Assembly: GCA_964658305.1 (NCBI GenBank)
Contig: OZ210884.1
Span: forward strand, 3,844,001-3,908,000
Length of the DNA: 64,000 nucleotides
DNA from: Leptogorgia sarmentosa
Taxonomy: Eukaryota
Reading direction: 5' to 3'
Part shown: piece after piece, positions 1 through 64,000 of the stretch
Position numbering within the stretch: the stretch's first letter is position 1
Layout: the number at the start of each line of letters is the position of its first letter
Program-made: the position numbers and the translations under genes
Notes under the pieces: model-generated
What the model was told of the DNA's origin: nothing
The model's database searches: none
What the model saw: the letters and a program-made list of their open reading frames with translations, nothing else

Positions 1-361
1 CTTTACTCAGAGCTACGCATGACATGAGTAACTTTACTCACAGCTACGCATGACATGAGTAACTTTACTCACAACTACCATGACATGAGTAACTTTACTC
101 ACAGCTACTCATGACATGAGTAACTTTACTCACAGCTACGCATGACATGAGTAACTTTACTCACAGCTACTCATGACATGAGTAACTTTACTCACAGCTA
201 CGCATGACATGAGTAACTTTACTCACAACTACCATGACATGAGTAACTTTACTCACAGCTACGCATGACATGAGTAACTTTACTCACAGCTACTCATGAC
301 ATGAGTAACTTTACTCAGAGCTACGCATGACATGAGTAACTTTACTCACAGCTACGCATGA
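1..361. repeat. 31-bp tandem repeat (GAGTAACTTTACTCACAGCTACGCATGACAT), ~11.5 copies, open at window start
   Basis: Period read directly. Each unit has the palindrome TGAGTAA-CT-TTACTCA, and the same motif builds the 2030-2860 array. Confidence 0.95.
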
Positions 362-1572
362 TATGAAGATTGCCATCGTTGCATATACGTAAAAATTTGC
401 ATAACTGCCAACATGAACCAATCAGTGAGTCCCAAAGGGATACCGTTGAGTCACATAATTGTCTATTCGGCACCTGGAATCCTACACGTGTATCCTGCTT
501 CGTGTTCAGAGCAAAGTTTCTTGTGGTCGAAGACCCGCTTATACTACCAAAAGTTAAGCTTTTTTAAATCTCGCTATTATGGAGCAAGTCCAGGAATGTT
601 TGAAAAAAAATGGTTTTGAAGAATATCGTGACAGATTCCTTGGTAAGTTGTTGTGGAATAATGTATTAATGCGCTACTTAAGGCGAAGCACGTTTGTCTA
701 TATATCTGCCGATTAACGGTGCCGAGTATTGATGTTTTAAGCCTAGTTATAGGTTTGTGTTTTTGAAATACGTTCTGCTTTGTTTATTTGTGAAAACGGA
801 ATTTGCAATTGTGACTGTGTGCCAGCCGAAATACCGTATAAGCGGTATAATCAAAGGAGTTTGATGTCACTAAACACCATGAGCAGTGGTTGCTAGTAAT
901 CTATGGTAATCACTCAACTAGCTGCATGATGCTATAAATTACCTGCATAACAAAGAAATTCTTCATAATGACATAAAGTATAGACATATTACTTGTAATC
1001 TGCTCGCGTTTGTGTTGCCCAATACTTATTGACTTTGGTAAGGCATGTCTTATCAATAAAGCAAAAAAGAAAGCTCAGACTCTTGAGGAACAACAATCAC
1101 AAATATCACAGTCATATTGCTCCGGAAGCAGTCGATGGTACACACACACCCTGAGTTAAAAATGATATTTACTCTGTTTATATTGTCGTTTCAAAGATTT
1201 ATAGCCGTTGCAAGTGCCGACCTTTTGCGAGGAGATGTTTAGAAAAATTCCCTTCCAAGTGTGATACAGAGCAGTTAATGGCGCTTGTGAACAGTTCAAA
1301 GAGTTAAACTGATATACATGCACTGCATGTAACAGTATAATATGCATGTGCTTGATAGTGTACTTCACCATGCAATTCAGTTATTAAATTAACATTCTGT
1401 AATAACAGTATACATGCAAAGTAAACAGACAGTCCTGAAATAAATATCTTAGTATAGGACATTTTACTATATGTTGTCATATCACATATGCATGTGATTT
1501 GTTGCAAACAACTCCGCATTCGTGATAAATCTACACATAACTCAATCTCGGCACCTATATTTTGCGTTTTAG

Positions 1573-1884
1573 GAGGAATCCACGGTTGAGGAAATCGTCG
1601 AAGGTGATCGGAAAGATTACCCAAAAATTTTTATCAAAGGTGACTGCCGAACACCCGAACGAGTTGTCATTGTGGCAGAACGCACAGTGTTGTTCTCGGT
1701 GGAAAGTGTGGAATCGTCAAAGCAACTTTATAAAGCACTGCTGGAAACGTATTACGTATTTATGTTTGAGTATCCTCAAATACTGAACAACTTTTATTTA
1801 TATTTGCAAAAATGCGTTTTAAATATACAGGATGGGAAAAAACGTCCTGCAGCAATTGTAAATTTTGTTAACGATATGGATTAA
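1573..1884 (+). CDS. Terminal exon of a transposon-associated protein (SAMD3-like C-terminal region, YYVFMFEYP...FYLYLQK)
   Basis: Acceptor TTTTAG at 1572, then an open frame EESTVEEIVEG...FVNDMD* in frame with ORF 1672-1884. Family call is from motif recognition only. Upstream exons not resolved. Confidence 0.55.
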   Translation, partial: EESTVEEIVEGDRKDYPKIFIKGDCRTPERVVIVAERTVLFSVESVESSKQLYKALLETYYVFMFEYPQILNNFYLYLQKCVLNIQDGKKRPAAIVNFVNDMD

Positions 1885-2029
1885 AGGATTTGTATTACAA
1901 ATAACTGTTGGACTGGTACTTGTACTGCATGGCTTTTAGGAAGGAAATTGGTCAGTATAAGTGAGTAAAATTTTGATTTTCCTGGTGCGTTTTCTGTGAG
2001 TCAGATTAACTGTACTTTCTGGGTAGAAT

Positions 2030-2860
2030 TACTCGTGAGTTTGAGTAAGGTATAATTTTACTCAACATTATGAGTGAGAATTACTCATAAATTTGAGTCA
2101 ATTTTCATTTTACTCAGGATGTCGAGTCACTGTGGGTGCATTTTGCGTGAGTCAATTTTACTCAACATTTTGAGTGAGAATTACTCATAAATTTGAGTCA
2201 ATTTTCATTTTACTCAGGATGTTGAGTCACTGTGGGTGCATTTTGCGTGAGTCAATTTTACTCAACATTTTGAGTGAGAATTACTCATAAATTTGAGTCA
2301 ATTTTCATTTTACTCAGGATGTTGAGTCACTGTGGGTGCATTTTGCGTGAGTCAATTTTACTCAACATTTTGAGTGAGAATTACTCATAAATTTGAGTCA
2401 ATTTTCATTTTACTCAGGATGTTGAGTCACTGTGGGTGCATTTTGCGTGAGTCAATTTTACTCAACATTTTGAGTCAGAATTACTCATAAGTTTGAGTAA
2501 ATTGTAGTTTTACTCAAGATGTTGAGTCACTGTGGGTGCATCTTACTTGAGTCAATTTTACTCAACATTTTGAGTAAAATTACTCATAAGTTTGAGTAAA
2601 TTGTAGTTTTACTCAAGATGTTGAGTCACTGTGGGTGCATTCTGCGTGAGTCAATTTTACTCAACATTTTGAGTAAAATTACTCTTAATTTTGAGTAAAT
2701 TGTAGTTTTACTCAAGATGTTGAGTCACTGTGGGTGCATCTTACTTGAGTCAATTTTACTCAACATTTTGAGTACAAGTACTCTTATTTTGAGTAAATTT
2801 TACTCAACAACTTGGGTCACTGTGGGTGCATCGTTTTACTCAGAAATTTGAGTCAAAATA
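2030..2860. repeat. 100-bp subterminal tandem repeat array, ~8 copies
   Basis: ATTTTCATTT recurs at 2101, 2201, 2301 and 2401. Units are rich in inverted TGAGT/ACTCA motifs. Confidence 0.92.
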
Positions 2861-3366
2861 CTCAGGGATTTTTTGCAGTGTGAAGTCTTTTGATTCTTGT
2901 TTTCCCTTGTTATCTGGTAAAGACAGAGGTGAAACATTATTGGTGAAATAATTAAGGGTATAGATTGCAACTTATCAGAGCGAACAGCGTTTAGACGCAA
3001 AAAACAGGCCTAGCATTAAAGCTAAAAAACAAAGTTATAATACCAAGGAAAGCGTATTTTTATTTCATTGAAGATAACTGTCAACAATATTATGGAAAAT
3101 ATTGATTATATATGTGATTACAAACGTTGATTATGCATTTAAACGTCCAATTTTCCATGTATCGAGATGGTGAAGACATTCACAATACCGAAATGCTCCG
3201 ACATGGAAAATTCTGTCCGTTTATATACCTATATACGCAAATAGAACAAATAAAATATCAACAAAGATGTTTACCATTCTATATAACTGAAACTATTGTA
3301 ATACATGTAAGTATGCTTTAGATACTTGAAAGTCATCTTTGTTTGTCGCCTCGTGTTTTGCCAAAT

Positions 3367-3852
3367 CAAGGGCGTCAATCCTGGGGGGGTCGGGGGGGGG
3401 ACAGGTCCCCCCCACTTTTTGCGTAGGGGGGGGGACACATATACAATTGTCCCCCCCACTTTTTACGCCTTGTTACGCAAGTACTTTGACATTTCAGCTA
3501 ACAAAGCTTCGGAACTATTAATATTACTAAATCTGAATTAATTCAAACTTCAAAGGAAAGACTTCAGACCTATTTAAATTTGTTTTTATAAGAAAATTTA
3601 GAATTACAATCGTAACTGGTTGAAGTATATATACATATTTATTGCTCCTTTGCTGTTTTGTTAACAACCTTACCAAGTATCGATTGTAGATGTCATCATA
3701 AACTTTCTTCGAGACAAAAACAGTCAAAGAAATTTTATAATGAATACAACATTGAAGATTTAAGTGTAAATGAATTACTAATTAATAATTAACTAATAGT
3801 TCAGCGCCGCGGAGGTGTCCCCCCCACTTTCTGACATGGATTTCCGCCCTTG
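3367..3852. mobile_element. Non-autonomous TIR element (hAT-like termini)
   Basis: CAAGGGCGTCAATCC at 3367 vs GGATTTCCGCCCTTG ending 3852; G/C-run subterminal motifs; TSD not clean. Confidence 0.6.
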
Positions 3853-3932
3853 TCAGCCAAATCCATAAATCTTATAGACTGATCCCGAGTGTATATTCAC
3901 TTATGGCTAGCACTCCAAGTAAGTTTTCCATA

Positions 3933-4145
3933 AAGGCCGGTTCACACTGTACAACTTTTGCTTACAACTGTCGCATGCAATGCGCTTACAACTGCAATTG
4001 TACAATGTAAATTAACCTTACAACTCGCTACGACTGTTCGATACAACACGAAAAAAGTTGTAGCCTTATGAAAGCATGTTTTAAAAGCTTGCGACAATTG
4101 CATGTGACAGTTGTAGGCAAAAGATGTACAATATAAACTGGCCTT
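3933..4145. mobile_element. Short MITE
   Basis: Imperfect TIRs AAGGCCGGTTCACACTGTACA / TGTACAATATAAACTGGCCTT. Confidence 0.55.
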
Positions 4146-4177
4146 CACAAGACAAGGGTAGTATATTTTCTAACTTT

Positions 4178-7100
4178 TCACACGACAACAGCAGTGTGCC
4201 AGTATCTTCTTTCAGACATTTCAGGAAGTTCTTGCCAAGTATAGCTTTCAAAGTTGAAAACTTCGACTGATTTGAGAGCTCGCCATCGCTCATCGTTTCC
4301 TCCAAGAACCACAATGTTGTTACCAAGCACAACTGCAGTACAATCCCGCCTCTTATATCTCATCGCTGGTAGGTCGTGGTATTTTCCTGTCCTGACATTG
4401 TAAATAAGAACTCTAGCCAATGTGTCGCGATGATTATCAGCGCCACCTATAAAAACGATGTTGTCTCCCCATTTCACCGTTGCCATCTTACTCACTTCAT
4501 ACGGCAGTGGTGCCAACTGTTTCCATTCATTCTTCTTTATGTCGTACAGCACGACACTGCTGAGGTTGTCTTGGTATCTGGCAGTTGGTCTGCCACCAAC
4601 GATTAACAAACTGTCGTCAAATCTTTCCATGGAGTGAAACTGTCTTGGTTCTGGCATTCTTGATAAGGTCTTCACCGTATATGGTGGCACAAGTTGGACT
4701 TCATGAAGACGATCAGATACTGCATTTCCATTATTACCACCAGAAACCATCAAGTGATCATTATACAGCACACTGCTGTGGTGTGACAATTTGATGGGAA
4801 GTTTAATACGACAGTCAATCCAGTGCGTTGAGAGATCAGGGTTTGGGTGGATATTCATTCTAATTATATCATCATAGACTATGTTAGCAGGACCGTAACC
4901 TCCGGCAATTGCCACGTGATTGTCGTGAACAAATGAAGTCGCTCCCCAACGCTTCTTTGGCATGGATTGTAATGGCGACCATGTCCTTTGGCGCCAGTTA
5001 AACATCTCTACAGAGTCAGTTCCACAACCACCAGCAACAATAATGTTCTCCCTGTCGCCACTTGGTGTATTTCTTACTTTTCTTGTGTTTTCTTCTATCT
5101 TGTCCTCCATCTTGATAAGAACATCCTTCATTTCATTAAAACCTATTAAAACCGGAAATTTATATAATGATCGCAAACAAATAGCTGAGCACTTAAATGA
5201 CTATTTTGTATTGGCCCAACACTTGCCGCTGAATCTATTTTCTATTTTCAAACAATTACTGAAACTAATATTCTAAAAAGTTTGCGTCGTTGAAGGTCAT
5301 AAATCTTTGCCTAGTAAGGAAATTGTATGTGGAGTTCCACAGGGATCTATCTTGGGGCCCCTCATGTTTTAATTATATATAAATGATTTGCCAGAATGTC
5401 TGAAAAACACAACTCCTGGCATGTATGCTGACGATACTCAAATATATGCATATTCCGCAAGTTTCTCCGATCTAGTAACAAAACTTAATCAGGATTTAGA
5501 AAATGTAGTCAAATGGCTCTCTCAAAATAAATTGCAACTTCACTCAGAAAAGACAAAAGCAATGTTGATAGGATCACCCTATAACTTAAAAAACAAAGTT
5601 GGCAAAGAACAAGTTATGATAAATGATACACCGGTTACTCGGTATTCCTCTTTTTCATGTTTGGGAGTAGAATTAGATGAAAGAATGAGCTGGGAAAACC
5701 ATATAGACACAATATGTAAGAAAGTTGCCTCCGGTATTGGAATCATCAAAAGAGTAAAACCGTTTGTACCATCCGAAACACGACACAATTTATATAATTC
5801 TCTCGTTCTCCCATATTTTGATTATTGTTCACCTTTATGGGATAATTGTGGAAGCATGCTCAAAGAGAAATTACAAAAACTACAAAATAGGGCGGCAAGA
5901 ATTATGACAGGTGCCAATTACGATGTCCGGTCAGCAGACTTGCTTCGTGGTATGTCATGGAAAAATCTGAACGACAGGCATAAAATGAATAAATCCGTCT
6001 TGATGTTTAAAATATTAAACAACCACTCGGCTCCGAACTTAAAGAATAAATTTATAGCAAGGGACACAAATCTTAGGAACTATAATCTCAGAAATGCTGA
6101 TGTAAATCTTTCAGTTCCAAAACCACGTACTGATTATTTAAAAAAGAGTCTTGGATATAGTGGGGCTGTGCTATGGAATAGTTTGCCAACGCACGCTAAG
6201 CGAACAGAGTCTTTAAATGTCTTCAAAAATTTGATAAAATAATGTTTGCAACAGAGTCAGACATCGATTAGTCTTGGTTTTTAAATTTTTTATTGCATGT
6301 ATCAGTATACAAATAATGAATGTTTATGAGTGCAATGGTAAGAATATTTTCATGAGGTGAAAGATGGAATGTTCTATTCAACGAGGCGAAGCCGAGTTGA
6401 ATGGAACATTCCATCTTTCACCGAATGAAAATATTCTTTCCATTGCACGAAATAAACATTCATTATTTGTTTTATATGACACTTTGTTAAATTTGGTATT
6501 TGAAATGCCCGCCATTTTGCTTCGTTAGTTTACTAAATAAAATTCCATCGCTCACATGGTCGCGCCACGTTAATGGTTCGCCATTAAATGCGTGCGATAA
6601 TAACATTTTGAGTGATTGAAAATAATTAAAACCACCGTGCAATGGAAAGAAATATTTGCACGGTTCCATTGCACGATCATGAAAATGGAATTTCTATTTT
6701 ATATCACGTGATCGTAAATAACCAATTAAATCGCGTTAATTTAACCAAGTGTTATATAATAACTCATATTTAATTTATGTAATTTATGTAATTATCCACG
6801 GGTGATGAGGGAAGCGTGGTTAAATAAAGTTTACTATACTATATTATATAACACTTGGTTAAATTAACGCGATTTAATTGGTTATTTACGATCACGTGAT
6901 ATAAAATAGAAATTCCATTTTCATGATCGTGCAATGGAACCGTGCAAATATTTCTTTCCATTGCACGGTGGTTTTAATTATTTTCAATCACTCAAAATGT
7001 TATTATCGGACGCATTTAATGGCGAATCCATGAACGTGGCGCGACCATGTGAGCGATGGAATTTTATTTAGTAAACTAACGAAGGAAAATGGCGGGCATT

Positions 7101-7993
7101 TCAAATACCAAATTTAACAAAGTGTCATATAAAACAAATAATGAATGTTTATTTCGTGCAATGGAAAGAATATTTTCATTCCGTGAAAGATGGAATGTTC
7201 CATTCAACTCGGCTTCGCCTCGTTGAATAGAACATTCCATCTTTCACCTCATGAAAATATTCTTACCATTGCACTCATAAACATTCATTATTTGTATACT
7301 ATACTATACTATACCTCTGATCAAAGCAGTTTGCAATCCTGTCACTTTATTGTTGACTGCTTCAACTTTTTCTTCAATATCTGCGGTGTTTCTCTCCGCT
7401 TTCGCAACATTTGTCGCCATACTCGTCTGTATATTCTTTACGTGAGTTCCCACAGTAGCTACATTTGCAACATTTGTCGCCATATTCTTCTCGACATTTG
7501 CGATTCTTTTCTCCATGTCCGTCAATGTTCTTGTCATTTCTCTACACGAGTGGCACTTTTGTTTTCGAAATTCGCAAACTTCGCTTTCATGGCGAACAAG
7601 ATCACGCTGGTTTAAAGTCGCACCACAGCCTTGGTTTCTACACACGGCGGGTGTAAATCCACAGGTATCTTCGTGTTTGTCCAAATGTTGTAGTTGTACG
7701 ATCTCTTGACAACCTCTGTCGACGTAAACGCAACGAATATTCAATTCATTCAACATCCGTTTTATCGTTCTTTGTGGTTCAGCCAAAGTCTCTACGGTCA
7801 GTTCGTCAGAACACGTAGGGCATCTTTGGGAATTCTCAAGGAATTTCGTAATACAACCACGACAAAAACAGTGGTGATTTGTGGGACACAGGACCGGGTC
7901 CCTCGGAACGTTAAAGCAGATTGAACAAATGAAATCTCGATCAATTGTGGACGCAAATCTATCCTCGTCGTAGCCTTGTATGGGAGACGCCAT
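4178..7993 (-). CDS. RING (C3HC4) + TRAF/SIAH-type zinc finger + coiled coil + Kelch repeat protein, putative E3 ligase; exons 7993-7315 and 5142-4178 (547 aa if spliced)
   Basis: ORF 7304-7993 has CSIC...C...H..C..C...CPTC and later Cys/His fingers. ORF 4178-5176 has ~6 Kelch repeats (GG...W, R..H). The halves join in frame across GT(7314)...AG(5143) as ...ALIRG-FNEMKD... Confidence 0.85.
5145..6842 (+). mobile_element. 5'-truncated, internally deleted non-LTR retrotransposon (CR1/L2-group RT C-terminus, 3' UTR, (TATAC)n tail continuing at 7296-7313)
   Basis: GVPQGSILGP followed by an in-frame stop, then YADDT, LGV.LD..MSW..HI and KLQNRAARI in ORF 5388-6242. AATAAA near 6823, then a TATAC microsatellite. 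Confidence 0.9.
6306..6760. mobile_element. Non-autonomous ~455-bp element, copy 1 (internal hairpin with GGCGAAGCC apex)
   Basis: Near-identical reverse complement at 6843-7298; internal palindrome ~6310-6470; sits at TA-rich sites in the LINE 3' UTR. Confidence 0.8.
6843..7298. mobile_element. Non-autonomous ~455-bp element, copy 2, inverted relative to copy 1
   Basis: Reverse complement of 6306-6760; interrupts the (TATAC)n LINE tail. Confidence 0.8.
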
Positions 7994-9089
7994 ATTTCAC
8001 GCTGTTCTAGTTCTTGTTTGGTAAAAACAAAACCAGCTTTGTGTTGATGTTGGTTGCTCTGTAGCGTAAACCTCGCTCTTATAGATTGAGTATTTGCCTT
8101 GATACAGAAACTGTTCGGTCTAAACTCTTTAAGTGATCTGTGTTTGTATTTGCTTTGGATTTTTATCAAAATTTCGTGTCAACAGCCAAATATCGCTTCC
8201 GCGTCTTTACCATGCAGACAGGAATTTGCTTGTATGAAATAGAATTTTTGATGTCTTGTGACTAAAGGTCATCACCTCATATTGATAATGGCCTACAATT
8301 GGTTACCGTGGATTCAAATAGAATATCTTTATAAAAAATGTAGAAACGAGTTCTAAGAAAATCGATAAGTCATAACCCACGATATAAAAAGATTGAGTAC
8401 ACATTATAGTATGATTGATGCAGATAAAGTCTGTACTAGAATTTTCACTCGCAAATGATTTCTTGCTAACAACAGACAATAGAAACGAATGCGCTTTCGT
8501 CAAAGTATTTCAAGCGAGTCTTTCCCAATCATAGACTGGCGTTTGTTTACCAAAGATCACAATGGGTGGTCATCGCCTTTTTTGTAACTAATCCCAAGCG
8601 GTCATTCCAACCTGTCATTCATTTGAACTTTGGCTGGTGTAGGTAACGACCTTGCAGGAAATTTCGAATCTTCTTGCATCGTTTCCGGTGGTTTTTCTTG
8701 GTAATGCGTCTTCCAGGAAAAAGGTAATATAATATTATACACCCTTCCTGAATGTAATAAGTCAGACAAATCGAAAGCGAAAATGAACGCTATTAATTTT
8801 GATATGGGCTTATTTATCTTTATTTTTGTAAAAATCTGAGCAAAGATGGAGGCCGGAAAAAGTCAAATTTTGTCATGTATTGTGTCATTGTTGACGGCAG
8901 CAATAGTGCAGTTTTTCCTGTAGCTACTAACAAGGCTTAGCCATTCAGCCTCGATTTCGAGTTCCGCCTTAACGCATGCTTGCGGAAGTCTGTATTTATT
9001 TTACTATACCAGCCTCTCATTCGGCCATCATTTGCCAGTACCATGATTATTTGCTGTTTGCACCGTGTTGCCCGAATCATGAAGTAAAA

Positions 9090-12000
9090 ATGCCACAGTT
9101 TTCTACATGTTGGCGTTGTGGCAAAACTTCGGCAAAAGTGGTTTGCCGATCATGTGAGGTCGCGAAATACTGCAGCAACGCGTGTAAGCAGAATGACGTC
9201 GCAAGGCATACTGACGCCGAATGTCGACCAGTATCTTTGATGAATACATGCTCATCGTGTCGTAAGGAAGGTCCATCGCTACGGAAGTGTACTGGCTGTT
9301 ACCGTGCCTTTTACTGTGACGCTACATGTCAAAAAAATCATCGACGTCAACACAAAGACGAGTGCAGACGTATCGAAGAAAAAATAAAATCACTGGCTAC
9401 GAATTTTGAATCCTCATTCAATCATAATGCTGCTCATGTTTGTCAGGCACATTATTACTGGGGTAATGTACCAGCGTTCGATTACCTGAACTTGTCAGAA
9501 AACGAAGGCCTCGATTATAATCCACCCGGTAGTGTGAATATCCTCGATCTTGGGGTTGGTGATATACGAAATATCGTGCTTACTTGCGCCTCATTGCCTG
9601 AGAAGTTTACCGGGAAGGTCAAGTTCACATTAAATGACACAGACAGATGTGTCCTGGCAAGACTGATTTTATTTCTTTATATGCTGCTCAAATGTAAGTT
9701 TTTGACTTATTTTGATATTAATGCAGGGTTTAAACCCAGCAATGGGGGGGGGGGGGGGGGGGGTGGAATTCATGCATGTATAATTTGTGATTCTTTTGTG
9801 TTAGGCGATTCAAACGCTAGTGTTTATGTTACTGAAATTTGGTACTCATCGTTACTAAGCAAGGAAACGTACTACTATCTGTGTGCTTCACTTGGAGAAC
9901 TTCTCCTGCTCAAAAGTGCCACAGACCTGACTTCTGCAACAAATGAGTTAATCCGTATGAATGGTGACCACTTTCAAGAGATTCACTACGTTTGGAGGCA
10001 GTGGCTCTACCTGGAGGTCGTTGGTACATCAAGTATTCGAGAACGACGACAGCAAGTGATTAAAGCCAATCCAGGTAGTTCTTTCGGATTAGAAAGTTTT
10101 TACAAGGCTATTCCAAAAGAGCACGTCCCTTCCGCCAGGAAGTATGTGGAGCATGGCGTCTTTCAATGCACGGAGGAGTGTTCATTCGCAGAGAATCCCA
10201 CACTGACAGGTCACCCCGTTTCATCCGACGATGATGGACCGTTTACATACTGTGTAGTAAGTGAAGGTATGCCATTTGCGGGTTGGGATTATATTAAAGT
10301 GAAGAAGTTCAAGTACAATGAGTCCCTTGTCTCTATGTATGCCAGCTACATCGGATCCAAATTAACTGCTTTCATGAAAAAATTGGCTTCCAGACAAGTC
10401 AGTTTTGACATTGTCCTTGGCGATTGCATGAAGATAGAAGAAGACCTAACCGAAGAAGAGAAATACGATAGAATTGTAACATCTAATCTCATGGACTACA
10501 TCCTTCTCCCAGAATTGTTAAGGTATGTAAAATCGCGATCGCATGGCCCTGGAAGCTGGAAGCTGGAGGCACTTTCTCATATCAGGCTCGCGCTTTGACA
10601 TACCTTATTCGTACTTAATTTCGCGCGTACTTAATTTCGCGATTTTGTCGAAGCCATATTTAGCGAGACTTTATTTTCGCGATTTTGATGACCGAAAATA
10701 GAAAAAGGGCATTAATTTTCGCGAAATACAGATTTTCAAAACCATCATTTATTGAATTTTAACTTTTAACAATGGAATTTTATTGAATTTTAACTTTTAT
10801 TGAAATTTATATATGTCGATGTCGGTAAAACAATATGCGTTCTGTACATGTTGTTGTTGATCATATATATTGGGAAATTAATGATTTAACAATTCTAATT
10901 TTTTTACTAATGTTTTAATTTCGCGTGGTTAAATTTCGCGAGGATTTTTATTCGCGCGACTTTAATTTCGCGATTTTTTTTCAATCGCGAAAATCGCGAA
11001 ATTAAAGTCACGCGAAATTAAGTACGAATAAGGTATGTTATAATTACGCTAGACGTATGTACCTGTTTCTAAAATAAGTCAAATCCAACTTTGACCTTAA
11101 GCTATCAAATGAATGGACTGAAAACTCACGCTAAAACTGCACAACATCCGTGATGCGCTTTATTTGGAACCCTCTAACTTCACATGAAATCCATTCCAGG
11201 ACTTCGTATTGGCATGGTTTAAACCAGAACAGAGATGAAGTTACAGGGTTCCAAAGTACAGCGTATCAGGCCATATCACCACAGATATCACGGATGTGGC
11301 GTCAGCAAAATTAGCGCTTTTGCTTGCGTTTCCAGTCCATTCCTTCCATTGTCTATATATTCTTTAACGTAGAAAATCGTAGTGTGAAAGTTTATTACTA
11401 TTATATAGAATAAATTTCAAACAAGATTTCAACGTCAGTTTCTTTATAGCTACACTCATTGTATTGGACTTCGATGACAGAGTCACCGAAGGTGCATGTT
11501 AGGGCACTAGCGCTTAGGTTAGGCCTCTAAAGCTTTGTCGATCAGTGCTATATATATAATTCGTCCAACTGGTCCATCCGTGAAGGACTATATAGATTGG
11601 TGAATAGGCAGAGAGGATTGCTAAATCTAAGGAAGTCTGAAATTAACTTTCAAATTCCGAGATCTAGAAGCTATTTTTTCAGTTAGAATTTCAGTTTCAC
11701 CTTGAGCCAGTGCACGCGCAATGTTGAGAGAGAGAAAGCCATTTCAAAGTATTTTTTCCATTTTAGAGCTTATTCTACCAAGCTTAATCGAAATAATCGC
11801 TTTGCAACACTGGTGACTGTTTGCCAAAATTGGGTACGTCATTGTCCAGATGCTGATGTGCAACTGCAACATGTACCGCAGATGGACTATCTTCGCGGAA
11901 TTGCGATGCTGGACACAAATAATCCAGTTCTTGCAACATATGGTATAAAAGCTCTCAGAGAGTACGCGGATAATTCTCATGAATTTAAAGATTATCTCCG

Positions 12001-12223
12001 TGCCTTGTTTCATGCGCATCATAAACGATGTGGTGCAGAAGATTCTAGTTCGTCACGCTTACCAATTTTAAAACAAATTGGGAATGAATTTCAGCTACGA
12101 TTACGAGACGGCCTCCGAAATGAAAACAGGATTGTTTTCTTCAGACATGCGGTTAATCGGCGAAGGGTTTCAGCGATATCTGGTCACGAGCGTTATATGG
12201 AGTGGATTGCTAATGAATATTGA
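9090..12223 (+). CDS. Tandem MYND zinc finger + DUF4470-like domain protein; exons 9090-9693, 9805-10522, 11767-12223 (592 aa)
   Basis: Two CxxC...CxxC...YC...CQ/K...H...C fingers; YWGNVPA...LGVGDIRN...LND...ARL motif and YDRIVTSNLMDY. GT-AG introns keep the frame. An in-frame upstream ATG at 8976 is an alternative start. Confidence 0.85.
10601..11035. mobile_element. MITE with TA-bounded TIRs (Tc1/mariner-like) in intron 2 of the MYND gene
   Basis: TACCTTATTCGTACTTAATTTCGCG / CGCGAAATTAAGTACGAATAAGGTA perfect inverted pair; repeated TTTCGCG subterminal motifs. Confidence 0.9.
11111..11341. mobile_element. Degenerate MITE
   Basis: GAATGGACTGAAAACTCACGC vs GCTTGCGTTTCCAGTCCATTC imperfect inverted repeats. 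Confidence 0.5.
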
Positions 12224-15169
12224 TATGAAAGAATTTATTGAAATGGTTCTATAACATGCAAATAATATGAAAACATACTTATAACAACTATAAAGGAAAG
12301 TAAAAAGTAAAGGAAAGAAAATAGGGATTTTTGAAAGTTGTTCAAAACTTTAGTTCTGTTCGTTGACCATTCATAACTTTTAAGGGTTTCAAAATAATTG
12401 AAAAATTAATGTTTAAAATTAATGGTGTTGATTATTTGTTAATTTGTTTTTCTGGCTCACCTGGTTTTTTTAAAATGAGTGAAAAAAACAACCCAGAACG
12501 GTCAGATTCGCATCTTATTTGAATTGCATCTTATGCAAGCCCAAATAATTTATTTATTAATATTTATTTTATACAAAAGGTAAAATCTTGTAGCATCTTG
12601 ACCTAGTAAATAATTCTCTCAGTTCGATAAGTTGTTGAACTTCAATTGTCGGAACTTGAATTACGACTTCGAATTGTCTGCTATAAGAGGAATGTAGCTC
12701 ATGGGCAAACGAACCCGCCAACTATACGTATGTGCAACGGCTAAAGTGAATTAACATCAACAAAGGTTCGGGTGTGAACCTCGAAGTTCAACAAAAAATT
12801 ATATCATATATTCAACCGTATTGGATTTCGTCCAATGAACGGTCGTGAATACTATAGTGATTTACCGCGGGGTTTAATATTTTTTGAAACTGCAATTTTT
12901 TTGAACGAAATTGAAATTTTTCTCACTTCAAATTGTGTGACATCTAGAAAGAATATATTGCTCAATGCATGTTGGTTTCTCTTTTTCACAGCGAATCGGC
13001 ACGCAAGGAAATAATTTCACGACATAACTAACACTGGACGTGATTTCGTTGAAACAGTCGTACATTTGGGACAAATAGTTTCTGCACTGAAAATTCCAAA
13101 AATTGAATAATAGATATAGCTACCACATTGAACCGAGTATTTAGAAAAAACTGTCTAATTTCATTTCTTGCGCGTAACTTTTCCTTTATGATTTATAGTG
13201 CATGCAATTGAAACATTCTGAACGGCTCTATTAATTCAGAGGAACAATGCTAATGATAAACGAAGTGAGGAACAACGCAAGGGATTTATGTTACTTCAGA
13301 CATGTTACGGTTAAGGAAAATATAATATACCAAATAGCTACGACTATTTATCGGTGACTAAACCCTACTTTGTTGAAAGCATAAATGAAAGGGCTACAGT
13401 TGAAGATGAGTTTAATTTGCTCTTAAATTTGATCAGTAAAATAATTTGATTTTGAATATTATATTACGTATTGAATATTATAATAAATAAGGAGTATATT
13501 TTAATATGAAAACAATCGGAAAATCAGCACATGCCCAATATTTATCTTGCGGTAAGCTTTTCAACACATGTATCTAATTTTCATTTTCCATGGTTAGTGC
13601 ATGCATATTAGTATACTATACTTTCTATATGAATTTTATTTTTATTTCGAAAAATATCTGGGTCAAAGAAGGAGAAACTCGGCCTTTTTGTTGAAACACA
13701 CAAATCACCTGTGGTACATTTTATGAGTGTGCCAAGCACGAGCGGAAGTTCACCGCACAGAAAGGCAATTTCTCATTGTTAGTCAAGAACAAGTGTAATT
13801 TAATATACAGAGAGTCTTTGTACTGCGAGACCAAACTACTCAAGACATTATTTGTTGTACCTTGAAAATATTCCTGGTTTACCAATTTACTTCAGAAATT
13901 AAAAGCGAACAGATATTGAGCAATATAAGACCTATATACAGACGCCTGCAGCATCACGCATTGTAACACTCTCATAAAGTCTTATTTCCCTAGAAGATTT
14001 CTCATTTCGAGTACAGACTTTTCAGTGTGGATTCTATTTTACGGTTCTTATTCACGAATTTAAATATTGATACAACTTATTATTCGAAAAAAGTTGTCCT
14101 TGAAAGACCTTGAAATCAAAGCGATTGAGCATTATGAGCATTAACATTTTTTCTACTGTTAGCTATCTTGTTTTATCTTATTTTGCAAAATGCTCCTAGT
14201 TTAGTTTTATATTTTTTCAATCCTTTAACATTGTCTCAGGTATTGATGTGAAGAAGAAGAAAATACTCTCCATGTGCTGACTTTGCTATCGTTTTCATAT
14301 TGTTTCTAATCTCTTGATCTTTTAGTCTATAGCAGCTAATCAGCATGGTGAGACAAAATAGTTACAATTTTGTTTCAAATTCTCGTTGTTTTACTATATT
14401 AATCTAGAATTTGAGTTTGTATTGGTTTTTGAACGCAAATGGTTGGACTTTTCAAGTTCAATCCCGTCCTCTACTTTAGCCGTTGGGTGTCTTAAATTTT
14501 TTAATAAAAACACAACAAGGCTCAGCCTCTTCCGCATGTGTGTATATCTGTCTGCCCAAGCAAAAACTATATTTTGCTAGGCAGAAAATTTCAAGTGGCC
14601 ACCATTTTAAGAACAATTAGAGAACTATCTACTAGGTCAAGGTGAAGAATATGATAAAGACTGCTCTTTGTTTACGTAATCCGGCGTTAAACATCCGCTG
14701 TACCGTTTTTATTTTATTTGTTTTGTATGTGCTTTAAAAATCGAGAGCTATAAAGAGTTGGCTGTTGTAAACTACAGTCCAAACTTACAAATCACACTCC
14801 CATTAACAATGCTGTAACTGACGGTAATTATTTCTTTAGGCTTAACCTCAAAAAATACTACATTAGCGGTAACACAACAATATGACATTTCATATTTTAT
14901 GAAAATGTTAGGTTGGAAATTTTTTTTTGGGTTGTACTAGGCCTAAATTTTTCAAAATTGTATTTCCTTTTGAAATGATATTAGTAATATATTATTGTCC
15001 TCTATCAATATAATTATATATAATAATAGTATCATTATCATTGTCCTTTAATTGGCCCTTTAACTTAATCTGTATTCAAATCAATGGGCGTAATCTTTCG
15101 AAACCGCAACCATATGTTGTGCAATTATTTCCTGGTTTGTTAAACTCTTGTTTAATGTAATCTCTAATA

Positions 15170-16330
15170 ATCGACATTACAGGTCGCGATCGTGCAAAAA
15201 TATCGGCGTTTTCCTTCAAAAGCCAGCAGGGAATACCATCTGGGCCAGTAGCTTTGATTGAGTTTAGTCCTAACAACTTCTGAAAAACTGATTGCTCTGT
15301 GACGGTAAATGCATAGGGGTTCATTATCGTTTTCAAGACGAACGTTAGGAGATAACGGAGAAAAGTCACTCATTGAGGCTAGGAATCCTTGTTTAACAGC
15401 ATTTGCAATATTGACTGGAGTTGGTTCGACTGGGTCACTAACTTCCTGTTGTAGAATTGAAACTGTACTGTCACGTGTTACTGCTGCCATCCCACTGAGT
15501 TTCTTAATTTCCTTCCACTAACCTGAAGGGTCACATTCTTTCAATTGTTTAACTCTTGAATCATAATATTTTGCCCGACATGACTTCCTCTCTCGATTAA
15601 CTCGGTTTCTAAGTGATCGGAAGTTGGCCATGTGAAGACTAGGCTTCCTGACGTGCACGTATCATCTTTTTGAGGTTTTTGTTGAGCCACGGAGGCTCGT
15701 TAGTTATAATTGTTTTCTTCTTCATTGGAAGAACGGAATTCATACCTAAACTAACGATTTTTTCCAACATCGTAGTTATTTCCCCACAAGTCAACTCATT
15801 ATCTACCAATGTTTGAATGTTAACAGCTTCCAAATATGTTCTCATCGCTAACCGTTTCGTTGGTCTAATATCTCTTGTCTTAATGCTTGTCTTGGACTTG
15901 AATATTGTCTGTCGGGAGAGTGGTAAAACTTTAACCGTTACATGATCAGAAAGACCAAGGGGAGAGAGCTTAATAGGGGAGGCGTAATATTCTTTCAAAT
16001 TGGTTAAGATAAGATCCAAGGAGTTTCGGCCACGTGTGGAAAATTCACAATTTGCTTAAGCCTAAAGTTACGGCATTTGATTCTAGAAACATTTAATTTG
16101 TTAAAGTCACCAAGCAGAATGACGCCACTGTTTGGGAAACGAGATTCGATTGTTGACAGACATTTTAATAAATGTTCTAATATTTCTTGATTGTTAGGAC
16201 TAGGAGGATGGTATAACGTTCCAATGATTATGCAGGAAATTTCCCTTGGAAGACGAGTTGCACGGCCGAATATGAACCCAGATGATTTCAAAATTGCTGT
16301 CTATAAGAGCTCTTGTAAAATGTTGCATTG
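15170..16330 (-). mobile_element. Decayed LINE fragment (APE endonuclease and linker, CR1/L2 group), frameshifted, RT domain absent
   Basis: Across several frames: IIGTLYHPP, ILLGDFN, DLILTN, LGLSDH, PPWLN, KATGPDGIP. Confidence 0.88.
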
Positions 16331-16475
16331 AATATGATTCCTTACGTACATACAGACTCCCCCATGTTGACTGTTAATTCTGTCAAGGCGAACCAACCTA
16401 AATCCAGACACGTTAACAACATTATCATCGATATGTTCTCCAGCTCTAATTTGATTGGTCCAAAGTGATAACATA

Positions 16476-16597
16476 AAATTGCACTGTGATTACAGAAAAT
16501 TGCACTGTGATTACAGAAAATTGCACTGTGATTACAGAAAATTGCACTGTGATTACAGAAAATTGCACTGTGATTACAGAAAATTGCACTGTGATTT
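16476..16597. repeat. 21-bp minisatellite (AAAATTGCACTGTGATTACAG), ~6 copies
   Basis: Direct reading; explains the CNHSAIF-repeat ORF. Confidence 0.95.
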
Positions 16598-17279
16598 GGG
16601 ATTAACTGCACTGAAATGAACCAATCACAGTCGAGTAATATTCTTTTATGTATATTATTGGAATGCGTAACCGCCGTAAACATCGCATTTTAAAGCATTA
16701 TTCAGTATTTGCAGGACGGAGGAAGTAAATACGGAGGAGAACACTCATATTTTCGTGTTCTACATTATTTTTTGAAATAACCCATCATCATTTGTAAATA
16801 ACTGTGAGCACTTATAATTTCAAAATATATAGGAGCAATTATAAATTTATCATTATGTGCTCGGCATGAATTTGTGTATTTATAATTTTCCGCAAATAGA
16901 AGCAAGTTATCGCCTACTATCGCGGTAATATAATATGTGGTTTAAATCTTCAGGCGAAAAAAAAATTATTCTTTTTGCCTCTTACAGGATGTCTTATCCT
17001 TCTCAAAATTCTACCGAAACACGGACCATTTTGTTGTTTTGCTTTCGCTAGAGCTAATATCCTAGTAGCTCATAAAGCGATATAAATTAAAGTGATATGA
17101 TCCTGTCATTTGTATTCGCCCGCACGTGATCTTACATCATGCGTGTTAAATAAAAAAATTGAGAGCATGCATGTTGCAAGTTTCAATATTGATATATACG
17201 ATTGAGCCAGATATTATGTTTGCACTCTGTATGTATGTTTGAGAAGATTGTCAAGCCCGAACTGGCTGATATTTAACAA

Positions 17280-17349
17280 ATGGCTTGTCTTGTAGTACGT
17301 AATTGCCTGTTTATCTGTGTGTTTCTGACGATTTATGTGGAAACCAGAG
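17280..17349 (+). CDS. Putative first exon encoding a signal peptide ([24 protein letters not shown])
   Basis: ATG in AAAATGG context, basic residue then hydrophobic core, strong donor AG|GTAAGC in phase 1 matching the EGF exons. Confidence 0.65.
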
Positions 17350-20300
17350 GTAAGCTTTGCGTCGAATTTTGATAATTTCAATTCCTATATTGAAGCACAC
17401 TGTAAAAACATATTGGTTGAAATGACCAGAATGTCTGAGAGAACCAATAAAAATTGGTCATTTTTACCAATAAAATTAACCAATAACTAATTGGTCATTT
17501 GAATATCCATATAATAGCATCATATCAGTAACCAATAAGGAACTAACTGTCTTCATGTGTGTTTTTATCAAATTCTAAAAAAATATGCGACTAGCCTTCG
17601 GCTAACTTTTCATTGAACTAGCTATAATTAATTTCTTGATACTGGTTTTTTAAGGGTATAATAATTGCCTTTTATGTTTTTCAGGGAAGAACACTTAAGA
17701 TTGAATTTATAAAGTATGCATTATATAGATATATGGTTTATCCATCGCGTGTATCTGTAAAATGCAACAAAAATAGGAAAAAAGTAGTATAATTTCCTTA
17801 CAAATGAAAGTAACTGTCGAGAACTTTGCCCAATCTCAAACACACTGCCGTGAAACCTTGCCATAAGCGCATAAATGTATCACAAACTGGGCGGTAGTAA
17901 ATTGATCTTTTTCTCTAAACTGGCGCTTTTTTTATTCTATATGACATGTCTTATTAATATATCAATCATGAATTACTAGCCTAGAAGAAATTAAATGAAA
18001 AAGCCTATCATTGCAGATGGCATGAATGTTATGTTAGAAAATTTCAGCCAATTTGTTGTTAAGTAATGCGGAAGTGTTTGTAAAAAATCTCTAATATTAT
18101 GTAACCTAAAATTAAATGCAACCTAAAATTCATGGTCATGTTAAAGCCTGGCATACCTAGATCGACATGCAGGTCGTAATTTTATACCAGAAAATTATAG
18201 CCAACTGATTACTGAATTCGTGGTTCATAAATGCGGAAGTGTTTGTAAAAAATCTCTAATATTATGTAACCTGAAATTAAATGTAACCTAAAATTCATAG
18301 CAAAGCCTATCACTGGCATGGCAGACCTAGATCGACTGACATGGCAGACCTAGAACTACGCTCGTTATCGCTCGGAGCCACTCGCCCGTATGCGCCCTCA
18401 CCGTCCAACAAGAATAGGGACCTTAAGATCTACAACGCGACCAACTCGACGACGCGCTTTCCGAAGAAAGAAATTTTTATGCTGAACAAAAACCAAGCAT
18501 AAATTGTGGTCCCCAAGGGCCATCCTCAACGGCGTTGTTGTTATCAACGCAACGTTAAACTAAGCATAATCACGTCTTCAAAACAACGTGAAGGCGGATT
18601 ACAACGTGAGAGCTGTTACTTCAAGCTGACTACAGCAACGATCGCATTGCTTTAGCTGAACCTACAGTGTGTAACTGTTTCTTGAACAAAATTCCAACAT
18701 CTATTAAAGCATAAAAAGGTCAGCACTCATTTTCAAGCCGAAAGTTAGACCCCGTCGTCGAGTTGGTCGTGTTGTAGACCTTAAGGTCCCTATATTTACT
18801 GCAACGGAGCCCAGCTAATCCCGATGAACCACTGTTTATGCTCCAAAATAAGGAACTCCTTACGAGAACTCTACCTAACGCTAATCTCAGAGAACTGTTA
18901 AAAATGTTAGGTTATAACGAGACAGGGAACGCCCCGCATAGTTTTAGAATAGGTGCAGCTTTACGTTATCAGCGTCCAATAATTATTTTTTTGGATCGAA
19001 CTTGCATCCAAAAAAAGTATTATTGGACTCTCTCGTGCGCAAACCCTAGCGCTGTCAAAAGCTTGAAGCTAAAAGCGCGCGAAAAAACAAACAATGGCCT
19101 GCAGCAGATTTGTGGTATGTTTTACTACGTGAAAATGGTATATATAACCACGGATGCAACCATCTAACTGCTGCAGTGTAAAACTTAATTCCAGAGCATT
19201 GTTTCTATGTTATTTAGTATATTTCTTTCACATTTTGCATTTGGTCGTATTTTTAAACCGATAAACGTCGTATTTATAATACTAAACGATTTTAGATTTA
19301 CGTCGTATTTATAATATAACCATGTCGAATATAAAATGTATATGGCGTTAGGCTTTAGGCAGTGTAAATTGGTAGCGATATAACTGTACTTGAAGGTACA
19401 AAACATCGATTTCAGTTTATGTTGTACCTGCAAGTACACTTTTGCTATCACCACCAAACTCACATTTGACGAGTAATACACCATGGTTATATATACGCAG
19501 TTGTTATTTGCCGGTCACGGACACGTACGAGCTTTGGCAATTTACCGTGAATACGCGGGCTATTTGCGGGCAATTCTAAATTCCGACTCTAAACAAAAAA
19601 TAAAGTCTTTTCTCTCTTTTTTTCCCTAATCCAAACCCAAACTCTAATCAGACCCTAACAGCAAAAATGCTGGGAAGAGAGCAAAATAGGCAAAGCTAAA
19701 AAAAAGGTAGAACATCGCGCTCTGGATTCGAACCCGGGAATTGTTTCACGGCGATCCAAACCTAAACCACTAGACCAACGAAGCTCGACACAAACTCTCC
19801 GTAAAAAATTCCTTATAAACAGAAAAATTCACGGACAAATAGGCAAAGCTCGTACATGTCCGTGACCGGACAAATAACAACTATGTTATATATTTGCTGC
19901 CGAGCGAAGCGAGGCAGCACACTATTCTTGACACGCGGTTGTTTCCCCAGAGTCTACTCGACCCAGTCTTTCGCGCGAGTTATGTATTGTCGAGATCGAG
20001 ATCTTGTGTCTTTCTGTCTGTCTGTCTGTCTGTCTGTCCATAAAGATGTTTGTCGTATCCGGGGGCATAATTAAGCTTCAGGGACGTTTGTTAAAAGAGG
20101 GGAGCGGTCAGAATAATTAAGCTTCAGCCTTCAAGTACATAAACAAGATATTGTATTGCGCACGCGGCACGCATCTCCATGTGCTTCAAGAATCGAAAGG
20201 TTTTTACAAAAGCGTTTCATACGGATGCAAGATTGTGCTAATGTTTTATGCGTTGTGGTTTGGTATTTGGTATTTATGGCGATCACACATATGATGCAAG

Positions 20301-23300
20301 CAATGTTCAGAATGCTAGCCCTAATAGACTGTTAGGGTTAGTGTTTACTATACTATTACTAATAGTATAGTAAACACTAGCTAACCCTAACAGTAAACCT
20401 TCACCCTAACTGGCGCGCTGTTGCTTTTTAAAGAACGGGACATAAACACAATATGCGCACTGAATCGCATTTTTAATTATTATGTTGAGCTTGCGATTAA
20501 AAAACGAGATATAAACGTGGTAAACTTAATCGGTAATAATTTTCACTTCGTACTATGATCGTATCACACTATCACGAAGGCTGTCAAACGCGTGCTTTCT
20601 GAATATTCGGGTATATCACATTTCACTTCGTGTAATCGTATTACGAAAAAATGTATCTTACCCAGGCTTCTTAAAAACTCGATTACATTACATTACGTGA
20701 TCATTTTGACTTCGTATCATCGTATCATGATAACAAGTCACTGTTTCAAAAGTGGACAGGTATTCTATAACCAAGCCGGGATTTTAAAGTTTGAGCGCAA
20801 CGGCAGCAATTTTCCTTGCGATAGTAACTCCTAGTATACAGGATTTCTGTATATTTTGTATCTGCAATTACATTTTTAGTATCACTACCACAAACTGCAC
20901 ATTTGACGAGTATTTCACCATGGTTATATATACAGGATTTCTGTTATTTGGTATCTGCAAGTACACTTTATAGTATCACTACCAATCTGCACATTTGACG
21001 AGTATTTCACCATGGTAATATATACAGGATTTCTGTATATTTTGTATCTGCAAATTATACACTTATAGTATCACTACCAAACTGCACATTTGACGAGTAT
21101 TTCACCATAGTTATATATACAGGATTTCTGTATATTTTGTATCTGCAATTATACACTTTAGTATCACTACCACACTGCACATTTGACGAGTATTTCAACA
21201 TGGTTATATATACAGGATTTCTGTATATTTTATATCGAGTGCAAGTACACTTTATAGTATCACTACCAAACTGCACATTTGACGAGTATTTCAACATGGT
21301 TATATGTACCGGTCTACAGGATTTCTGTATATTTTATATCTGCAAGTACACTTCAGTAGTATCACTACCAAAATGCACATTTGACGAGTATTTCACCATG
21401 GTTATTATATACAGGATTTCTGTATATTTTGTATCTGCATATTATACACTTTAGTATCACTACCAAACTGCACATTTGACGAGTATTTCAACATGGTTAT
21501 ATATACAGGATTTCTGTATATTTTGTATCTGCATATTATACACTTTAGTATCACTACCAAACTGCACATTTGACGAGTATTTCAACATGGTTATATATAC
21601 AGGATTTCTGCATATTATACACTTTAGTATCACTACCAAACTGCACATTTGACGAGTAGTTCACCATGGTTATATATACAGGATTTCTGTATATTTTGTA
21701 TCTGCAAATTATACACTTATAGTATCACTACCAAACTGCACATTTGACGAGTATTTCACCATAGTTAAATATACAGGATTTCTGTATATTTTATATCTGC
21801 AAGTACACTTTATAGTATCACTACCAAACTGCACATTTGACGAGTATTTCACCATGGTTATATATACAGGATTTCTGTATATTTTGTATCTGCATATTAT
21901 ACACTTTATTATCACTACCAAACTGCACATTTGACGAGTATTTCAACATGGTTATATGTACCGGTCTACAGGATTTCTGTATATTTTATATCTGCAAGCA
22001 CTTCAGTAGTATCACTACCAAAATGCACATTTGACGAGTATTTCACCATGGTTATTATATACAGGATTTCTGTATATTTTGTATCTGCATATTATACACT
22101 TTAGTATCACTACCAAACTGCACATTTGACGAGTATTTCAACATGGTTATATATACAGGATTTCTGTATATTTTGTAACTGCATATTATACACTTTAGTA
22201 TCACTACCAAACTGCACATTTGACGAGTATTTCAACATGGTTATATATACAGGATTTCTGTATATTTTGTATCTGCATATTATACACTTTAGTATCACTA
22301 CCAAACTGCACATTTGACGAGTATTTCAACATGGTTATATATACAGGATTTCTGTATATTTTGTATCTGCATATTATACACTTTAGTATCACTACCAAAC
22401 TGCACATTTGACGAGTATTTCAACATGGTTATATATACAGGATTTCTGTATATTTTGTATCTGCATATTATACACTTTAGTATCACTACGAAACTGCACA
22501 TTTGACGAGTATTTCAACATGGTTATATATACAGGATTTCTGTATATTTTGTATCTGCATATTATACACTTTAGTATCACTACCAAACTGCACATTTGAC
22601 GAGTATTTCAACATGGTTATATATACAGGATTTCTGTATATTTTGTATCTGCATATTATACACTTTAGTATCACTACCAAACTGCACATTTGACGAGTAT
22701 TTCACCATGGTTATTATATACAGGATTTCTGTATATTTTGTATCTGCATATTATACACTTTAGTATCACTACCAGACTGCACATTTGACGAGTATTTCAA
22801 CATGGTTATATATACAGGATTTCTGTATATTTTGTATCTGCATATTATACACTTTAGCATCACTACCAAACTACACATTTGACGAGTATTTCACCATGGT
22901 TATGTATACAGGATTTCTGTATATTTTGTATCTGCAAGTACACTTTAGTATCACTACCAAACTGCACATTTGACGAGTATTTGAACATGGTTATATATAC
23001 AGGATTTCTGTATATTTTGTATCTGCATATTATACACTTTAGTATCACTACCAAACTGCACATTTGACGAGTATTTCACCATGGTTATATATACAGGATT
23101 TCTGTATATTTTGTATCTGCAATTATACACTTTAGTTAGTATCACTACCAAACTGCACATTTGACGAGTATTTCACCATGGTTATATATACAGGATTTCT
23201 GTATATTTTGTATCTGCATATTATACACCTTAGTATCACTACCAAACTGCACATTTGACGAGTATTTCAACATGGTTATATACTGATACAGGATTTCTGT

Positions 23301-26300
23301 ATACTTTGTATCGGCAAGTACACTTCAGTAGTATCACTACCAAAATGCACATTTGACGAGTATTTCACCATGGTTATATATACAGGATTTCTGTATATTT
23401 TGTATCTGCATATTATACACTTTAGTATCACTACCAAACTACACATTTGACGAGTATTTCACCATGGTTATATATACAGGATTTCTGTATATTTTGTATC
23501 TGCAATTATACACTTTAGTTAGTATCACTACCAAAATGCACATTTGACGAGTATTTCAACATGGTTATATGTACAGGTCTACAGGATTTCTGTCATTCAG
23601 GAGTATAACTACCAAAATGCACATTTGACGAGTATTTCACCATGGTTATATATACAGGATTTCGGAATATTTTATATCTGCATATTATACACTTTAGTAT
23701 CACTACCAAACTACACATTTGACGAGTATTTCACCATGGTTATATATACAGGATTTCTGTATATTTTGTATCTGCAAGTACACTTTAGTATCACTACCAA
23801 ACTGCACATTTGACGAGTATTTCACCATGGTTATATATACAGGATTTCTGTATATTTTGTATCTGCATATTATACACCTTAGTATCACTACCAAACTGTA
23901 CATTTGATGAGTATTTCACCATGGTTATATATACAGGATTTCGGAATATTTTGTATCTGCATATTATACACTTTAGTATCACTACCAAACTACACATTTG
24001 ACGAGTATTTCACCATGGTTATATATACAGGATTTCTGTATATTTTGTATCTGCAAGTACACTTTAGTATCACTACCAAACTGCACATTTGACGAGTATT
24101 TCACCATGGTTATATATACAGGATTTCTGTATATTTTGTATCTGCATATTATACACCTTAGTATCACTACCAAACTGTACATTTGACGAGTATTTCACCA
24201 TGGTTATATATACAGGATTTCGGAATATTTTGTATCTGCATATTATACACTTTAGTATCACTACCAAACTACACATTTGACGAGTATTTCACCATGGTTA
24301 TATATACAGGATTTCTGTATATTTTGTATCTGCAAGTACACTTTAGTATCACTACCAAACTGCACATTTGACGAGTATTTCACCATGGTTATATATACAG
24401 GATTTCTGTATATTTTGTATCTGCAATTATACACTTTAGTATCACTACCAAAATGCACTGTTGACGAGTATTTCATCATGGTTATTATATAATTGGATTT
24501 CCGATGTTTTGTATCTGCTAGCGCAGTTTAGATATCGCTTTGGGGTGGTGATATCTAAACTGTACTTGCAGATACAAAGTATACAGAAATCCTGTATATA
24601 TATAAAACCATGATGAAATATTCGTCACATTATTTACTATACGATCTGTACCATATATATGTCTTGGGGTAGTGATATCTAAACTGTACTTGCAGATACA
24701 AAGTATACAGAAATCCTGTATATATAACCATGATGAAATACTCGTCACATTTAAAATTTAATATACTACCTACCATAGGTTTTGGGGTGGTGATATCTAA
24801 ACTGTACTTGCAGATACAAAGTATACAGAAATCCTGTATATATAACCATGATGAAATACTCGTCACATTTAAAATTTAATGTCCGACCTATACCATAGGT
24901 TTTGGGGTGGTGATATCTAAACTGTACTTGCAGATACAAAGTATACAGAAATCCTGTATATATAACCATGATGAAATACTCTTCACATTTAAAATTTAAT
25001 TATATACGATCTATACTATATGTCTTGGGGTGGGGGGGGGGGGGGGGTGATATCTAAACTGTACTTGCAGATACAAAGTATACAGAAATCCTGTATATAT
25101 AAACATGATGAAATACTCGTCACATTTAAAATTTAATATCCGACCTATACCATAGGTTTTGGGGAGGTGATATCTAAACTGTACTTGCAGATACAAAGTA
25201 TACAGAAATCCTGTATATATAACCATGATGAAATACTCGTCACATTTAAAATTTAATATACGACCTATACCATAGGTTTTGGGGTGGTGATATCTAAACT
25301 GTACTTGCAGATACAAAGTATACAGAAATCCTGTATATATAACCATGATGAAATACTCGTCACATTATTTACTATACGATCTGTACTATATATAGGTCTT
25401 GGGGTAGTGATATCTAAACTGTACTTGCAGATACAAAGTATACAGAAATCCTGTATATATAACCATGATGAAATATTCGTCACATTATTTACTATACGAT
25501 CTGTACTATATGTCTTGGGGTAGTGATATCTAAACTGTACTTGCAGATACAAAGTATACAGAAATCCTGTATATATAACCATGATGAAATACTCGTCACA
25601 TTTAAAATTTAATATACTACCTACCATAGGTTTTGGGGTGGTGATATCTAAACTGTACTTGCAGATACAAAGTATACAGAAATCCTGTATATATAACCAT
25701 GATGAAATACTCGTCACATTTAAAATTTAATATCCGACCTATACCATAGGTTTTGGGGTGGTGATATCTAAACTGTACTTGCAGATACAAAGTATACAGA
25801 AATCCTGTATATATAACCATGATGAAATACTCGTCACATTTAAAATTTAATATACGATCTATACTATATGTCTTGGGGTAGTGATATCTAAACTGTACTT
25901 GCAGATACAAAGTATACAGAAATCCTGTATATATAACCATGATGAAATACTCGTCACATTTAAAATTTAATATACGATCTATACTATATGTCTTGGGGTA
26001 GTGATATCTAAACTGTACTTGCAGATACAAAGTATACAGAAATCCTGTATATATATAACGATGATGAAATACTCGTCACATTTAAAATTTAATATACGAT
26101 CTATACTATATGTCTTGGGGTAGTGATATCTAAACTGTACTTGCAGATACAAAGTATACAGAAATCCTGTATATATAACCATGATGAAATACTCGTCACA
26201 TTTAAAATTTAATATACGATCTATACTATATGTCTTGGGGTAGTGATATCTAAACTGTACTTGCAGATACAAAGTATACAGAAATCCTGTATATATATAA

Positions 26301-29300
26301 CGATGATGAAATACTCGTCACATTTAAAATTTAATATACGATCTATACTATATGTCCACCCGTTGAACAAAGACCTCAACGGGTAGTACCCGATATTTCT
26401 CAATTGAGAACATGGGTAATGCCCACGCTGGATTATCGTCTAAGTAGCCTGGCCTGGTAAATTATGAACAGTGATTGCCCGGGTCTATAATCATATGCAT
26501 TTAGCCAGGCCAGAGTGGTGAGCAGCGAGCTCGATGTAGCTCAAGTGGTAAGGCACGCGGTGCGTGCGTTACAGTTCTATAGTTCAAGCCCCGGTTCGAC
26601 ACATTTTTTCAGCGTTAGTGATTAAACATTTTTTTCCTCAATATTTTTTCAACCACAATGGTCAGGGTTAGGATTCTAGGGTTTGGGTTGGGATTAAGGA
26701 AATTCTTAGTATATAGAAAAATGGTTTATATCTAACACTAATATAACTATATCAAGAGTAATACTGAAACGCCGACCAGCAAGCTTAGACGATAGTCCAG
26801 CGTGGGCATTACCCGTGTTCTCAATTGAGAAATATTGGGTACTACCCGTTGAGGTCTTTGTTCAACGGCTGATATGTCTTGGGGTAGTGATATCTAAACT
26901 GTACTTGCAGATACAAAGTATACAGAAATCCTGTATATATAACCATGATGAAATACTCGTCACATTTAAAATTTAATATACGACCTATACCATAGGTTTT
27001 GGGGGGTGATATCTAAACTGTACTTGCAGATACAAAGTATATACAGAAATCCTGTATATATAACCATGATGAAATACTCGTCACATTTAAAATTTAATAT
27101 ACGATCTATACTATATGTCTTGGGGTAGTGATATCTAAACTGTACTTGCAGATACAAAGTATACAGAAATCCTGTATATATAACCATGATGAAATACTCG
27201 TCACATTTAAAATTTAATATACGATCTATACTATATGTCTTGGGGTAGTGATATCTAAACTGTACTTGCAGATACAAAGTATACAGAAATCCTGTATATA
27301 TAACCATGATGAAATACTCGTCACATTTAAAATTTAATATACGATCTATACCATAGGTTTTGGGGGGTGATATCTAAACTGTACTTGCAGATACAAAGTA
27401 TACAGAAATCCTGTATATATAACCATGATGAAATACTCGTCACATTTAAAATTTAATATACGACCTATACCATAGGTTTTGGGGGGTGATATCTAAACTG
27501 TACTTGCAGATACAAAGTATACAGAAATCCTGTATATATAACCATGATGAAATAATCGTCACATTTAAAATTTAATATACGACCTATACCATAGGTTTTG
27601 GGGGGTGATATCTAAACTGTACTTGCAGATACAAAGTATACAGAAATCCTGTATATATAACCATGATGAAATACTCGTCACATTTAAAATTTAATATACG
27701 ACCTATACCATAGGTTTTGGGGGGTGATATCTAAACTGTACTTGCAGATACAAAGTATACAGAAATCCTGTATATATAACCATGATGAAATACTCGTCAC
27801 ATTTAAAATTTAATATACGATCTATACTATATGTCTTGGGGTAGTGATATCTAAACTGTACTTGCAGATACAAAGTATACAGAAATCCTGTATATATAAC
27901 CATGATGAAGTACTCGTCAAATATAAAATTTAATATACGAGTCTACTAGCTAGGTCTTGGGGGTAGTGATACCTATATACTGTAGTTGCAGATCAGCAGA
28001 TACAAAGTATACAGTAATCCTGTATATATAACCATGGTGAAACTGAAATAACCACTCCTTTTTAAGCGAATATTGTAGGTCACAGATGGCGTGGATTCGT
28101 AGTGAATCCTACTATATTTTCGGGAAATGAAAAGCCGATACACCGATTTTTGGTATCATAACCATTGTACGATCAGTTTTTGTCAAGCTGTTTAACAACG
28201 TTTATTCTTTGAAATCTCGAGTTTGTTGGTTGTAGCGCTAATCTAATAACTGCACACAATGTTGTTAACGTAATTGTAATATTTAGAATATCTACGTGCT
28301 TTATCGTCATTTTCTAACCCTATTTTGTGTGATTTTTGCCCAGATGATGGTCAGCATTTTCTATCAATTCAGTTATTTTTATAGATCAACGAGTAAATTT
28401 TTACATTTGGTCAGCGGAAATACCCACAAATTGCGTGGTTGCATCTGTGGTTATGTATACTGAAAAATGGATATGATACATATATCCAGATTTTCTTCGC
28501 TGAATGAAAGTGAACTCTCTTTTAAATGTATAATAAAACAATTATTGGATTCGGCTTTCGCATGATATCAAGAATTATTCAGACCTCGGTCAATGTTATC
28601 CGCCTCAGCTTCGCTTCGGCAGATAACATTGACCTCGGTCTGAATAATTCTTGATAATTATCATTCTCCGCCTCATCCAATAATTGTTTATTAAAGTAAT
28701 GAAAACCAAATATGTTACTGTTTTAACTTTTGTATCTTCCCGACATGATCAGTGAGGGCCTTCACATCATACGTTAATTAAAAACGTTTCTGGGTTCAAT
28801 ATAGACTAGCTTTCCTCGCTTTCAACGGTATTATTAATAATGTTCAACTCAAACACCGATACTTTTTTAAGACACTCGGTGGTCTAACTTTTCGTCTACG
28901 TAGAATAGGGTTGAATATATTCGACGTAGTCTTTCTTCCTTCATTTAAGGTCTAGCTCAGGGAAGGGAAGAAATGACAATTGTATTGTTTAGTCATATTT
29001 ACAACAAATGCAAAGTCTAAAATGATTCAATTTAGATCCAAACACGCACACCTAAATTATTGTTTAGAACCGCCCTTTGACGAGGAGTGTCTATATAATC
29101 ATAGTACGGACATTTGTGGCAGAAATTCTCAATGTAAGTATTGATACTGCTTGGGGTTCCAGACGCAAATGTAACCCTGGTTATTCAGGAGTGGTTTGTA
29201 CTGGTAAGGCTTGTTCTCTTATTATGTACGCGCCAATCATCTACCTTTTCCTGGTATATTCAATTAACATGTTCTTTATATTATAACCTATGCAAAATTA

Positions 29301-32300
29301 CATTACATCAGCACTACCAACGTTAACGCAGATTGATAGCTAATATCATTGCATTTCAGTCTGGTTCTCTTAATATATATGTATGTTTTGGAGAACATTA
29401 TAATCAAGGTGCATGTTCCAAGATTATATCATCGTTCTCCATAAGAATAGATTTTGTGAGTATAGTGAAATTAAAATTATTATAAAGTCTGTTACATGTA
29501 TTCTTAGATGAAGCCCGTAGCAGAGGGGGGGGGGGGGGTGCCCCACCCACTCGGAAATAAAATTGAAATTGTGCCCCCCTATTCCACAATCTTTTTGCCA
29601 TTTAAAAATTAGACAGCGAGGCTGTCTTGTCCATGAAAGAATAGTAATCGAAGGCGTAGCCTAATTATTTTGGTGTAGTAGCCACAAACACTATCACTGT
29701 GATAGTCAGTGTGACGTTTGAATATCTGAATATTAACAGAAATATAAATACATTTATATGCAGCTTTTGCTTTTTTGGTTTTAGTTAAGCCCACTTATGA
29801 CAGTAACGCCGACGAACTTGGTATGATAATACTTTGATAACACTGTAATATACCCTTTATTTTCATTTTGAAATTTTAATGTGTGTGAAACATGACATAC
29901 GACAAAGACCGTGGATCACTAACTAAACTAGCTGCGAGTTCAAAAGTTCAAAAGCGTACCAAATCTTTTTAAATTTTTTTTCTGCAGCGCCCCCCCCAGA
30001 AAAAAAGAGCCATGATCAATGTTCTTCGACTAACAACTGCCATTCCAATGCTGATTGCATCAACACTTATGGGTTTAACGTGTGCACTTGTCGCACTGGA
30101 TACAAAGGAAATGGAATTCTTTGCACTGGTAAACAAACCCCATTTATTAATAAAACCTGCCTTAAAAAGACAATTCAGAGTTGTTTTTTTAAATAAATGA
30201 GTGATAACCTAAAATATTGTTTTTTAAAGCTCTGCCAAATATTTTCAGATATCGATGAATGTTCTTTTTCTCGTGACAAAAACTGTCACAAAAATGCCAT
30301 TTGCAGCAATACTGATGGATCTTTCTTGTGCACCTGTGGCACTGGATTCACTGGAAATGGAATTCTTTGCACTGGTAAACAAACCCATTTACTAATAAAA
30401 CCTCTCTTAAAATAAAGACAATTCAGAGTTTTTATGAAATAAATGAGTGATTAAACCTAAAATATATATTTTTTAAATTTTTGTCAAATATTTTCAGATA
30501 TCGATGAATGTTCTTTTTCTCATGACAACTGTCACGAAAATGCCATTTGCAGCAATACTGATGGATCTTTCTTGTGCACTTGTGACACTGGCTATACAGG
30601 AAATGGAATTCGTTGCAGAGGTAGAGTCAAACTAATTTGGTTACATTAAAAATTTCCAAAAATCCTTTTCTATAATTAAGAGCGAAGATTCTGAAAAGAG
30701 GTAGTAATAATCTAAATGTCTATACGTGGAAGTTTTGAAAACGAAGGAAATGCTTCGAATGAATTAAGCTATCCATAAATGGTAAATAAATGTATAATTG
30801 TTGTATCCGTTTAGATATAGATGAATGTTCTCTTTCTCTTGACAACTGTCACGACAACGCCATTTGCAGTAATACTGATGGATCTTTCGCTTGCACTTGT
30901 GACACTGGATACACTGGAAATGGAATTCTTTGCACTGGTAATTACTAAACAAACCCATTTACCAATAAAACCTTCCCTTAAAAATAAAAATAATTCAGAG
31001 TTTTTATGATTATGAAATAAATTTGTTACAACCAAAAATATTTTTTTCGTGAAAGTTTTGTCAAATATTTTCAGATATCGATGAATGTTCTTTTTCTCGT
31101 GACAACTGTCACGAAAATGCCATTTGCAGCAATACTGATGGATCTTTCTTGTGCACTTGTGGCATTGGATACACTGGAAATGGAATTCTTTGCACTGGTA
31201 AACAAACCCATTTATTAATAAGACCTTCCTATAAAAAAAAATAATTCAGAGTTTTTATGAAATAAAAGAGTGATAACCTAAAAAATTGTTGCGAAAGTTT
31301 TGTCAAATATTTCAGATATCGATGAATGTTCTTTTTCTCGTGACAACTGTCACGAAAATGCCATTTGCAGCAATACTGATGGATCTTTCTTGTGCACTTG
31401 TGACACTGGCTATACAGGAAATGGAATTCGTTGCGGAGGTAGAGTTAAGCTAATTTGGTTACTTTAAAAATTTCCAAAAATCCTTTTCTATAATTAAGAG
31501 CGAAGATTCTGAAAAGAGGTAGTAATAACCTAAATGTCTACGTGGAAGTTTTCAAAACGAAGGAAAAGCTTCGAATGAATTAAGCTATCCATAAATGGCA
31601 AGTAGATGTATAATTGTTGTATCCGTTTAGATATAGATGAATGTTCTCTTTCTCTTGACAATTGTCACGACAACGCCATTTGCAGCAATACTGATGGATC
31701 TTTCGCTTGCACTTGTGACACTGGATACACTGGAAATGGAATTCTTTGCGGTGGTAATTACTAAACAAACCCATTTATTAATAAAACCTGCCTTAAAAAT
31801 AAAGATAATTCAGAGTTTTTATGATTTATGAAATAAATTGAGTTACAACCTATAATACAATATTTTTTTCGCGAAAGTTTTTTCAAATATTTTCAGATAT
31901 CCATGAATGTTCTTTTTCTCTTGACAACTGTCACGAAAATGCCATTTGCAGCAATACTGATGGATCTTTCTTGTGCACTTGTGGCATTGGATACACTGGA
32001 AATGGAATTCTTTGCACTGGTAAACAAACCCATTTACTAATAAAACCTGCATTAAAAATAAAGACAATTAGAGTTTTTATGAAATAAATTAGTTACAACC
32101 TAAAATATTTTTCTTGAAAGTTTTGTCAAATATTTTCAGATATCGATGAATGTTCTTTTTCTCGTGACAACTGTCACGAAAATGCCATTTGCAGCAATAC
32201 TGATGGATCTTTCTTGTGCACTTGTGACACTGGCTACACAGGAAATGGAATTCGTTGCAGAGGTAGAGTTAAACTAATTTGGTTACTTTAAAAATTTCCA

Positions 32301-35300
32301 AGAATCCTTTTCTATAATTAAGAGCGAAGATTCTGAAATGAGGTAGTAATAACCTAAATGTCTCCGTGGAAGTTTTGAAAACGAAAGAAATACTTCGAGT
32401 GAATTATGCTATCCATAAATGGCAAGTAGATGTATAATTGTTGTATCCGTTTAGATATAGATGAATGTTCTCTTTCTCTTGACAATTGTCACGACAACGC
32501 CATATGCAGCAATACTGGTGGATCTTTCGCTTGCACTTGTGACACTGGATACACTGGAAATGGAATTCTTTGCATTGGTAATTACTAAAGAAACCCATTT
32601 TCCAATAAAACCTGCCTTAGGAATAAAGATAGTTCAGAGTTTTTATGATTATGAAATAAATGAGTTACAACCTAAAATATTGTTTTCGTGAAAGTTTTGT
32701 CAAATATTTTCAGATATCGATGAATGTTCTTTTTCTCATCTCAACTGTCACGAAAATGCCATTTGCAGCAATACTGAAGGATCTTTCTTGTGCACTTGTG
32801 ACATTGGATACACCGGAAATGGAATTCGTTGCAGAGGTAGAGTCAAACTAATTTGGTTACATTAAAAATTTCCAAAAATCCTTTTCTATAATTAAGAGCG
32901 AAGATTCTGAAAAGAGGTAGTAATAATCTAAATGTCTATACGTGGAAGTTTTGAAAACGAAGGAAATGCTTCGAATGAATTAAGCTATCCATAAATGGTA
33001 AATAAATGTATAATTGTTGTATCCGTTTAGATATAGATGAATGTTCTCTTTCTCTTGACAACTGTCACGACAACGCCATTTGCAGTAATACTGATGGATC
33101 TTTCGCTTGCACTTGTGACACTGGATACACTGGAAATGGAATTCTTTGCACTGGTAATTACAAAAACAAACCCATTTACCAATAAAACCTTCCCTTAAAA
33201 ATAAAAATAATTCAGAGTTTTTATGATTATGAAATAAATTTGTTACAACCAAAAATATTTTTTTCGTGAAAGTTTTGTCAAATATTTTCAGATATCGATG
33301 AATGTTCTTTTTCTCGTGACAACTGTCACGAAAATGCCATTTGCAGCAATACTGATGGATCTTTCTTGTGCACTTGTGGCATTGGATACACTGGAAATGG
33401 AATTCTTTGCACTGGTAAACAAACCCATTTATTAATAAGACCTTCCTATAAAAAAAATAATTCAGAGTTTTTATGAAATAAAAGAGTGATAACCTAAAAA
33501 ATTGTTGCGAAAGTTTTGTCAAATATTTCAGATATCGATGAATGTTCTTTTTCTCGTGACAACTGTCACGAAAATGCCATTTGCAGCAATACTGATGGAT
33601 CTTTCTTGTGCACTTGTGACACTGGCTATACAGGAAATGGAATTCGTTGCGGAGGTAGAGTTAAGCTAATTTGGTTACTTTAAAAATTTCCAAAAATCCT
33701 TTTCTATAATTAAGAGCGAAGATTCTGAAAAGAGGTAGTAATAACCTAAATGTCTACGTGGAAGTTTTCAAAACGAAGGAAAAGCTTCGAATGAATTAAG
33801 CTATCCATAAATGGCAAGTAGATGTATAATTGTTGTATCCGTTTAGATATAGATGAATGTTCTCTTTCTCTTGACAATTGTCACGACAACGCCATTTGCA
33901 GCAATACTGATGGATCTTTCGCTTGCACTTGTGACACTGGATACACTGGAAATGGAATTCTTTGCGGTGGTAATTACTAAACAAACCCATTTATTAATAA
34001 AACCTGCCTTAAAAATAAAGATAATTCAGAGTTTTTATGATTTATGAAATAAATTGAGTTACAACCTATAATACAATATTTTTTTCGCGAAAGTTTTTTC
34101 AAATATTTTCAGATATCCATGAATGTTCTTTTTCTCTTGACAACTGTCACGAAAATGCCATTTGCAGCAATACTGATGGATCTTTCTTGTGCACTTGTGG
34201 CATTGGATACACTGGAAATGGAATTCTTTGCACTGGTAAACAAACCCATTTACTAATAAAACCTGCATTAAAAATAAAGACAATTAGAGTTTTTATGAAA
34301 TAAATTAGTTACAACCTAAAATATTTTTCTTGAAAGTTTTGTCAAATATTTTCAGATATCGATGAATGTTCTTTTTCTCGTGACAACTGTCACGAAAATG
34401 CCATTTGCAGCAATACTGATGGATCTTTCTTGTGCACTTGTGACACTGGCTACACAGGAAATGGAATTCGTTGCAGAGGTAGAGTTAAACTAATTTGGTT
34501 ACTTTAAAAATTTCCAAGAATCCTTTTCTATAATTAAGAGCGAAGATTCTGAAATGAGGTAGTAATAACCTAAATGTCTCCGTGGAAGTTTTGAAAACGA
34601 AAGAAATACTTCGAGTGAATTATGCTATCCATAAATGGCAAGTAGATGTATAATTGTTGTATCCGTTTAGATATAGATGAATGTTCTCTTTCTCTTGACA
34701 ATTGTCACGACAACGCCATATGCAGCAATACTGGTGGATCTTTCGCTTGCACTTGTGACACTGGATACACTGGAAATGGAATTCTTTGCATTGGTAATTA
34801 CTAAAGAAACCCATTTTCCAATAAAACCTGCCTTAGGAATAAAGATAGTTCAGAGTTTTTATGATTATGAAATAAATGAGTTACAACCTAAAATATTGTT
34901 TTCGTGAAAGTTTTGTCAAATATTTTCAGATATCGATGAATGTTCTTTTTCTCATCTCAACTGTCACGAAAATGCCATTTGCAGCAATACTGAAGGATCT
35001 TTCTTGTGCACTTGTGACATTGGATACACCGGAAATGGAATTCGTTGCAGAGGTAGAGTCAAACTAATTTGGTTACATTAAAAATTTCCAAAAATCCTTT
35101 TCTATAATTAAGAGCGAAGATTCTGAAAAGAGGTAGTAATAATCTAAATGTCTATACGTGGAAGTTTTGAAAACGAAGGAAATGCTTCGAATGAATTAAG
35201 CTATCCATAAATGGTAAATAAATGTATAATTGTTGTATCCGTTTAGATATAGATGAATGTTCTCTTTCTCTTGACAACTGTCACGACAACGCCATTTGCA

Positions 35301-38300
35301 GTAATACTGATGGATCTTTCGCTTGCACTTGTGACACTGGATACACTGGAAATGGAATTCTTTGCACTGGTAATTACAAAAACAAACCCATTTACCAATA
35401 AAACCTTCCCTTAAAAATAAAAATAATTCAGAGTTTTTATGATTATGAAATAAATTTGTTACAACCAAAAATATTTTTTTCGTGAAAGTTTTGTCAAATA
35501 TTTTCAGATATCGATGAATGTTCTTTTTCTCGTGACAACTGTCACGAAAATGCCATTTGCAGCAATACTGATGGATCTTTCTTGTGCACTTGTGGCATTG
35601 GATACACTGGAAATGGAATTCTTTGCACTGGTAAACAAACCCATTTATTAATAAGACCTTCCTATAAAAAAAATAATTCAGAGTTTTTATGAAATAAAAG
35701 AGTGATAACCTAAAAAATTGTTGCGAAAGTTTTGTCAAATATTTCAGATATCGATGAATGTTCTTTTTCTCGTGACAACTGTCACGAAAATGCCATTTGC
35801 AGCAATACTGATGGATCTTTCTTGTGCACTTGTGACACTGGCTATACAGGAAATGGAATTCGTTGCGGAGGTAGAGTTAAGCTAATTTGGTTACTTTAAA
35901 AATTTCCAAAAATCCTTTTCTATAATTAAGAGCGAAGATTCTGAAAAGAGGTAGTAATAACCTAAATGTCTACGTGGAAGTTTTCAAAACGAAGGAAAAG
36001 CTTCGAATGAATTAAGCTATCCATAAATGGCAAGTAGATGTATAATTGTTGTATCCGTTTAGATATAGATGAATGTTCTCTTTCTCTTGACAATTGTCAC
36101 GACAACGCCATTTGCAGCAATACTGATGGATCTTTCGCTTGCACTTGTGACACTGGATACACTGGAAATGGAATTCTTTGCGGTGGTAATTACTAAACAA
36201 ACCCATTTATTAATAAAACCTGCCTTAAAAATAAAGATAATTCAGAGTTTTTATGATTTATGAAATAAATTGAGTTACAACCTATAATACAATATTTTTT
36301 TCGCGAAAGTTTTTTCAAATATTTTCAGATATCCATGAATGTTCTTTTTCTCTTGACAACTGTCACGAAAATGCCATTTGCAGCAATACTGATGGATCTT
36401 TCTTGTGCACTTGTGGCATTGGATACACTGGAAATGGAATTCTTTGCACTGGTAAACAAACCCATTTACTAATAAAACCTGCATTAAAAATAAAGACAAT
36501 TAGAGTTTTTATGAAATAAATTAGTTACAACCTAAAATATTTTTCTTGAAAGTTTTGTCAAATATTTTCAGATATCGATGAATGTTCTTTTTCTCGTGAC
36601 AACTGTCACGAAAATGCCATTTGCAGCAATACTGATGGATCTTTCTTGTGCACTTGTGACACTGGCTACACAGGAAATGGAATTCGTTGCAGAGGTAGAG
36701 TTAAACTAATTTGGTTACTTTAAAAATTTCCAAGAATCCTTTTCTATAATTAAGAGCGAAGATTCTGAAATGAGGTAGTAATAACCTAAATGTCTCCGTG
36801 GAAGTTTTGAAAACGAAAGAAATACTTCGAGTGAATTATGCTATCCATAAATGGCAAGTAGATGTATAATTGTTGTATCCGTTTAGATATAGATGAATGT
36901 TCTCTTTCTCTTGACAATTGTCACGACAACGCCATATGCAGCAATACTGGTGGATCTTTCGCTTGCACTTGTGACACTGGATACACTGGAAATGGAATTC
37001 TTTGCATTGGTAATTACTAAAGAAACCCATTTTCCAATAAAACCTGCCTTAGGAATAAAGATAGTTCAGAGTTTTTATGATTATGAAATAAATGAGTTAC
37101 AACCTAAAATATTGTTTTCGTGAAAGTTTTGTCAAATATTTTCAGATATCGATGAATGTTCTTTTTCTCATCTCAACTGTCACGAAAATGCCATTTGCAG
37201 CAATACTGAAGGATCTTTCTTGTGCACTTGTGACATTGGATACACCGGAAATGGAATTCTTTGCACTGGTAAACAAACCCATTTATTAATAAAACCTGCC
37301 TTAAAAATAAAGACAATTCAGAGTTTTTATGAAATAAATGAGAGATAATCTAAATTATTTTTTTCCGGTGCGTAACTCCCCGTCCATAACCTAAATAGAG
37401 CTTTCTGATTGGTTGCCGAGCGGTCCGTATCCTACGGTACGGACTGCACGCATTCTCGTAGATACAAACATAGTCAATGTTTTTGTTTTTTAAAATTGAA
37501 TAACCGCTTTTTAAAACATTCAAAACGAATTTAGGAGATAAAGAACACATGAAAGTTCATTTTATCATGCTAAGGGATATTTTAGGGGGTATTTACAGCG
37601 ACAAAAACGCATAAGTATCAAAAAGTCTCATCAGTATGAACAAAACAAGACATTCTCGGCGAAATATTTCGGTGCCTAAAGCGTATTTTCACCATGTTTG
37701 TATCGTGAAACAAACGGGAACATAAATCATCTTAATACGTTTACCCTTTTCGTAGTAATGTTGAGTGGAAAAGCGTCAATATTGAGGCAAATGCGTCAAT
37801 ATTGAAGGGTTTTTTCTCACTTCGTCTTGGCTGTTTAGCAGCCATACTTGCGATAGAGTAGCAAAGTAAACAAACACAACTGATCTCAAAAACTAGTTCG
37901 CAACGCTGGAATTTTTGACGAATTTTATCATAAAATAGAGGAGAAAAAAAAAAGAAAGTTATTTACCATTTAGGTCGGTCCGTACTGGAAAATATTTTGT
38001 CTCGGTCTCAAAAACGTCCCTCAGCCTTCGGCCTCGGGCCGTTTTCGAGACCCTGACAAAATATTTTCCAGTACAGGTCCGGACCTCCCAGCTGGTAAAT
38101 AACATATGTATATATTTTTTTTTGAAAGTTTTTTAAAATATTTTCAGATATCGATGAATGTTCTTTTTCTCATCTCAACTGCCACGAAAAGGCCATTTGC
38201 AGCAATACTGCTGGATCTTTCTTGTGCACCTGTGACACTGGATTCACTGGAAATGGAATTCTTTGCACTGGTAAACAAACCCATTTACTAATAAAACCTC

Positions 38301-41300
38301 CCTTAAAATAAAGACAATTCAGAGTTTTTATGAAATAAATGAGTGATTAAACATAAAAAATATTTTTTTGAAAGTTTTGTCAAATATTTTCAGATATCGA
38401 TGAATGTTCTTTTTCTCATGACAACTGTCACGAAAATGCCATTTGCAGCAATACTGATGGATCTTTCTTGTGCACTTGTGACACTGGCTACACAGGAAAT
38501 GGAATTCTTTGCAGAGGTAGAGTTAAGCTAATTTGGTTACTTCAAAATTTCCAAGAATCCTTTTGTTGAATTAAGAGCGAAGATTCTGAAAAGAGGTAGT
38601 AATAACCTAAATGTCTACGTGGAAGTTTTCAAAACGAAGGAAATGCTTCGAATGAATTAAGCTATCCATAAATGGTAAGTAAATGTATAATTGTTGTATC
38701 CGTTTAGATATCGATGAATGTTCTCTTTCTCTTGACAATTGTCACGACAACGCCATTTGCAGTAACACTGATGGATTTTTCGCTTGTACTTGTAACACCG
38801 GATACACTGGAAATGGAATTCTTTGCAGTGGTAATTACTAAACAAACATATTTACTAATCAAACCTGTCTTAGGAATACAGATAATTCAGAGTTTTTATG
38901 ATTTATGAAATAAATGAGTTACAACCTAAAGTATTTTTTGTGAAAATTTTGTCAAATATTTTTAGATATCGATGAATGTTCTTTTTCTCGTGACAACTGT
39001 CACGAAAATGCCATTTGCAGCAATACTGATGGATCTTTCTTGTGCACTTGTGACACTGGCTACACAGGAAATGGAATTCGTTGCAGGGGTACAGTTAAGC
39101 TAATTTGGTTACTTTAAAAATTTCCAAGAATCCTTTTCTATAATTAAGAGGGAAAATTCTGAAAAGAGGTAGTAATAACCTAAATGTCTACGTGGAAGTT
39201 TTCAAATCGAAGGAAATGCTTCGAATGAATTAAGCTATCCATAAATGGTAAGTAAATGTATTGTTGTATCCGTTTAGATATCGATGAATGTTCTCTTTCT
39301 CTTGACAACTGTCACAACAACGCCATTTGCAGTAACACTGATGGATCTTTCGCTTGCACTTGTGACACTGGATACACTGGAAATGGAATTCTTTGCACTG
39401 GTAAACAAACCCATTTACTAATAAAACCTTCCTTAAGAAGAAAGATAATTTATAATTTTTATGAAATAAATGAGGTAGAACCTAAAATATTGCTTTTGTG
39501 AAAGTTTTTTCAAATATTTTCAGATATCGATGAATGTTCTTTTTCTCATGACAACTGTAACGAAAATGCCATTTGCAGCAATACTGATGGATCTTTCTTG
39601 TGCACTTGTGACATTGGATACACTGGAAATGGAATTCTTTGCACTGGTAAACAAACCCATTTACTTATAAAACCTGCATTAAGAAGAAAGATAATTTATA
39701 GTTTTTATGAAATAAATGAGGTACAACATAAAATATTGTTTTTGTGAAAGTTTTTTCAAATATTTTCAGATATCGATGAATGTTCTTTTTCTCATGACAA
39801 CTGTCACGAAAATGCCATTTGCAGCAATACTGATGGATCTTTCTTGTGCACTTGTGACACTGGATACACTGGAAATGGAATTCTTTGCACTGGTAAACAA
39901 TCCCATTTACTAATAAAACCTGCCTTAATAATAAAGACAATCAGAGTTTTTATGAAATAAATGAGTGATAACCTAAAATATTTTTGCGAAAGTTTTGTCA
40001 AATATTTTCAGATATCGATGAATGTTCTCTTTTCCTTCACAACTGTCATCACAACGCCATTTGCAACAACACTAACGGATCATTCGTTTGTACTTGTGAC
40101 ACTGGATACACGGGAAATGGAATTCTTTGCATTGGTAAACAAATCCATTAATTAATAAAACCTGCCTTGAAATAAAGATAATTCAGTTTTTTGATAGAAT
40201 AAAGAAGTTATAACCTAAAATATTTTATTTGTGAATGTTTTGTCATATATTTTCAGATATCGATGAATGTTCTTTTTCTTGTGACAACTGTCACGAAAAT
40301 GCCATTTGCAGCAATACTGATGGATCTTTCTTGTGCACTTGTGACATTGGATACACCGGAAATGGAACTGTTTGCAAAGGTGAAATTTAAATAGGTGCTG
40401 AACGGTAATTTGATTCCCCAACATCTTAAATATCTTTCTCGTTTAATAGAAACAAACAACAAGTAAACTTTTCAGGAAATTCTTGAAAGATTTTATATAG
40501 AACTAATTAAACTAGTCACATGTTGTTTAAACATTCATTAAATGTGTTTAAACATTCATTAAATGGAGAATATCATAAACGCACATGTTTGTTATTTCTC
40601 AAGCTACCAATGTATATTTTTATGTGAAAAAGTAATTTGCAGAGGTAAACTGAATAAAATATGTATTTTTTATTCCTCAAATTTTCGACAAAATGTGTTG
40701 AAAACCTGAAACCTTTTTGGCGTTCCTTTCAAAATCTAATTATTCTGTGATTATTGTCTCAATACAATTGTCTATTTGTAATCTTCGAAACTTTGTATTG
40801 CTAATGAGAAACTAAAAGGAACATAAAAGATATGAGCTAGCAACACTACTTCAATGTTCGTATAACCAGCGCAACATGATTGAAGCCTTGGTTTCGACAA
40901 TAAATACAAGATTTTAAACATAATTTTCTCTTTGGCGTGCCGTCCAAATCTATTTTCTTCATTGCATATCATAAATTATGTATCCGCCAGGTTTTTGAGG
41001 TTAGTCTACTAACCGAGAAACTTCAACTTCGGAATACATATTTTGAAGAACCTGAGCTTTGAGCGCGAGATACGGAAATACAGAAAATCTTTGTCTTAGT
41101 AAAACCTGCCTCTGAAATAAAGATAAATTTGTATTTTAACCGAAAGATTAATATCCTCAACTTGAAAAAATTATATGTGGACGTTCTCTTTTATATGTTT
41201 AGATATCGATGAATGTTCTCTTTTCCTTCACAACTGTCACGAAAATGCCACTTGTACTAACACTAACGGATCATTCGTCTGCATTTGTGTCTCTGGGTAC

Positions 41301-44300
41301 ACCGGAAATGAAACACTTTGCAGTGGTAAACTAAATAAACTTGTTAACAAGACGTTCTCCCAATTGTGGAATAAAGATAAAAATGTAGAAAGATGAAAAA
41401 ATTATGTGGACATTAACTGTTGTATATGTTTATTAGATATCGATGAATGTTCTCTTTCTCTTGACAACTGTCACGACAACGCCATTTGCAACAACACTGA
41501 CGGATCTTTCGTTTGCACTTGTGACACTGGATACACTGGAAATGGAATTCTTTGCAGTGGTAAACAAGTCTATTTATAAAAGGCCGTCCCTTAAAAATAA
41601 GGATAATTCAGAGTTTTAATGAAAAAAGAGGTATAACCTAAGAAAATTGTTGTGAAAGTTTTGTCAAATATTTCCAGATATCGATGAATGTTCCCTCTTT
41701 CTTGACAACTGTCACGAAAATGCCATTTGCAGCAATACTAATGGATCTTTTTTGTGCACTTGTGACATTGGATACAATGGAAATGGAACTGCTTGCGAAG
41801 GTAAATTGGTGGCGAACGGTAATTTGATTCCCCAGGAGACCAAGTACGTAGTCATTTGGGTGCAAAATGAAACTCTATTTCAATTTTCAAACTCATTGCG
41901 TGTGAGTGACCGCTGCTAATTCATATTCCACGGCCAGTATAATTTCGCAATAATGTCCATTATTTCTCGCCATGAAATATCACACTCGTTTAATACACGC
42001 AAACAACAAGTAGCTAAACTTTTCATTAAATTCTCGATAAACTCCACATATAGTCTAAAAAAGAACTAATAGAACTAATTATAGTAGTCACATGTTGTTA
42101 TTTCAATTTTTTTTTAAGAAAATGTGATTAATTCTTCATATATACTTCAATGAAGATGGTAATTGTATATGTTTAGATATCGATGAATGTTCCCTTTCTC
42201 TTGATAACTGTCACGATAACGCCATTTGCAAAAACACTCATGGATCTTTCTTGTGCACTTGTGACACTGGATACACTGGAAATGGGACTTTTTGCAGAGG
42301 TAAACGAGAGGAACTAAACATTTTGAAGTTTCTTTACAGAAATTTTACGGAAATATTTGTAAAATAAAGATTTTGATAAAAAACATTTTCTAACCATTTT
42401 TAATAGATATTGATGAATGTTCAACAAATACTCACAATTGTGACAATAATGCTATCTGTATCAATAAGAATGGATCCTTCACTTGTGATTGTAAATACGG
42501 ATATACTGGAGATGGACTATCGTGTCAAGGTTAGTGAATGTCTGTTTTATGTCTAATGTTTGTTTGTTTTTAGTTATCTTGTTGCTCTTTGTTTTCGTTC
42601 TCATTTCAACACGATGTTTTCTATTTCCTACATACAGGTATGCAGCTTGAGCGATGATCTATATATTGCACTTTATTTCTTTAGTTCTTTGAACTGAGTG
42701 CCACTATTCTTCACAGAGGGCATGCCCTCTGGGAAGATTTAAACTCAACAGTATCGCAAACGCCATTTCCTGCATTTGTGTGGAAGGTTTCACAGTATTT
42801 TGAAGCCCATAAAACGGCGCAGGTGTAAAAAAATTTAGAATCTGGTGCGTTACAACGGAATACAATACAGATAGTTGAAGATGATCGAACTTACCTCGGC
42901 CGAAAAATTAATATCGACAAACTTTTTGGGTTTTCCCATGAAAACAGGGATAAGAATTAACGCATGTGTTTCTGCGGCTCAGTGAGTATATGGCTCGCTC
43001 AATTTCTCCACCGGACAATATGCTAAGTAACTCTAAAAAGATTTTCAAAAGGACGTTAAACAATATTTTTCAGTAGGCCCAAAAAAATTTTAAGGTAGGC
43101 CCAACAAACTCCAGGGTAGGCGCTGGCCCATCTTGGCCCACCCTTGGGCCGGCCCTGATACAAATTTTAAAAGGCAAAAGCACAAATGAAGAACAAAATT
43201 CTAAACAATATGACCTCTAAATCTTTCACAATGGTGTTCAATAAAAATAATGAAATAATTGTAGATTTAGAAATATTCCACCAGCTAATGGTAGTGGTCA
43301 CCATGGCCTCGCCTCACCATATCGTACTCTACTCTGAGGTCTTTCTCTTTATATAGGTCCTCCAATCGTATATGTGACACCAACTAATGTAACAGCTGTT
43401 GAAAACACGTACAGTAATACTGTTTTGTCTTGTAACTGTGGGTGCTCAATCCGACCGTATTGGTTCAAAAACAGTCAGTTGATTCATTTCAACAAAAGTC
43501 AGTCCCAGTACACTTTGTTGGCAAATGGAAGCTTGCATATCAACATTTCCAGAGTTGCATCCGGGCACTACAGTTGTGAAGTGAGATGGATGGATAGAAC
43601 ACATTATTGGAGTGTGAGGTCAGAGCAAGTTCGGCTTGAAGTATGGTGTAAGTATGATAATTTTCTTTTTCTAATAACCGTCATATAATTACTCCGCCTA
43701 GATTAATGGATACGCTGAAATTTGTCGGCGAAATAGAGTAGTAAACGAACGAACAATTTGAAAACGGAAACCAAACTTGTTTGAATATTTTTGCTCACCA
43801 TAAAAAAAATCTCCTCCCGCAATTTGACGGAAAATTTCCCCCTTCAACACCCGAATAATCCTCGAAAACACGTTTGTGTTAAAAAAAAGCTTTTTTAATT
43901 GACAAAGCCACTTCACAATTCCACCAAAAGATCTTTCTGGCAGTAGCTATATAGGGTAAACTTCGGCTTTTAGCAGTGCATTTTCTAATAATTCTTTTGT
44001 GATTCCAGATTTAGATGATTGTTATGTAACAGGTGATCAGCAGGTTTATGAAGGACAAAATATAAGCTTGAAATGCAATGGAACAGGATACCCTATTCCT
44101 ACATTTGCATGGTACTTGGGTGGACGTCAACTGAAGATCAATCCTCGGATAAATATAAATGAAAATCAGTTGAATATTTTAAATGCTACCGCAATGGACG
44201 AAGGGGAATACGCATGCGTTGCTATTAATCGAGCCGGCCAGGTGTCGTATAAAGTCGACGTTGACGTAGAAGGTGGGCGGGTGGCTTTTATGATAGTGTT

Positions 44301-47300
44301 ATCATTTTGAGAATTAATGGTTCTAATTTTCCGTTGATGATTTGTTGACTACTCCAAAAAGTATACTGTCTGCCTCTTGAGGAATAAAAATAAGTAAATA
44401 TCGAGCATAACTCATGCCGCTTGCTTAAAATTAGAAGATACGACGTACGTCAGCAGTTATTTTTTGGTGATCTTTGCTAATAAATCCACAACCCGAATAA
44501 GAAGATAAATTAATCATGTACACATGCAAAAATAACTCGAATATGTTAAGAACATGAAAATACAGAGTAATCAAGTATAGTATAAAATAATTGACGTTGT
44601 AAACAAGCCAAACATGGCCCTTAATCTATCATGCATGTGAAATTTTATTATCTTTCATCAGATGTTCCTTCCATTCAAATGTTGGCAAATGTCCCAAAGT
44701 ATATTGTTGAAGGAACAGCTGTTCGATTCACATGTCGATGGATGAATTTGTCTTATATCGGTCTGATTTCAAAGATGCAACTAGTGAAAGATGGACGCTC
44801 TTTTTATCAGTGGTCAGAGCTCAAATTGGTTGGTTATACATTTACGACACTGTTTCGCGCGGCGGTAAGCCACACAGGAAGATACCAATGCAAAGGAACA
44901 ATTGGTGCCGCGTCACGTTATTCTTCACCCTTCTCTCTGGTAGTTGGCAGTAAGTGCAGTTATTCCATCACCTGTGATGTCATACGAAAATGCTATTTTA
45001 TAGATTAGCCGTATAATTATTAAAAAATATAAACGTTCTCTGACTAAAATTTAATTAAAACGAGCTTTCGACTATACCTAACTGTAGTCTTCGACGGGTA
45101 AAGTGGAATAGGTAGTCGAAAGCTCGTTTTTAAATAAATTTTAGTCACTCGGAGAACGTTTATATTTTTTAATTATGCATGTCTAAACCTGGCTACGCTA
45201 TCTCCATATTTTCTCGTATAATTATTATTCAAATGTTTTTTCACAACTGATAGAAAGTAGAGCTATAGGCTTATAGCTAAAGCAAAAGTATTTTCTACGC
45301 CAATAAAAAGTAAAAATGCATATACGTAGCTGCATGCAATTCTCTAACTGTATATAGAGAAACGATGGTAAACCGTCGAACTATCACTTCCGCACCCAGG
45401 AGTTCGTTCGTTTAAGGCAACAAACAGTTTGATATCAGATGCATGATTATTTTTGATATAGTACCATCAGGACCTGTTGTGTTAGAGAAAAAAAAAGAAA
45501 CCAGTACAACCGGAATAAAACTTTCATGGAAACCTATCTCAAAGACGTTTTGGAATGGAGAGCAAGTGGAGTTTATAGTTAATGTTTCTTCAATGGATCC
45601 GATTTGGCAAAAATCTTATATAACGAAAGCAACCAATGCAATAATATCAAGTCTACGTCCAGCAACTAGATACACTGTTAGTATTACAGGAAACACAGTT
45701 TTTGGTCCATTTCAAAATTCTGCCGTTGCTGTGTTGGAGACTAAAGAAAGTAAGTCAAGTAATCCAAAGTCTACTGTTTTGGTCAAGGATACAGTTACAG
45801 ATTAATGATGGCCTCCTTAACTGTCATATATGTTTTTGAAATCTCAATTATTCAAAGCGAATTTGATTGAAACACCTAGCTACGTAATTCCATAAAAGAT
45901 GAAATCATTAACGATCTTACGTCTCGTTATGAAATTTCTTATTATTGCAGATAAAAACAGCATGAAATTCCAGCTACGAATACGATTAACAAACTATGAA
46001 TTTTCGAAAAGCTCACTGGACCCAACTTCTACTCAGTATAAGAACCTGAAATCTAAACTGGAGTATTCGGTACGCCAAAACACTTATTTTTTCGTTTTCT
46101 TCTTATTCTAATATAATATTTTCTTCTTATATTTAATTTATTATGAGTAATTATGATTTATGATGACAGTTGAGTGAAATTCTGTGTTTTAAGCTTGACG
46201 ATATCTTTCAAAAATCTGACATCAATTTTCTATACATCGGCTCAACTGTTTCCGGATTTGCGTAAGTAAATGTTATTAATAACTATTCTTATAATATTCT
46301 GAAATCAAATTTGGCATTAATTCATGGGTATTTGTACAAAGCTGTGAAAAATGATTTTTACTCGTTCTCATATTATATAGAGAAGGAAGTGTTGTGGTAT
46401 TGGCTGTTCTGTCCTTAGACACCAAATTTAAAAGCTCCTCCTCATCAAAACTTGCCCAAGAAATAAACCAAGCTGACACAATTGCTGGATACAGATTTGA
46501 CAAGTCTTACACAAAAGAAGAAGGTATATTATATTAACATTTTTGTCTCATAGTTCAAAACTGGAAACGATGGTTAATCAAGATGACAACTCAAGAGAGG
46601 TGACTATTTCACACGCAAAGATCTTCAACGACATATAGGTTTACCGATGCATGAAAAGAAACTTACGCTTATAATTTCATTTAGCTAGTAAACACCAGCA
46701 TTCATAGATGTAGATTTCAATAACTACTCCGTTTACCAGCGTATTCGAAATAAATATATATATATTACTGCATGCGTATTATAGATTTTGATGAATGTCA
46801 GAATGCTGATTTTAATACCTGCCACGAATACGCACATTGTGAAAATGATGTGGGAACTTACATTTGTAAATGTTTTGATGGTTTCTTTGGTGACGGTGAA
46901 GAATGTCAAGGTAGAACGAATTTATTGATCTTTATGGTTAAATCAATGAGTGTAAATCACTGATAATGAAAAAAAAACGAGATTCCAGAAACACTTGAAG
47001 TATATAGGCCTACTTTTTTACAGGTCCTCCTCAAATTACAACAAAATCACCAGCAACTATTACCCAGGTCGTTGAAAAAAACGTGACTCTAGTTTGCGAA
47101 GTGATTGCTGATCCTAACCCCACAATTACTTGGAGACGTTTTGATCCTCATGGCAAATATGATGTAATCAAACGCACAGTTGACAAGGTTGATGGGAATT
47201 ATACGATTTACAATGCACGTTTAAACGACTCTGGAAAATATGTATGTAATGTGTCGAACAAGCTTGGCTACGATTTCTACATCACAGAAATAACAATAAA

Positions 47301-50300
47301 ACCAGGTATAAAAAAGCTACTGTTGTCCATTGTGCATATACCATTAGCAATAACATCAATGAGCTTGTCATGTACAAAAACCTAAATAAATGCAAATACT
47401 TTTTTTCTGCAGAGATTGTTAACATAAGTGTTGAGATAAAGCTTTCCAACGAAACATTCAAGGAAGAATTGAACAATAAATCTTCTTCTGCCTATAAAGT
47501 TTTAGAAAAGGACGTGTATGTCGAGGTAATTTTATTTGTTTTGGAAAACTGAACAAATTGCCTTAGTCAACTTGCTGTATTTTTTTATAAACTGTGGTTA
47601 TAAACCGTCAACCGTGGTTATAAAATGTGGTTATAACCGTGGTTATAAACCGCGGTTATAAACCGTGGTCATAAACCGTGGTCATAAAGCGTGGTTAAGA
47701 ACTGTGGTTAAGAACCGTGGTTGGGAACCGTGGTTATAAACTGTGGTTATAAACCGTGGTACGAATGGGTGTTATCCTACTTTCCAGCAAAAAAACCATG
47801 GACTATACATAGTCCATCACCATACAACATCTCAATTCGAATTGGAATTCTTAAATTTCATGAATTCCTGGTCCCTATTTTTTAAGGCAGGCCTGTCTGT
47901 AATATTTTTTAATTTCATCTTATGCACTATCATTACTTTTCAGCTGTACAATTTTTTCAACAATACTCCTGGATTTAAAGACATAGAGATTCTTGGATTC
48001 GTGTAAGCAGTAAATTACACATATTTCACTTTCTAGGATCTACATTGTATACGATTTTAATGTTTTGCATTCATTAGCTTTCTCACATTCATAGTTTCAG
48101 TTTAAATCGAAAATTAGGCTACAGTATATTCTTATAAAATCACAACAGTCTGCAAGTGGATTTTGAAAATATCGTAGATAAAGTAGCTACCAAATTGATT
48201 TACGATCCTTCAGCATGCCAAATGATGAAGCTAAAAGAGTATACTACTAAAGTTAATGGACGATTGTTGACATATTACAAACTTCAGTGTTTTATCTTCG
48301 CTATAGTAAAGGAAGTGTAAAAGTAATATTTCGAGTCGTTATGAAAGTCCTAAAACCTTCAAAAGAAACAAACGATGTTGTTGCAGTAAAAGTTGGTCGG
48401 AAAATCAGTAAGCAATTAAAGACAGGTCGCATTGGCAATATCCTGGTTGTTCCTGAGGCTATACAGCTCAGAGGTAATATAACGTTAAGGGGTCCAGCCT
48501 CCCTCCTCCGCCACCTCCAAAAAAATGAATGAAAATTTACAAGGAACCGTTCACAGGCACTAAATTTCATATTTTATTATTTGAAATATTGTCTGGAAAA
48601 ACTTAGCCAAACTTCATCTCTTTGTTCAAGTAAATGCAGACTTGTGCAAGGTGAAGGCACAAGCATCCATCCAACTTTCATCCATTCACCATTTGCATCC
48701 ATCTTGCAACACGATCGCTCGTTCGGCAAATAATTAAGGATATATTTTTTTCTTCAGCTGTTATTCTAAATCTCTTTGTTAAAATTTAGTTCCACCGCCT
48801 CCACCGGCCAACGTCACTTATTCAGATGTACGGGAAACAAGAGTACATGTCCGTTGGGATCCACCTGAACTCGATAAAATGTTCTCCATTAAACGATATT
48901 ACATCACCTATTTAAAGCAAGGAGAAAACGTATGGTTTAATAACACGATCAATGTTGACCAAGAAACTAATTTCCAACTGGATGACCTGGAAAGTGACAC
49001 GTTTTACACTCTGAAAATAGTTGCTGAGAATGACTATGGCCTTGGTAAAGAAAGCAGCGGAATGGAAATTAAAACTATGAAAGTTAAAGGTTAGTGGAGA
49101 TATCTAGATCGATAGCTAAAAAAAAAAAGTTCGAGTTTGCTTTGCGTAACAAATAATTTATAATGGTATCACAATCTGCCTCAGTTTGTGTTATCTGCCT
49201 CGGCCTTTGGCTCTATGTTATTCAATAATTGTTTAATAATATTTTTTTTTCTCGAAAAAATCATCTGAATAATAAAATATTCACCTCAAACTTGGTGAGT
49301 ATCGGTGCAAACCAATTCCATCTGAATGAATAAATTTGAAAATCGTTATATTTATTGCTCATGATTCTCTTATTTTAGTTATTTCACCATGGTATTGGAT
49401 TGCTCCAATCATTGCCGTTGCTTGCATTTTGTTAGTGTTGGCTATTATCTTTTTGGTGAGACGAGTTTTGCTCAGTCGTGCTTGGAGACTTCCAGACATA
49501 AATCACGACTCCAGAAAAATGGAACAAAAGGTAAATTTTTTTTTACATTGAATATAATATTAAACAACATCGTCGAAAGGTGACACAAAGGATAAAGGTG
49601 TGAGGAACTCACAATTTTTAAGCAAAGGTATTTTTTGATTTAGCATCCTGGTCCAAATAGTAACATTAAAGCCATGCTTCTTTGTTGTGCCGAATTTGGC
49701 ATTGACTTCCAAGGAGTTATGCATCTTTGTATTTAGCGGGAGGGCTAGGCTAGCTATCGAAGTGAAATTGTGAGATATACAGTACTGTGCAAAAGTTATC
49801 GGCACCTCGTGAAAAAGCATTTGACGCCATCTTATTGTAAACTTATCGTATAAGTTTACAATAAGTTTACAATAAGGTGGCGTCAAATGCTTTTTCACGA
49901 GGTGCCTATAACTTTTGCATCGTATAAGTTTACAATAAGATGGCGTCAAATTGCTTTTTCACGAGGTGCCTATAACGTTTGCATCGTATAAGTTTACAAT
50001 AAGATGGCGTCAAATGCTTATTCACGAGGTGTCTATAACTTTTGCACAGTACTGTATATTGTGAAAGATGGATATATTGACATGGCACAGATATGTAAGA
50101 TTGCTTTATGAATACCAATTTTAGGTGTTGACCATATTCTAAGTTGCATTAAATTATCCACCTGTTTAATTTTTCTCAAATTATTTTTAAGACGTCGACT
50201 TTCCAGATGATAACAAGACGAAGGCACAATAAAAATTCGAATGAAAACTTGGTATTCAGTTCAGGCACTCATAAAAGCCGAGCATGGACAGAATTTGCAA

Positions 50301-53300
50301 GAGCGTCGGTTCAAATATCCAACAATACATTGGTTTCAGGAGAATTCGGGACGACAAAAATTGTAAAAGGGAATCTTACATTTTCTCTTGGAAATATACA
50401 AAGAGAGTGTTCTGTCAAAATGCTGAAAGGTAAAGTTTTAGTTTTTAACTACACAGCTATATTGAACACTTGTTCAAAGGCACAGAGGAAAACAACATTA
50501 GTATGCCCACAATTAGTATGCCTACAATAAACGGTCAGATTTCGAAGCTTTATAATTTTGTTTTGTACTCTTTTTCCCCTTTCCATAGATAAGAACTGTT
50601 TAATCAAGTATCGAAGCCTGTCATGAATTAAGGCACTCTGCAAAAATTAAATCATTAATTATTGGACGATAACCTCCCTCCTCTACCTCACCCCCCCCCC
50701 CCCCCCCACTTATTGGTAATGCCGTTGCGCACTGGCATTGTTGTTTTAGTGGTATAACCGATGTTCAATGTCCAGTCATGTGTTGAATCTTGTAAAACAG
50801 AAAAGCTGCGGTCAGGTGTAAGATGGCCGACAACAACATTTTCTTTGATTGTTCATTATTTTCATTAAACCCTATTAACTTGCATGAATATCAGTGATAC
50901 CATGCACTCAAACTACAATGCTCTGAATTACTAATATTACTAATATCCATTTACGATCATGCATATGACTTAATGCAATTTCCTCCTTCAGAAAAAACTA
51001 CACTGAATGACCCCAAGGACCTAATGAATGAATTGACCATTATTTCTGCAATACCCTCTCATGAAAATGTTGTTAATTTAATTGGTGCCTGCACCAGCGA
51101 CGACGGTGGGTAATATATTCATTTTTTACTTGATGTGAGCTCCACGTTGCATTGCATCTGCACCTCACTCAACTGAACCTTCCACGATAAGGATTGATAT
51201 ATTTTTAATAACACATTAAAAATCTATTAATTAAGAAATATCTCGAGCACTAAACGTATTTATTAACTCCACTATTCTTATCATCAAAACAAGCACAATG
51301 TCACGGTGTCAACAATATTTCAGTGTTATTAGACACCCTATGCAGGTTTAGCATTAATATTTTTCACATCGATCTTTGAACAATGTTGGTAACAAAACAT
51401 TGCTCAATCCCATTGTACTGTTTGCGCAATATTTTTGACTGTTTACTGCCATCTGAAATGTCATAACCTACACCCTGCAATGATCGATGAAAATGGAATT
51501 ATAAAGCTAAAGGGTTTCGTTTTACGAAACTTGTTGTTTTTAGGCCCTCTACTGTTAGTGTTTGAGTTCTGCGCTAAAGGTACTCTCGAAAGTAACCTGG
51601 AAGAAAGCGAGAAGAATAAGAATTTGTTCACGAAGAAGACTAAGATTGGTTTAGCGAGCGAAATTGCAACAGGAATGAGACATCTTGCTGATGCAAGGGT
51701 AAAGATATTGTATAATATATTGTGTGGTATTCCGTTAAGGTGGCAGTGACAACGTCAACCTTGAAAAATATTTTATAAAATCAGTCTATAATGAGCTTCT
51801 CTCATAACCAAATTCGTTATTCTCTTTGCTTTAAGATTGTTCACCGGGATTTAGCGGCAAGAAATATTCTTTTGACAGAGAACTATACCCCTAAAATTTC
51901 CAATTTTGGTCTTTCACGTGACATTTATGAGCAGGGTTCGTACTACAATTGTAAACCGGTAAGTTCAAACTCCGTAACTTCGTACCACTAGAGTTGTTTC
52001 ATCTGCATCCACGACTTATTAACTGCAAATGAATTTGTACAATGTTTATCATCAATAATTTATCAATCTTTTGCGAAGAATTTCTCATCGACGGAAGTAT
52101 ATGGTAATCTGGAATTTTCAGGCTTCCGCCGTGCCGGGTTGATAATTAAACCAAATGATTTACCCTCCAGCACGGCGTTTTCTTAGCAACTTAATTTGAG
52201 ATTTACAAGCCATTTTTTATGTTTCCAGGAAAGCACATTGTCTCGATGGTCAGCTATCGAAGCATTGACTGATGGGTTGTACACCACCAAGAGTGATGTG
52301 TAAGTTATGTATTTTCAAAATATGCTTTCCCTCTGCGTTTTGTTTTCGTGCGAGGTGTCTTAGGTTTCTTGGGCATTACTGCAAGTATTAGCCTTGCTGG
52401 TACAGGAATGAAGCGGGTTAAGTAGTAAATTGCAATGATTTTAGTGATTTAAATGTAGTTTTATTGATAAAACACCTTGTCTTCACTAAAATAATTCAGT
52501 TATCATCAAGCGTTCGGAATATTCGACTGTCTTCTTGTTATTTTACAAGCTTCTCTTTTCTTCATGTCAATAATGTGCACTATTATCAGACCTAATCCAT
52601 TTGTTGTATTATCAGTGACATCTCTTAGCTATTTTTATTGACATATTTTATGAAGCTGGTCCTTTGCAATAGTAATGTGGGAAATTGAAACCGAAGGTTA
52701 GTATATAAGCAATTTGCATTAATAGCTGATAAATACAGTAACAGCTGACCCAAATATTCCCTTGATAATATTGAAAACAATACTGGTATGGTGTGCGGTA
52801 TTTACAGAGACAGCATGGTAAGCCCTCTCATCCCCCCCCCCCCCCCCCACCCTATACAGGAGAAAGCATTGTAAAACCCATGCATTCAGTTTATAAAGTG
52901 CCTTTATCACTCTTTAACAATAATTGCATGCGGCTCGCAGCTTCGCAGCTTTGATCGATACAAAAGCTTTAAAATTTGATAAAATGCCTCCTGCGTTTGC
53001 AACGTGTCAATTCGTCAGGAAACATTGAACAATCATTACGCCATATAGGTTGTCTTCCGTATGCAGACGTTGACACCACAGATCTTGTCGGTCAAATTAA
53101 CAAAGGACATCGCCTATTTAAGCCAGAAGAAACTGCAGATGATATGTAAGTACCATCTTACTAATAAATTTGGTCCAGGTAGGCATTGGCGCGCGAACGT
53201 TACAAAAACCTTTTTAGTTGTTCATTTAGTTCGTGTCCATTATACGTATACATATTAAATCACATTTTTGTCTACTCAGGTATAAACTGATGCTTCAGTG

Positions 53301-53382
53301 TTGGGATGCAAATCCAGAAATTCGGCCAACATTTCATGAAATTGCAGACATTTTGGAGAGTCAAAACGACAAGGTGCCTTGA
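17280..53382 (+). CDS. Giant multi-exon receptor tyrosine kinase-like gene: SP - ~41 EGF - Ig x3 - FN3 - SEA - EGF - Ig - SEA - FN3 - TM - tyrosine kinase (~2,900 aa)
   Basis: Phase-compatible GT-AG exons: 17280-17349 (signal peptide); 29988-30128; 40 cbEGF exons 30249-42529; Ig 43357-43647, 44009-44272, 44662-44949; FN3 45462-45749; SEA 45951-46069/46194-46261/46381-46523; EGF 46785-46910; Ig 47024-47305; SEA 47413-47525/47944-48002/48307-48473; FN3 48790-49089; TM 49379-49530; kinase 50192-53382. The link of exon 1 to the rest is inferred. Alternative last exon 53478-53513. Confidence 0.8.
17398..17545. mobile_element. Possible isolated CACTA-type terminus
   Basis: CACTGTAAAAA followed by clustered TTGGT/ACCAA subterminal motifs; no partner end found. 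Confidence 0.4.
18360..18960 (+). pseudogene. Remnant of a DIRS/Ngaro-type tyrosine recombinase ORF, split by a MITE
   Basis: [13 protein letters not shown]...[10 protein letters not shown]...HSFRIGAA is the HxxR box of retroelement tyrosine recombinases. Truncated after the motif; the 5' boundary is approximate. Confidence 0.75.
18414..18793. mobile_element. MITE with ~40-bp TIRs
   Basis: ATAGGGACCTTAAGATCTACAACGCGACCAACTCGACGACG / CGTCGTCGAGTTGGTCGTGTTGTAGACCTTAAGGTCCCTAT. Confidence 0.92.
19496..19885. mobile_element. Non-autonomous TIR element (P-like CATAG terminus) with internal minus-strand tRNA-like cassette
   Basis: ~40-bp TIRs AGTTGTTATTTGCCGGTCACGGACACGTACGAGCTTTG. A box (19767-19777) and B box GGTTCGAATCC (19724-19734) on the minus strand, followed by a T-run. 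Confidence 0.8.
19893..20834 (+). mobile_element. Helentron-associated non-autonomous element (HINE/DINE-1-like)
   Basis: 5' subTIR TTGCTGCCG (19894) with local hairpin partner GGCAGCA; (GTCT)n at ~20014-20038; 3' subTIR CGGCAGCAA (20801); CTAG end at 20834; internal palindrome 20329-20393. The interrupted satellite monomer resumes right after it. Confidence 0.75.
20835..24520 (+). repeat. Satellite array A, ~91-94-bp monomer, ~39 copies (first monomer starts ~19427), with a local 279-bp trimer higher-order repeat
   Basis: Monomer TATACAGGATTTCTGTATATTTTGTATCTGC...TATCACTACCAAACTGCACATTTGACGAGTATTTCAMCATGGTTATA; the ORF track recurs every 94 and 279 bp. Confidence 0.97.
24545..28043 (-). repeat. 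Satellite array B, ~120-bp monomer, ~25 copies, homologous to array A but inverted
   Basis: Reverse complement contains TGACGAGTATTTCATCATGGTTATATATACAGGATTTCTGTATACTTTGTATCTGCAAGTACA, shared with array A, plus ~26 extra bp. Confidence 0.97.
26357..26871. mobile_element. Non-autonomous TIR element (~87-bp TIRs, 7-bp TSD ATATGTC, CA...TG ends; P-like) with tRNA-like cassette
   Basis: CACCCGTTGAACAAAGACC... / ...GGTCTTTGTTCAACGGCTG; TSD at 26350-26356 and 26872-26878; A box TAGCTCAAGTGG at 26537, B-box-like AGTTCAAGCCC at 26581, T6 at 26604. Confidence 0.9.
28531..28693. mobile_element. Palindromic non-autonomous element
   Basis: AACAATTATTGGAT...ATCCAATAATTGTT arms with a central GCTTCGC motif; decayed relative at ~49145-49240. 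Confidence 0.8.
29068..29203 (+). pseudogene. Frameshifted EGF-like exon upstream of the intact EGF array
   Basis: [23 protein letters not shown] hits TGA; the rest ([23 protein letters not shown], one Cys replaced by Arg) is in another frame. Acceptor at 29067, donor at 29204. Confidence 0.65.
30249..42529 (+). CDS. Array of 40 calcium-binding EGF exons (mostly 123 nt, phase 1-1)
   Basis: Each reads DIDEC.....NCH.NA.C.NT.GSF.C.C..GY.GNG..C between AG and GT; counted by eye from acceptors at 30249...42407. Confidence 0.93.
30620..37260 (+). repeat. Three near-identical 2,216-bp higher-order repeats, each containing 8 EGF exons and their introns
   Basis: Identical ORFs recur at 31580/33796/36012 and 32404/34620/36836; sub-units of 816+824+576 bp (3+3+2 exons). 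Confidence 0.96.
37370..38105. mobile_element. Non-autonomous element inserted in an EGF-array intron
   Basis: Expands a normally ~120-bp intron. Terminal hairpin GTACTGGAAAATATTTTGTC...GCCTTCGGC...GACAAAATATTTTCCAGTAC. Confidence 0.8.
40790..41080. repeat. Dispersed repeat, diverged inverted copy at ~55085-55340
   Basis: Shared segments such as TATAACCAGCGCAA and AATTTTCTCTTTGGCGT; similar spurious ORFs 40772-40972(-) and 55263-55451(+). Confidence 0.7.
45023..45214. mobile_element. Short inverted-repeat insertion with 13-bp flanking duplication, Penelope-like remnant
   Basis: CGTATAATTATTA at 45010-45022 and 45215-45227; ~55-bp inverted arms ending in GTCGAAAGCTCG, resembling a hammerhead-type core. 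Confidence 0.6.
47590..47762. repeat. 14-bp minisatellite (AACCGTGGTTATAA-like), ~12 copies
   Basis: Direct reading; quasi-palindromic unit. Confidence 0.9.
49780..50054. mobile_element. Tc1/mariner-type MITE with TA TSD
   Basis: TA|CAGTACTGTGCAAAAGTTAT ... ATAACTTTTGCACAGTACTG|TA; internal ~60-bp repeats in both orientations. Confidence 0.9.
50192..53382 (+). CDS. Tyrosine kinase domain exons (50192-50429, 50992-51105, 51544-51698, 51836-51958, 52229-52299, 52656-52696, 53049-53145, 53280-53382)
   Basis: [68 protein letters not shown]...P..RPTF; all introns are GT-AG and frame-consistent. Confidence 0.93.
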
Positions 53383-54052
53383 ATGAATTTTAAAGCATAA
53401 TATATAATGATGTGCCATTTTCTTTTGCATTCATGGCTCCAGGATGTGATGTTCCATTTTTTATTTTTCCTTTTTAGTCTTTTGTCGAGGTGCCTCTTAA
53501 CACTAAGAACTGATCTACACTGACCATCATCATGACCAGCAATTGACCGTTTTTTATTAACTTTTTGCATTGGGTCTCGAATTAAACATATATGGGACCA
53601 AGTTGATGTGGGACAGTAAAATATAACAATCATTAATAGTATGTGCGAAGTATATATAGGAGTGATCATATACGTAAAGAACTTCGATTAATATTATGCT
53701 TTATAAAAGTACATTAAAGAGCAGTAGTTTGGGTGTAGCCTTTCTTGTTTTTGGTTAAAAATATAATTCTTGGAAATGGTGTTAGCGGTGCATGTGGTTA
53801 TATGAAGCCAAGAAAAGTATAATTACTATAATTATGCTGGATAAGACTCAACTTTTTATTTTCTTTGTATATGACATGAGTCTTACATTACAGAAAGAGA
53901 TTTCTCTTAAAAATCGTATAATGAGATTTTTACTACAATAAGGTGAATAAATAAAATTTTTTTCTTGGTCATTAAAACCGTGTGCGTTTATTGTTGACGA
54001 AATAGCAATATGGCGCCAACGCAACTAAAGCAATTTTTGAAAAATTTAATTG

Positions 54053-54717
54053 TCATGCATGTTGTGACAGTAGTAGAACTCGTGTCAAGTGCAAAAGTTG
54101 TCGTTCGCCCAAACTAAAGTTCGAATCACTTGAATTAAGTTCATTCTCGAGTTTTCTAGGCAGATTTGAAATAGCAGATGTCATTTTAGTCTGAGCGAGT
54201 GCCTGCCATATTTCGCTATCTTTGCGTTCTCCCAAAGGATCAAGATTGACTCTGATTGTACCGTTCATCAAGATTGGAGCCTGGGAGATAACGGAAATTA
54301 CTTGTCGTGAAGATGCCACATTGATCTCTCTTATATTCAAACCATCCACGAATATATCTCCTTCAGTAAGGGCGAGTCTCGTCAACGCCGTCACCAATGA
54401 TGACTTGCCAGCTCCCGTACGTCCCACAATTCCAATTTTTTCTCCTGGTTTCACTTTGAATGAAACATTGTGCAGCACTTTAGGGCCATCTGGGTAATAC
54501 CGCATTGACACACCTTGGAATTCGATTCCGCCGGCGTTTGGCCATTCCTTAGGGAGGTACTCTGGAAGAGATTGCCCAGGCTCTGGTGTGATATTGGTGT
54601 AAGCTAGAGCACGTTCTGCCGACGTCATATAAGTATTAAAATCTGCACTATATCGGATCGCTAAATTTATTGATTCTGTGATGCTTACGACGTAAACGAT
54701 GGTGATTGGAGCAAGTG
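54053..54717 (-). pseudogene. ABCC/MRP4-like transporter fragment (end of TMD2 and NBD2), truncated before Walker B
   Basis: MTSAER, WP..G.I.F, GIVGRTGAGKSS, Q-loop ISQAP, FSLGERQL, then an abrupt stop. Splice acceptor at 54718-54719. No other exons recognised in the window. Confidence 0.8.
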
Positions 54718-55376
54718 CTGAAACGAAAACATAGCAGAAACTGGTAATGCAAGTGTCAACATGCCGTAAGTATTATAAAAGAACTTCAATATATGGCCAA
54801 TGTAGGTAGCGGAGAACAATAGGGAGTTTAAGCTTCGCGTATTCCACGAAACTTCAAACACGAGGATCCCGTTTATCGTTCATATTTGACGTTTCTGGAA
54901 CGGTGCATTAAGCTTCGGATTTCTCCTTGTTTCCCTTCAGGAATTAAACAACACAATTATACTCGACAAAATAACACCTAAATTAGAGTCTTAATATCAT
55001 TGTAGTCAATTTCCTGGGCCTTGATTGGCTAAAAAGCTTCAACAACTGTGCGAATTAAACATTAATTACACAGACGAGAATTTTCTGTATGTCACGTATC
55101 TCGCGCTCAAAACTTAAATTCGTCGATATACAAATTTCAAATTTTGAGGTTTCTCAATCGACAGACTCACTTAAAAAGCTTGATGGATTCATAATTAATG
55201 ATATAAAACGACAATAGAGAGATTTTGGAGGGTACGCCAAAGAGAAAATTACATTTGAAATTTTGCATTTATTGTTGAAATCAAGGCTTCATTTATATTG
55301 CGCTGGTTATACAAACATTGATGCTCATAATTTTTATATTTCTTTGAGTTTCTCAATACCCAGACATAATACCCAG

Positions 55377-55773
55377 GCGAACCGTGTAATGTTCTGTTTA
55401 TTATATGGACTTATTCAAAGTGACACAAATACACAACAACTACTCTTTTAATGAAAACATGCAGTCTAAAACACGACAATTAATGGCTTTAAAATTAGCC
55501 TTTACTAAATATAGATTATAAAATACCGCTTTATTGTAGTTTATTGTAGTATTGTAGCTTTATTGTTCTTCACAAAACGTACTAATATCGTCTTGGCTTA
55601 AATTCACAAACCTTGAAGTAGAAGCCATTTGTAAACAGCGAAAAAGGCGGGAAGGTTATGTCACTCCTAAGCGTGACATACGGAAAATACGCGCACCGTA
55701 TCCCGGATGTAGTGGCGTATGAGTTCTACGAGTGTTTTAGTTCCCAATAAAATACCGCTGTCCATATAATAAA
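55377..55773 (+). mobile_element. Partial copy of the 61089-61620 non-autonomous element
   Basis: Near-identical to 61225-61620 (GCGAACCGTGTAATGTTCTG...GTCCATATAATAAA). Confidence 0.85.
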
Positions 55774-56716
55774 AAAAATTATATATCCTCTTAATTTTTC
55801 AAATACCACACTTCGATACATTATAAAAACAAATAAATAAACGCTTATCAACGCTATGATTCTTGTTTTTTTTGTCATTTATTGTCAACTTTGCACAAAA
55901 AGGATTAGTGAACGTGTACTACAATGATATTAATACGAAATTACACTTGTTCTCGAAGTATTAATGAAAAATTGCACTTGTGTTTGGCGAAATACCGCGA
56001 GTGCGAACCGTGTAATTTCCTTATACTAATTCAATCTATTAGACTGATTTATTATTCAAACCGTTGAAGGATTGAAATTTTCAATCTTTTGAATTAAGAG
56101 AGTACTGCATATAGATTGGAGACTTTGAATATGTTATATGTATTGAGATATTTTTTTCTCTGCACTCATGAGATTAATTAATAACATTGATTAGAATGAG
56201 CGCACGTATCGAGGGAGTAAGGAAAGGAGTAAGGAAAGGAAAGGAAGTTATCACTCATCTAAATGTAAGTAATTAGTATTCCCTCATTCTCACATATTGA
56301 AGCTTGTATTCGTTTCTAGCATGTATATATCGCTTGTACTGCATTCTATACACACAGACAACGGGTATTTAGATAGAGATTATTACGCTGAATCGAATGG
56401 TGGTATTTGTTTTCTTATTCGGCAAATAAAACCGGAGATATGACCAAGCATAGTTTCCCGACCTCAAGGTCTGGAAATAATATGGGTACGTCGGTAAGTT
56501 AAGTAGTTATTATATGTATATAAATAAACCTAAAATAAACTACGCCTTCCGTGGTTTTGTTATAGGAATATATTGAAAAGCTTCAACAACTGTGCGAATT
56601 AAACATTAATTACACAGGGGCAGGTTGTACGAAGCCCGTTTAACCTAAACGGCGGATAAGCTGAAAAATAAAAACAAGTCTATTAATTCATTGAACAACA
56701 AAACTGAAAGTTTTCA

Positions 56717-57080
56717 ACATTCATCGGTGTTCCCTTTGTCAATCTGGTTGGTGTTCTTCCATTTTTGGTGGTCAGTATTGGTATAGATGATGTGTTTATT
56801 ATTCTACACGAGCTGAATGATATGGTCCGACAAAATATCCCAGCAATGTATATGCTCAGTGGTACAATGGCAAGAAGTGGTCCAACAATAACCATGACGA
56901 CTCTCACTGACCTCGCAGCATTTGCCGTTAGCTGTCGTTCCATCTTTCCAGCAATTCGCTTCTTCTGCACGTACGCTGCAGTAACAATTTGTTCTGCTTT
57001 CTTTATGCTGGTGACATTTTTTGTTGGTTGCATGTGGTTCGATATCAAACGAGTAAATGCTCAACGCAGAGATTTTCTAA
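56717..57080 (+). pseudogene. Patched-domain (PTCHD3/NPC1-like) sterol-sensing domain fragment
   Basis: PFLVVSIGIDDVFII...GPTITMTTLTD.AAFAV...FPAIRFFC.YAA...D.KR; in-frame stop just upstream (56705), homology lost after ~57080, no neighbouring exons seen. Confidence 0.8.
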
Positions 57081-58130
57081 ATAAATTCAAGCGATTGAAA
57101 ATTCATTCTACTTATCTCTTTGGAATTTTTTTTACGGACCAAAGTTTTTCTATTGAAAATCAATTCTGTGGGCGATTGAAAGAAAAATCAATCTAAAAGA
57201 GTGTCTTTTCAATCAAATTTAAATAATTTTCGATTTAAAGAAGCTTACTCTTGGCCTGCAATTGCCGCACACGCGAAGTTTGAGCAATATGATTAGCTTA
57301 GAATTTTAATTCTTAACAAAGATTGAGAGATTATACTCTCTCCGTCTACTATATAAAGGCGAGAGTATGATATATTCAGCAATTTTTCTCGGGAGACTGA
57401 TTTGAAAAGGTTGTGGATTTATGATATCAATTACATACTCTCGATCTATGTCGTATGAACCAGCTATGCAATGGGTGAGTGCATGGTGTAGAAAATAGTA
57501 TAAATTGGTAAACTATATAGAGTGTATTTGGGCTAATTGAATTCAGCTCAATTTGCTCATAAAATTTTCTCAATCTCGAATTATATATAGTCAAGATATC
57601 GATGGGAAAATTATATGAGGACTACCTAAATATCTTGGTTTCGTCTGTTTCGTTATAATAATTTACGCAGTTTACAGAAGTTAGAAGTTATAGAAGTGAG
57701 TAATGGTTGTAAACAGAGTGTTCTGAATAACAAGACGGTATTGGGATGTCACCATGCAAGAATCTAGACCTTATTTTCCTTTTTCTCCAATGTTTATTTA
57801 CTCTTGGTACCAAATAATTTTCATATTCTTTTCATTTAGTGTGACCATTGCTAGGAATGATGAGCGGAATAACGAATGGTAAAAGCAATGGTATTTACAA
57901 GATTAGCAAGCCTAGGTGAGTCATATAGATGAGGTGAATATGGGAGATATCTTCCCTATTATCGTTTACCATTGAAAAACTGCTTTGGAATGTCTCAATT
58001 TTGTTGAACATGCGTTTCTTGTTTGGTATTTTGGGCAATAGTGCATGCAGTTTATGAGTTGGATCTTGGTTGATATAACATGTTCAAATGATTTAAAAGC
58101 GCCAAATCAATATAATCTCCTGCGTTTAAG

Positions 58131-58281
58131 CAGTGGCGAAGCCAGCCCGACTTTTGGTCATGCAAATGCAAATTTAAATCATTATGTTATTCATTTCTTT
58201 AGAAATTGATTCCTTATACGGTCTATAAACACAGAAAAATTTGCATTTGCATGACCAAAAGTCGGGCTGGCTTCGCCACTG
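58131..58281. mobile_element. 151-bp hAT-type MITE, perfect 8-bp TSD
   Basis: 45-bp perfect TIRs starting CAGTGGCGAAGCCAG; TSD CGTTTAAG at 58123-58130 and 58282-58289. Confidence 0.95.
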
Positions 58282-59169
58282 CGTTTAAGTAACATTTTAG
58301 TGTTCAGTTGTGTAATGCGAAGTCACCACTTGTTATTTTGACGTCCCAAATAATTCGAGTGTTCAGAAAGGCGTTTATATTGCGACCGAAATCTGGAAAA
58401 CCGTATCGCTCGCCGATTTTCAATATAGAAATAGAGGAGGAACAGCATTTGATTCTCGAGTTCTCGAGTCACTGATAAGTCTATAATTATTAATTTTTAT
58501 ATATCTATATATTAAAATCACTTTTATATTTCAAAAATGACAAATTTTCCTATGTGTCAAAAATAAAAGCTTCAACCAACAAAAATGTAGGACCCAAACT
58601 TATTTTGCAATAAAAATAGGTATTTTTGTTTATCTTAAACTTTTCATTGTAGCTTTAACCGTCATTTAAACCATGAATAAATCGACGTATTTCGAATGGT
58701 GTTATTTTTAGCTTCTTGCTTTTCGTGGAAAATTGGAGGTCTCCGAATGACCAGTGTTTTTATCAATTTTTCGACCTTATAGACTCAGCAATTCCCCGAT
58801 GGAGGGGCTAGGTCCCCCGACGAGGGGGCTATTAAATAAAACCTACATGATAAGGCACAGCGGAACGAAAATTAATATAGGGAGAGGGAGAGAGCTCAGT
58901 GGGATAAATTTTGAGAGTCAAATTTTGAGAATTTGAGATCTGTAGATCGTCGCAAATGCCATTGTCGAGGTCTCATATACTTTGGAATATTTTGCTGAAA
59001 TAACGATTAATCAAATAATTATCCGGCGGCGAATGGTATCCCGCCCCTCCCCTAACGTTTCCGATTCAGGCAAACGATTTTCTTTTCAGTTTCTTTGTAA
59101 AACAGTGGGGGGACTACAGCACGCTAGTCCCCTCTCTCCCTGGGCCAGATGATACATTAACTGTTATTA

Positions 59170-59760
59170 ATAGAATCATACTCGTATACTATTGCAAATG
59201 CTGCAATTTCATTGGCTACTCTACTCGCTATCTACTTAACAATTAGATTACGAGTTCGAGATTTCTATGAGGTGATAGTTGATGAGGGCGAAGCCCGAAT
59301 CATCTATCATCTCGTAGAAATCGAGAGCGAGTAATCTAATTGTTTTAGTAGACTTAGAGATCAAACATGAAAATATTGCAAAAAATAATTTAAAACTGCG
59401 TCTCAGAAGACATTTTCTTGAACGAAAATTCACATATTTTGCTACTCGCTATCTATCGAGGAATAGATAGCGAGTAGAGTAGCCAATCAAATTGCAGCAT
59501 TTGCAATAGTATACGAGTATGATTCTACTAATCCTTGATAGATAGCGAGTAGCAAAATACGTGAATTTTGGTTCAAGAAAATGTCTTCCGAGACGCGGTT
59601 TTAAATTATTTTTTGCAATATTTTCATGTTTGATCTCTAATTCTACTAAAACAATTAGATTACTCGCTCTCGATTTCTACGAGATGATAGTTGATTCGGG
59701 CTTCGCCCTCATCAACTATCACCTCATAGAAATCTCGAGCTCGTAATCTAATTGTTAAAT
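59170..59760. mobile_element. Two copies of one ~295-bp non-autonomous element, one nested in the other in opposite orientation
   Basis: 59170-59234 is the reverse complement of 59466-59528, and 59236-59458 of 59537-59758; GGGCGAAGCCC hairpins. Confidence 0.85.
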
Positions 59761-61088
59761 AGTGTATGGTGGTTATAAGTGTGTGGGAACCACAGCCCGC
59801 GAACGTCATGCACTGCCACTGGGGTTGGCGCTGAGCCTGAGCGAGAAACGTTTAGGAATTTGGAATCTCTAGATGGTCGGAAATGGCATCTCGGGTGTCT
59901 TCCATATACCTCTTTCAGGGAGAATGAACATTGCACCAAGATTATGTTTTCATGATCATAATTTCTTGACGAAATTCCCTGACGGGGGGTGGCTGGGGGT
60001 GGCTAAGCTCCCAGACAGGGGACTGTACGAGCCCTTCCCTAGCCCCTCCTTGGCGCCACCCATGTCTCTGGCGTCTTGATGTCTTTGTTTTATCTCATGC
60101 TTTCAATAAGTCTGAAATCTATTGGGACGTCCTTGTTTATAGTCGGGGTTTTTTATTTTTTCGCTAGCTAATTTTTGATTTGTTTGTTTTGCGAATATTA
60201 ATTTCCATTATCGTGCGATTTATTTAAATTATTTTAATGGTATAACAACCATTTAGAGGCAAGATTTATCTGATTTAAAATTTGCATAAAAATAAAAAAA
60301 GGACTGGGTATACTTAACAAAGATTCAAGCACGACTTCAATGCCCCTTGAATGATATCATTCCCCGAAAATACCATTCCTGTTATTCTCAGTTGAATGAT
60401 CGGAAAAATTTACCAATAAAAAACTCTAAATAAAGAGATTATACGAGTACGCGCGCTTACTAAGTAAGTAAATCCCAAAGAAAGTGATCCCGCAAAAAAA
60501 TTCTGCAGGCGGAATTAGTTCCTCGGTGCCACCGGAAGGCAACGGGCAAGGAACTGGTTAGTTAATCCCAAGTATATGGTCAACACTAGTACAAAAATCT
60601 GTTCGTGTCATTAGTTCGTAATCCGATGTTAAGTGTACTAAACAAAAATCATAAATGTCAATGAGAATTAAACGCGAAATACCTAGCAGCTGTCTGTACT
60701 TGACTATGGTTGAGATAAATTGATCTCTCGCCAGTCTCCCGCCCGATTTATGTATTGTAGAATCCTGATTCGTGTCCAGGGCGATGTCTGATTTCTGGTG
60801 AACCGCAATTTTTCTTAGTCACAGGGGAGGGGGGGGATGAAATAGCAAGTTTCGTGAAATCGTGTTTGTCGTGCGCTTTTCGTACGTATGCAAATACATT
60901 GTTTATTCGTTTCGTGTATGGTCAAGTGCGGAGGTCATGCAATCAGTTCATACAGAATTTCATATAGTATAACTTATAGTCAATAAGGGAGTAATTCAGA
61001 TAAAACGAGGGTTAACCGACTTACAATGTGTGACTTAGTCTAATTTTAAGTTTTTTAACACCCGAAATCATGCCTTTGTTCGAGTCGT

Positions 61089-61620
61089 TATATATAGGAT
61101 ATTACACGGTTGCGAGAAGATATGGATTTTATGTTCGAGTGGCAAGGACAATATCTCACTCGTTCGCTGCCCTCACTCGTGAGATATTGTTCTTGCCACT
61201 CGAACATAAAATCCATATCTTCGAGCGAACCGTGTAATGTTCTGTTTATTATATGGACTTATTCAGAGTGACACAAATACACAACAACTACCCTTTTAAT
61301 CAAAACATGCAGTCTAAAACACGACAATTAATGGCTTTAAAATTAGCCTTTAGTAAATATAGATTATAAAATACCGCTTTATTGTAGTTTATTGTAGTAT
61401 TCTAGCTTTATTGTTCGTCGCAAAACGTACTAATATCGTCTTCGCTTAACTTCACAAACCTTGAAGTAGAAGCCATTTGTAAGCAGCGAAAAAGGCGGGA
61501 AGGTTATGTCACCCCTAAGCGTGACATACGGAAAATACGCGCACCGTATCCCGGATGTAGTGGCGTATGAGTTCTACAAGTGTTTTAGTTCCCAATAAAA
61601 TACCGCTGTCCATATAATAA
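61089..61620 (+). mobile_element. Non-autonomous element with 5' hairpin and TATAT-type ends
   Basis: Palindrome 61100-61240 (AAGATATGGATTTTATGTTCGAGTGGCAAG / CTTGCCACTCGAACATAAAATCCATATCTT); second copy at 55377. Confidence 0.8.
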
Positions 61621-61728
61621 AGTAGGCTATTACATGAACTCTTATCAACACTTACTGCAAGAGATAATATGTATATAAAATGCCTATAAATAATGGCTTA
61701 GTTGATCTAGTTCAAGGTGTGAAATACC

Positions 61729-61858
61729 CAGGGGCGGATCAAGCACGCGCGGGGCCACTGGCACAAACATTGGTTGGGCCCTTGGCTGATAACTCCCAAA
61801 ACAGCGGGGGCCGCAAACCCTGGCACCTGCCCATAGTGCCCCCCTTGATTCGCCGCTG
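61729..61858. mobile_element. hAT-type MITE
   Basis: CAGGGGCGGATCAAG / CTTGATTCGCCGCTG; flanks GAAATACC and GAAATTCC (7/8 TSD). Confidence 0.75.
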
Positions 61859-62836
61859 GAAATTCCATACATAACTTTGCCTTAGTTTGTTTGTTTGCTG
61901 ATGTTTCATGTTTTTTATTTGCCTGCGTGGCGGGCGGTCGAGAAACGGGCAAGGCGGTAAAGTGCCAAAGCCTGAAGTAAGTATGGTATGAGCATGTTTT
62001 CTTTTGGTTTGAACTTTTGGTTTCATTCGAACCGCAAATGCAATATAAGTTGATACCATTGACGTATAGTACCCATAGCAGAACAGAAAAATTTTGAACT
62101 ACCGGTGATGGTAGTTTTTAACCTATTCAGATTGTTCGAATCCGTGCATGATTTCAAAATGAATATAATAAAGAGAATATCATACCATAGTGTTCGTGTA
62201 CTTCGCCTGTACTTAGGGCTTGGTCTGTACGATAAATACCTCGATTCGTTATTTCTCTGTATATAGGCAGAGCTAGCGAGGTTAATAAAAACTTCATTAT
62301 AAATTATTATGGCAACAGGCATTTTAGTTTGAACTTGTTTTCTTGTTCTTAATGTCATAATAATAGTGCTTAATATACAATACGGAGAAATTCTGAAGCG
62401 CGCTAAAATATGATACAATTTTTTAAAAGGGGATATCCTTTCCCGCGCGCAATACAATAAAGTATACAAAAATTGCCAAATTTGCTTAGGCCATATTTTC
62501 CTCAATTTACAATTATTCGAACAAAACTTTCAATTGTAATTTTACTAAAATTTAGCATGATCTTTCAAGCCGTTTATGAAAAAATTCCTTTAAAATTTTA
62601 GTTATAACTTACAACGTTAAAGTTCAATTCATATTGTTCTGTATTGTTTCAACAATGAGGAAATGATTGCAAAAATAATATTTTTGAAATTATACATATT
62701 ATCTGTTTTTAACCTGGTTTTTATACGTAAATTTGGTGCAAACAAATGAAATATTCACATCAAACATAGAGTCGTTTGTAGCCTTGGAGCAATAACCTTA
62801 ACTTCTAGATTTGAATCCTTAGTGTACGCCCTTAAT

Positions 62837-63259
62837 AGGGCCTATTTTAGTGTGCAGTATTGTACTCTTTGTGCAGTATTGAATAATAAGTATGCAGTAT
62901 TGAATGCAAAAGAGCGCAGTATTGAAATTTGAGATTAAAAGTTTCAACTTTAGCTATATCAGATGTCCTGTGAGAACAATTAATGCACACGAAAAATTAA
63001 GTTCTGATATCTAAAATGACTTTGCAAAAAATTTATTTGGTAAAGTCACATGAAAGTTTGGCGAAATATTAGCCAGAGCAAGTTTCCAGTAAATCCAATA
63101 TTAAACCTCCAGAAGATCGCAGTGCTTTGTGCAAATCGCGCCTTTATAAATTTACATTTATATAACTTAAACGTTAAAACATGCTATCACAAGATATCAT
63201 CGCTATTGATATTTGGTCGGAAGTGTGCAGTATAGAAATTTCCTTATAGAATAGGCCCT
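62837..63259. mobile_element. Possible MITE
   Basis: AGGGCCTATT / AATAGGCCCT termini; internal TGCAGTATTG repeats. Confidence 0.5.
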
Positions 63260-64000
63260 TGCATGGTTCGTCTTTGTTTTCGCCTTTTCGAAAGTCTTTA
63301 GTGCTCGCCCTCATTACAGCCTGCCATATTTTTGAGATCGTGATGACCACCATTAACCATACACTTGAGCCAAGAAGGCGGCGAAATAACGCTACGCTTT
63401 GCTTTTCTTCACCTGCATGAATGGTGCAAATAGCCGTGCGGAATTAGTACCGCTCGCACCTTGGCTCGGGAAAGATATGTTATTTCCATTCACAACTTCA
63501 ACAGCAGAAAATCACACATCTACATTTTTACAATTTGCCTAAATAGCAATAGACCCACTTGAGTCGTCTACGATGATTTTGTAACATGGAAATGTTTTTA
63601 CACAAACACAAACTTTTCATTTCTAATTTGTAGCATCGGACGAAATGACGATGTTGATGTCCAACACATTTCCATTGAAAAACCAGATCCATGTTGTGGA
63701 GCTGGATTCTTGCGTCTCTGGGCATGGTTACAGAAGATATTTTTTCTTTTGCTGGAGAAAATTTTTGAAAAATCTGCCATGTTCATTTCAAGGCGCCCAT
63801 TTCTTGTGATATTCTTTTGCCTATTCCTTGTGATTACTCTGACGTGTGGTTTTTCCAAATTGAAGGTCGAAAGTAATGTAAAATACTTGTTTTTGCCCGA
63901 AGACAGCCAAGCATCACAGGATTTACAAAAGGCAAGACGTCTTGGCTTTGAATTTGAATTTCGACAAGAAGAGGTCATCTTTTTGGCTAAACATAATGCG

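Follow-up and report, generated by a model that had tools for sequence, protein, structure and literature searches.

A LINE-derived, frame-exact candidate intron in a RING-TRAF-Kelch gene of Leptogorgia sarmentosa

Results

The interrupted gene and its family

A RING-TRAF-Kelch gene on the - strand of the window (the whole 64,000-nt stretch of Leptogorgia sarmentosa contig OZ210884.1 analysed here) is divided by an insert of 2,172 bp at 5143-7314, and the sequence supports reading this insert as a LINE-derived, frame-exact, non-ancestral potential intron. With a probability of about one half, we consider that a LINE landed backwards at an AG|GT of a once-intronless gene, that the duplicated bases act as splice sites, and that partial removal of the insert restores the protein; for splicing in transcripts as such, the odds are about even.

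With the insert removed, gene pieces of 679 and 965 nt join into 547 codons and one stop, the peptide across the junction being ...TALIRG/FNEMKD. This 547-aa stop-free frame agrees with the first-pass annotation, according to which removal neither gains nor loses a base. The coding part of exon 1 (7315-7993, - strand; 226 codons and 1 base), to which contigs of runs X6 and X8 are identical, comprises the ATG, RING, TRAF/Sina zinc fingers and coiled coil; that of exon 2 (4178-5142, - strand), delimited by frame, Pfam and homologue search, comprises the coiled-coil end and the Kelch propeller through the stop codon. Pfam searches of the two pieces returned RING, TRAF/Sina zinc fingers and Kelch repeats. 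The segment 7994-8209 (- strand) is likely a 5' UTR or upstream part, judging from a 279-bp, window-identical contig in the RNA-like runs X6 and X8.

By its predicted domains and homologues, the gene belongs to a large octocoral-type RING-TRAF-Kelch family of the ubiquitin-ligase type. The protein homologue search gave 1,385 matches at E <= 1e-30, the best being 80% identical. Domains and length equal those of the octocoral 'RING finger 151-like / NRDP1' expansion, named here after Paramuricea clavata records P0069 and P0090; unlike members of that expansion, the window copy is interrupted and has R where E is usual, immediately ahead of the junction; R occurs there in 0 of 119 aligned homologues. 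The window allele also carries E479G, Q480K and R450K, at columns where the family residue is retained in most homologues and in some other alleles. Deviations at conserved columns (25 of 336) were the most numerous among 77 proteins, the next most isolated protein having 22; we rejected this excess as a sign of decay, since it tracks nearest-relative distance and close alleles carry nearly all the deviations too. Elsewhere within the 64-kb window no paralog copies were found, a GTDB search for family-member DNA gave 0 of 29, and a metagenome scan of 47 candidate stretches gave 2 loci, a 131-bp fragment and a locus with 55% identity, which are too distant for a dN/dS estimate.

Architecture of the insert

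On the gene strand the insert starts with GTATAGTATAG and ends with GGTTTTAATAG. AGGT is present at both junctions, as had been noticed at first reading (+ strand ACCT at 7313-7316 and 5141-5144), and the match is not extendable on either side. The copy at 5141-5144 (- strand) holds the predicted acceptor TTTTAATAG|G with a 40-nt AG-free zone, and that at 7313-7316 (- strand) the predicted donor GAG|GTATAG, its + strand AC doubling as the end of the LINE tail. Between them lie, all on the + strand unless stated, extra nucleotides at the LINE 5' junction (5145-5156; a 9-bp host copy and 3 further bases), a 5'-truncated CR1/L2-type LINE antisense to the gene (5157-6305; ORF2 remnant and start of the 3' UTR, assigned from RVT_1, relatives and sister contigs), MITE-like copy 1 of a high-copy family (6308-6759, 452 bp; TA at 6306-6307 and 6760-6761), the end of the LINE 3' UTR with AATAAA (6823-6828) and the inner tail (CTATA)2 (6762-6843), MITE-like copy 2 (6844-7296, - strand; TA at 6842-6843 and 7297-7298), which is inverted and within the LINE tail, and the outer tail (CTATA)3 C (7299-7314). 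Sister contigs join 6305 to 6760.

The first-pass annotation had described the insert as transposon DNA throughout. Most of it is LINE plus MITE-like copies, but 5145-5153 repeats host 5135-5143 exactly (chance about 4e-4 when offsets of up to 20 each way are allowed), so that the acceptor's GGTTTTAAT exactly duplicates adjoining exon sequence. Read on the gene strand, the extra nucleotides form a T-rich tract preceding the AG. The sister LINE contig of run X5 matches the window from 5157 only.

The antisense LINE itself, proposed from the start as a truncated member of the CR1/L2 group, was borne out by an RVT_1 match (Pfam E 1.4e-6, just under the cut-off), RT relatives, its tail and the duplication. 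Identity of the remnant to RT proteins is 85% for P0121 and 78% for P0122; the latter, a full-length relative, has an APE-type endonuclease in the same ORF (PF03372, PF14529), which is gone from the truncated window copy. The (CTATA)n tail, 5' truncation, 4-bp duplication and 9-bp flank copy mark it as a non-LTR retrotransposon, which we take to be of the CR1 group (CR1/L2-type), a label given by tail type and junction form. Its ORF2 remnant consists of a pre-RT piece, a large deletion and the RT C-terminal half. The stop and deletion reported earlier are both present, and the damage is larger than had been claimed: besides the stop at 5370-5372 there are a 4-bp deletion at 5208, a deletion of about 54 bp at 5237/5240, a 3-bp insertion at 5312, and a deletion at 5279/5280 whose size, about 550 bp, is deduced from P0122. 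This largest deletion was probably inherited from the source element, because run X5 has its breakpoint without the window's 5' junction. Divergence from sister copies is about 0.6-1%, which points to a young insert with an age of about 0.6%. Sister copies are few (LINE/gene depth 0.8 and 2.3); no further copies were found within the 64-kb window, and none in the viral contigs searched (0 of 5).

The supposed two nested MITEs are both present and TA-flanked, and proved to be inverted copies of one TA-target element of about 452 bp, located in the 3' UTR and the (CTATA)n tail. Its depth is about 970-1,440 times that of the gene's unique part. Terminal inverted repeats are absent from the element; its ends differ and its inverted repeats are internal. 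Measured against TA-target, Tc1/mariner-like MITEs, it works like a MITE, with TA duplicated at its flanks and many copies. According to prediction, the pair folds into a stem of about 470 bp starting about 16 nt past the donor, with 6762-6843 as the loop.

Origin of the junctions and non-ancestral status

In DNA-like run X3, a paralog joint connects 5141 with 7322 through 8 paralog letters, at depth 2,984, and 118 of 119 homologues have an unbroken block across the site (Gly in 76 of 119). Because paralogs are continuous across the site in a DNA-like run, the intron-like insert is, on this comparison, not ancestral; an older intron at this position of the paralogs, the counter-possibility raised in the first-pass annotation, was looked for and is excluded by these data. 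It is very improbable that transposons later filled an ancestral intron or that the insert is an assembly artefact. Assembly across the 1-kb inverted repeat is difficult, and the window's own junctions are not among the contigs listed, but the paralogs lack a gap here in DNA-like runs, every part of the insert has been assigned with no old intron sequence left, and mis-assembly would not make the TA duplications at both MITE-like copies or the private differences between them.

Run X3 contains the gene at about 99% identity, in pieces with 0-2 differences, and a LINE contig that passes the window's deletion and MITE sites. From both together, an insertion-free form of the gene likely exists. 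Run X2 (another organism, share 0.05) holds divergent family and element pieces only.

The exact host copy on the acceptor side would also be expected if a 10-bp tandem copy of AGGTTTTAAT had first broken the frame and the LINE had later entered between the copies, in the manner of a Rogers-type duplication with filler. This order of events is highly improbable: it requires two independent hits within 10 bp, whereas flank-derived 5' extra nucleotides are described for L2-clade inserts in the available part of PMC4245944, so that a single event suffices.

Splice signals

As in a U2 spliceosomal intron, use of the GT...AG ends restores the frame; among the sites tried, an open frame results from 1 of 105 donors and from 2 of 82 acceptors. 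The donor GAG|GTATAG scores 5/9 against a generic consensus; it is without +4A, +5G and +6T, and the gene region offers 22 further GT sites with higher scores. As a local yardstick we used 37 predicted EGF-exon donors within the window, of which 13 have the same 5/9 score, one scores below the candidate and 10 are GAG|GTAGAG, one base off it, all counts being read with the caution that these donors are mutual duplicates (12 distinct 9-mers) and themselves predicted. TTTTAATAG also occurs at one predicted EGF acceptor in the window. A piece of an ABCC gene, considered as a source for a splice-site matrix, is a single block with no introns mapped. In pyrimidine count the acceptor is joint third of 69 YAG sites (9 of 13), and the next AG upstream, at 5185, keeps the frame as well. 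YTNAY, a form of the branch-point motif, which is loose in animals, occurs in the last 80 nt of the insert only inside the final 7 bases.

A serious competitor, to which we give somewhat less than even odds, is a recently disrupted allele or young pseudogene whose intron-like ends would have arisen by luck when a short duplication hit one of four AGGT sites. Splicing of the insert would then be rare, and transcripts would either meet a stop at codon 230 or terminate at an internal poly(A) signal; the copy would survive through about 100 covering paralogs, with expression elsewhere coming from empty alleles or a near-identical duplicate. The weak donor, the lack of a clear branch point and eight AATAAA/ATTAAA signals on the gene strand inside the insert fit such an allele, as do an unspliced product that stops after 229 aa and the likely insertion-free form in X3; the resemblance of the splice signals to predicted native ones in the window speaks against it. 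AATAAA at 6294 and cryptic LINE splice sites lie outside the predicted stem. Chance also has some room: AGGT occurs 4 times in 1,641 coding bases (4 of 105 GT sites are preceded by AG), a random 4-10-bp duplication would contain it at 0.2-1.7% of places, and a precise junction would arise overall in 0.2-4% of insertions, which again suits a disrupted allele. By this estimate a precise junction would be uncommon, yet within reach of luck in a large scan.

Exon integrity and transcript evidence

The 1,641 coding bases hold no stop or frameshift, against 0.4-2.8 expected, and this absence of disabling change counts against a disrupted allele. In a dead gene of age about 0.6%, however, the exons would be clean with a chance of 0.06-0.65. 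The contrast between clean exons and broken LINE, emphasised in the first-pass annotation, is real but weak as evidence, because the insert is about 0.6% old, its largest deletion is probably inherited, and recombination with an empty allele could clean the exons.

The joint 5142-7315 is not among the joints listed (15 of 21) for contigs of the four runs across the locus (4 of 4), in agreement with a disrupted allele; the weakest listed joint has a depth of about 115, far more than the depth of about 10 in X6. Run X6, RNA-like by its depth ratios, covers both exons and upstream sequence at a depth of 8-14, apart from one shared piece with 34, and its contigs give zero cover over the LINE body. 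This gap is a hole in contigs and on its own no proof of splicing; X6 may carry the empty allele. It differs from the window by 2 in about 1,030 bases and has derived exon-2 sites in common; if X6 carried an empty allele and there had been no recombination, such closeness to the window haplotype on both sides would have a probability of 0.003-0.05, which argues against a disrupted allele; the count leaves out 7776-7859 (depth 3.5, 3 differences in 84) as a likely paralog, and its inclusion weakens the argument. In run X8, exon 1 matches exactly and 5 of 209 exon-2 bases differ, so that the flanks recombine or convert and both haplotype arguments are undercut. An X6 contig starting exactly at 7315 was rejected as a spliced/unspliced branch, which would start at 7313, and was taken as a variant at 7314.

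Discussion

The favoured reading, a newborn LINE-derived intron, can be set out as a series of steps. What the sequence retains is a LINE remnant with its tail, a duplication of 4 bp and, at the 5' end, 9 bp copied from the flank; the duplication and flank copy may have come from ordinary priming and 5' end-joining, as in L2-clade LINEs. The resulting ends are GAG|GTATAG ... TTTTAATAG|G, and exact excision would give back the frame. Later, one MITE-like copy probably hopped locally into the tail, and the stem of about 470 bp would hide several stronger cryptic sites. The insert would then likely be spliced from at least some transcripts, a working protein might be made and the new intron might keep the gene alive, as the first-pass annotation suggested, while about 100 paralogs would buffer the loss and allow a leaky new intron to persist almost neutrally. 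The most complete version, a functional, segregating octocoral intron made in one step by an L2/CR1-type element, with the duplication as GT/AG, the flank copy as pyrimidine tract and the MITE-like pair as mask, is tentative and rather unlikely.

The LINE route is less new than implied by the first-pass annotation, which traced AG|GT intron gain mainly to DNA transposons: non-LTR elements make up 5% of classified introners in the accessible part of Gozashti et al. 2025 (PMC12130899). Like introners, the insert is of transposon origin and absent from homologous genes. In supplement file 8 (row 7) of that survey, Strongylocentrotus purpuratus fam1 (LINE/I-Jockey) has 4 copies with the entry 'co-opt both', and as far as that entry goes it shares with our case a LINE origin, a marine animal host and both splice sites from duplicated host bases; unlike fam1, the window insert is a single-copy, CR1/L2-type candidate intron with an acceptor tract copied from the flank. 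File 7 of the same source gives 0 introner families each for Dendronephthya, Paramuricea and Xenia, and the 14 non-LTR rows of the survey contain no cnidarian.

In a re-enactment of the Rogers model with ATP2A1, human cells spliced an AGGT duplication at 6-16%, according to the accessible text of Hellsten et al. 2011 (PMC3265369). There as here, the duplicated AG|GT gives donor and acceptor, the peptide is unchanged and the acceptor context is copied from the exon; in the window, however, the spacer is a retrotransposon instead of duplicated exon, and only 4 + 9 host bases are copied. Integrations of L2-clade ZfL2-1 and ZfL2-2, as given in the available excerpts of PMC4245944, have duplications of about 5 bp, 5' truncation and flank-derived extra 5' nucleotides, and the window LINE resembles them in all three; unlike the window case, these are fish elements in cultured cells, and the same excerpts draw no tie to intron formation. 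Among the literature matches listed, with most subscription journals outside the coverage, there was neither a cnidarian LINE-derived intron nor a study of the window's RING-TRAF-Kelch family.

Animals rarely offer a single, recent intron gain of readable origin, and introner surveys require several similar copies, so that a single case like this insert would be missed. If the insert is not spliced, a redundant family would simply have suffered an ordinary knock-out, and the case would caution that chance produces exact AGGT junctions at a rate of about 1 insertion in 100. If it is spliced, a known LINE junction signature would be tied to acceptor formation, and a species with both empty and filled alleles would make it possible to measure directly how efficiently a newborn intron is spliced, what fitness cost it carries and how it is later tuned. 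Should the one-step reading be true, it would amount to a general LINE route to introns, seen with empty and filled alleles together.

Structure of the insertion

The insertion in the RING-TRAF-Kelch gene (minus strand; exon 1 coding 7315-7993, exon 2 coding 4178-5142) spans 2,172 bp (5143-7314), the length given in the first-pass annotation. Read on the gene strand it begins with GT and ends with AG, and excising it yields 547 stop-free codons. The same four bases, ACCT, occur at both junctions (7313-7316 and 5141-5144), as also claimed there, and the match does not extend. Only one of 105 GT donors (7314) keeps the frame when paired with the true acceptor, as do two of 82 AG acceptors (5143 and 5185). 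Splicing to the AG at 5185 (minus strand), which lies upstream within the LINE, would lengthen the protein by 14 in-frame residues and could give a second splice form.

The insertion had been described as entirely transposon DNA, but the final 11 bases of the would-be intron on the gene strand are host-derived. In plus-strand numbering, 5143-5144 are duplicated host bases, 5145-5153 are an exact copy of host 5135-5143, and three bases of unassigned origin (5154-5156) precede the LINE (5157-6305, plus strand). A sister contig in the DNA-like run X5 matches from 5157 and continues beyond that end with 301 letters unlike the window (the boundary letters themselves are not displayed). L2-clade LINEs are reported to generate ~5-bp duplications and 5′ extra nucleotides from the flank (PMC4245944); a single ordinary LINE integration would thus account for both junctions.

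Two stretches of P0122, an endonuclease-reverse transcriptase protein, have counterparts in the LINE remnant: residues 408-471 and 652-966. The remnant carries the stop noted earlier, but instead of one deletion it has three (4-bp, ~54-bp and ~550-bp) plus a 3-bp insertion. A MITE-like element is present in two inverted copies (6308-6759 and 6844-7296), each with TA on both sides. Sister LINEs are without the first copy (joint 6305-6760), and the LINE tail was (CTATA)5 C until split by the second. The element is high-copy and TA-targeting, with internal hairpins and without terminal inverted repeats.

Age of the insertion and state of the exons

Across 454 bp, the two MITE-like copies are separated by four substitutions, three of them C/G transversions, and one 1-bp indel. 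Since the copies differ so little and share two variants absent from ~99% of family depth, local copying of one from the other is likely, at ~0.55% per copy. Against the X5 sister contig the LINE has 6 differences in ~910 bases, and against that of X3, also DNA-like, 10 in 1,028. Of the six from X5, five alter the protein, and at each of these P0121, the closest relative, sides with the sister. Both clocks, MITE pair and LINE, suggest an insert age of about 0.6%.

In X5, contig breaks fall precisely on 5279, 5278 and 6307 but none on 5157, and the upstream region of the window has scant X5 cover, at 96% likeness. We infer that the X5 LINE is a deleted sister copy at another place, and the large LINE deletion may therefore be older than the insertion here. 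The 2,020-bp LINE contig of X3 passes through the three break sites and the X3 gene pieces show 0-2 differences each, so that an insertion-free form of the gene probably exists (contigs drop variants).

The exons are clean and the LINE is broken, as previously pointed out, but this contrast weighs less than had been supposed. An age of 0.6% predicts 0.43 stops over the 1,641 bases, or 1.2-2.8 disabling changes with frameshifts at the rate of the insert, and the probability of no disabling change is 0.65, 0.29 or 0.06, by choice of indels counted. Clean exons give weak support to a working gene; recombination with empty alleles, i.e. gene copies without the insert, would raise the chance of finding them clean.

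The insertion site in the gene family

The interrupted gene encodes RING, TRAF/Sina zinc-finger, coiled-coil and Kelch-repeat domains. An exon 2 search at E <= 1e-30 gave 1,385 relatives, with 80% identity for the best; both species-named matches among those listed come from Paramuricea clavata. Together with the Dendronephthya matches of a nearby ABC transporter block (below), these names make an octocoral origin of the window likely. In X3, the summed depth of family-shared exon 2 parts reaches ~100 times that of the unique part of the gene, so close paralogs roughly number on the order of 100. A distant RING-Kelch relative (L001:389-1837; 55%) matches in two blocks; some 490 bp of its coiled-coil region separate them, possibly through repeat expansion or an insertion. 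An uninterrupted 541-aa frame with a MYND finger and DUF4470 (8973-10598, plus strand) is the head-to-head neighbour of the interrupted gene.

Paralogs are intronless at the site, in line with the earlier proposal: in an X3 contig of depth 2,984, eight paralog letters separate 5141 from 7322, and X2, X5, X6 and X7 have loose contig ends matching this joint. An intron at this position is non-ancestral. In an alignment of 119 of 120 listed homologues (those >= 330 aa; proteins, in which exon structure is invisible), the same block spans the junction in 118, mostly as ALIE-GF or ALIE-AF, and 76 of the 119 have Gly at the split codon. Judging from the codons implied by E-G and K-G residue pairs, the AG/GT site was probably already widespread in the family when the insertion took place.

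Splice signals

The donor, GAG/GTATAG, matches a generic consensus at five of nine positions; within 4178-7993, 22 further GT sites reach 6 or 7. The acceptor has pyrimidines at 9 of 13 positions and an AG-free zone of 40 nt, with no clear branch-point motif found for it. As an in-genome control we used 37 predicted EGF exons (30251-42528), mutual duplicates with 12 distinct donors. AG and GT flank all 37; the donor is GAG/GTAGAG in 10, scores 5 or less in 14 and has +5G in only one, while a single acceptor has TTTTAATAG at its end.

Folding predicts a ~470-bp stem between the two MITE copies (-800 kcal/mol; no shuffled controls at such length), beginning ~16 nt past the donor. Stronger donors (7266 and 6555), the best-scoring acceptor (7076) and two AATAAA motifs would lie inside it; an AATAAA at 6294 and cryptic sites in the LINE lie outside.

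Transcript evidence

Six of the eight runs listed were compared with the window, all as contigs, five of them without recorded library type. The MITE-to-gene depth ratio is 973 in X3 and 1,438 in X5 but far lower in X6 (23) and X8 (12), suggesting that X6-X8 are likely RNA. X6 pieces are identical to the window at 7315-7397, 7368-7560, 7531-7623, 7931-8209 and 4385-4519 and differ twice at 4075-4383; their depth is 8-14 (34 for a shared piece), and LINE body cover is zero. Thus, at least one sample, possibly one lacking the insertion, appears to transcribe both exons without the LINE. If X6 were a non-recombined empty allele that had diverged by the time of the insertion, two differences in ~1,030 bases would have P = 0.05 (6.2 expected) to 0.003 (9.9 expected), with estimated expectations and among the pieces listed; the count excludes one 84-bp piece (3 differences, depth 3.5). 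X6 and the window also have the derived K450 in common, where X3 and X5 have R. X8 agrees with the window in exon 1 yet has 5 differences in 209 bases of exon 2, which shows that the gene flanks undergo exchange. X7 and X8 contain short LINE pieces (depth 3-4) of no assignable position.

A spliced joint 5142-7315 was not among the 15 of 21 joints listed, all from contigs and of depth above ~115. The insert may instead be a disruption that makes this a dead allele, with translation stopping after 229 residues when it is retained; this is a serious possibility, somewhat short of an even chance. We estimate a probability of about 0.5 that at least some transcripts have the insert spliced out.

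Other features in the window

The EGF-calcium-binding repeat gene (30251-42528, plus strand) has 37 near-identical phase-1 exons (the pattern may miss a few) and grew by tandem exon-plus-intron duplication with 246-bp and ~2.2-kb periods. At 20835-28042 there are satellite arrays with units of 94 bp and 120 bp, which have sequence in common and are oppositely oriented. A single block (54053-54772, minus strand) resembles the second nucleotide-binding region of the ABCC4 transporter, two of its best matches being from Dendronephthya (54%); no further ABCC4-like exons turned up within the window when four full-length relatives were used as tblastn queries. A sterol-sensing/Patched domain exon lies at 56708-57196 (plus strand).

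Relation to known introners

Of the introners classified with confidence, 5% are non-LTR elements (PMC12130899). The supplement of that study includes a LINE/I-Jockey family from sea urchin with co-option of both splice sites; supplement files 7 and 8 hold 14 non-LTR rows, none cnidarian, and no introner families in three octocorals. Introners co-opting both sites have been reported elsewhere, and observed introners show efficient splicing and a bias toward lowly expressed genes (PMC9860276). AGGT duplication gave 6-16% spliced (PMC3265369). Single retrotransposon-derived introns are known from many eukaryotes (PMC11282704); PMC2911107 and PMC12124190 offer nothing decisive on the point.

The insert is real, young and better defined than in the first-pass annotation. 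Introner membership requires several intron-forming copies, and there is one candidate here, but the insert behaves like an introner insertion.

Follow-up and report, generated by a model that had tools for sequence, protein, structure and literature searches.

A predicted receptor pseudokinase with an EGF rod and two SEA domains in the octocoral Leptogorgia sarmentosa

The 64,000 nucleotides of Leptogorgia sarmentosa analysed here (contig OZ210884.1, positions 3,844,001 to 3,908,000; hereafter the window) contain a gene that is best read as a member of a conserved receptor pseudokinase family, without a published description, that is sister to a SEA-FN3 receptor of Porites. The gene model (17280-53513, plus strand) joins 65 exons into 8,763 nt encoding 2,920 amino acids, with a single stop at the end, and the predicted order is signal peptide, 41 EGF, three Ig, FN3, SEA, EGF, Ig, SEA, FN3, transmembrane segment (TM) and tyrosine-kinase domain (Table 1). 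The SEA-EGF-Ig-SEA-FN3-kinase core is that of an octocoral family already present in RefSeq (XP_028418079.1), and the rod of 41 EGF units is a recent addition specific to the window copy.

Table 1. Features of the receptor gene, in positions of the window.
Feature	Position	Strand	Basis
First coding exon with predicted signal peptide and phase-1 donor	17280..17349	+	gene model; hydrophobicity
Decayed EGF-like exon (136 nt) missing one Cys, not in frame; outside model	29068..29203	+	
EGF0, without calcium-binding consensus	29988..30128	+	exon model, Pfam
40 one-EGF exons	30249..42529	+	exon model
Higher-order repeat, 3 x 2,216 bp, 8 EGF exons each	30560..37207	+	
Ig1, Ig2, Ig3	43357-43647, 44009-44272, 44662-44949	+	Pfam; spliced in paralog contigs
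FN3a	45462..45749	+	exon model, Pfam
SEA1, three exons; GSVVV motif 46385-46399	45951..46523	+	
Inner cbEGF	46785-46910	+	exon model, Pfam
Ig4	47024-47305	+	exon model, Pfam
SEA2, three exons; GSVKV motif 48311-48325	47413..48473	+	
FN3b	48790..49089	+	exon model, Pfam
Transmembrane exon	49379..49530	+	hydrophobicity
Juxtamembrane region plus tyrosine-kinase-like domain (nine exons); stop 53511-53513	50192..53513	+	
Asn codon at DFG Asp position (NFG)	51902..51904	+	kinase alignment

In a six-frame scan the plus strand showed dozens of EGF-like frames between 29.9 and 46.9 kb, followed at 51.8 kb by a catalytic-loop motif, and exons were placed by pattern and coordinate. An AG acceptor and a GT donor are found at 64/64 introns each, and 64 matching phases together with coherent domains cannot be put down to chance. 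Donor 51109 and acceptor 50182 were tried and dropped because they break the frame; an RNA joint fits 51105. Two candidate first exons (ATG, phase 1) lie within 12000-29990, and only the one at 17280 is hydrophobic. Pfam searches of 21 single exons returned EGF_3/EGF_CA, four Ig, two fn3, the starts of two SEA and PK_Tyr_Ser-Thr, with four of the 21 giving no match. The predicted protein has only two strongly hydrophobic stretches, the N-terminus and aa 2546-2583, which supports the single-pass receptor proposed in the initial annotation; the signal peptide, one TM helix and PK_Tyr domain with HRDLAARN place it in the RTK fold class. That annotation had also assembled phase-compatible exons into a protein of about 2,900 residues, which the open 65-exon frame bears out. 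Its domain order and its 41 N-terminal EGF units match ours and agree with Pfam on single exons, and its remark that short exons hide the gene from an ORF track holds, with 58 of the 65 exons encoding fewer than 60 residues.

The carboxyl-terminal domain, initially called a tyrosine kinase, has the PK_Tyr fold, but its DFG motif reads NFG and the first glycine of the GxGxxG loop is replaced. A pseudokinase has been defined by the loss of at least one of the VAIK Lys, HRD Asp and DFG Asp (PMC13519141), and by this sequence definition the domain is one, since the DFG Asp is lost. In a 47-row kinase alignment, Asn occupies the DFG Asp position in the window copy, in an intron-free contig (L001) and in a Dendronephthya protein (P0011), while Asp is found in 44/44 of the others; the first loop Gly is kept in 42 of those 44 and in none of the three family rows, which do keep the beta-3 Lys, the alpha-C Glu and the HRD Asp. 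The Dendronephthya domain has also lost the catalytic-loop Asn and the second loop Gly, and the P+1 Pro is gone from two of the three full family domains; the window copy keeps the catalytic Asn and two activation-loop Tyr. NFG occurred in 10 of the 83 motif-bearing proteins examined from our searches, all 10 resembling the window family, and nine exon-sized records with NFG were 71-95% identical to the NFG exon of the window.

Measured against L001, dN/dS was 0.28 in the kinase domain, 0.20-0.35 in the ectodomain and 0.34 in Ig1-3. To judge from these ratios the kinase domain is under purifying selection, and a value of 0.28 alongside NFG suggests that the fold has been preserved despite loss of the Mg ligand. 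We predict with considerable confidence that the domain is catalytically dead. The same D-to-N change in BRAF impairs activity, with CRAF still activated (PMC5601124). It is quite unlikely that the protein is an atypical but active RTK, forming ligand-driven dimers and phosphorylating with Mn or at a low rate: the retained Lys, Glu, HRD Asp, catalytic Asn and activation-loop Tyr of the window copy would allow this, as would the precedent of the plant kinase ILK1, which carries GFG and is active with Mn (PMC9403797), but NFG and the loop Gly loss coincide in all three full domains, two lack the P+1 Pro, the Dendronephthya member lacks the catalytic Asn, and the family sits on a long stem branch. 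Another tyrosine-kinase exon with NFG was seen elsewhere (L003, 7332-7574); because its flanks are like those of a different kinase group, it suggests that the DFG Asp was lost there independently.

Among 67 matches from 7,990 candidates scored, Dendronephthya gigantea XP_028418079.1 alone covered the whole SEA-to-kinase part, at 56%. This protein, automatically named "angiopoietin-1 receptor-like, partial" in RefSeq, matches the model at 54% identity across 821 aa and shares with it the order SEA-EGF-Ig-SEA-FN3-TM-kinase and the NFG motif, but the record is partial at the N-terminus, leaving the tip outside it, and its kinase is more degenerate than that of the window. L001 holds a 1,223-aa frame from Ig1 to the kinase, collinear with 22 window exons and 75% identical over 1,213 aa, and was the only family member with a long ORF among the 80 loci listed. 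A search for homologs of the juxtamembrane exon gave 0/36 candidates, and the 150 matches listed from a search of 1.8 billion proteins contained family members only as fragments the size of an exon, none of them full-length. The word-index search covered proteins of up to 2,141 aa, and other giant members may exist. We found no published account of the family in the main texts openly available; a tabulated mention may exist in supplements or in subscription cnidarian-kinome papers. The available portions of PMC8662651 and PMC4890752 do not mention it.

The window copy, L001 and the Dendronephthya protein formed one clade (SH-aLRT 100) on a long stem of 1.0-1.1, and its sister in both trees was a motif-intact FZ-kringle-FN3 kinase of Porites (SH-aLRT 97); both were quick trees without bootstrap, the second keeping 26 of the 47 rows after removal of long branches and near-duplicates. 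The Porites cluster, which includes XP_073252086.1, has the order FZ-kringle-FN3-SEA-like-FN3-TM-kinase, and its SEA-FN3-TM part aligns to the family (E 8e-8), but all its catalytic motifs are intact, its tip is FZ and kringle, and it has no Ig or EGF. Tie1 and Tie2 likewise combine Ig, EGF, FN3 and tyrosine-kinase domains, and Tie-1 clusters came out on top in an ESM Atlas feature ranking for the Dendronephthya protein; Tie did not group with the window family in the free tree, though the AU test did not reject a joint clade (p-AU 0.38). The Tie ectodomain is Ig-Ig-3 EGF-Ig-3 FN3 with no known SEA, an arrangement that the window protein lacks, and the Tie DFG is intact. The closest solved single domains in the PDB were RET and FGFR. 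RET itself was rejected, as Pfam found no cadherin domain in the 21 exons scanned and RET fell in a separate clade of the quick tree.

The human receptor tyrosine pseudokinases PTK7, RYK, ROR1/2, STYK1, HER3, EphA10 and EphB6 are similarly single-pass with an altered DFG and glycine loop, but differ in ectodomain. ROR belongs to another clade; PTK7, RYK and STYK1 lay outside our tree. In Table 2 of PMC13259870, none of eight human receptor pseudokinases has NFG, and the same source describes PTK7 as also shed. Ig, FN3 and SEA also come together in a coral RTK of Montipora, XP_068687447.1 (an Ig-FN3-EGF-SEA kinase), which falls in a separate kinase clade and has an intact DFG and a single juxtamembrane SEA. 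The Montipora proteins P0015 and P0022 carry many Ig, FN3 and EGF-like domains, a juxtamembrane SEA with Gly-Ser-Val and a motif-intact kinase, so that two or more coral clades have RTKs bearing SEA. The homolog search alone returned cnidarian RTK ectodomains with NIDO, kringle and Ig-SEA; since cnidarian RTKs often have unusual ectodomains, finding one here is less surprising. Homolog search and trees together support the initial view that the receptor matches no described RTK class and is lineage-restricted; of that interpretation the novel ectodomain stands, the label of tyrosine kinase calls for correction, and the resemblance to Notch is weak.

Sequencing runs X8 to X11 have no recorded kind and were taken as RNA from their spliced joints. 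Contigs of X8 and X9 skip introns; of the 15 joints listed, 14 agree with the model and one departs from it at the 3' end. From a second contig comparison came joints for Ig1-Ig2 and Ig2-Ig3 and a weak one for EGF39-EGF40. Counted over the joints listed, support extends to 16 of the 22 junctions from Ig1 onward and to 1 of the 42 before it. One RNA joint, 53359 to 53497, departs from the last intron of the model and was taken as the 3' end of a paralog. The spliced contigs listed are probably paralogs of the window copy, from which they diverge by 1-13%; L001 shares 19 of their 35 variants. The contigs spliced across Ig1-Ig3, with 675-759 bases upstream, were called paralogs because they are about 87-95% alike to the window. 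The Ig1-to-kinase half is accordingly supported by spliced paralog contigs.

No EGF40-Ig1 or exon 1-EGF0 joint occurred among the RNA contigs listed, and the parts left uncovered are uninformative on expression. A contig from another sample (X4) spans EGF40, the intron and Ig1, with phases that fit. We infer that the EGF rod is spliced to Ig1, and a single transcript including the rod is very probable. Upstream of Ig1, L001 has a Cys-free piece without a match in the window, which by eye resembles the terminal part of an FN3; the tip thus differs between paralogs. RNA contigs of X10 and X11 show an EGF40-like exon (at 42407) in a joint with a Thr/Pro-rich stretch, and therefore related EGF exons are used in other, mucin-like genes. 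The divergence of the spliced contigs might also mean that the window copy is a silent recent paralog drifting toward a pseudogene, and the decayed EGF exon, whose inner donor at 29133 would yield an in-frame 66-nt mini-exon, points the same way. This is very unlikely for a copy whose whole coding sequence runs through canonical introns without stop or frameshift and whose dN/dS is well below 1.

The N-terminal array consists of 41 EGF exons (EGF0 and 40 more), each of phase 1-1. The exons of EGF1-40 measure 123 nt (one has 126), and the introns between them 107-879 nt. The full cbEGF consensus, taken as D-x-D/N-E...C-x-D/N-x4-F/Y-x-C, is present in 37 of EGF1-40 and, with the inner EGF included, in 38 of 41 DxxEC exons; EGF_CA scored above the Pfam cut-off in three of four EGF exons scanned. 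By the usual linker-type and O-fucose consensus rules, all 40 linkers are short and of fibrillin type, and one of the 41 units has an O-fucose site. Notch-type EGF receptors have two-residue EGF linkers, O-fucose sites, and LNR and ankyrin repeats; the 65-exon model has no LNR or ankyrin exon, and a Notch-type receptor was rejected on these grounds. The "fibrillin/Notch-like" rod first proposed is hence fibrillin-like in linkers and cbEGF consensus, its likeness to Notch, at one O-fucose site, being weak.

Three blocks of 2,216 bp hold 24 of the EGF exons. Copies 2 and 3 are identical, introns included, and copy 1 differs at 8 places, which reflects either a very recent duplication or an expansion in the assembly. 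With so many exons in near-identical repeats, the rod may be of variable or overestimated length. It is rather unlikely that the giant protein is overstated altogether, with an EGF array that partly stems from duplication in the assembly, is skipped for the most part, or belongs to a gene of its own. The identical copies and the lack of an RNA bridge among the contigs listed would fit, and skipping would be frame-neutral because every EGF exon is phase 1-1, but a model with two copies removed retains 25 EGF and 2,264 aa, neither a terminal exon of the array nor a second signal-peptide exon was found, and EGF40 adjoins Ig1 in the second sample as well. The intron after EGF26 (37269-38147), which closes the repeat block, is 879 nt long against 107-194 for most and likely contains an inserted element. 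Intron 1 holds two back-to-back satellite arrays at 20835-28042 (a 94-bp unit x39 and a unit of about 120 bp x25-29), whose units share, by eye, a common core in opposite orientation.

Across the 24 distinct 123-nt EGF exons the six Cys are invariant, pN/pS is 0.42, and intron lengths are free to vary. We consider it unlikely that the protein is a variable recognition receptor, for self/non-self or microbes, with a constant signalling core and a tip swapped or resized among paralogs. L001 and the RNA paralogs do differ upstream of Ig1, there are several diverged copies, and the array is growing by recent tandem duplication; the near-identical EGF units with their pN/pS of 0.42, the dN/dS of Ig1-3 and the absence of a distinct binding domain at the tip argue otherwise.

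Both SEA domains have a Gly-Ser-Val motif in the beta-hairpin, and GS-V/I motifs are kept in both SEA domains of the window copy, L001 and the Dendronephthya protein. The MUC1 self-cleavage site is GSVVV (PMC9564314), and cleaved SEA halves stay bound and separate under force; cleavage hinges on loop strain, and GSVxV alone is no proof of it (PMC10556640). By analogy, both SEA domains are predicted to be self-cleaving in the manner of MUC1. MUC1 and other SEA-cleaved membrane mucins also place a GSVVV-type SEA beneath a long stalk, but the window stalk is built of cbEGF, Ig and FN3 instead of O-glycosylated repeats, has two SEA and ends in a kinase-like tail.

We see about an even chance that the protein is a single-pass pseudokinase scaffold or partner on an EGF stalk, shed at a self-cleaved SEA when pulled. 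Because the key catalytic residue is missing, it would signal by contact or pull and not by enzyme activity of its own. The calcium-stiffened stalk would bind matrix or neighbouring cells; a cbEGF is about 3 nm long, and a rod spliced to Ig1 would give roughly 120 nm of extra reach. Each SEA, as in MUC1, would cut itself at Gly-Ser and stay bound until force parts the halves, making the SEA pair the release point under load. Output would depend on adaptors or on a partner kinase that is active, on the analogy of HER3 and PTK7, with the cleaved stub as a changed state; human receptor pseudokinases likewise rely on a partner kinase or on adaptors for non-catalytic signalling (PMC13259870). The putative adhesion or mechanosensing role gains weight from the SEA cleavage motifs. 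A bolder version, of which we are doubtful, would make the octocoral family a set of force fuses, with two self-cleaved SEA in series, a swappable tip, a reach tuned by amplifying EGF exons in tandem and an active anthozoan sister kinase as output.

If this reading is true, a receptor pseudokinase arose in addition to the eight human ones, and the loss of catalysis can be traced because stony corals hold a motif-intact sister. The joining of mucin-type SEA self-cleavage to an RTK scaffold was not found in the literature searched. The length of the receptor would moreover have been altered by very recent exon-block duplication.

Other frames were seen in the window. A RING/TRAF-zinc-finger frame and a Kelch frame (4178-7996, minus strand) are possibly one E3 ligase gene, and a reverse-transcriptase fragment lies between them (5373-6242, plus strand). 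Two MYND fingers with DUF4470 follow at 8973-10598 (plus strand). An ABC transporter ATP-binding fragment is located just past the receptor stop on the opposite strand (54053-54772), and a Patched/sterol-sensing domain frame at 56708-57196 (plus strand).

Follow-up and report, generated by a model that had tools for sequence, protein, structure and literature searches.

Do the two facing satellite arrays at this Leptogorgia sarmentosa locus belong to a single mobile unit, and how did they come to face each other? The initial annotation of the window (the whole stretch of 64,000 nucleotides analysed, to which all positions refer) proposed one non-coding foldback-type mobile unit in intron 1 of a receptor kinase gene. 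Judging from the predicted exons on either side, downstream of which EGF, Ig, fn3 and kinase domains are encoded, an intronic position is plausible:

17280–17349, plus strand: candidate exon 1 of the receptor kinase gene that hosts the element (signal-peptide-like, phase 1, with a GT donor)
29068–29203, plus strand: candidate next exon (EGF-like, 136 bp, frameshifted)

We compared the sequences of both flanks at this one locus and found an exact 7-bp duplication, CAGATTT, bracketing positions 19112–28486. This stretch is one insertion into another repeat, flanked by the 7-bp duplication:

19112–28486, no strand: whole foldback element, 9,375 bp with G...C ends (7,510 bp minus nested inserts)
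19105–19111, plus strand: left target-site duplication CAGATTT
28487–28493, plus strand: right target-site duplication CAGATTT
18980–19111, no strand: half of the high-copy host repeat on the left, its outer limit approximate
28487–28520, no strand: half of the host repeat on the right, its outer limit approximate

Depth and contig evidence was taken from the public runs X1, X15, X17 and X18, leaving out X5–X14 with their small word shares. The left half of the host repeat has a depth far above that of the arms in X15, X17 and X1, and the right half reaches 312,491 in public-run contigs, versus about 1,400 in the arm. Looking for a target-site duplication and an empty site had been suggested earlier, and both are present: one X15 contig passes from 19111 directly into the letters of 28494–28519, and seven X15 contigs fuse left-flank letters to 28487. 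The right end is sharply placed, with a common contig stopping at 28486 in X15, X1 and X18, while two contigs only mark the left start, one from X1 at 19112 and one from X18 at 19111. An 8-bp duplication at the element would need one T lost from the homopolymer run on the left. The pair TGAAAATG and TGAAAAATG just outside the 25-bp repeats described below was rejected as a 9-bp duplication, as both lie inside the ends common to copies.

The same ends recur at other places. At least six contigs from three runs leave the right end for other flanks, departing at 28482–28488 (5 of 23 among the matches listed), and the X1 contig carries 623 other letters before matching from 19112 onward. Left and right arms have depths of 35.7 and 33.6–36.6 in X1, 1,692 and about 950–1,410 in X15, and 12.6 and 15.5 in X18, values that are depth and not copy number. 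The family looks young, since both arms lie at similar depth, at roughly 5–10 loci and with few differences. As no contig or read spans the element or its central junction, that the two arms occur together in other copies is read from depth. Over the last 60 bp of the right end the X18 depth is 3–7 times that of the arm, so this end is also present on related elements. Taken together, the target-site duplication, the empty host repeat and the other copies with the same ends give the proposal of one non-coding foldback-type unit firmer support than the initial annotation had.

These observations make it very unlikely that the locus holds two distinct elements, MITEs or Helentron/HINE-type units whose ends were amplified, placed head to head or joined by recombination into a chimera. 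An inverted motif pair does bound each arm (19138/19495 and 28022/28460), and loose ends at 28008–28036 show the monomer core in different sequence surroundings as well. However, a single duplication encloses both arms, the flanks are halves of one host repeat, and the depths of the two arms agree in three runs. Helitron-type elements are not known to make a target-site duplication, whereas a 7-bp duplication is present here.

Within the unit, three nested passenger elements account for 1.9 kb and are listed here together with the right unique segment:

19496–19885, no strand: nested MITE 1 (terminal inverted repeats of about 57 bp, 9-bp duplication TTATATATA, Pol III box A/B inside)
19891–20834, plus strand: nested high-copy element (TGTC microsatellite, CTAG end, A|T target, without duplication)
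26357–26871, no strand: nested MITE 2, which splits array B (88-bp terminal inverted repeats at 95%, exact 7-bp duplication ATATGTC, CA...TG ends, Pol III box A/B inside)
28043–28435, no strand: right unique segment

The left junction of MITE 1 is common to the multi-copy family, as contigs from X17, X1 and X18 cross 19496 at arm depth. The high-copy element, which we take to have the look of a Helitron/HINE, has another copy that begins at 19890 with a different flank. The unique DNA inside each end had been put at ~300–400 bp; on the left it is actually 245 bp, followed by one monomer and then by 1.34 kb of two nested elements. The right unique segment is at multi-copy depth in all four runs and has no detectable homology to its left counterpart (73 of 300 shuffles attain the local score of 30). 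Only four ATG open reading frames of at least 100 aa were found (107–120 aa), all on the minus strand of the array B region, and none of four stop-to-stop frames from the nested inserts matched Pfam; these ORF and Pfam checks revealed no transposase inside the element. ARAGORN found no tRNA, and the nine Rfam matches, all far below the gathering score, fall on hairpins.

We next consider what kind of transposon carries such ends, whose features are as follows:

19138–19162, plus strand: left sub-terminal inverted repeat, 26 bp inside the end
28436–28460, minus strand: right sub-terminal inverted repeat, 26 bp inside the end
19112–19128, plus strand: left terminal imperfect palindrome, 17 bp (5/6 pairs, loop TGTTT)
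28470–28486, minus strand: right terminal imperfect palindrome, 17 bp (5/6 pairs, loop TGTAT, stem sequence different from the left)

Alignment reproduced the annotated inverted pair at the same coordinates with 23 of 25 positions matching. The pair is real, but these 25-mers are not the ends, since the unit extends 26 bp further on each side. As in non-autonomous TIR transposons, there is a duplication at both ends, copies share the ends but differ in their flanks, and no transposase is encoded. The element is likely a non-autonomous cut-and-paste DNA transposon of the foldback type that probably depends for its movement on a MULE-like transposase encoded outside it, with facing arrays that would stem from an inversion in one array. 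A long or sub-terminal inverted pair, here 25 bp long and 26 bp inside both ends, is a MULE-type feature, and such ends may be asymmetric. The 7-bp duplication, seen at one locus, is below the 8–11 bp of MULEs, equal to that of Galileo and within the 7–8 bp of the P superfamily; the range for Phantom is 7–12 bp.

The terminal palindromes occupy the same register at both ends, which 71 of 200,000 shuffles reproduced in a test picked after the pattern was seen, and the two terminal stretches of 87–89 bp fold no better than shuffles (z of −1.0 and −1.4). It seems improbable, though conceivable, that the ends are read as 17-bp hairpins, placed 26 bp beyond a short inverted repeat and conserved in shape and not in sequence, and define an unclassified family, its foldback form produced by inversion inside one array and its two satellites diverging while travelling together in one mobile unit. 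A derivation of the same unit from the P superfamily, as a Galileo-like foldback derivative and not a MULE-like one, also appears unlikely, if less so. Elements of the P type begin with CA, and their outermost bases match well, whereas the element here ends in G...C and its outer 26 bp match at 9/26, no better than chance (33% of shuffles). According to two sources (PMC4168063, PMC3573991), Galileo typically has a 7-bp duplication, one of its copies, 9,021 bp long, consists of two TIRs with tandem repeats and nested elements, much as found here, and tandem repeats in its TIRs contain secondary binding sites. The Galileo TIRs described there are, however, inverted copies with conserved ends; in our element the outer 26 bp are unmatched and the arms are not mirror images.

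The arms themselves consist of two satellites, and the annotated pair of related, opposed arrays was recovered with periods of 94 and 119–120:

20835–24462, minus strand (motif strand): array A, made up of about 39 94-bp units that average 94.9% to their consensus
24539–28042, plus strand (motif strand): array B, made up of about 25 120-bp units that average 95.7% to their consensus
19408–19495, minus strand (GTATATATAACCA motif strand): first A-type monomer, separated from the array by insertions, 82–89% to the best-matching A units

As tandem repeats, array A extends over 20835–24518 (period 94, 39.3 copies) and array B over 24539–26352 (15.0 copies) and 26872–28042 (9.7 copies). The core common to A and B monomers is about 80 bp (73 of 82 aligned columns) and not ~65 bp as first estimated, and about 20 bp of it resemble the sub-terminal repeat. 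The motif GTATATATAACCA has 58 matches with at most one mismatch, all within 19138–28460, versus 0.28 expected. It recurs in most monomers, with 56 matches in about 65 units, but not in every one as had been stated; its orientation there is opposite to that of the nearer 25-mer (34 on the minus strand on the left, 22 on the plus strand on the right). The arms are opposed tandem repeats able to pair, as in foldback elements; they are not full-length inverted copies, with no 31-mer in common between A and reverse-complemented B and with unrelated unique parts.

Three features mark the places where orientation changes:

24524–24562, no strand: core of the interrupted palindrome at the centre, with arms of 13 bp and a spacer of 13 nt
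24463–24538, minus strand: decayed B-type unit in A orientation, forming the left half of the central palindrome
19316–19406, plus strand: decayed B-type monomer in array B orientation, palindromic with the next unit (centre near 19407)

The palindromic junction noted between the arrays, CAGTTTAGATATC-13 nt-GATATCTAAACTG, was confirmed: its score of 84 was reached by none of 1000 shuffles, and its hairpin has a fold z of −9.9 (0 of 200 shuffles as good). The central junction lacks coverage in two read mappings, as an assembly or read fold-back artefact might, but such an origin is extremely unlikely. Arrays A and reverse-complemented B have no common 31-mer, so neither is a mirror read of the other; the units at the junction are decayed; and the flanks rejoin into one host repeat, which forces the switch in orientation inside.

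The decayed unit left of the centre scores 101 against the B consensus and 82 against A. The monomer at 19316–19406 scores 35 against the B consensus (0 of 1000 shuffles), and the palindrome it forms scores 32 (0 of 1000) with a fold z of −2.9 (2 of 200). No mirror relic was found on the right side, where 882 of 1000 shuffles score as well. Since the arms are not mirror images, A and B have no common 31-mer and two decayed palindromes bound A, these data suggest an inversion within a single array and not the elongation of two arms. The two arms had been thought to have expanded and homogenised independently; separate homogenisation fits the lack of a common 31-mer, but A resembles an inverted block in an originally one-directional array. 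It is possible, though somewhat doubtful, that an autonomous foldback element with mirror arms instead lost its middle and its arms then diverged into A and B. TIR elongation with loss of the transposase is the usual account of foldback elements, and the innermost left unit is B-type, so that one and the same repeat once lay to the left and right of the centre. Yet the unique arm parts lack homology, and the B-oriented relic outside array A on the left has no mirror on the right. We hold the inversion less firmly than the transposon assignment, because the relic on the left is a short, decayed one, with about 32 aligned bases and a 21-base patch, the patch being reached by 6 of 1000 shuffles.

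For a MULE-like transposon with an inverted block, the following course can be proposed. The transposase would recognise the motif based on GTATATATAACCA, both within the 25-bp sub-terminal repeats and within the majority of satellite monomers, and may cut 26 bp further out, at the short palindromic termini. Subterminal repeats raise binding and excision in Muta1. A single one-directional B-type array would have been the starting state, part of which fold-back template switching at short palindromes may have inverted to give facing arrays. The inverted block would then have homogenised into the 94-bp A satellite while the remainder stayed B, and the family would have spread with at least one nested MITE aboard.

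The element resembles the foldback elements Tetris, Tm1, Rehavkus and Galileo, and similar elements occur in flies, beetles and nematodes; the literature searched held no description of such an element in corals, and it may be catalogued in Repbase or Dfam, which lay outside the search. Tetris of Drosophila virilis (PMC4079207) is likewise a non-autonomous foldback element for which no autonomous partner was found, with satellite-size arrays whose repeats have a short stretch in common with the outer terminal domain; it has one repeat family (TIR-220) in its TIRs and 8–10-bp duplications, in contrast to the two facing satellites, 7 bp and unrelated unique arm parts here. Tm1 of Meloidogyne, in the Phantom subclass of Mutator (PMC3169594), also has sub-terminal inverted repeats inside asymmetric terminal motifs and internally repetitive arms, but its outer motifs measure 7 bp, its repeats 14 bp and its duplications 9 bp, and its transposase is known, whereas our element has a 26-bp outer part, 94- and 120-bp repeats and no transposase found. 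Rehavkus and Rehavkus-like elements of Tribolium (10.1101/2024.12.02.626372; PMC6446971) carry satellite arrays in inverted termini, of up to 50 units and sometimes over 11 kb, whose spread is attributed to transposition; they have been reported in arthropods and annelids and have 9-bp duplications and a central part, while the arrays here meet directly at a palindrome. Inverted triplications under the ODIRA/TID models (PMC4689423) have the same direct-inverted-direct order with interrupted palindromes at both junctions, but are chromosomal copy-number variants of yeast and humans, whereas here this is a putative origin of a block inside a transposon.

That foldback elements carry satellites is, as a broad phenomenon, already in print, which limits the surprise; this locus adds a well-bounded case, a young transposon family with about 6.5 kb of satellite DNA. 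Two satellites of one ancestor homogenise separately here though they touch, so that an effect of orientation on concerted evolution becomes testable across the family copies. Should the inversion origin be correct, it would represent a second route to the foldback structure besides TIR elongation.

Pattern scans for the sub-terminal repeat gave 0 matches in metagenomes, 0 and 0 in viral contigs, and 0 and 1 in bacterial genomes, and no autonomous partner with these ends was found among them; the single bacterial match is a bare 22 bp with no further homology. Of 27 metagenome matches to an 18-bp core, 26 are short matches alone and were dismissed as chance. The other, locus L016, has a related 122-bp array adjoining the same right end (86% over 124 bp) and also carries the right sub-terminal repeat (28436–28460 type); across A, B and L016 the monomer core hardly varies over its first 46 bp. 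An A unit and a B unit form a predicted RNA duplex of −120 kcal/mol, compared with −36.6 for the best of 100 shuffles, and if the ends did define an unclassified family of hairpin termini, each copy in a transcribed intron would give rise to kilobases of imperfect double-stranded RNA.

We aligned contigs from public sequencing runs to the left (18300-20830; runs X15, X17, X1 and X18) and right (27925-28530; X15, X1, X4 and X18) edges of the element. These runs derive from three studies, X15 and X17 sharing one sample, possibly that from which the window comes, and X4 being labelled as a second organism; the junction counts draw on 24 of 572 loose-end rows on the left and 23 of 33 on the right. 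At least one X15 contig matches up to 19111 and then switches to the letters of 28494-28519, with one additional G, and at least seven join 20 left-flank letters directly to 28487. Because X15 contigs join them, each flank is one half of a single host repeat of very high copy number, and the joined contigs represent the empty state of that repeat family, not an orthologous empty allele. Among the loose ends listed, an X1 contig passes from 623 other letters into a match starting at 19112, and an X18 contig matches from 19111. On the right, the common contig stops at 28486 in X15, X1 and X18, and at least six contigs from three runs continue into other flanks at 28482-28488.

With ends at 19112 and 28486, the element measures 9,375 bp, has G as its first and C as its last base, and is bracketed by an exact duplication, CAGATTT. 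The inverted 25-mers (19138-19162 and 28436-28460) that the initial annotation took as the unit's boundaries do match at 23/25 positions, but with these ends both lie exactly 26 bp inside. A duplication of 8 bp instead of 7 is possible and would need one lost T. A T at 28309, absent from the window, is present in contigs of all four right-side runs. The target-site duplication, the empty host repeat in X15 and the recurrence of the ends with other flanks on both sides uphold the proposal of a non-coding, foldback-type mobile unit, and we regard the element, with its ends corrected, as likely a real DNA transposon that is non-autonomous and of foldback type. Inside it, TGAAAATG (19130-19137) and TGAAAAATG (28461-28469) directly flank the 25-bp pair, possibly as the remnant of an earlier duplication that was incorporated into new ends.

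Features of the element (arrays from Tandem Repeats Finder)
19496-19885, MITE 1, 9-bp duplication complete after removal of the adjoining insert 19891-20834
19690-19800, minus strand, Pol III boxes
19891-20834, presumed Helitron-like insert, TGTC microsatellite, CTAG end, no duplication
20835-24518, array A, 94 bp, 39.3 copies
24524-24562, junction palindrome
24539-26352, array B, first block, 119-120 bp, 15.0 copies
26357-26871, MITE 2, inverted ends of 88 bp, exact 7-bp duplication
26520-26620, plus strand, Pol III boxes
26872-28042, array B, second block, 119-120 bp, 9.7 copies

The facing arrays and palindromic junction of the initial annotation were both recovered, the latter within a fold (24463-24612) with a z of -9.9. 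Identity to the respective consensus is 94.9% for full units of A (n = 38) and 95.7% for those of B (n = 22); the two consensus units match at 73 of 82 aligned columns, and no 31-mer is common to A and reverse-complemented B. Of the 58 occurrences of GTATATATAACCA (0.28 expected), the plus strand has one at 19138 and 22 in the right half, and the minus strand has 34 in the left half and one at 28448. The monomer motifs thus face the opposite way to the nearer 25-mer.

A decayed B-type monomer, oriented as array B, lies left of array A (0/1000 shuffles) and forms part of a palindrome centered near 19407, which coincides with the loop of the TATACAG-N5-CTGTATA repeat within the monomer itself. 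The repeats run direct-inverted-direct, and each junction holds an interrupted palindrome. PMC4689423 describes this same order and such palindromes for inverted triplications formed by template switching. Template switching would similarly have produced the facing arrays, an inversion origin that we consider somewhat probable from this analysis. Less likely is an ancestor with mirror arms whose middle was lost: the innermost unit on the left, B-type as well, agrees with it, but the unique arm segments appear unrelated (left-right score of 30, matched by 73/300 shuffles), and the B-oriented relic has no mirror in the right arm, where 882/1000 shuffles score as well.

Without its three passengers, the element spans 7,510 bp, and neither its ORFs nor a Pfam search of frames from the nested inserts revealed a transposase inside it. 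Contigs of X17, X1 and X18 run into MITE 1 at arm depth, so its insertion is older than the family's spread. Both MITEs carry motifs of the Pol III box A and box B type at a spacing of 32 nt, and an oligo-T run and TTAGGG-like sequence come after them; ARAGORN and Rfam searches yielded no tRNA.

Arm depths agree between left and right (X1, 35.7 versus 33.6-36.6; X15, 1,692 versus about 950-1,410; X18, 12.6 versus 15.5). Compared with contigs carrying their own flank (6.6 in X1, 191 in X15), they suggest roughly 5-10 loci, although depth does not equate to copy number. The family looks young: contigs of the left arm show 0-2 letter differences from the window, and most of those of the right arm show 0-6 (an X15 variant has 8, plus gaps). 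Against this simple family picture, X18 has a severalfold greater depth over the final 60 bp of the right end than over the arm, and the core of the monomer occurs in other contexts too. In L016, the only informative locus among 27 metagenome matches, a 122-bp relative of the satellite precedes the same right end (86% over 124 bp). This third satellite, with the same core, adjoins the homologous right end within positions 1-929; the final base differs from the window's.

The element works like Tetris (PMC4079207), Tm1 (PMC3169594), Rehavkus-like elements of Tribolium (bioRxiv 2024.12.02.626372) and long two-TIR Galileo copies (PMC4168063, PMC3573991). The kind is already known; two different satellites, unrelated arms and a likely inversion origin set this one apart. 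The asymmetry of the ends beyond a sub-terminal repeat favors MULEs, a placement we hold to be evenly poised; the 7-bp duplication falls below the 8-11 bp stated for MULEs in PMC6446971. That length fits Galileo and would favor the P superfamily, which we nevertheless find doubtful; a superfamily other than these two is unlikely to the same degree. The element is filed under neither MULE nor P.

The monomer core contains about 20 bp of the sub-terminal repeat, and its first 46 bp hardly vary between A, B and L016. This fits a putative transposase-binding site; a transposase would bind both repeat and core. For Muta1, PMC5499845 reports that subterminal repeats strengthen binding and excision and that the terminal motif is an imperfect palindrome. 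Both ends here open with a 17-bp imperfect palindrome (5/6 pairs, loop TGTWT, different stems), a pattern found in 71/200,000 shuffles by a test chosen after the fact and weakly present, by eye, at the L016 end. If the putative host intron is transcribed, units of A might pair with units of B, at a computed -120 kcal/mol for each pair; the longest perfect stretch that they share is 30 bp.

The window consists of AT-rich eukaryotic DNA, and exons encoding EGF, Ig, fn3 and protein-kinase domains lie downstream of the element. A candidate second exon (29068-29203, 136 bp) is frameshifted, the halves of its EGF-like unit lying in different frames and one cysteine being absent, and is either decayed or misassembled. 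EGF-coding exons are tandemly repeated with a 246-bp period (about 30000-40400), and ORF lists recur every 2,216 bp (about 31,800 to 37,100). A 390-bp high-copy insert at 18402-18791, with inverted ends of 41 bp and skipped by contigs of X17, X1 and X18, breaks a frame with HSFRIGAA, presumably a tyrosine recombinase motif; Pfam gave no match. Palindromic repeats lie on either side of the element (18971-19031 and 28531-28693), and the host repeat may belong to the same family.

Follow-up and report, generated by a model that had tools for sequence, protein, structure and literature searches.

A 64,000-nucleotide stretch of the Leptogorgia sarmentosa genome (contig OZ210884.1, assembly GCA_964658305.1; hereafter the window) contains a receptor gene in which a block of eight EGF exons stands three times in tandem. 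We consider it probable that this triplication is real and very young, that it likely arose by unequal crossing-over between near-identical exons, lengthening the predicted stalk from 25 to 41 EGF modules, and that some but likely not all chromosomes of the species carry it. The positions of the features are collected in Table 1.

Table 1. Positions of the features in the window and the basis of their assignment
Feature	Position	Strand	Description
Predicted first coding exon	17280..17349	+	phase 0-1; contains an ATG and a hydrophobic, signal-peptide-like stretch; assigned by inspection with a check of the frame
Degenerate EGF-like exon relic	29068..29203	+	136 nt, frameshifted; excluded from the gene model
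EGF exon 0	29988..30128	+	141 nt, phase 1-1; Pfam EGF_3 6.9e-10
EGF array	30249..42529	+	40 calcium-binding-type EGF exons, phase 1-1
Tandem triplication	30599..37259	+	3.0 x 2,216 bp; each unit has 8 exons (328 aa)
Exon 10, chimeric junction exon	32714..32836	+	begins as exon 26 and finishes as exon 2; tract in common at 32815-32827
Exon 18, second chimeric junction exon	34930..35052	+	shared tract 35031-35043; run X1 has an exact 50-nt contig (35011-35060)
Enlarged S-type intron	37269..38147	+	grown to 879 nt by inserted DNA that carries a 39-nt inverted repeat; bounds the triplication on the right
Three Ig-domain exons	43357-43647, 44009-44272, 44662-44949	+	Pfam; each phase 1-1
FN3, SEA (3 exons), EGF, Ig, SEA (3 exons), FN3	45462..49089	+	Pfam; 7 introns are GT..AG joints in X8, X9
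Transmembrane exon	49379..49530	+	hydrophobic stretch in translation; joined to FN3 in X8, X9
Tyrosine-kinase domain and stop	50192..53513	+	9 exons; Pfam PK_Tyr_Ser-Thr; 4 introns are GT..AG joints in X8

All 40 exons of the EGF array are bounded by AG and GT, free of stop codons, and of phase 1-1; 39 are 123 nt long and one is 126 nt, in agreement with the original prediction of symmetric exons with lengths divisible by three. Thirty-nine encode six cysteines and one encodes seven, and the 40 exons specify 24 distinct peptides, among which the predicted variants SFSRD, SLSLD, SFSHL, and SFSLD, as well as DIDEC and DIHEC, were found. The predicted count of 40 holds between 30249 and 42529, but exon 0 had been overlooked and brings the row to 41. 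The relic upstream of exon 0 and the repeat boundaries inside exons 2 and 26 had also escaped notice. Calcium-binding EGF modules are characterised by six cysteines and the motifs D-x-D-E-C and C-x-N-x4-F-x-C. These motifs are invariant across the array except for an aspartate-to-histidine change in exons 7, 15, and 23, and all four array exons scanned with Pfam EGF_CA (PF07645) scored 39.6–45.4 against the curated cut-off of 27; exon 0 scored 22.6, under the cut-off. The pN/pS ratio over 23 distinct array exons was 0.42, with the six cysteines invariant throughout. Every EGF exon also contains an imperfect 24-nt palindrome, and pairing with the same motif of another exon is conceivable.

The array is composed of exon-plus-intron cassettes with a three-exon rhythm, in which introns of three principal types, R (about 192 nt), L (about 138 nt), and S (about 120 nt), follow one another in the order R-L-S; 36 of the 39 introns are 107–194 nt long. 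The in-register copies of the larger 2,216-bp unit occupy positions 30599–32814, 32815–35030, and 35031–37246. Pairwise comparison of the three gave 3, 0, and 3 differing alignment columns, consisting of a substitution beside a single inserted nucleotide at 30946 and a 1-nt indel in an A run at 31233, and the introns are identical except at these two sites. The proposal that 24 central exons lie in three near-identical blocks with homogenised introns is borne out by these data. At a lag of 2,216 nt, perfect identity runs for 3,810 nt, whereas the longest run at any lag of 50–1999 nt within the array is 115 nt, so that the identity of the repeats is far above chance. The proposed sub-units of 816, 824, and 576 bp have the stated sizes, but the 576-bp sub-unit contains two exons instead of three; the other two are 93.7% identical. 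Three levels of repetition can thus be read in the array (exon, three-exon, and eight-exon), and because each unit holds 8 × 123 coding nucleotides, the intact gene stays in frame when a unit is added or lost. The exons at the 3′ edge differ from exons 3–10 by means of 25.0, 11.2, 17.5, 17.4, and 40.5, compared with 11.0 within the unit; the divergence predicted for this edge applies to four of the five exons and fails for exon 37. Exon 34 is divergent too (19.4), though it lies outside the edge as originally drawn. An exon tree was poorly resolved (2 of 24 inner branches starred) and was left out of the ordering of events.

The repeated segment begins within exon 2 and ends within exon 26, and one and the same 13-bp tract lies at both points. 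Apart from 3 nt, all of them 3′-terminal, exons 10 and 18 are identical to exon 26, and they carry the end of exon 2 together with its intron; 17 junction 31-mers are confined to these two exons. Such chimeric exons are the mark of an unequal crossover within exons, and they provide direct support for the crossover that had been proposed. We presume that exons 26 and 2 mispaired, out of register with the three-exon rhythm. A crossover between the two would have generated the eight-exon unit (nine minus one), the chimeric exon, and the short 576-bp sub-unit, and a later in-register exchange would have added the third copy. Since these crossovers take place at equal positions of phase 1-1 exons, the frame would be kept at each gain or loss. 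The product would be a calcium-stiffened stalk of variable length, encoded by constitutively spliced exons, on a receptor whose NFG-type kinase is likely impaired.

The model of the host gene consists of 65 exons that encode 2,920 amino acids without an internal stop, and the predicted order of the protein is EGF41-Ig3-FN3-SEA-EGF-Ig-SEA-FN3-TM-tyrosine kinase. The first coding exon, which gave no Pfam match, is the least secure element of the model, since none of the compared runs covers it; the Pfam matches of the two SEA domains are below cut-off and confined to the first exon of each. The protein has the ectodomain, the single transmembrane segment, and the kinase domain with HRDLAARN of a receptor tyrosine kinase. 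The HRD motif, the beta3 lysine, and the alphaC glutamate are retained, whereas DFG is replaced by NFG and the G-loop reads SGEFG, so that the canonical DFG aspartate and the first glycine of the full GxGxxG loop are missing. The NFG replacement suggests a pseudokinase-like protein with likely impaired kinase activity. The reading that NFG is a sign of decay of the gene was rejected, since four more distant relatives, at 80–86% identity, carry it too. Among 107 matches of the kinase exon, the six closest have NFG, 100 have DFG, and one was unparsed. Protein searches with the FN3 exon matched none of 18 candidates; those with Ig1 gave 38 matches, namely ten single-exon fragments (53–96% identity) and otherwise weak hits (at most 44%) to long Ig-repeat proteins, and the K3 search returned three fragments. 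An annotated full-length relative combining 41 calcium-binding EGF modules, Ig, FN3, and SEA domains, and an NFG kinase was not found in these protein searches, which is weak evidence; literature searches found no publication matching the architecture, and the accessible part of PMC8662651 does not cover the family.

Runs X8 and X9 contain the gene's 3′ half in spliced form, and 11 of the 15 joints listed (of 27) are GT..AG at introns of the model. The transcripts of both runs differ from the window, that of X9 at 63 of 1,348 nt, and may derive from a paralogue. Among 40 of 231 recorded sites, with alleles and paralogues pooled, 18 of 31 coding differences were nonsynonymous. The original prediction also held that any subset of EGF exons could be skipped in frame, a possible source of length or isoform diversity. 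On this reading the array would act as an isoform generator, giving many receptor lengths per allele in the manner of CD97, which yields forms with 3, 4, or 5 EGF modules through skipping according to the accessible text of PMC13565010. The phase 1-1 of every exon would permit such skipping, and the 24-nt palindromes could pair between exons. However, phase 1-1 is shared by all four Ig and both single-exon FN3 domains of the gene; the splice sites of the 40 exons are canonical throughout, with 107–194 nt in 36 of 39 introns; and, in two sets of 82 and 90 inverted-repeat pairs, none of the 25 longest of each forms a dedicated intronic docking pair. Moreover, the 24 peptides differ little, so that skipping would alter length more than specificity. 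None of the 15 listed joints (of 27) skips an EGF exon, a result that pertains to exons 34–40 under thin, RNA-like cover by contigs. The one EGF-to-EGF splice carries a variant that the window lacks and stands as a loose end at 41557 in X8 and X9; both runs have scant or zero cover over Ig1–Ig3 and the EGF exons, and these gaps are uninformative. A Thr/Pro-rich exon in front of an exon-40-like EGF in X8 and X9 seemed to suggest skipping of the whole array, but nothing in the window matches it (13 of 30 positions mismatched), and it was assigned to another gene or allele. Diversification by skipping is therefore unsupported and improbable.

Evidence for variation at the DNA level came from read contigs of six of 16 runs (X1, X4, X5, X7, X8, and X9), none of the 16 being recorded as RNA; contig depth here is one figure per contig and not a copy number. 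An exact contig of X1 with a depth of 216.8 covers all 17 junction 31-mers, extending less than 31 nt to either side of the shared tract, which is below the bridging criterion. The unit-specific contigs have depths of 300.6, 318.1, and 359.4, giving a junction-to-unit ratio of 0.60–0.72, about 2:3. Seven of the eight long flank contigs listed have depths of 160–209 (mean 188), and the eighth, with many differences, has 106. Expressed in units of 94, all seven exact array contigs amount to 1.07–1.46 times the window copy number, against the 2 expected if the array were homozygous. Within a rough calibration, these depths likely fit three units on one haplotype and not on two. A count of 6–7 units per diploid genome was dropped on the flank depth. 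X1 may be the source of the assembly and is thus not independent; for this reason, and given the roughness of the depths, polymorphism of unit number is regarded as likely and no more. In the eight flank pieces listed, run X7, which comes from a different sample and study, departs from the window at 72 of 3,126 nt, about 51 per 2,216 bp, against 0–1 substitutions per 2,216 bp between the array copies, a closeness to be read with the caution that polishing can homogenise repeat copies (PMC9779670, accessible part). Array variants not found in the window are present in X1, X4, X8, and X9. The coding VNTR of the original prediction is therefore supported indirectly, by a depth that fits one haplotype and by copies far more alike than the flanks of two individuals; the haplotype difference itself is likely.

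The triplication may instead be real but fixed in the species, with concerted evolution keeping the copies identical and the receptor length constant. Homogenised exon-intron repeats of spider MaSp2 are 99.7–100% identical (PMC9779670, accessible part), and the independent sample X7 has a junction-type exon at 35000–35056 with 1 mismatch (at least 3 to other window exons; depth 4.1), so that such a chimera may predate or outrange the triplication. In addition, some flank exon contigs have depths of 219–323 and loose ends point to related genes; if the 3′ region had a close paralogue, the flank depth might be doubled and a homozygous array go unnoticed. We nevertheless regard fixation as unlikely, since the array depth of X1 falls short of twice the window copy number, the X7 contig differs from exon 18, and X4 and X5 have variant intron flanks. 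These two runs have no contig across the junction, and such gaps in cover are uninformative. The older units of the array have drifted to 94% identity, which indicates that homogenisation here is not generally perfect. An assembly error, by over-expansion or by collapse of a longer array, is very unlikely, although copies 2 and 3 are identical, copy 1 differs mainly by A-run indels, and no contig spans the array, because the junction sequence is present in read-derived contigs, exactly so in X1, and the depth ratio fits about three units, whereas two units on the haplotype would give about 0.5 and six or more over 0.8.

A young triplication by unequal crossing-over would show a multi-exon coding repeat caught in the act, in which the junction exon, the parent exons, and all three repeat levels are readable, and its length alleles could be scored with a single PCR. 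The crossing-over mechanism itself is textbook, and the array adds a clean example from an invertebrate to a type of coding repeat that is already known. If the polymorphism is true, it offers an invertebrate test of whether variation of ectodomain length is tolerated or selected. A bolder and rather doubtful extension is that the gene represents an undescribed, probably anthozoan family of NFG kinase-impaired receptors, whose constantly recombining EGF stalk might serve as a heritable molecular ruler; haplotypes would then differ by tens of nanometres of reach and several percent of Ig/SEA sequence, setting the contact distance or self/non-self recognition between individuals.

Several known systems resemble parts of this gene. 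The Tie/angiopoietin receptors have the order Ig-Ig-EGFx3-Ig-FN3x3, which is unmatched by EGF41-Ig3-FN3-SEA-EGF-Ig-SEA-FN3 with its SEA domains. Among 157 proteins, the best named kinase matches were P0078 and P0079 of Dendronephthya gigantea (40–41% identity), anthozoan Ig/FN3 receptor tyrosine kinases. P0078 shares Ig and FN3 domains with the host receptor, but neither protein has an EGF array in Pfam and P0079 keeps DFG; at about 40% identity they may not be orthologues, and they hint only weakly at the animal group. CD97/ADGRE5 is likewise a receptor with an N-terminal array of EGF modules in single exons, but its length changes through alternative splicing of five exons (PMC13565010, accessible part), whereas the evidence here favours a change of the DNA. 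Ascidian HrVC70/HaVC80 and the sponge aggregation factors are also invertebrate surface proteins with repeated modules; the accessible parts of PMC9265791 and PMC5400394 describe high polymorphism, internal duplications of exons with introns in AqAFC, a duplicated eighth EGF in HaVC80, and phase 1 in 154 of 155 AqAF introns. These proteins have a biochemical link to self/non-self recognition and, in those parts, no kinase domain, whereas our receptor has a kinase and is known from sequence alone. Argiope MaSp2 shares with the array the repeated exon-intron ensembles, the homogenised alternating intron types, and the divergent ends, and unequal crossing-over has been proposed for it; it encodes low-complexity silk with two intron types, in contrast to folded EGF modules with three types and a third repeat level (PMC9779670, accessible part). 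Its authors state there that alternating homogenised introns were known to them from no other gene, and the EGF array is a further one. As in LPA and the human nebulin triplicate (NEB TRI), near-identical tandem units here include both exons and introns. The 5.6-kb kringle IV-2 unit of LPA is also a multi-kilobase coding repeat, but its population range of 1–40 units per allele has been measured (PMC11462820, accessible part), whereas depth was available here in one sample. NEB TRI is the closest precedent, consisting of three copies of an eight-exon set, introns included, and its copy number varied, with both normal and pathogenic variants, in 13% of over 300 samples from patient families; its blocks are of 10 kb and belong to a sarcomeric protein, whereas the 2.2-kb EGF blocks belong to a receptor stalk, have their boundaries inside exons, and are cut from an older three-exon rhythm (PMC9109913, accessible part).

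All of the 40 EGF exons originally predicted at 30249–42529 were recovered by a splice-site scan: each has AG/GT ends, is phase 1-1, and encodes six cysteines, with a length of 123 nt in 39 exons and 126 nt in one. A 41st EGF exon and a frameshifted relic had been overlooked (see the table). Across 23 distinct EGF exons, pN/pS was 0.42 and the six cysteines were invariant. The exons at the 3′ edge, which had been described as divergent, exceed the core divergence in four of five cases; exon 37 does not, and exon 34 is also more divergent than the core. Exon 35 (40257–40379) encodes a seventh, unpaired cysteine. Each EGF exon contains an imperfect 24-nt palindrome (e.g. 31094–31117), which spans the codons after Cys1, the most variable part of the exons.

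At a lag of 2,216, perfect identity extends over 3,810 nt; the best lag of 50–1999 gave 115 nt. The region 30599–37259 corresponds to 3.0 units whose in-register copies differ at 3, 0, and 3 columns, in agreement with the three almost identical blocks of the original prediction. The proposed sub-unit sizes (816, 824, and 576 bp) are also real, but the 576-bp sub-unit has two exons, not three. The array introns follow an R-L-S rhythm, where R is about 192 nt and the related L and S are about 138 and 120 nt, respectively. With two units taken out, the remaining exons form three triplets (2-3-4, 5-6-7, and 8-9-26). The junction exons, 10 and 18, depart from exon 26 only at the 3′ end, where three bases are those of exon 2; the intron of exon 2 then follows. 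The switch lies within a 13-bp tract found at 30599, 32815, 35031, and 37247. A crossover in which exon 26 had mispaired with exon 2 would leave such a structure and is its probable origin. Such a crossover would produce the 8-exon unit, one exon short of three triplets, together with the chimeric exon and the two-exon sub-unit, and a second exchange, in register across 2.2 kb, would produce the third copy. The reading frame would be kept by any such crossover.

In the public sequencing run X1, an exact 50-nt contig (depth 216.8) spans all 17 of the 31-mers specific to the junction, and the unit-specific contigs have depths of 300.6, 318.1, and 359.4. The junction-to-unit depth ratio (0.60–0.72) fits three units and two junctions. 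Because the junction contig is below the length needed for the bridging rule and X1 is possibly the source of the assembly itself, these data exclude a mis-join better than they provide independent replication. Seven of the eight long X1 flank contigs listed have depths of 160–209 (mean 188), and the eighth and two structural joints are at 106–110, about half. With one haplotype taken as 94, all seven exact X1 array contigs are at 1.07–1.46 times the window copy number, not twice. Most simply, the triplication would be missing from the other chromosome, which would have a shorter or diverged array instead. The triplicated copies are at most one substitution apart, whereas the flanks in X7, a run from a different sample and study, show 72 differences from the window over 3,126 bases, or about 51 per unit length. 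The triplication is therefore far more recent than the sequence differences between individuals. Against polymorphism, contig depth is a rough measure without genome-wide calibration, evident related genes could double the flank depth, and a junction-type exon with one mismatch occurs in X7 at depth 4.1. On balance, we consider it probable that the triplication is real, young, and polymorphic, and it is likely segregating.

X1 also contains an EGF exon variant at 41525 (depth 363), shared with the runs X8 and X9, whose motif is not in the window. It may come from an exon that was amplified separately, either on the other haplotype or in a paralogue.

Calcium-binding EGF modules in tandem assemble into semi-rigid rods, at roughly 2.5–3 nm per module, so that each unit would add about 20 nm. 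The triplication would account for a gain of about 45 nm in a stalk of about 110 nm, and our default interpretation is tolerated drift of a spacer. The original prediction was that any subset of the symmetric exons could be skipped in frame. The symmetry permits skipping but is no sign of it, because all four Ig and both single-exon FN3 exons are equally phase 1-1. No joint listed skips an EGF exon, within a thin cover of exons 34–40 only. As for intronic docking sites, the inverted repeats listed are instead mostly the small palindrome inside each exon.

The 65-exon model of the host gene (17280–53513; first exon predicted) encodes 2,920 aa without an internal stop. The order is predicted signal peptide, 41 EGF, three Ig, FN3, SEA, EGF, Ig, SEA, FN3, TM, and tyrosine kinase, with the domains assigned by Pfam and both SEA assignments scoring below the cut-off. 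This domain order is not that of a Tie receptor. Among the 15 joints listed (of 27), 11 come from X8 and X9, which are not recorded as RNA runs, and are GT..AG joints at introns in the SEA1-to-kinase part of the model. Of the others, three are X1 DNA differences and one, in X8 close to the 3′ end, misfits the model. The X9 transcripts differ from the window at 63 of 1,348 nt. Since the X8 and X9 transcripts diverge from the window, they show expression of the receptor gene or a close paralogue. The ectodomain (43357–49530) is highly variable between runs, the 281-nt Ig4 exon having 18–20 differences in X8 and X9; 18 of the 31 coding differences listed are nonsynonymous, with alleles and paralogues pooled.

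In the kinase, HRD, the beta3 lysine, and the alphaC glutamate are present, but DFG reads NFG and the first glycine of the G-loop is absent. Kinases without the DFG aspartate are usually impaired in catalysis, and this one may be too. NFG occurs in six of the 107 matches of the kinase exon, namely the closest ones (four at 80–86% identity), and is thus a family trait. This family, the 51836–51958 exon and the relatives P0051–P0053 and P0057–P0059 from the protein search, is seen solely as unannotated exon fragments. Among the proteins retrieved, the soft coral Dendronephthya gigantea supplies the best named kinase matches (40–41%), which weakly suggests an anthozoan.

A 7-kb stretch of the first predicted intron (20835–28042) is occupied by two satellites, with 94-bp and 119/120-bp units, that are related and face each other in inverted orientation, their arms being up to 90% complementary; the second array is broken by an element with 88-nt inverted ends (26357–26871). 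The RING-finger and Kelch ORFs (4178–7996, minus strand) are perhaps one gene split by a retroelement.

Additional features of the window
Feature	Positions	Strand
Minisatellite, 31-bp unit	1–366	
Minisatellite, 100-bp unit	2054–2801	
Kelch ORF	4178–5200	-
Reverse-transcriptase fragment, between Kelch and RING-finger ORFs	5373–6242	+
RING-finger ORF	7304–7996	-
MYND finger + DUF4470 ORF	8973–10598	+
Minisatellite, 21-bp unit	16465–16596	
Frameshifted relic	29068–29203	
41st EGF exon	29988–30128	
Minisatellite, 13/39-bp unit	47585–47760	
Minisatellite, 64-bp unit	49861–50046	
ABC transporter fragment, intron-poor, just downstream of receptor	54053–54772	-
Patched/sterol-sensing domain fragment, intron-poor, just downstream of receptor	56708–57196	+

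A literature search within one library, made without the species name, found no description of the receptor. The EGF triplication works like the nebulin triplicate, in which eight exons occur three times and copy changes are both tolerated and pathogenic (PMC9109913), and also resembles LPA KIV-2 (PMC11462820). Other reports describe homogenised, alternating introns in Argiope MaSp2 (PMC9779670), sponge and ascidian surface proteins that are polymorphic, built of repeated modules, and encoded with phase 1 introns (PMC5400394, PMC9265791), and EGF skipping in CD97 (PMC13565010). The mechanism is known; the present case is new and unusually clear, in an unannotated receptor family.
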